Of a stretch of 22,425 nt of DNA, positions 1 to 22,425 are shown in pieces. The stretch spans positions 1 to 22,425 of the forward strand of contig NEEC01000183.1 of NCBI GenBank assembly GCA_002189035.1, written 5' to 3'. The notes beneath the pieces are model-generated. The model saw nothing but the letters and a program-made list of their open reading frames with translations, was not told where the DNA came from and made no database searches. The stretch's first letter is position 1, and every line of letters begins with the position of its first letter. A program made the position numbers and the translations under genes. Origin of the DNA: Utricularia gibba (lineage: Eukaryota; Plantae; Magnoliophyta).

Positions 1-232
1 TCAACAAAATGTGTCACGATTTTCGCCGAGTGGGACCAGAGTGGGCTCATCAGCCAGACCGAACCCGGGGCCCAAGCCAAGGGCCCCTCGAGAGCGCCCC
101 CCCACAAAACTAGATGGTGTTCCACGAAAAAAAATTAGGCGGCTCGTGATAACCCAACGCTAAGAAATGCATCCCTTTTTTCGCCGGGCTAAAACTGACT
201 TTGGGCTCATGCCCGGCGCGACCCCCAGCCCG
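1..232. repeat. Partial GC-rich ~150/300-bp subrepeat block (third dimer only; truncated by window start)
   Basis: Matches 2336-2565 apart from two homopolymer indels. Confidence 0.9.
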
Positions 233-377
233 TGTGCATACGCAGCAGCACCACGAGGCCACATGGGCTTGGTTAATGCCCGCGTGCTCGAGCAGCAGCC
301 ACAAGGCCATACGGCCGTGGAAAAAAAGAAAAACAACCATAAAATACAATAAGCCAAAAATAAAAAATAAAATTGAT

Positions 378-533
378 AAACCCTTGGTTCGGTTCGGGCC
401 CAATCAAAACCCGTAGGGTTTAACCCGTTCGGGTTGAACAGAAAGACAACCCCATGGGTCATGCAAACTGTAATACCCAGAATTTCATCGGTTGGGTCCG
501 AACCTGAATGGATCCAACCCAGGCCCATCTCTA
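378..533. mobile_element. Orphan hAT(Ac/Tam3)-like transposon terminus: TIR-like end plus subterminal AACCCG/CCGAAC motifs (copy 1)
   Basis: 523-533 reads TAGAGATGGGC on the minus strand, resembling Ac-type TIR starts (TAGGGATG). It is preceded by GGTTCGGTTCGGG, AACCCG (x2), CGGGTT, CCGAACC and CCAACCC. No partner TIR and no transposase were found in the monomer. Confidence 0.6.
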
Positions 534-536
534 ATC

Positions 537-1434
537 ATAATCATATGATATAGGTTTATTAAATTATAAATAATTGAAATACATTATTTATTAAACCGTA
601 GGATAACTGTGAAAGCTTCTTTGACTTAATTATTACCATTTGATCCTCAGTTGTACTTTGGATGGAGTGTGTATTTTTACTTTAGTCAATTTAATTAGCA
701 TTCGATCCTTGGTTATGATTCAGATCATATTTGCTATTTTTTTACTTTAAATATTTTTATTATCATTCGATCCTTAAGTATAATGCGGATCGAGCGCGTA
801 TTTTTTATTTTAATATTTTTATTAGCATTCGAACGTTAGGTATGCTGCGGATCGAGCGTATATTTTTCACTCTCATATTTTTATTAGCCTTAGATCCTTA
901 GGTATACTTTGGATCGAGTGCATATTCATTTATTTTAAATCTTAATTAGCGTTCCACCGTTAGGAGCAATTTAGAACGTGTATACATTACAATGCCATGC
1001 CACACGGGCGTGGTTTACGCACAACCCACGCCCGTGTGCCCTTGCAATGTAAACACGCTCCACATTGCTCCTAAGGATCGAGCGTTAACACAAGTTTCAA
1101 GTAAACCATCTCCACTCGATCCGAATCATGTCTAAAGACCGAAAGCCAATAAAAATATTAAAATAAAAAATATACGCTCGATCCGCATCATATCTTAGAA
1201 TCGAATGCAAATAGAATCGTTCAAATAAAAAATATACACTCGATTGGAATCTTAACCAAGGATCGAATGCTAATTAAAATGATTAAAATAAAAATGCACA
1301 CTCCATCCAAAGTATAACTAAGGGTCGAATGCTAATAAAATTAAAAACTAAGAAACTTTCACATGTAGTATATGCTTTAATAACTAACGTATTTACATTA
1401 TTTATATTTTAATAAACATATATCACATGATTAT
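537..1434. mobile_element. Foldback-type element / long inverted repeat with modular 62-bp arms (copy 1)
   Basis: Left end ATAATCATATGATATAGGTTTATTAAA vs reverse complement of right end ATAATCATGTGATATATGTTTATTAAA. Perfect inverted matches: 654-671/1297-1314 (18 bp), 690-715/1253-1278 (26 bp) and 1001-1013/1026-1038 (13 bp). The inverted repeat is certain; the transposon class is inferred, with no diagnostic TSD. Confidence 0.8.
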
Positions 1435-1714
1435 AAAAATATTTTTTTTGTCATTGTAGAAAGCTCATCACGCCACGCACACCACCCTGGAGAGGTTTCA
1501 ACAGCTGTTATGAACTCACAACCCCTTGCTCAGCAGATTCAGTAAAATTCTCTAACACTTGGGCTTCCAACGGATCATATCCCATATTCATTCATACGAA
1601 ATTGTGCAAGAATAATGTGACTTTGAGTTTGAACTAGATAGTAGGACGCTGATCGAAGAATGGCCCATCGAGTCTCTAAAATTGGCCGTCCTCGCTCAAC
1701 AAATGTGGGGTGCA
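1435..1714. other. Unique ~280-bp spacer between the foldback and the GC-rich block (present once in each monomer)
   Basis: No internal repetition and no recognisable RNA gene or coding homology. It starts with the 12-bp palindrome AAAAATATTTTT and a T8 run. Confidence 0.7.
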
Positions 1715-2565
1715 CGTGACATCCCAATTTCAACAAATGCATCATGATTTTCGTCGAGTGGGCCCATGAGCCCGTCCGAACCCGGGGCCCGGGCCAAGGG
1801 CCCCTCGAGAGCGCCCGCCTCAATACGAGGAGGTGTTCCTTCAAAAACCATATACGCGTCTCGTCACAACCCAACGTTAATAAATGCATCACTTTTTTTG
1901 GCGCGCTACTGCTGACTTTGGGCCTGAGTTCGGCACGACCTCCGGCTCGATCAGGGTGCCCCACCGAGAGCTCCTCCTTAAGTATAAAGTGTGTTGTTGA
2001 AAAAAACCGTGTGCGGTTCTCGTGACATCCTAACTTCAACAAATGCATCACGATTTTCGTCGAGTCGGACGGGACCGGGCTCCCGGGGCCCGGACGAGGC
2101 GCAGCGCCCGCTCCCCTCCCCCCCAAAACTAGAAGGTGTTCCATGGAAAACCATTTAGGCGGCTCGTGACAACCCAAAGTTAATAAATGCATCACTTTCT
2201 TTGCCGGGCTACAATGACTTTACGCTCGAGCCTGGTACGACGTATGGGAAGATTCGAGTGCCCCCCGAGAGCGTCTCCACAAGTATAAAGCGTGTTGTTG
2301 AAAAAACCGTGTTGGGTGCACGTGACATCCTAATTTCAACAAATGTGTCACGATTTTCGCCGAGTGGGACCAGAGTGGGCTCATCAGCCAGACCGAACCC
2401 GGGGCCCAAGCCAAGGGCCCCTCGAGAGCGCCCCCCACAAAACTAGATGGTGTTCCACGAAAAAAAATTAGGCGGCTCGTGATAACCCAACGCTAAGAAA
2501 TGCATCCCTTTTTTCGCCGGGCTAAAACTGACTTTGGGCTCATGCCCGGCGCGACCCCCAGCCCG
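1715..2565. repeat. GC-rich satellite-like block: ~150-bp subunits arranged as three ~300-bp dimers (last one truncated)
   Basis: Subunit heads CGT(G/C)A(C/T)A(T/A)CC..AAATG..TC lie at 1715, 1862, 2021, 2165, 2321 and 2478. Alternate subunits resemble each other most. Confidence 0.92.
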
Positions 2566-2710
2566 TGTGCATACGCAGCAGCACCACGAGGCCACATGGG
2601 CTTGGTTAATGCCCGCGTGCTCGAGCAGCAGCCACAAGGCCATACGGCCGTGGAAAAAAAGAAAAACAACCATAAAATACAATAAGCCAAAAATAAAAAA
2701 TAAAATTGAT

Positions 2711-2867
2711 AAACCCTTGGTTCGGTTCGGGCCCAATCAAAACCCGTAGGGTTTAACCCGTTCGGGTTGAACAGAAAGACAACCCCATGGGTCATGCAAA
2801 CTGTAATACCCAGAATTTCATCGGGTTGGGTCCGAACCTGAATGGATCCAACCCAGGCCCATCTCTA
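2711..2867. mobile_element. hAT-like terminus, copy 2
   Basis: Same as 378-533. Confidence 0.6.
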
Positions 2868-2870
2868 ATC

Positions 2871-3769
2871 ATAATCATATGATATAGGTTTATTAAATTA
2901 TAAATAATTGAAATACATTATTTATTAAACCGTAGGATAACTGTGAAAGCTTCTTTGACTTAATTATTACCATTTGATCCTCAGTTGTACTTTGGATGGA
3001 GTGTGTATTTTTACTTTAGTCAATTTAATTAGCATTCGATCCTTGGTTATGATTCAGATCATATTTGCTATTTTTTTACTTTAAATATTTTTATTATCAT
3101 TCGATCCTTAAGTATAATGCGGATCGAGCGCGTATTTTTTATTTTAATATTTTTTATTAGCATTCGAACGTTAGGTATGCTGCGGATCGAGCGTATATTT
3201 TTCACTCTCATATTTTTATTAGCCTTAGATCCTTAGGTATACTTTGGATCGAGTGCATATTCATTTATTTTAAATCTTAATTAGCGTTCCACCGTTAGGA
3301 GCAATTTAGAACGTGTATACATTACAATGCCATGCCACACGGGCGTGGTTTACGCACAACCCACGCCCGTGTGCCCTTGCAATGTAAACACGCTCCACAT
3401 TGCTCCTAAGGATCGAGCGTTAACACAAGTTTCAAGTAAACCATCTCCACTCGATCCGAATCATGTCTAAAGACCGAAAGCCAATAAAAATATTAAAATA
3501 AAAAATATACGCTCGATCCGCATCATATCTTAGAATCGAATGCAAATAGAATCGTTCAAATAAAAAATATACACTCGATTGGAATCTTAACCAAGGATCG
3601 AATGCTAATTAAAATGATTAAAATAAAAATGCACACTCCATCCAAAGTATAACTAAGGGTCGAATGCTAATAAAATTAAAAACTAAGAAACTTTCACATG
3701 TAGTATATGCTTTAATAACTAACGTATTTACATTATTTATATTTTAATAAACATATATCACATGATTAT
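2871..3769. mobile_element. Foldback inverted repeat, copy 2
   Basis: Same as 537-1434, with one extra T in a homopolymer. Confidence 0.8.
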
Positions 3770-4049
3770 AAAAATATTTTTTTTGTCATTGTAGAAAGCT
3801 CATCACGCCACGCACACCACCCTGGAGAGGTTTCAACAGCTGTTATGAACTCACAACCCCTTGCTCAGCAGATTCAGTAAAATTCTCTAACACTTGGGCT
3901 TCCAACGGATCATATCCCATATTCATTCATACGAAATTGTGCAAGAATAATGTGACTTTGAGTTTGAACTAGATAGTAGGACGCTGATCGAAGAATGGCC
4001 CATCGAGTCTCTAAAATTGGCCGTCCTCGCTCAACAAATGTGGGGTGCA

Positions 4050-4899
4050 CGTGACATCCCAATTTCAACAAATGCATCATGATTTTCGTCGAGTGGGCCC
4101 ATGAGCCCGTCCGAACCCGGGGCCCGGGCCAAGGGCCCCTCGAGAGCGCCCGCCTCAATACGAGGAGGTGTTCCTTCAAAAACCATATACGCGTCTCGTC
4201 ACAACCCAACGTTAATAAATGCATCACTTTTTTTGGCGCGCTACTGCTGACTTTGGGCCTGAGTTCGGCACGACCTCCGGCTCGATCAGGGTGCCCCCCG
4301 AGAGCTCCTCCTTAAGTATAAAGTGTGTTGTTGAAAAAAACCGTGTGCGGTTCTCGTGACATCCTAACTTCAACAAATGCATCACGATTTTCGTCGAGTC
4401 GGACGGGACCGGGCTCCCGGGGCCCGGACGAGGCGCAGCGCCCGCTCCCCTCCCCCCAAAACTAGAAGGTGTTCCATGGAAAACCATTTAGGCGGCTCGT
4501 GACAACCCAAAGTTAATAAATGCATCACTTTCTTTGCCGGGCTACAATGACTTTACGCTCGAGCCTGGTACGACGTATGGGAAGATTCGAGTGCCCCCCG
4601 AGAGCGTCTCCACAAGTATAAAGCGTGTTGTTGAAAAAACCGTGTTGGGTGCACGTGACATCCTAATTTCAACAAATGTGTCACGATTTTCGCCGAGTGG
4701 GACCAGAGTGGGCTCATCAGCCAGACCGAACCCGGGGCCCAAGCCAAGGGCCCCTCGAGAGCGCCCCCCCACAAAACTAGATGGTGTTCCACGAAAAAAA
4801 ATTAGGCGGCTCGTGATAACCCAACGCTAAGAAATGCATCCCTTTTTTCGCCGGGCTAAAACTGACTTTGGGCTCATGCCCGGCGCGACCCCCAGCCCG
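4050..4899. repeat. GC-rich 150/300-bp subrepeat block, copy 2
   Basis: Same as 1715-2565 apart from 1-nt indels. Confidence 0.92.
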
Positions 4900-5043
4900 T
4901 GTGCATACGCAGCAGCACCACGAGGCCACATGGGCTTGGTTAATGCCCGCGTGCTCGAGCAGCAGCCACAAGGCCATACGGCCGTGGAAAAAAAGAAAAC
5001 AACCATAAAATACAATAAGCCAAAAATAAAAAATAAAATTGAT

Positions 5044-5200
5044 AAACCCTTGGTTCGGTTCGGGCCCAATCAAAACCCGTAGGGTTTAACCCGTTCGGGT
5101 TGAACAGAAAGACAACCCCATGGGTCATGCAAACTGTAATACCCAGAATTTCATCGGGTTGGGTCCGAACCTGAATGGATCCAACCCAGGCCCATCTCTA
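5044..5200. mobile_element. hAT-like terminus, copy 3
   Basis: Same as 378-533. Confidence 0.6.
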
Positions 5201-5203
5201 ATC

Positions 5204-6102
5204 ATAATCATATGATATAGGTTTATTAAATTATAAATAATTGAAATACATTATTTATTAAACCGTAGGATAACTGTGAAAGCTTCTTTGACTTAATTAT
5301 TACCATTTGATCCTCAGTTGTACTTTGGATGGAGTGTGTATTTTTACTTTAGTCAATTTAATTAGCATTCGATCCTTGGTTATGATTCAGATCATATTTG
5401 CTATTTTTTTACTTTAAATATTTTTATTATCATTCGATCCTTAAGTATAATGCGGATCGAGCGCGTATTTTTTATTTTAATATTTTTTATTAGCATTCGA
5501 ACGTTAGGTATGCTGCGGATCGAGCGTATATTTTTCACTCTCATATTTTTATTAGCCTTAGATCCTTAGGTATACTTTGGATCGAGTGCATATTCATTTA
5601 TTTTAAATCTTAATTAGCGTTCCACCGTTAGGAGCAATTTAGAACGTGTATACATTACAATGCCATGCCACACGGGCGTGGTTTACGCACAACCCACGCC
5701 CGTGTGCCCTTGCAATGTAAACACGCTCCACATTGCTCCTAAGGATCGAGCGTTAACACAAGTTTCAAGTAAACCATCTCCACTCGATCCGAATCATGTC
5801 TAAAGACCGAAAGCCAATAAAAATATTAAAATAAAAAATATACGCTCGATCCGCATCATATCTTAGAATCGAATGCAAATAGAATCGTTCAAATAAAAAA
5901 TATACACTCGATTGGAATCTTAACCAAGGATCGAATGCTAATTAAAATGATTAAAATAAAAATGCACACTCCATCCAAAGTATAACTAAGGGTCGAATGC
6001 TAATAAAATTAAAAACTAAGAAACTTTCACATGTAGTATATGCTTTAATAACTAACGTATTTACATTATTTATATTTTAATAAACATATATCACATGATT
6101 AT
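5204..6102. mobile_element. Foldback inverted repeat, copy 3
   Basis: Same as 2871-3769. Confidence 0.8.
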
Positions 6103-6382
6103 AAAAATATTTTTTTTGTCATTGTAGAAAGCTCATCACGCCACGCACACCACCCTGGAGAGGTTTCAACAGCTGTTATGAACTCACAACCCCTTGCTCA
6201 GCAGATTCAGTAAAATTCTCTAACACTTGGGCTTCCAACGGATCATATCCCATATTCATTCATACGAAATTGTGCAAGAATAATGTGACTTTGAGTTTGA
6301 ACTAGATAGTAGGACGCTGATCGAAGAATGGCCCATCGAGTCTCTAAAATTGGCCGTCCTCGCTCAACAAATGTGGGGTGCA

Positions 6383-7232
6383 CGTGACATCCCAATTTCA
6401 ACAAATGCATCATGATTTTCGTCGAGTGGGCCCATGAGCCCGTCCGAACCCGGGGCCCGGGCCAAGGGCCCCTCGAGAGCGCCCGCCTCAATACGAGGAG
6501 GTGTTCCTTCAAAAACCATATACGCGTCTCGTCACAACCCAACGTTAATAAATGCATCACTTTTTTTGGCGCGCTACTGCTGACTTTGGGCCTGAGTTCG
6601 GCACGACCTCCGGCTCGATCAGGGTGCCCCCCGAGAGCTCCTCCTTAAGTATAAAGTGTGTTGTTGAAAAAAACCGTGTGCGGTTCTCGTGACATCCTAA
6701 CTTCAACAAATGCATCACGATTTTCGTCGAGTCGGACGGGACCGGGCTCCCGGGGCCCGGACGAGGCGCAGCGCCCGCTCCCCTCCCCCCAAAACTAGAA
6801 GGTGTTCCATGGAAAACCATTTAGGCGGCTCGTGACAACCCAAAGTTAATAAATGCATCACTTTCTTTGCCGGGCTACAATGACTTTACGCTCGAGCCTG
6901 GTACGACGTATGGGAAGATTCGAGTGCCCCCCGAGAGCGTCTCCACAAGTATAAAGCGTGTTGTTGAAAAAACCGTGTTGGGTGCACGTGACATCCTAAT
7001 TTCAACAAATGTGTCACGATTTTCGCCGAGTGGGACCAGAGTGGGCTCATCAGCCAGACCGAACCCGGGGCCCAAGCCAAGGGCCCCTCGAGAGCGCCCC
7101 CCCACAAAACTAGATGGTGTTCCACGAAAAAAAATTAGGCGGCTCGTGATAACCCAACGCTAAGAAATGCATCCCTTTTTTCGCCGGGCTAAAACTGACT
7201 TTGGGCTCATGCCCGGCGCGACCCCCAGCCCG
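6383..7232. repeat. GC-rich 150/300-bp subrepeat block, copy 3
   Basis: Same as 1715-2565 apart from 1-nt indels. Confidence 0.92.
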
Positions 7233-7377
7233 TGTGCATACGCAGCAGCACCACGAGGCCACATGGGCTTGGTTAATGCCCGCGTGCTCGAGCAGCAGCC
7301 ACAAGGCCATACGGCCGTGGAAAAAAAGAAAAACAACCATAAAATACAATAAGCCAAAAATAAAAAATAAAATTGAT

Positions 7378-7534
7378 AAACCCTTGGTTCGGTTCGGGCC
7401 CAATCAAAACCCGTAGGGTTTAACCCGTTCGGGTTGAACAGAAAGACAACCCCATGGGTCATGCAAACTGTAATACCCAGAATTTCATCGGGTTGGGTCC
7501 GAACCTGAATGGATCCAACCCAGGCCCATCTCTA
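7378..7534. mobile_element. hAT-like terminus, copy 4
   Basis: Same as 378-533. Confidence 0.6.
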
Positions 7535-7537
7535 ATC

Positions 7538-8436
7538 ATAATCATATGATATAGGTTTATTAAATTATAAATAATTGAAATACATTATTTATTAAACCGT
7601 AGGATAACTGTGAAAGCTTCTTTGACTTAATTATTACCATTTGATCCTCAGTTGTACTTTGGATGGAGTGTGTATTTTTACTTTAGTCAATTTAATTAGC
7701 ATTCGATCCTTGGTTATGATTCAGATCATATTTGCTATTTTTTTACTTTAAATATTTTTATTATCATTCGATCCTTAAGTATAATGCGGATCGAGCGCGT
7801 ATTTTTTATTTTAATATTTTTTATTAGCATTCGAACGTTAGGTATGCTGCGGATCGAGCGTATATTTTTCACTCTCATATTTTTATTAGCCTTAGATCCT
7901 TAGGTATACTTTGGATCGAGTGCATATTCATTTATTTTAAATCTTAATTAGCGTTCCACCGTTAGGAGCAATTTAGAACGTGTATACATTACAATGCCAT
8001 GCCACACGGGCGTGGTTTACGCACAACCCACGCCCGTGTGCCCTTGCAATGTAAACACGCTCCACATTGCTCCTAAGGATCGAGCGTTAACACAAGTTTC
8101 AAGTAAACCATCTCCACTCGATCCGAATCATGTCTAAAGACCGAAAGCCAATAAAAATATTAAAATAAAAAATATACGCTCGATCCGCATCATATCTTAG
8201 AATCGAATGCAAATAGAATCGTTCAAATAAAAAATATACACTCGATTGGAATCTTAACCAAGGATCGAATGCTAATTAAAATGATTAAAATAAAAATGCA
8301 CACTCCATCCAAAGTATAACTAAGGGTCGAATGCTAATAAAATTAAAAACTAAGAAACTTTCACATGTAGTATATGCTTTAATAACTAACGTATTTACAT
8401 TATTTATATTTTAATAAACATATATCACATGATTAT
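7538..8436. mobile_element. Foldback inverted repeat, copy 4
   Basis: Same as 2871-3769. Confidence 0.8.
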
Positions 8437-8716
8437 AAAAATATTTTTTTTGTCATTGTAGAAAGCTCATCACGCCACGCACACCACCCTGGAGAGGTTT
8501 CAACAGCTGTTATGAACTCACAACCCCTTGCTCAGCAGATTCAGTAAAATTCTCTAACACTTGGGCTTCCAACGGATCATATCCCATATTCATTCATACG
8601 AAATTGTGCAAGAATAATGTGACTTTGAGTTTGAACTAGATAGTAGGACGCTGATCGAAGAATGGCCCATCGAGTCTCTAAAATTGGCCGTCCTCGCTCA
8701 ACAAATGTGGGGTGCA

Positions 8717-9567
8717 CGTGACATCCCAATTTCAACAAATGCATCATGATTTTCGTCGAGTGGGCCCATGAGCCCGTCCGAACCCGGGGCCCGGGCCAAG
8801 GGCCCCTCGAGAGCGCCCGCCTCAATACGAGGAGGTGTTCCTTCAAAAACCATATACGCGTCTCGTCACAACCCAACGTTAATAAATGCATCACTTTTTT
8901 TGGCGCGCTACTGCTGACTTTGGGCCTGAGTTCGGCACGACCTCCGGCTCGATCAGGGTGCCCCCCGAGAGCTCCTCCTTAAGTATAAAGTGTGTTGTTG
9001 AAAAAAACCGTGTGCGGTTCTCGTGACATCCTAACTTCAACAAATGCATCACGATTTTCGTCGAGTCGGACGGGACCGGGCTCCCGGGGCCCGGACGAGG
9101 CGCAGCGCCCGCTCCCCTCCCCCCCAAAACTAGAAGGTGTTCCATGGAAAACCATTTAGGCGGCTCGTGACAACCCAAAGTTAATAAATGCATCACTTTC
9201 TTTGCCGGGCTACAATGACTTTACGCTCGAGCCTGGTACGACGTATGGGAAGATTCGAGTGCCCCCCGAGAGCGTCTCCACAAGTATAAAGCGTGTTGTT
9301 GAAAAAACCGTGTTGGGTGCACGTGACATCCTAATTTCAACAAATGTGTCACGATTTTCGCCGAGTGGGACCAGAGTGGGCTCATCAGCCAGACCGAACC
9401 CGGGGCCCAAGCCAAGGGCCCCTCGAGAGCGCCCCCCCACAAAACTAGATGGTGTTCCACGAAAAAAAATTAGGCGGCTCGTGATAACCCAACGCTAAGA
9501 AATGCATCCCTTTTTTCGCCGGGCTAAAACTGACTTTGGGCTCATGCCCGGCGCGACCCCCAGCCCG
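8717..9567. repeat. GC-rich 150/300-bp subrepeat block, copy 4 (consensus form)
   Basis: Subunit heads at 8717, 8864, 9022, 9166, 9322 and 9480 (spacings 147, 158, 144, 156, 158). Confidence 0.92.
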
Positions 9568-9712
9568 TGTGCATACGCAGCAGCACCACGAGGCCACATG
9601 GGCTTGGTTAATGCCCGCGTGCTCGAGCAGCAGCCACAAGGCCATACGGCCGTGGAAAAAAAGAAAAACAACCATAAAATACAATAAGCCAAAAATAAAA
9701 AATAAAATTGAT

Positions 9713-9869
9713 AAACCCTTGGTTCGGTTCGGGCCCAATCAAAACCCGTAGGGTTTAACCCGTTCGGGTTGAACAGAAAGACAACCCCATGGGTCATGCA
9801 AACTGTAATACCCAGAATTTCATCGGGTTGGGTCCGAACCTGAATGGATCCAACCCAGGCCCATCTCTA
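9713..9869. mobile_element. hAT-like terminus, copy 5
   Basis: Same as 378-533. Confidence 0.6.
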
Positions 9870-9872
9870 ATC

Positions 9873-10771
9873 ATAATCATATGATATAGGTTTATTAAAT
9901 TATAAATAATTGAAATACATTATTTATTAAACCGTAGGATAACTGTGAAAGCTTCTTTGACTTAATTATTACCATTTGATCCTCAGTTGTACTTTGGATG
10001 GAGTGTGTATTTTTACTTTAGTCAATTTAATTAGCATTCGATCCTTGGTTATGATTCAGATCATATTTGCTATTTTTTTACTTTAAATATTTTTATTATC
10101 ATTCGATCCTTAAGTATAATGCGGATCGAGCGCGTATTTTTTATTTTAATATTTTTTATTAGCATTCGAACGTTAGGTATGCTGCGGATCGAGCGTATAT
10201 TTTTCACTCTCATATTTTTATTAGCCTTAGATCCTTAGGTATACTTTGGATCGAGTGCATATTCATTTATTTTAAATCTTAATTAGCGTTCCACCGTTAG
10301 GAGCAATTTAGAACGTGTATACATTACAATGCCATGCCACACGGGCGTGGTTTACGCACAACCCACGCCCGTGTGCCCTTGCAATGTAAACACGCTCCAC
10401 ATTGCTCCTAAGGATCGAGCGTTAACACAAGTTTCAAGTAAACCATCTCCACTCGATCCGAATCATGTCTAAAGACCGAAAGCCAATAAAAATATTAAAA
10501 TAAAAAATATACGCTCGATCCGCATCATATCTTAGAATCGAATGCAAATAGAATCGTTCAAATAAAAAATATACACTCGATTGGAATCTTAACCAAGGAT
10601 CGAATGCTAATTAAAATGATTAAAATAAAAATGCACACTCCATCCAAAGTATAACTAAGGGTCGAATGCTAATAAAATTAAAAACTAAGAAACTTTCACA
10701 TGTAGTATATGCTTTAATAACTAACGTATTTACATTATTTATATTTTAATAAACATATATCACATGATTAT
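9873..10771. mobile_element. Foldback inverted repeat, copy 5
   Basis: Same as 2871-3769. Confidence 0.8.
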
Positions 10772-11051
10772 AAAAATATTTTTTTTGTCATTGTAGAAAG
10801 CTCATCACGCCACGCACACCACCCTGGAGAGGTTTCAACAGCTGTTATGAACTCACAACCCCTTGCTCAGCAGATTCAGTAAAATTCTCTAACACTTGGG
10901 CTTCCAACGGATCATATCCCATATTCATTCATACGAAATTGTGCAAGAATAATGTGACTTTGAGTTTGAACTAGATAGTAGGACGCTGATCGAAGAATGG
11001 CCCATCGAGTCTCTAAAATTGGCCGTCCTCGCTCAACAAATGTGGGGTGCA

Positions 11052-11902
11052 CGTGACATCCCAATTTCAACAAATGCATCATGATTTTCGTCGAGTGGGC
11101 CCATGAGCCCGTCCGAACCCGGGGCCCGGGCCAAGGGCCCCTCGAGAGCGCCCGCCTCAATACGAGGAGGTGTTCCTTCAAAAACCATATACGCGTCTCG
11201 TCACAACCCAACGTTAATAAATGCATCACTTTTTTTGGCGCGCTACTGCTGACTTTGGGCCTGAGTTCGGCACGACCTCCGGCTCGATCAGGGTGCCCCC
11301 CGAGAGCTCCTCCTTAAGTATAAAGTGTGTTGTTGAAAAAAACCGTGTGCGGTTCTCGTGACATCCTAACTTCAACAAATGCATCACGATTTTCGTCGAG
11401 TCGGACGGGACCGGGCTCCCGGGGCCCGGACGAGGCGCAGCGCCCGCTCCCCTCCCCCCCAAAACTAGAAGGTGTTCCATGGAAAACCATTTAGGCGGCT
11501 CGTGACAACCCAAAGTTAATAAATGCATCACTTTCTTTGCCGGGCTACAATGACTTTACGCTCGAGCCTGGTACGACGTATGGGAAGATTCGAGTGCCCC
11601 CCGAGAGCGTCTCCACAAGTATAAAGCGTGTTGTTGAAAAAACCGTGTTGGGTGCACGTGACATCCTAATTTCAACAAATGTGTCACGATTTTCGCCGAG
11701 TGGGACCAGAGTGGGCTCATCAGCCAGACCGAACCCGGGGCCCAAGCCAAGGGCCCCTCGAGAGCGCCCCCCCACAAAACTAGATGGTGTTCCACGAAAA
11801 AAAATTAGGCGGCTCGTGATAACCCAACGCTAAGAAATGCATCCCTTTTTTCGCCGGGCTAAAACTGACTTTGGGCTCATGCCCGGCGCGACCCCCAGCC
11901 CG
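11052..11902. repeat. GC-rich 150/300-bp subrepeat block, copy 5
   Basis: Same as 8717-9567. Confidence 0.92.
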
Positions 11903-12047
11903 TGTGCATACGCAGCAGCACCACGAGGCCACATGGGCTTGGTTAATGCCCGCGTGCTCGAGCAGCAGCCACAAGGCCATACGGCCGTGGAAAAAAAGAA
12001 AAACAACCATAAAATACAATAAGCCAAAAATAAAAAATAAAATTGAT

Positions 12048-12204
12048 AAACCCTTGGTTCGGTTCGGGCCCAATCAAAACCCGTAGGGTTTAACCCGTTC
12101 GGGTTGAACAGAAAGACAACCCCATGGGTCATGCAAACTGTAATACCCAGAATTTCATCGGGTTGGGTCCGAACCTGAATGGATCCAACCCAGGCCCATC
12201 TCTA
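12048..12204. mobile_element. hAT-like terminus, copy 6
   Basis: Same as 378-533. Confidence 0.6.
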
Positions 12205-12207
12205 ATC

Positions 12208-13106
12208 ATAATCATATGATATAGGTTTATTAAATTATAAATAATTGAAATACATTATTTATTAAACCGTAGGATAACTGTGAAAGCTTCTTTGACTTAA
12301 TTATTACCATTTGATCCTCAGTTGTACTTTGGATGGAGTGTGTATTTTTACTTTAGTCAATTTAATTAGCATTCGATCCTTGGTTATGATTCAGATCATA
12401 TTTGCTATTTTTTTACTTTAAATATTTTTATTATCATTCGATCCTTAAGTATAATGCGGATCGAGCGCGTATTTTTTATTTTAATATTTTTTATTAGCAT
12501 TCGAACGTTAGGTATGCTGCGGATCGAGCGTATATTTTTCACTCTCATATTTTTATTAGCCTTAGATCCTTAGGTATACTTTGGATCGAGTGCATATTCA
12601 TTTATTTTAAATCTTAATTAGCGTTCCACCGTTAGGAGCAATTTAGAACGTGTATACATTACAATGCCATGCCACACGGGCGTGGTTTACGCACAACCCA
12701 CGCCCGTGTGCCCTTGCAATGTAAACACGCTCCACATTGCTCCTAAGGATCGAGCGTTAACACAAGTTTCAAGTAAACCATCTCCACTCGATCCGAATCA
12801 TGTCTAAAGACCGAAAGCCAATAAAAATATTAAAATAAAAAATATACGCTCGATCCGCATCATATCTTAGAATCGAATGCAAATAGAATCGTTCAAATAA
12901 AAAATATACACTCGATTGGAATCTTAACCAAGGATCGAATGCTAATTAAAATGATTAAAATAAAAATGCACACTCCATCCAAAGTATAACTAAGGGTCGA
13001 ATGCTAATAAAATTAAAAACTAAGAAACTTTCACATGTAGTATATGCTTTAATAACTAACGTATTTACATTATTTATATTTTAATAAACATATATCACAT
13101 GATTAT
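12208..13106. mobile_element. Foldback inverted repeat, copy 6
   Basis: Same as 2871-3769. Confidence 0.8.
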
Positions 13107-13386
13107 AAAAATATTTTTTTTGTCATTGTAGAAAGCTCATCACGCCACGCACACCACCCTGGAGAGGTTTCAACAGCTGTTATGAACTCACAACCCCTTG
13201 CTCAGCAGATTCAGTAAAATTCTCTAACACTTGGGCTTCCAACGGATCATATCCCATATTCATTCATACGAAATTGTGCAAGAATAATGTGACTTTGAGT
13301 TTGAACTAGATAGTAGGACGCTGATCGAAGAATGGCCCATCGAGTCTCTAAAATTGGCCGTCCTCGCTCAACAAATGTGGGGTGCA

Positions 13387-14236
13387 CGTGACATCCCAAT
13401 TTCAACAAATGCATCATGATTTTCGTCGAGTGGGCCCATGAGCCCGTCCGAACCCGGGGCCCGGGCCAAGGGCCCCTCGAGAGCGCCCGCCTCAATACGA
13501 GGAGGTGTTCCTTCAAAAACCATATACGCGTCTCGTCACAACCCAACGTTAATAAATGCATCACTTTTTTTGGCGCGCTACTGCTGACTTTGGGCCTGAG
13601 TTCGGCACGACCTCCGGCTCGATCAGGGTGCCCCCCGAGAGCTCCTCCTTAAGTATAAAGTGTGTTGTTGAAAAAAACCGTGTGCGGTTCTCGTGACATC
13701 CTAACTTCAACAAATGCATCACGATTTTCGTCGAGTCGGACGGGACCGGGCTCCCGGGGCCCGGACGAGGCGCAGCGCCCGCTCCCCTCCCCCCCAAAAC
13801 TAGAAGGTGTTCCATGGAAAACCATTTAGGCGGCTCGTGACAACCCAAAGTTAATAAATGCATCACTTTCTTTGCCGGGCTACAATGACTTTACGCTCGA
13901 GCCTGGTACGACGTATGGGAAGATTCGAGTGCCCCCCGAGAGCGTCTCCACAAGTATAAAGCGTGTTGTTGAAAAAACCGTGTTGGGTGCACGTGACATC
14001 CTAATTTCAACAAATGTGTCACGATTTTCGCCGAGTGGGACCAGAGTGGGCTCATCAGCCAGACCGAACCCGGGGCCCAAGCCAAGGGCCCCTCGAGAGC
14101 GCCCCCCACAAAACTAGATGGTGTTCCACGAAAAAAAATTAGGCGGCTCGTGATAACCCAACGCTAAGAAATGCATCCCTTTTTTCGCCGGGCTAAAACT
14201 GACTTTGGGCTCATGCCCGGCGCGACCCCCAGCCCG
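13387..14236. repeat. GC-rich 150/300-bp subrepeat block, copy 6
   Basis: Same as 8717-9567, with one C fewer at ~14102. Confidence 0.92.
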
Positions 14237-14381
14237 TGTGCATACGCAGCAGCACCACGAGGCCACATGGGCTTGGTTAATGCCCGCGTGCTCGAGCAGC
14301 AGCCACAAGGCCATACGGCCGTGGAAAAAAAGAAAAACAACCATAAAATACAATAAGCCAAAAATAAAAAATAAAATTGAT

Positions 14382-14538
14382 AAACCCTTGGTTCGGTTCG
14401 GGCCCAATCAAAACCCGTAGGGTTTAACCCGTTCGGGTTGAACAGAAAGACAACCCCATGGGTCATGCAAACTGTAATACCCAGAATTTCATCGGGTTGG
14501 GTCCGAACCTGAATGGATCCAACCCAGGCCCATCTCTA
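14382..14538. mobile_element. hAT-like terminus, copy 7
   Basis: Same as 378-533. Confidence 0.6.
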
Positions 14539-14541
14539 ATC

Positions 14542-15440
14542 ATAATCATATGATATAGGTTTATTAAATTATAAATAATTGAAATACATTATTTATTAAA
14601 CCGTAGGATAACTGTGAAAGCTTCTTTGACTTAATTATTACCATTTGATCCTCAGTTGTACTTTGGATGGAGTGTGTATTTTTACTTTAGTCAATTTAAT
14701 TAGCATTCGATCCTTGGTTATGATTCAGATCATATTTGCTATTTTTTTACTTTAAATATTTTTATTATCATTCGATCCTTAAGTATAATGCGGATCGAGC
14801 GCGTATTTTTTATTTTAATATTTTTTATTAGCATTCGAACGTTAGGTATGCTGCGGATCGAGCGTATATTTTTCACTCTCATATTTTTATTAGCCTTAGA
14901 TCCTTAGGTATACTTTGGATCGAGTGCATATTCATTTATTTTAAATCTTAATTAGCGTTCCACCGTTAGGAGCAATTTAGAACGTGTATACATTACAATG
15001 CCATGCCACACGGGCGTGGTTTACGCACAACCCACGCCCGTGTGCCCTTGCAATGTAAACACGCTCCACATTGCTCCTAAGGATCGAGCGTTAACACAAG
15101 TTTCAAGTAAACCATCTCCACTCGATCCGAATCATGTCTAAAGACCGAAAGCCAATAAAAATATTAAAATAAAAAATATACGCTCGATCCGCATCATATC
15201 TTAGAATCGAATGCAAATAGAATCGTTCAAATAAAAAATATACACTCGATTGGAATCTTAACCAAGGATCGAATGCTAATTAAAATGATTAAAATAAAAA
15301 TGCACACTCCATCCAAAGTATAACTAAGGGTCGAATGCTAATAAAATTAAAAACTAAGAAACTTTCACATGTAGTATATGCTTTAATAACTAACGTATTT
15401 ACATTATTTATATTTTAATAAACATATATCACATGATTAT
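14542..15440. mobile_element. Foldback inverted repeat, copy 7
   Basis: Same as 2871-3769. Confidence 0.8.
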
Positions 15441-15720
15441 AAAAATATTTTTTTTGTCATTGTAGAAAGCTCATCACGCCACGCACACCACCCTGGAGAG
15501 GTTTCAACAGCTGTTATGAACTCACAACCCCTTGCTCAGCAGATTCAGTAAAATTCTCTAACACTTGGGCTTCCAACGGATCATATCCCATATTCATTCA
15601 TACGAAATTGTGCAAGAATAATGTGACTTTGAGTTTGAACTAGATAGTAGGACGCTGATCGAAGAATGGCCCATCGAGTCTCTAAAATTGGCCGTCCTCG
15701 CTCAACAAATGTGGGGTGCA

Positions 15721-16572
15721 CGTGACATCCCAATTTCAACAAATGCATCATGATTTTCGTCGAGTGGGCCCATGAGCCCGTCCGAACCCGGGGCCCGGGC
15801 CAAGGGCCCCTCGAGAGCGCCCGCCTCAATACGAGGAGGTGTTCCTTCAAAAACCATATACGCGTCTCGTCACAACCCAACGTTAATAAATGCATCACTT
15901 TTTTTGGCGCGCTACTGCTGACTTTGGGCCTGAGTTCGGCACGACCTCCGGCTCGATCAGGGTGCCCCACCGAGAGCTCCTCCTTAAGTATAAAGTGTGT
16001 TGTTGAAAAAAACCGTGTGCGGTTCTCGTGACATCCTAACTTCAACAAATGCATCACGATTTTCGTCGAGTCGGACGGGACCGGGCTCCCGGGGCCCGGA
16101 CGAGGCGCAGCGCCCGCTCCCCTCCCCCCCAAAACTAGAAGGTGTTCCATGGAAAACCATTTAGGCGGCTCGTGACAACCCAAAGTTAATAAATGCATCA
16201 CTTTCTTTGCCGGGCTACAATGACTTTACGCTCGAGCCTGGTACGACGTATGGGAAGATTCGAGTGCCCCCCGAGAGCGTCTCCACAAGTATAAAGCGTG
16301 TTGTTGAAAAAACCGTGTTGGGTGCACGTGACATCCTAATTTCAACAAATGTGTCACGATTTTCGCCGAGTGGGACCAGAGTGGGCTCATCAGCCAGACC
16401 GAACCCGGGGCCCAAGCCAAGGGCCCCTCGAGAGCGCCCCCCCACAAAACTAGATGGTGTTCCACGAAAAAAAATTAGGCGGCTCGTGATAACCCAACGC
16501 TAAGAAATGCATCCCTTTTTTCGCCGGGCTAAAACTGACTTTGGGCTCATGCCCGGCGCGACCCCCAGCCCG
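15721..16572. repeat. GC-rich 150/300-bp subrepeat block, copy 7
   Basis: Same as 8717-9567, plus an A insertion at 15969. Confidence 0.92.
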
Positions 16573-16717
16573 TGTGCATACGCAGCAGCACCACGAGGCC
16601 ACATGGGCTTGGTTAATGCCCGCGTGCTCGAGCAGCAGCCACAAGGCCATACGGCCGTGGAAAAAAAGAAAAACAACCATAAAATACAATAAGCCAAAAA
16701 TAAAAAATAAAATTGAT

Positions 16718-16874
16718 AAACCCTTGGTTCGGTTCGGGCCCAATCAAAACCCGTAGGGTTTAACCCGTTCGGGTTGAACAGAAAGACAACCCCATGGGTC
16801 ATGCAAACTGTAATACCCAGAATTTCATCGGGTTGGGTCCGAACCTGAATGGATCCAACCCAGGCCCATCTCTA
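16718..16874. mobile_element. hAT-like terminus, copy 8
   Basis: Same as 378-533. Confidence 0.6.
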
Positions 16875-16877
16875 ATC

Positions 16878-17776
16878 ATAATCATATGATATAGGTTTAT
16901 TAAATTATAAATAATTGAAATACATTATTTATTAAACCGTAGGATAACTGTGAAAGCTTCTTTGACTTAATTATTACCATTTGATCCTCAGTTGTACTTT
17001 GGATGGAGTGTGTATTTTTACTTTAGTCAATTTAATTAGCATTCGATCCTTGGTTATGATTCAGATCATATTTGCTATTTTTTTACTTTAAATATTTTTA
17101 TTATCATTCGATCCTTAAGTATAATGCGGATCGAGCGCGTATTTTTTATTTTAATATTTTTTATTAGCATTCGAACGTTAGGTATGCTGCGGATCGAGCG
17201 TATATTTTTCACTCTCATATTTTTATTAGCCTTAGATCCTTAGGTATACTTTGGATCGAGTGCATATTCATTTATTTTAAATCTTAATTAGCGTTCCACC
17301 GTTAGGAGCAATTTAGAACGTGTATACATTACAATGCCATGCCACACGGGCGTGGTTTACGCACAACCCACGCCCGTGTGCCCTTGCAATGTAAACACGC
17401 TCCACATTGCTCCTAAGGATCGAGCGTTAACACAAGTTTCAAGTAAACCATCTCCACTCGATCCGAATCATGTCTAAAGACCGAAAGCCAATAAAAATAT
17501 TAAAATAAAAAATATACGCTCGATCCGCATCATATCTTAGAATCGAATGCAAATAGAATCGTTCAAATAAAAAATATACACTCGATTGGAATCTTAACCA
17601 AGGATCGAATGCTAATTAAAATGATTAAAATAAAAATGCACACTCCATCCAAAGTATAACTAAGGGTCGAATGCTAATAAAATTAAAAACTAAGAAACTT
17701 TCACATGTAGTATATGCTTTAATAACTAACGTATTTACATTATTTATATTTTAATAAACATATATCACATGATTAT
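16878..17776. mobile_element. Foldback inverted repeat, copy 8
   Basis: Same as 2871-3769. Confidence 0.8.
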
Positions 17777-18056
17777 AAAAATATTTTTTTTGTCATTGTA
17801 GAAAGCTCATCACGCCACGCACACCACCCTGGAGAGGTTTCAACAGCTGTTATGAACTCACAACCCCTTGCTCAGCAGATTCAGTAAAATTCTCTAACAC
17901 TTGGGCTTCCAACGGATCATATCCCATATTCATTCATACGAAATTGTGCAAGAATAATGTGACTTTGAGTTTGAACTAGATAGTAGGACGCTGATCGAAG
18001 AATGGCCCATCGAGTCTCTAAAATTGGCCGTCCTCGCTCAACAAATGTGGGGTGCA

Positions 18057-18906
18057 CGTGACATCCCAATTTCAACAAATGCATCATGATTTTCGTCGAG
18101 TGGGCCCATGAGCCCGTCCGAACCCGGGGCCCGGGCCAAGGGCCCCTCGAGAGCGCCCGCCTCAATACGAGGAGGTGTTCCTTCAAAAACCATATACGCG
18201 TCTCGTCACAACCCAACGTTAATAAATGCATCACTTTTTTTGGCGCGCTACTGCTGACTTTGGGCCTGAGTTCGGCACGACCTCCGGCTCGATCAGGGTG
18301 CCCCCCGAGAGCTCCTCCTTAAGTATAAAGTGTGTTGTTGAAAAAAACGTGTGCGGTTCTCGTGACATCCTAACTTCAACAAATGCATCACGATTTTCGT
18401 CGAGTCGGACGGGACCGGGCTCCCGGGGCCCGGACGAGGCGCAGCGCCCGCTCCCCTCCCCCCCAAAACTAGAAGGTGTTCCATGGAAAACCATTTAGGC
18501 GGCTCGTGACAACCCAAAGTTAATAAATGCATCACTTTCTTTGCCGGGCTACAATGACTTTACGCTCGAGCCTGGTACGACGTATGGGAAGATTCGAGTG
18601 CCCCCCGAGAGCGTCTCCACAAGTATAAAGCGTGTTGTTGAAAAAACCGTGTTGGGTGCACGTGACATCCTAATTTCAACAAATGTGTCACGATTTTCGC
18701 CGAGTGGGACCAGAGTGGGCTCATCAGCCAGACCGAACCCGGGGCCCAAGCCAAGGGCCCCTCGAGAGCGCCCCCCCACAAAACTAGATGGTGTTCCACG
18801 AAAAAAAATTAGGCGGCTCGTGATAACCCAACGCTAAGAAATGCATCCCTTTTTTCGCCGGGCTAAAACTGACTTTGGGCTCATGCCCGGCGCGACCCCC
18901 AGCCCG
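18057..18906. repeat. GC-rich 150/300-bp subrepeat block, copy 8
   Basis: Same as 8717-9567, with one C fewer at ~18348. Confidence 0.92.
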
Positions 18907-19050
18907 TGTGCATACGCAGCAGCACCACGAGGCCACATGGGCTTGGTTAATGCCCGCGTGCTCGAGCAGCAGCCACAAGGCCATACGGCCGTGGAAAAAA
19001 AGAAAAACAACCATAAAATACAATAAGCCAAAAATAAAAATAAAATTGAT

Positions 19051-19207
19051 AAACCCTTGGTTCGGTTCGGGCCCAATCAAAACCCGTAGGGTTTAACCCG
19101 TTCGGGTTGAACAGAAAGACAACCCCATGGGTCATGCAAACTGTAATACCCAGAATTTCATCGGGTTGGGTCCGAACCTGAATGGATCCAACCCAGGCCC
19201 ATCTCTA
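19051..19207. mobile_element. hAT-like terminus, copy 9
   Basis: Same as 378-533. Confidence 0.6.
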
Positions 19208-19210
19208 ATC

Positions 19211-20109
19211 ATAATCATATGATATAGGTTTATTAAATTATAAATAATTGAAATACATTATTTATTAAACCGTAGGATAACTGTGAAAGCTTCTTTGACT
19301 TAATTATTACCATTTGATCCTCAGTTGTACTTTGGATGGAGTGTGTATTTTTACTTTAGTCAATTTAATTAGCATTCGATCCTTGGTTATGATTCAGATC
19401 ATATTTGCTATTTTTTTACTTTAAATATTTTTATTATCATTCGATCCTTAAGTATAATGCGGATCGAGCGCGTATTTTTTATTTTAATATTTTTTATTAG
19501 CATTCGAACGTTAGGTATGCTGCGGATCGAGCGTATATTTTTCACTCTCATATTTTTATTAGCCTTAGATCCTTAGGTATACTTTGGATCGAGTGCATAT
19601 TCATTTATTTTAAATCTTAATTAGCGTTCCACCGTTAGGAGCAATTTAGAACGTGTATACATTACAATGCCATGCCACACGGGCGTGGTTTACGCACAAC
19701 CCACGCCCGTGTGCCCTTGCAATGTAAACACGCTCCACATTGCTCCTAAGGATCGAGCGTTAACACAAGTTTCAAGTAAACCATCTCCACTCGATCCGAA
19801 TCATGTCTAAAGACCGAAAGCCAATAAAAATATTAAAATAAAAAATATACGCTCGATCCGCATCATATCTTAGAATCGAATGCAAATAGAATCGTTCAAA
19901 TAAAAAATATACACTCGATTGGAATCTTAACCAAGGATCGAATGCTAATTAAAATGATTAAAATAAAAATGCACACTCCATCCAAAGTATAACTAAGGGT
20001 CGAATGCTAATAAAATTAAAAACTAAGAAACTTTCACATGTAGTATATGCTTTAATAACTAACGTATTTACATTATTTATATTTTAATAAACATATATCA
20101 CATGATTAT
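19211..20109. mobile_element. Foldback inverted repeat, copy 9
   Basis: Same as 2871-3769. Confidence 0.8.
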
Positions 20110-20389
20110 AAAAATATTTTTTTTGTCATTGTAGAAAGCTCATCACGCCACGCACACCACCCTGGAGAGGTTTCAACAGCTGTTATGAACTCACAACCCC
20201 TTGCTCAGCAGATTCAGTAAAATTCTCTAACACTTGGGCTTCCAACGGATCATATCCCATATTCATTCATACGAAATTGTGCAAGAATAATGTGACTTTG
20301 AGTTTGAACTAGATAGTAGGACGCTGATCGAAGAATGGCCCATCGAGTCTCTAAAATTGGCCGTCCTCGCTCAACAAATGTGGGGTGCA

Positions 20390-21236
20390 CGTGACATCCC
20401 AATTTCAACAAATGCATCATGATTTTCGTCGAGTGGGCCCATGAGCCCGTCCGAACCCGGGGCCCGGGCCAAGGGCCCCTCGAGAGCGCCCGCCTCAATA
20501 CGAGGAGGTGTTCCTTCAAAAACCATATACGCGTCTCGTCACAACCCAACGTTAATAAATGCATCACTTTTTTTGGCGCGCTACTGCTGACTTTGGGCCT
20601 GAGTTCGGCACGACCTCCGGCTCGATCAGGGTGCCCCCCGAGAGCTCCTCCTTAAGTATAAAGTGTGTTGTTGAAAAAAACCGTGTGCGGTTCTCGTGAC
20701 ATCCTAACTTCAACAAATGCATCACGATTTTCGTCGAGTCGGACGGGACCGGGCTCCCGGGGCCCGGACGAGGCGCAGCGCCCGCTCCCCTCCCCCCCAA
20801 AACTAGAAGGTGTTCCATGGAAAACCATTTAGGCGGCTCGTGACAACCCAAAGTTAATAAATGCATCACTTTCTTTGCCGGGCTACAATGACTTTACGCT
20901 CGAGCCTGGTACGACGTATGGGAAGATTCGAGTGCCCCCGAGAGCGTCTCCACAAGTATAAAGCGTGTTGTTGAAAAAACCGTGTTGGGTGCACGTGACA
21001 TCCTAATTTCAACAAATGTGTCACGATTTTCGCCGAGTGGGACCAGAGTGGGCTCATCAGCCAGACCGAACCCGGGCCCAAGCCAAGGGCCCTCGAGAGC
21101 GCCCCCCCACAAAACTAGATGGTGTTCCACGAAAAAAAATTAGGCGGCTCGTGATAACCCAACGCTAAGAAATGCATCCCTTTTTTCGCCGGCTAAAACT
21201 GACTTTGGGCTCATGCCCGGCGCGACCCCCAGCCCG
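20390..21236. repeat. GC-rich 150/300-bp subrepeat block, copy 9
   Basis: Same as 8717-9567, with four 1-nt homopolymer deletions. Confidence 0.9.
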
Positions 21237-21380
21237 TGTGCATACGCAGCAGCACCACGAGGCCACATGGGCTTGGTTAATGCCCGCGTGCTCGAGCAGC
21301 AGCCACAAGGCCATACGGCCGTGGAAAAAAAGAAAAACAACCATAAAATACAATAAGCCAAAAAAAAAAATAAAATTGAT

Positions 21381-21535
21381 AAACCCTTGGTTCGGTTCGG
21401 GCCCAATCAAACCCGTAGGGTTTAACCCGTTCGGGTTGAACAGAAAGACAACCCATGGGTCATGCAAACTGTAATACCCAGAATTTCATCGGGTTGGGTC
21501 CGAACCTGAATGGATCCAACCCAGGCCCATCTCTA
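21381..21535. mobile_element. hAT-like terminus, copy 10
   Basis: Same as 378-533, with two homopolymer deletions. Confidence 0.6.
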
Positions 21536-21538
21536 ATC

Positions 21539-22425
21539 ATAATCATATGATATAGGTTTATTAAATTATAAATAATTGAAATACATTATTTATTAAACCG
21601 TAGGATAACTGTGAAAGCTTCTTTGACTTAATTATTACCATTTGATCCTCAGTTGTACTTTGGATGGAGTGTGTATTTTTACTTTAGTCAATTTAATTAG
21701 CATTCGATCCTTGGTTATGATTCAGATCATATTTGCTATTTTTTTACTTTAAATATTTTTATTATCATTCGATCCTTAAGTATAATGCGGATCGAGCGCG
21801 TATTTTTTATTTTAATATTTTTTATTAGCATTCGAACGTTAGGTATGCTGCGGATCGAGCGTATATTTTTCACACTCTCATATTTTTATTAGCCTTAGAT
21901 CCTTAGGTATACTTTGGATCGAGTGCATATTCATTTATTTTAAATCTTAATTAGCGTTCCACCGTTAGGAGCAATTTAGAACGTGTATACATTACAATGC
22001 CATGCCACACACGGGCGTGGTTTACGCACAACCCACGCCCGTGTGCCCTTGCAATGTAAACACGCTCCACATTGCTCCTAAGGATCGAGCGTTAACACAA
22101 GTTTCAAGTAAACCATCTCCACTCGATCCGAATCATGTCTAAAGACCGAAAGCCAATAAAATATTAAAATAAAAAATATATACGCTCGATCCGCATCATA
22201 TCTTAGAATCGAATGCAAATAGAATCGTTCAAATAAAAAATATACACTCGATTGGAATCTTAACCAAGGATCGAATGCTAATTAAAATGATTAAAATAAA
22301 AATGCACACTCCATCCAAAGTATAACTAAGGGTCGAATGCTAATAAAATTAAAAACTAAGAAACTTTCACATGTAGTATATGCTTTAATAACTAACGTAT
22401 TTACATTATTTATATTTTAATAAAC
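21539..22425. mobile_element. Foldback inverted repeat, copy 10 (last ~17 bp cut off by the window end)
   Basis: Same as 2871-3769, with three dinucleotide insertions and one deletion. Confidence 0.78.

What the first reader, a model, noticed from the sequence alone, without database searches (positions are those of the whole stretch)
1..22425. Composite 2,335-bp macrosatellite: old ~150/300-bp satellite + orphan hAT end + modular foldback, amplified as one unit
Seen: every monomer joins four unlike parts in fixed order, with repeats nested at 62, ~150, ~300 and 2,335 bp plus an ~899-bp inverted repeat. Established: some plant satellites have kilobase monomers derived from transposable elements (e.g. 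certain potato centromeric satellites, Ogre-derived satellites in Fabeae). Inference: DNA-transposon pieces landed in or beside a ~150/300-bp satellite, and the chimera was re-amplified as a new monomer. This would be a satellite caught at birth with its parts still legible. I do not recognise it as a described family.
Basis: partly seen in the sequence, partly recalled or inferred. Interest (0 to 1): 0.75.

Follow-up and report, generated by a model that had tools for sequence, protein, structure and literature searches.

The report
Compound 2.3-kb plant satellite repeat
The whole window is a real, very uniform tandem repeat of a 2,335-base unit made of an older 300-base repeat plus dead jumping-gene pieces; it is a clear example of a kind of plant satellite DNA that is already known.

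Summary
The window holds 9.6 head-to-tail copies of a 2,335-bp unit. The nine full copies show no substitution. They differ only by 14 one-base indels at homopolymer runs, which cluster at the contig ends, so they are long-read noise.

Each unit has these parts:
- About 2.85 copies of an older ~300-bp A+B dimer repeat (73-83% alike).
- A short GC-rich piece and an A-rich linker.
- One transposon end that looks like hAT but has no partner.
- An 898-bp foldback whose arms are built of 62-bp modules (arms 79% alike).

New here: the last "unique" 270 bp is the dead 3' end of a PIF/Harbinger transposase gene, on the minus strand. Its closest relatives are from Lamiales.

The hAT label is unproven, and the "caught at birth" claim may be inflated by consensus polishing.

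Compound long-monomer satellites are already described: Sobo, potato centromeric repeats and rye B repeats. This is therefore a new member of a known kind.

The scan has noted the same 2.33-kb unit on at least four other pieces of this genome, which its notes call Utricularia gibba.

The parts
1..22425 (+). Tandem array: 9.6 head-to-tail copies of a 2,335-bp unit, all in one orientation. It runs off both ends of the window.
   Evidence: All parts below are given for the first unit and recur every ~2,335 bp.
1705..2566 (+). Older satellite-like GC-rich module (54-58% GC): dimer U1 1705-2009, dimer U2 2010-2309, and a truncated third dimer 2310-2566 (the same sequence as 1-231). Six ~150-bp subunits alternate A,B,A,B,A,B.
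   Evidence: TRF period 302. Self-BLAST 73-76% identity. Subunit identities: A-A 75-83%, B-B 66-78%, A-B 50-59%. About 58 bp of repeat phase is missing where the non-satellite block sits.
232..305 (+). Short GC-rich piece (62% GC) with an internal ~45-bp direct duplication; origin unknown.
   Evidence: Homology to the B subunit ends near 231; sequence read.
306..369 (+). A-rich linker (28% GC).
370..533 (-). Transposon terminus that looks like hAT. The outer end is TAGAGATGGGCC at 533->522 on the minus strand, with the element interior pointing toward 370. The subterminal region is rich in GGGTT/AACCC (8 copies) and CCGAAC (4 copies) in both orientations. There is no second end in the unit.
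   Evidence: The first five bases fit the hAT terminal consensus YARNG (recalled from memory, not tested against a library).
537..1434 (.). 898-bp foldback (31% GC). Outer AT-rich segments lie at 537-629 and 1344-1434. The left arm has ~5.4 modules of 62 bp (630-965) and the right arm ~4 (1097-1343). The central GC-rich palindrome is at 987-1052.
   Evidence: Arms are 79% identical over 397 aligned positions, with one module-sized gap. DNA fold -213 kcal/mol, z = -25. Centre alone: z = -5.6.
1431..1704 (-). Dead 3' end (last ~88 codons) of a PIF/Harbinger (DDE_Tnp_4) transposase gene. It reads in three frame pieces, 1701->1606, 1610->1530 and ~1527->1435, so it has two frameshifts and at least one in-frame stop. 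The terminal stop at 1433->1431 lies just inside the right foldback arm. The 5' side is cut at ~1701-1704, exactly at the satellite junction.
   Evidence: HMMER search of 1.84 billion proteins returned P0002 (E = 4.4e-4, 70% identity). P0002 matches Pfam DDE_Tnp_4 at 2.5e-13 and Plant_tran at 1.6e-8. BLASTP of the pieces against P0002: 72% identity, E = 5e-13, and 81% identity, E = 2e-11. tblastn of 120 relatives hits only here. There is no credible homology upstream.

Best explanation
This is a genuine nuclear tandem array of a compound-monomer satellite (a macrosatellite, in effect a higher-order repeat) in a Lamiales plant, which the scan's notes call Utricularia gibba.

History, inferred: an old tandem repeat of ~300-bp A+B dimers collected DNA-transposon insertions. 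These were a PIF/Harbinger copy, an element with a hAT-like end, and a foldback, which may be an element of its own or an inverted duplication of transposon sequence. Deletions then trimmed these to a 1.47-kb block of debris that replaced ~58 bp of the repeat.

A segment holding this block plus ~2.85 flanking dimers was then duplicated. Unequal crossing-over or gene conversion between the now long, identical units expanded and homogenised it.

Shown: the array, its uniformity, the nested repeats, the foldback, the dead transposase tail, and the non-terminal (deletion-type) junctions.

Inferred: the order of events, the recombination mechanism and the chromosomal location.

The DNA has no detectable coding or structured-RNA function. 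Any effect would come from its bulk and from a strong hairpin-prone palindrome every 2.3 kb.
For: Ten anchors occur in one orientation at 2,328-2,336-bp spacing. The copies have 0 substitutions across ~21 kb. The internal parts are far more diverged than the units: arms 79%, dimers 73-76%, subunits 50-83%. This is the pattern of a higher-order repeat.

The Harbinger transposase tail has frameshifts and stops, and its relatives are from Lamiales. It is cut at the satellite junction with nothing credible upstream, so that junction is a deletion or rearrangement and not an element end.

Only one hAT-like terminus is present per unit. Rfam finds nothing at the gathering threshold and only two weak chance-level hits at E<=1. 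There are no tRNAs, no Pfam domain in the recurrent ORFs, and no plasmid or phage match.

Scan notes report the same 2.33-kb unit on at least four other read-length pieces, and a copia stump co-amplified inside a 313-bp satellite in the same genome (leads only, not checked). Compound long monomers with up to 99% identity between copies are documented (PMC8091179; PMC5895790).
Against: No array edge lies in the window, so chromosomal embedding is not shown here. The zero-substitution figure comes from a polished long-read consensus, which can hide real variants. Unequal crossing-over cannot be told apart from rolling-circle amplification on this evidence.
Confidence: 0.75

Rival explanations
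1. The array is older and more varied than it looks. Reads from a long, slightly heterogeneous array were piled onto a short collapsed contig, and consensus polishing made every copy identical. It is still a compound satellite, but not one 'caught at birth'.
For: The only differences are homopolymer indels, which rise toward the contig ends where coverage falls. That shows the sequence is a consensus product. Scan notes list several pieces of similar, read-length size made only of this unit, which is typical of unresolved arrays.
Against: Real compound satellites reach ~99% identity between copies (PMC8091179). Position-specific variants usually survive polishing when reads span several units. 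Not one substitution is seen in 21 kb.
Confidence: 0.15
2. The contig is the linear image of an extrachromosomal multimer. A 2,335-bp circle (eccDNA or a plasmid-like element) would be copied by rolling-circle replication and would not be a chromosomal array.
For: The array is pure, with no edge and perfectly identical units. Scan notes raise the same idea for other kilobase-unit arrays in this genome.
Against: There is no Rep or any other gene and no match to plasmids or phages. The content is nuclear junk: a dead Harbinger tail, a transposon end and an old tandem repeat. Direct repeats of 22 kb need reads that themselves carry many tandem copies. A scan note (unchecked, and possibly about a different repeat) reports LTR insertions inside a large tandem repeat of this genome.
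Confidence: 0.07
3. The unit is one mobile composite element, for example a non-autonomous transposon carrying internal repeats, that inserted head to tail many times. The array would then not have grown by recombination.
For: It contains a transposon terminus and a foldback. A scan note proposes this for another satellite in this genome.
Against: Only one terminus is present per unit and no inverted partner is found within 3 mismatches. The Harbinger piece is cut inside its coding sequence at the satellite junction. No target-site duplication or spacer separates the units, and the satellite phase runs on across them.
Confidence: 0.03

Closest known systems
Sobo satellite of Solanum bulbocastanum (4.7-kb monomer; Tek et al. 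2005, as described in PMC8091179 and PMC5895790)
   Same: A kilobase compound monomer made from part of a transposable element plus a genomic tandem repeat. The copies are highly homogenised (up to 99%), which is read as recent amplification.
   Different: Sobo's transposon part is an LTR-retrotransposon LTR. Here the recognisable pieces are DNA-transposon debris: a Harbinger transposase tail, a hAT-like end and a foldback. This unit is half the size. Sobo was mapped by FISH to one locus, and nothing is mapped here.
Rye B-chromosome long-monomer repeats (E3900, D1100; Langdon et al. 2000, cited in PMC5895790 and PMC9659126) and potato centromeric long-monomer satellites (St3-58 and others)
   Same: Long monomers (0.9-5.4 kb) assembled from unrelated repeated or low-copy pieces, including transposon fragments (D1100 includes a MITE). 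They are thought to be evolutionarily young.
   Different: Those lie on B chromosomes or in centromeres of large genomes. This one is in a very small genome whose putative centromeres are reported to lack satellite repeats (PMC8333044). Its location is unknown.
Tetris foldback transposon and its TIR-220 satellite in Drosophila virilis (Dias et al. 2014, listed in PMC9659126)
   Same: A foldback whose long inverted arms are built of short tandem modules, linked to satellite formation.
   Different: In Tetris the arm modules themselves expand into the satellite. Here the whole foldback is a passenger inside a larger unit, and its 62-bp modules have not expanded beyond 4-5 copies per arm.
Higher-order repeats with a co-amplified transposon fragment (for example the copia stump in this genome's 313-bp satellite; scan notes s1-233701 and s1-249045)
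   Same: A transposon fragment stuck in a short-unit satellite is copied along with a fixed number of neighbouring monomers.
   Different: Here the neighbouring monomers are old and diverged (73-83%). No live array of the ~300-bp repeat is seen in the window. I could not test whether it is the same family as the 313-bp satellite.

Membership tests
Satellite DNA with compound long monomer (macrosatellite) | Head-to-tail tandem copies in one orientation over tens of kb | tested here: met
   9.6 copies fill 22.4 kb and all anchors are on the + strand.
Satellite DNA with compound long monomer (macrosatellite) | Monomer made of unrelated sequence parts, at least one derived from a transposon or another repeat | tested here: met
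   A/B dimer repeat, foldback, Harbinger transposase tail.
Satellite DNA with compound long monomer (macrosatellite) | High identity between monomers relative to the internal parts | tested here: met
   0 substitutions between units, against 50-83% identity between internal repeats. Caveat: the sequence is a polished consensus.
Satellite DNA with compound long monomer (macrosatellite) | Chromosomal locus (FISH, or a junction to unique DNA) | not testable with these tools
   No array edge lies in the window and the rest of the genome could not be read.
PIF/Harbinger transposon | DDE_Tnp_4 / Plant_tran transposase homology | tested here: met
   Met through a bridge protein. Window pieces match P0002 at 72% and 81% identity (E = 5e-13 and 2e-11), and P0002 matches PF13359 and PF04827. 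The window pieces alone are too short for Pfam. Only the last ~88 codons are present, and they are broken.
PIF/Harbinger transposon | Terminal inverted repeats flanked by a 3-bp TWA duplication | tested here: inconclusive
   No element end adjoins the tail. The 5' side is cut at the satellite junction and the 3' side runs straight into the foldback. The TAA/TTA next to the foldback ends is explained by the palindrome itself (sequence).
hAT transposon (non-autonomous end) | Terminal inverted repeats on both ends, beginning YARNG | tested here: not met
   One end begins TAGAG. No inverted partner is found in the unit within 3 of 12 mismatches. At best it is an orphan end.
hAT transposon (non-autonomous end) | 8-bp target-site duplication; homology to a known hAT family | not testable with these tools
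   One end gives no duplication to compare, and no Repbase or Dfam library was on hand.
Foldback (FB-like) transposon | Long inverted arms made of short tandem modules | tested here: met
   Arms of ~400-480 bp hold 4-5 modules of 62 bp each.
Foldback (FB-like) transposon | Target-site duplication and dispersed copies elsewhere | tested here: inconclusive
   No direct repeat flanks 537-1434 (ATC on the left, AAA on the right). Dispersed copies could not be searched for.
rDNA intergenic spacer or 5S-derived satellite | Adjoining or embedded rRNA gene sequence | tested here: not met
   No Rfam family at the gathering threshold over the window and no rRNA-like hit at E<=1 in one unit. The species' own spacer was not available for comparison.

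The most novel reading that the evidence does not exclude
These pure kilobase-unit arrays sit on unplaced read-length contigs. They could be the missing satellite DNA of Utricularia gibba centromeres or pericentromeres, which the published assembly-based view reports as lacking satellite repeats (PMC8333044). The hairpin-prone foldback every 2.3 kb could also help the array expand through stalled replication and template switching.
Probability: 0.1. Interest if true: 0.6.

Novelty: new member of a known kind. Interest (0 to 1): 0.3.

Why it matters
This is an unusually clear worked example of how a satellite unit can be put together. Every part can still be told apart: an older 300-bp repeat, a dead Harbinger transposase tail, one transposon end and a modular foldback. 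The junctions are deletion-type, and the units have not diverged at all.

Most documented compound monomers come from LTR retrotransposons in large genomes. This one is built from DNA-transposon debris, in a genome known for its small size and for reportedly lacking satellites at its centromeres. It is useful as a teaching case and as a marker (one BamHI and one HindIII site per unit). It does not change what is known about satellite origins.

Tried and rejected
- Rfam over the whole window at the gathering threshold found nothing. In one unit at E<=1 it gave only a 28-bit miRNA-family hit on the central hairpin and a 14-bit bacterial sRNA hit, both chance-level. No tRNA was found.
- Pfam on nine recurrent ORFs and six pieces of the unique module found nothing real. 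The PDB sequence search was blank.
- A word-based protein search with a 133-aa ORF was blank.
- Two metagenome scans, one with a degenerate satellite core and one with the transposon end, were both blank. This says little, because plant DNA is scarce in that collection.
- Plasmid and phage collections gave no match.
- I tested whether the transposase homology runs upstream into the satellite (HSPs reaching 1800, and a weak recurrent match at 80-124). It does not. The best score is 22.7 bits against 18 bits on a reversed control, at non-equivalent repeat phases.
- I tested whether each 62-bp module forms its own small hairpin. It does not (z = 0.0, -2.1 and +1.4).
- The other hit of the large HMMER search, P0001, is a bacterial repeat protein and a chance match.
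- Lan et al. 2017 and Tek et al. 2005 are not held in the paper library.
Full report

Yes. Base-by-base self-comparison peaks at a lag of 2,335 and its multiples. A 20-mer anchor around the BamHI site recurs ten times, always on the + strand, at spacings of 2,328-2,336 bp.

The nine complete units align over 2,336 columns with no substitution at all. The 14 variable columns are all single-base indels inside or next to homopolymer runs. These indels are absent from the two central copies. They pile up in the last full copy (7) and in the right-hand partial copy (7 in 914 bp). That is the signature of long-read consensus error where coverage falls off at contig ends, not of biological variation.

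The window has no edge of the array. It starts inside the GC-rich module and ends inside the foldback.

**2. Anatomy of one unit (coordinates of the first copy)**

*(a) 1705-2335, continuing into 1-231: the satellite-like module.* This GC-rich module has two ~300-bp dimers and a truncated third, 73-76% alike. Cut at a conserved core, it resolves into six ~150-bp subunits that alternate between two types. A-A identity is 75-83%, B-B is 66-78% and A-B is only 50-59%. The third dimer loses homology near 231 and the first regains it near 1705. About 58 bp of repeat phase is thus missing where the non-satellite block sits.

*(b) 232-305:* a short GC-rich piece with an internal duplication, of unknown origin.

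*(c) 306-369:* an A-rich linker.

*(d) 370-533: a transposon terminus read on the minus strand.*
- It begins TAGAGATGGGCC at 533 and runs inward through a region dense in GGGTT/AACCC and CCGAAC motifs in both orientations.
- The first five bases fit the hAT terminal consensus YARNG, and the motif pattern looks like hAT subterminal repeats. Both points rest on my memory of the family, not on a library search.
- No inverted partner exists in the unit, even allowing 3 of 12 mismatches.

*(e) 537-1434: an AT-rich foldback.*
- The arms align at 79% identity over 397 positions, with one module-sized gap.
- The left arm carries ~5.4 modules of 62 bp and the right arm ~4.
- A GC-rich palindrome lies at the centre, 987-1052.
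- As single-stranded DNA the foldback folds at -213 kcal/mol against -77 for shuffles, z = -25.
- The single 62-bp modules do not fold on their own.
- No target-site duplication flanks the foldback.

*(f) 1435-1704:* the stretch that looked unique; see section 3.

**3. The 'unique' module is a dead PIF/Harbinger transposase tail**

A scan note on another piece mentioned a Harbinger tail in a macrosatellite, so I translated this stretch. Pfam and the PDB search saw nothing in the short pieces.

I therefore spent the one full HMMER search on the 43-residue piece at 1578-1706 on the minus strand. It returned P0002, a 146-aa fragment from a Logan contig, at E = 4.4e-4 and 70% identity. It also returned a bacterial repeat protein that is a chance hit. 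P0002 matches Pfam DDE_Tnp_4 (2.5e-13) and Plant_tran (1.6e-8).

Pairwise BLASTP gives two matches:
- The first window piece matches P0002 at 23/32 residues (E = 5e-13).
- A second piece in another frame (1511-1591, minus) matches the adjoining part of P0002 at 17/21 residues (E = 2e-11).

P0002's own relatives are DDE_Tnp_4, HARBI1-like and ALP1-like proteins, mainly from Lamiales (Buddleja, Salvia, Striga, Sesamum, Primulina). That fits a Lentibulariaceae host.

tblastn of 120 of these proteins onto the unit hits only 1435-1701 on the minus strand. It shows a third piece matching the C-terminal W..WRD motif region. Two relatives align to within 0-4 residues of their own ends at 1435.

The gene remnant has two frameshifts and at least one in-frame stop. 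Its final stop, at 1433->1431, lies just inside the right foldback arm. Its upstream side is cut at 1701-1704, exactly where the satellite homology begins. Nothing credible lies beyond that point: 22.7 bits at best, against 18 bits on a reversed control. That junction is therefore a deletion or rearrangement scar, not an element terminus.

**4. What it is not**

- No rRNA, 5S or other Rfam family reaches threshold. The only weak hit is a 28-bit miRNA-family match on the central hairpin.
- There are no tRNAs.
- There is no protein domain in any recurrent ORF.
- There is no similarity to bacterial plasmids or phages.

On this evidence an rDNA-spacer origin, a 5S origin (as the scan notes report for other satellites of this genome) and a bacterial replicon are all unsupported. 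The species' own 45S spacer could not be compared.

**5. Most likely history and mechanism**

The internal repeats differ by 17-50%, while the 2,335-bp units do not differ at all. That is the pattern of a higher-order repeat: old, diverged parts inside young or continuously homogenised large units.

I infer the following history. A ~300-bp dimer satellite collected DNA-transposon insertions. Deletions reduced them to a 1.47-kb block bounded by non-terminal junctions. A segment holding this block and ~2.85 dimers was duplicated. Unequal crossing-over or gene conversion between the long identical units then expanded it.

Rolling-circle copying of an excised circle followed by reintegration would give the same picture, and I cannot tell the two apart here. 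The scan's notes report a copia stump co-amplified with neighbouring monomers of a 313-bp satellite in the same genome. This suggests the process recurs there, but I did not check those windows.

**6. Caveats**

- The zero-substitution result comes from a polished long-read contig. If reads from a longer, slightly varied array were stacked on a collapsed contig, polishing would erase minority variants. 'Caught at birth' is plausible, not shown.
- Chromosomal embedding is not shown in this window.
- The scan's notes list the same 2.33-kb composite unit on at least four other pieces of 23-27 kb, and its 0.9-kb foldback on two pieces. This points to well over 100 kb of the repeat, but those notes are unchecked leads.
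- The host name Utricularia gibba also comes from the notes. My only independent support is the Lamiales affinity of the transposase tail.
I could not fetch the DNA around P0002 or its relatives to test whether the foldback arm is the 3' end of the Harbinger element.

**7. Comparison with what is known**

Compound monomers are an established class. [quoted passage not shown] It adds that similar long monomers made of unrelated sequences exist in potato and rye, with up to 99% identity between copies. PMC5895790 reviews long-monomer satellites (0.7-5.4 kb) and reads the rye and Solanum cases as young. PMC9659126 tabulates satellites derived from transposons, including MITEs, a CACTA element and the Tetris foldback.

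This repeat works like those and meets the class definition, except for chromosomal mapping, which was untestable.

It differs in three ways: its parts are DNA-transposon debris, it contains a complete modular foldback, and its host is a tiny genome. For that host, PMC8333044 states that the putative centromeric regions lack satellite repeats. I found no paper in the held library describing this or any U. gibba satellite. Repbase, Dfam and PlantSat could not be searched.

**8. Verdict**

The feature is real and the anatomy is confirmed and extended with the Harbinger tail. It is a new member of a known kind, and interest is moderate to low.

Noticed in passing
window 1431-1436 and 537-540: The stop codon of the dead Harbinger transposase lies within 1-4 nt of the outer end of the right foldback arm, and two relatives end their proteins at this same point. 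The foldback arm could therefore be the 3' non-coding end of that Harbinger element, duplicated in inverted orientation, instead of a separate foldback transposon.
   Followed up: partly
window 987-1052 (and every ~2,335 bp): GC-rich palindrome at the centre of the foldback (13-bp perfect inner stem, z = -5.6). It gives a weak sub-threshold Rfam hit to a plant miRNA precursor family (28 bits against a gathering score of 75). A scan note reports an LTR family inserting repeatedly at one base of 'a conserved GC-rich palindrome inside a large tandem repeat' of this genome. I could not check whether that is the same site.
   Followed up: partly
window 537-1434: CpG is over-represented in the AT-rich foldback (observed/expected 1.67) because each 62-bp module keeps CG-containing cores such as CGATCC and GGATCGAGCG. 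The GC-rich modules lie at 0.7-1.1. There is no sign of methylation-driven CpG decay.
   Followed up: no
window 378-384 and 414-421: Two isolated telomere-like heptamers (AAACCCT, and AGGGTTTA on the other strand) lie inside the subterminal region of the hAT-like end.
   Followed up: no
whole genome (scan notes): The notes list other pure arrays of kilobase units in this genome (2.09 kb over at least 60 kb; 1.37 kb over 33-60 kb). Several macrosatellites seem to lie on unplaced contigs of a genome that is reported to lack satellite repeats at its putative centromeres.
   Followed up: no
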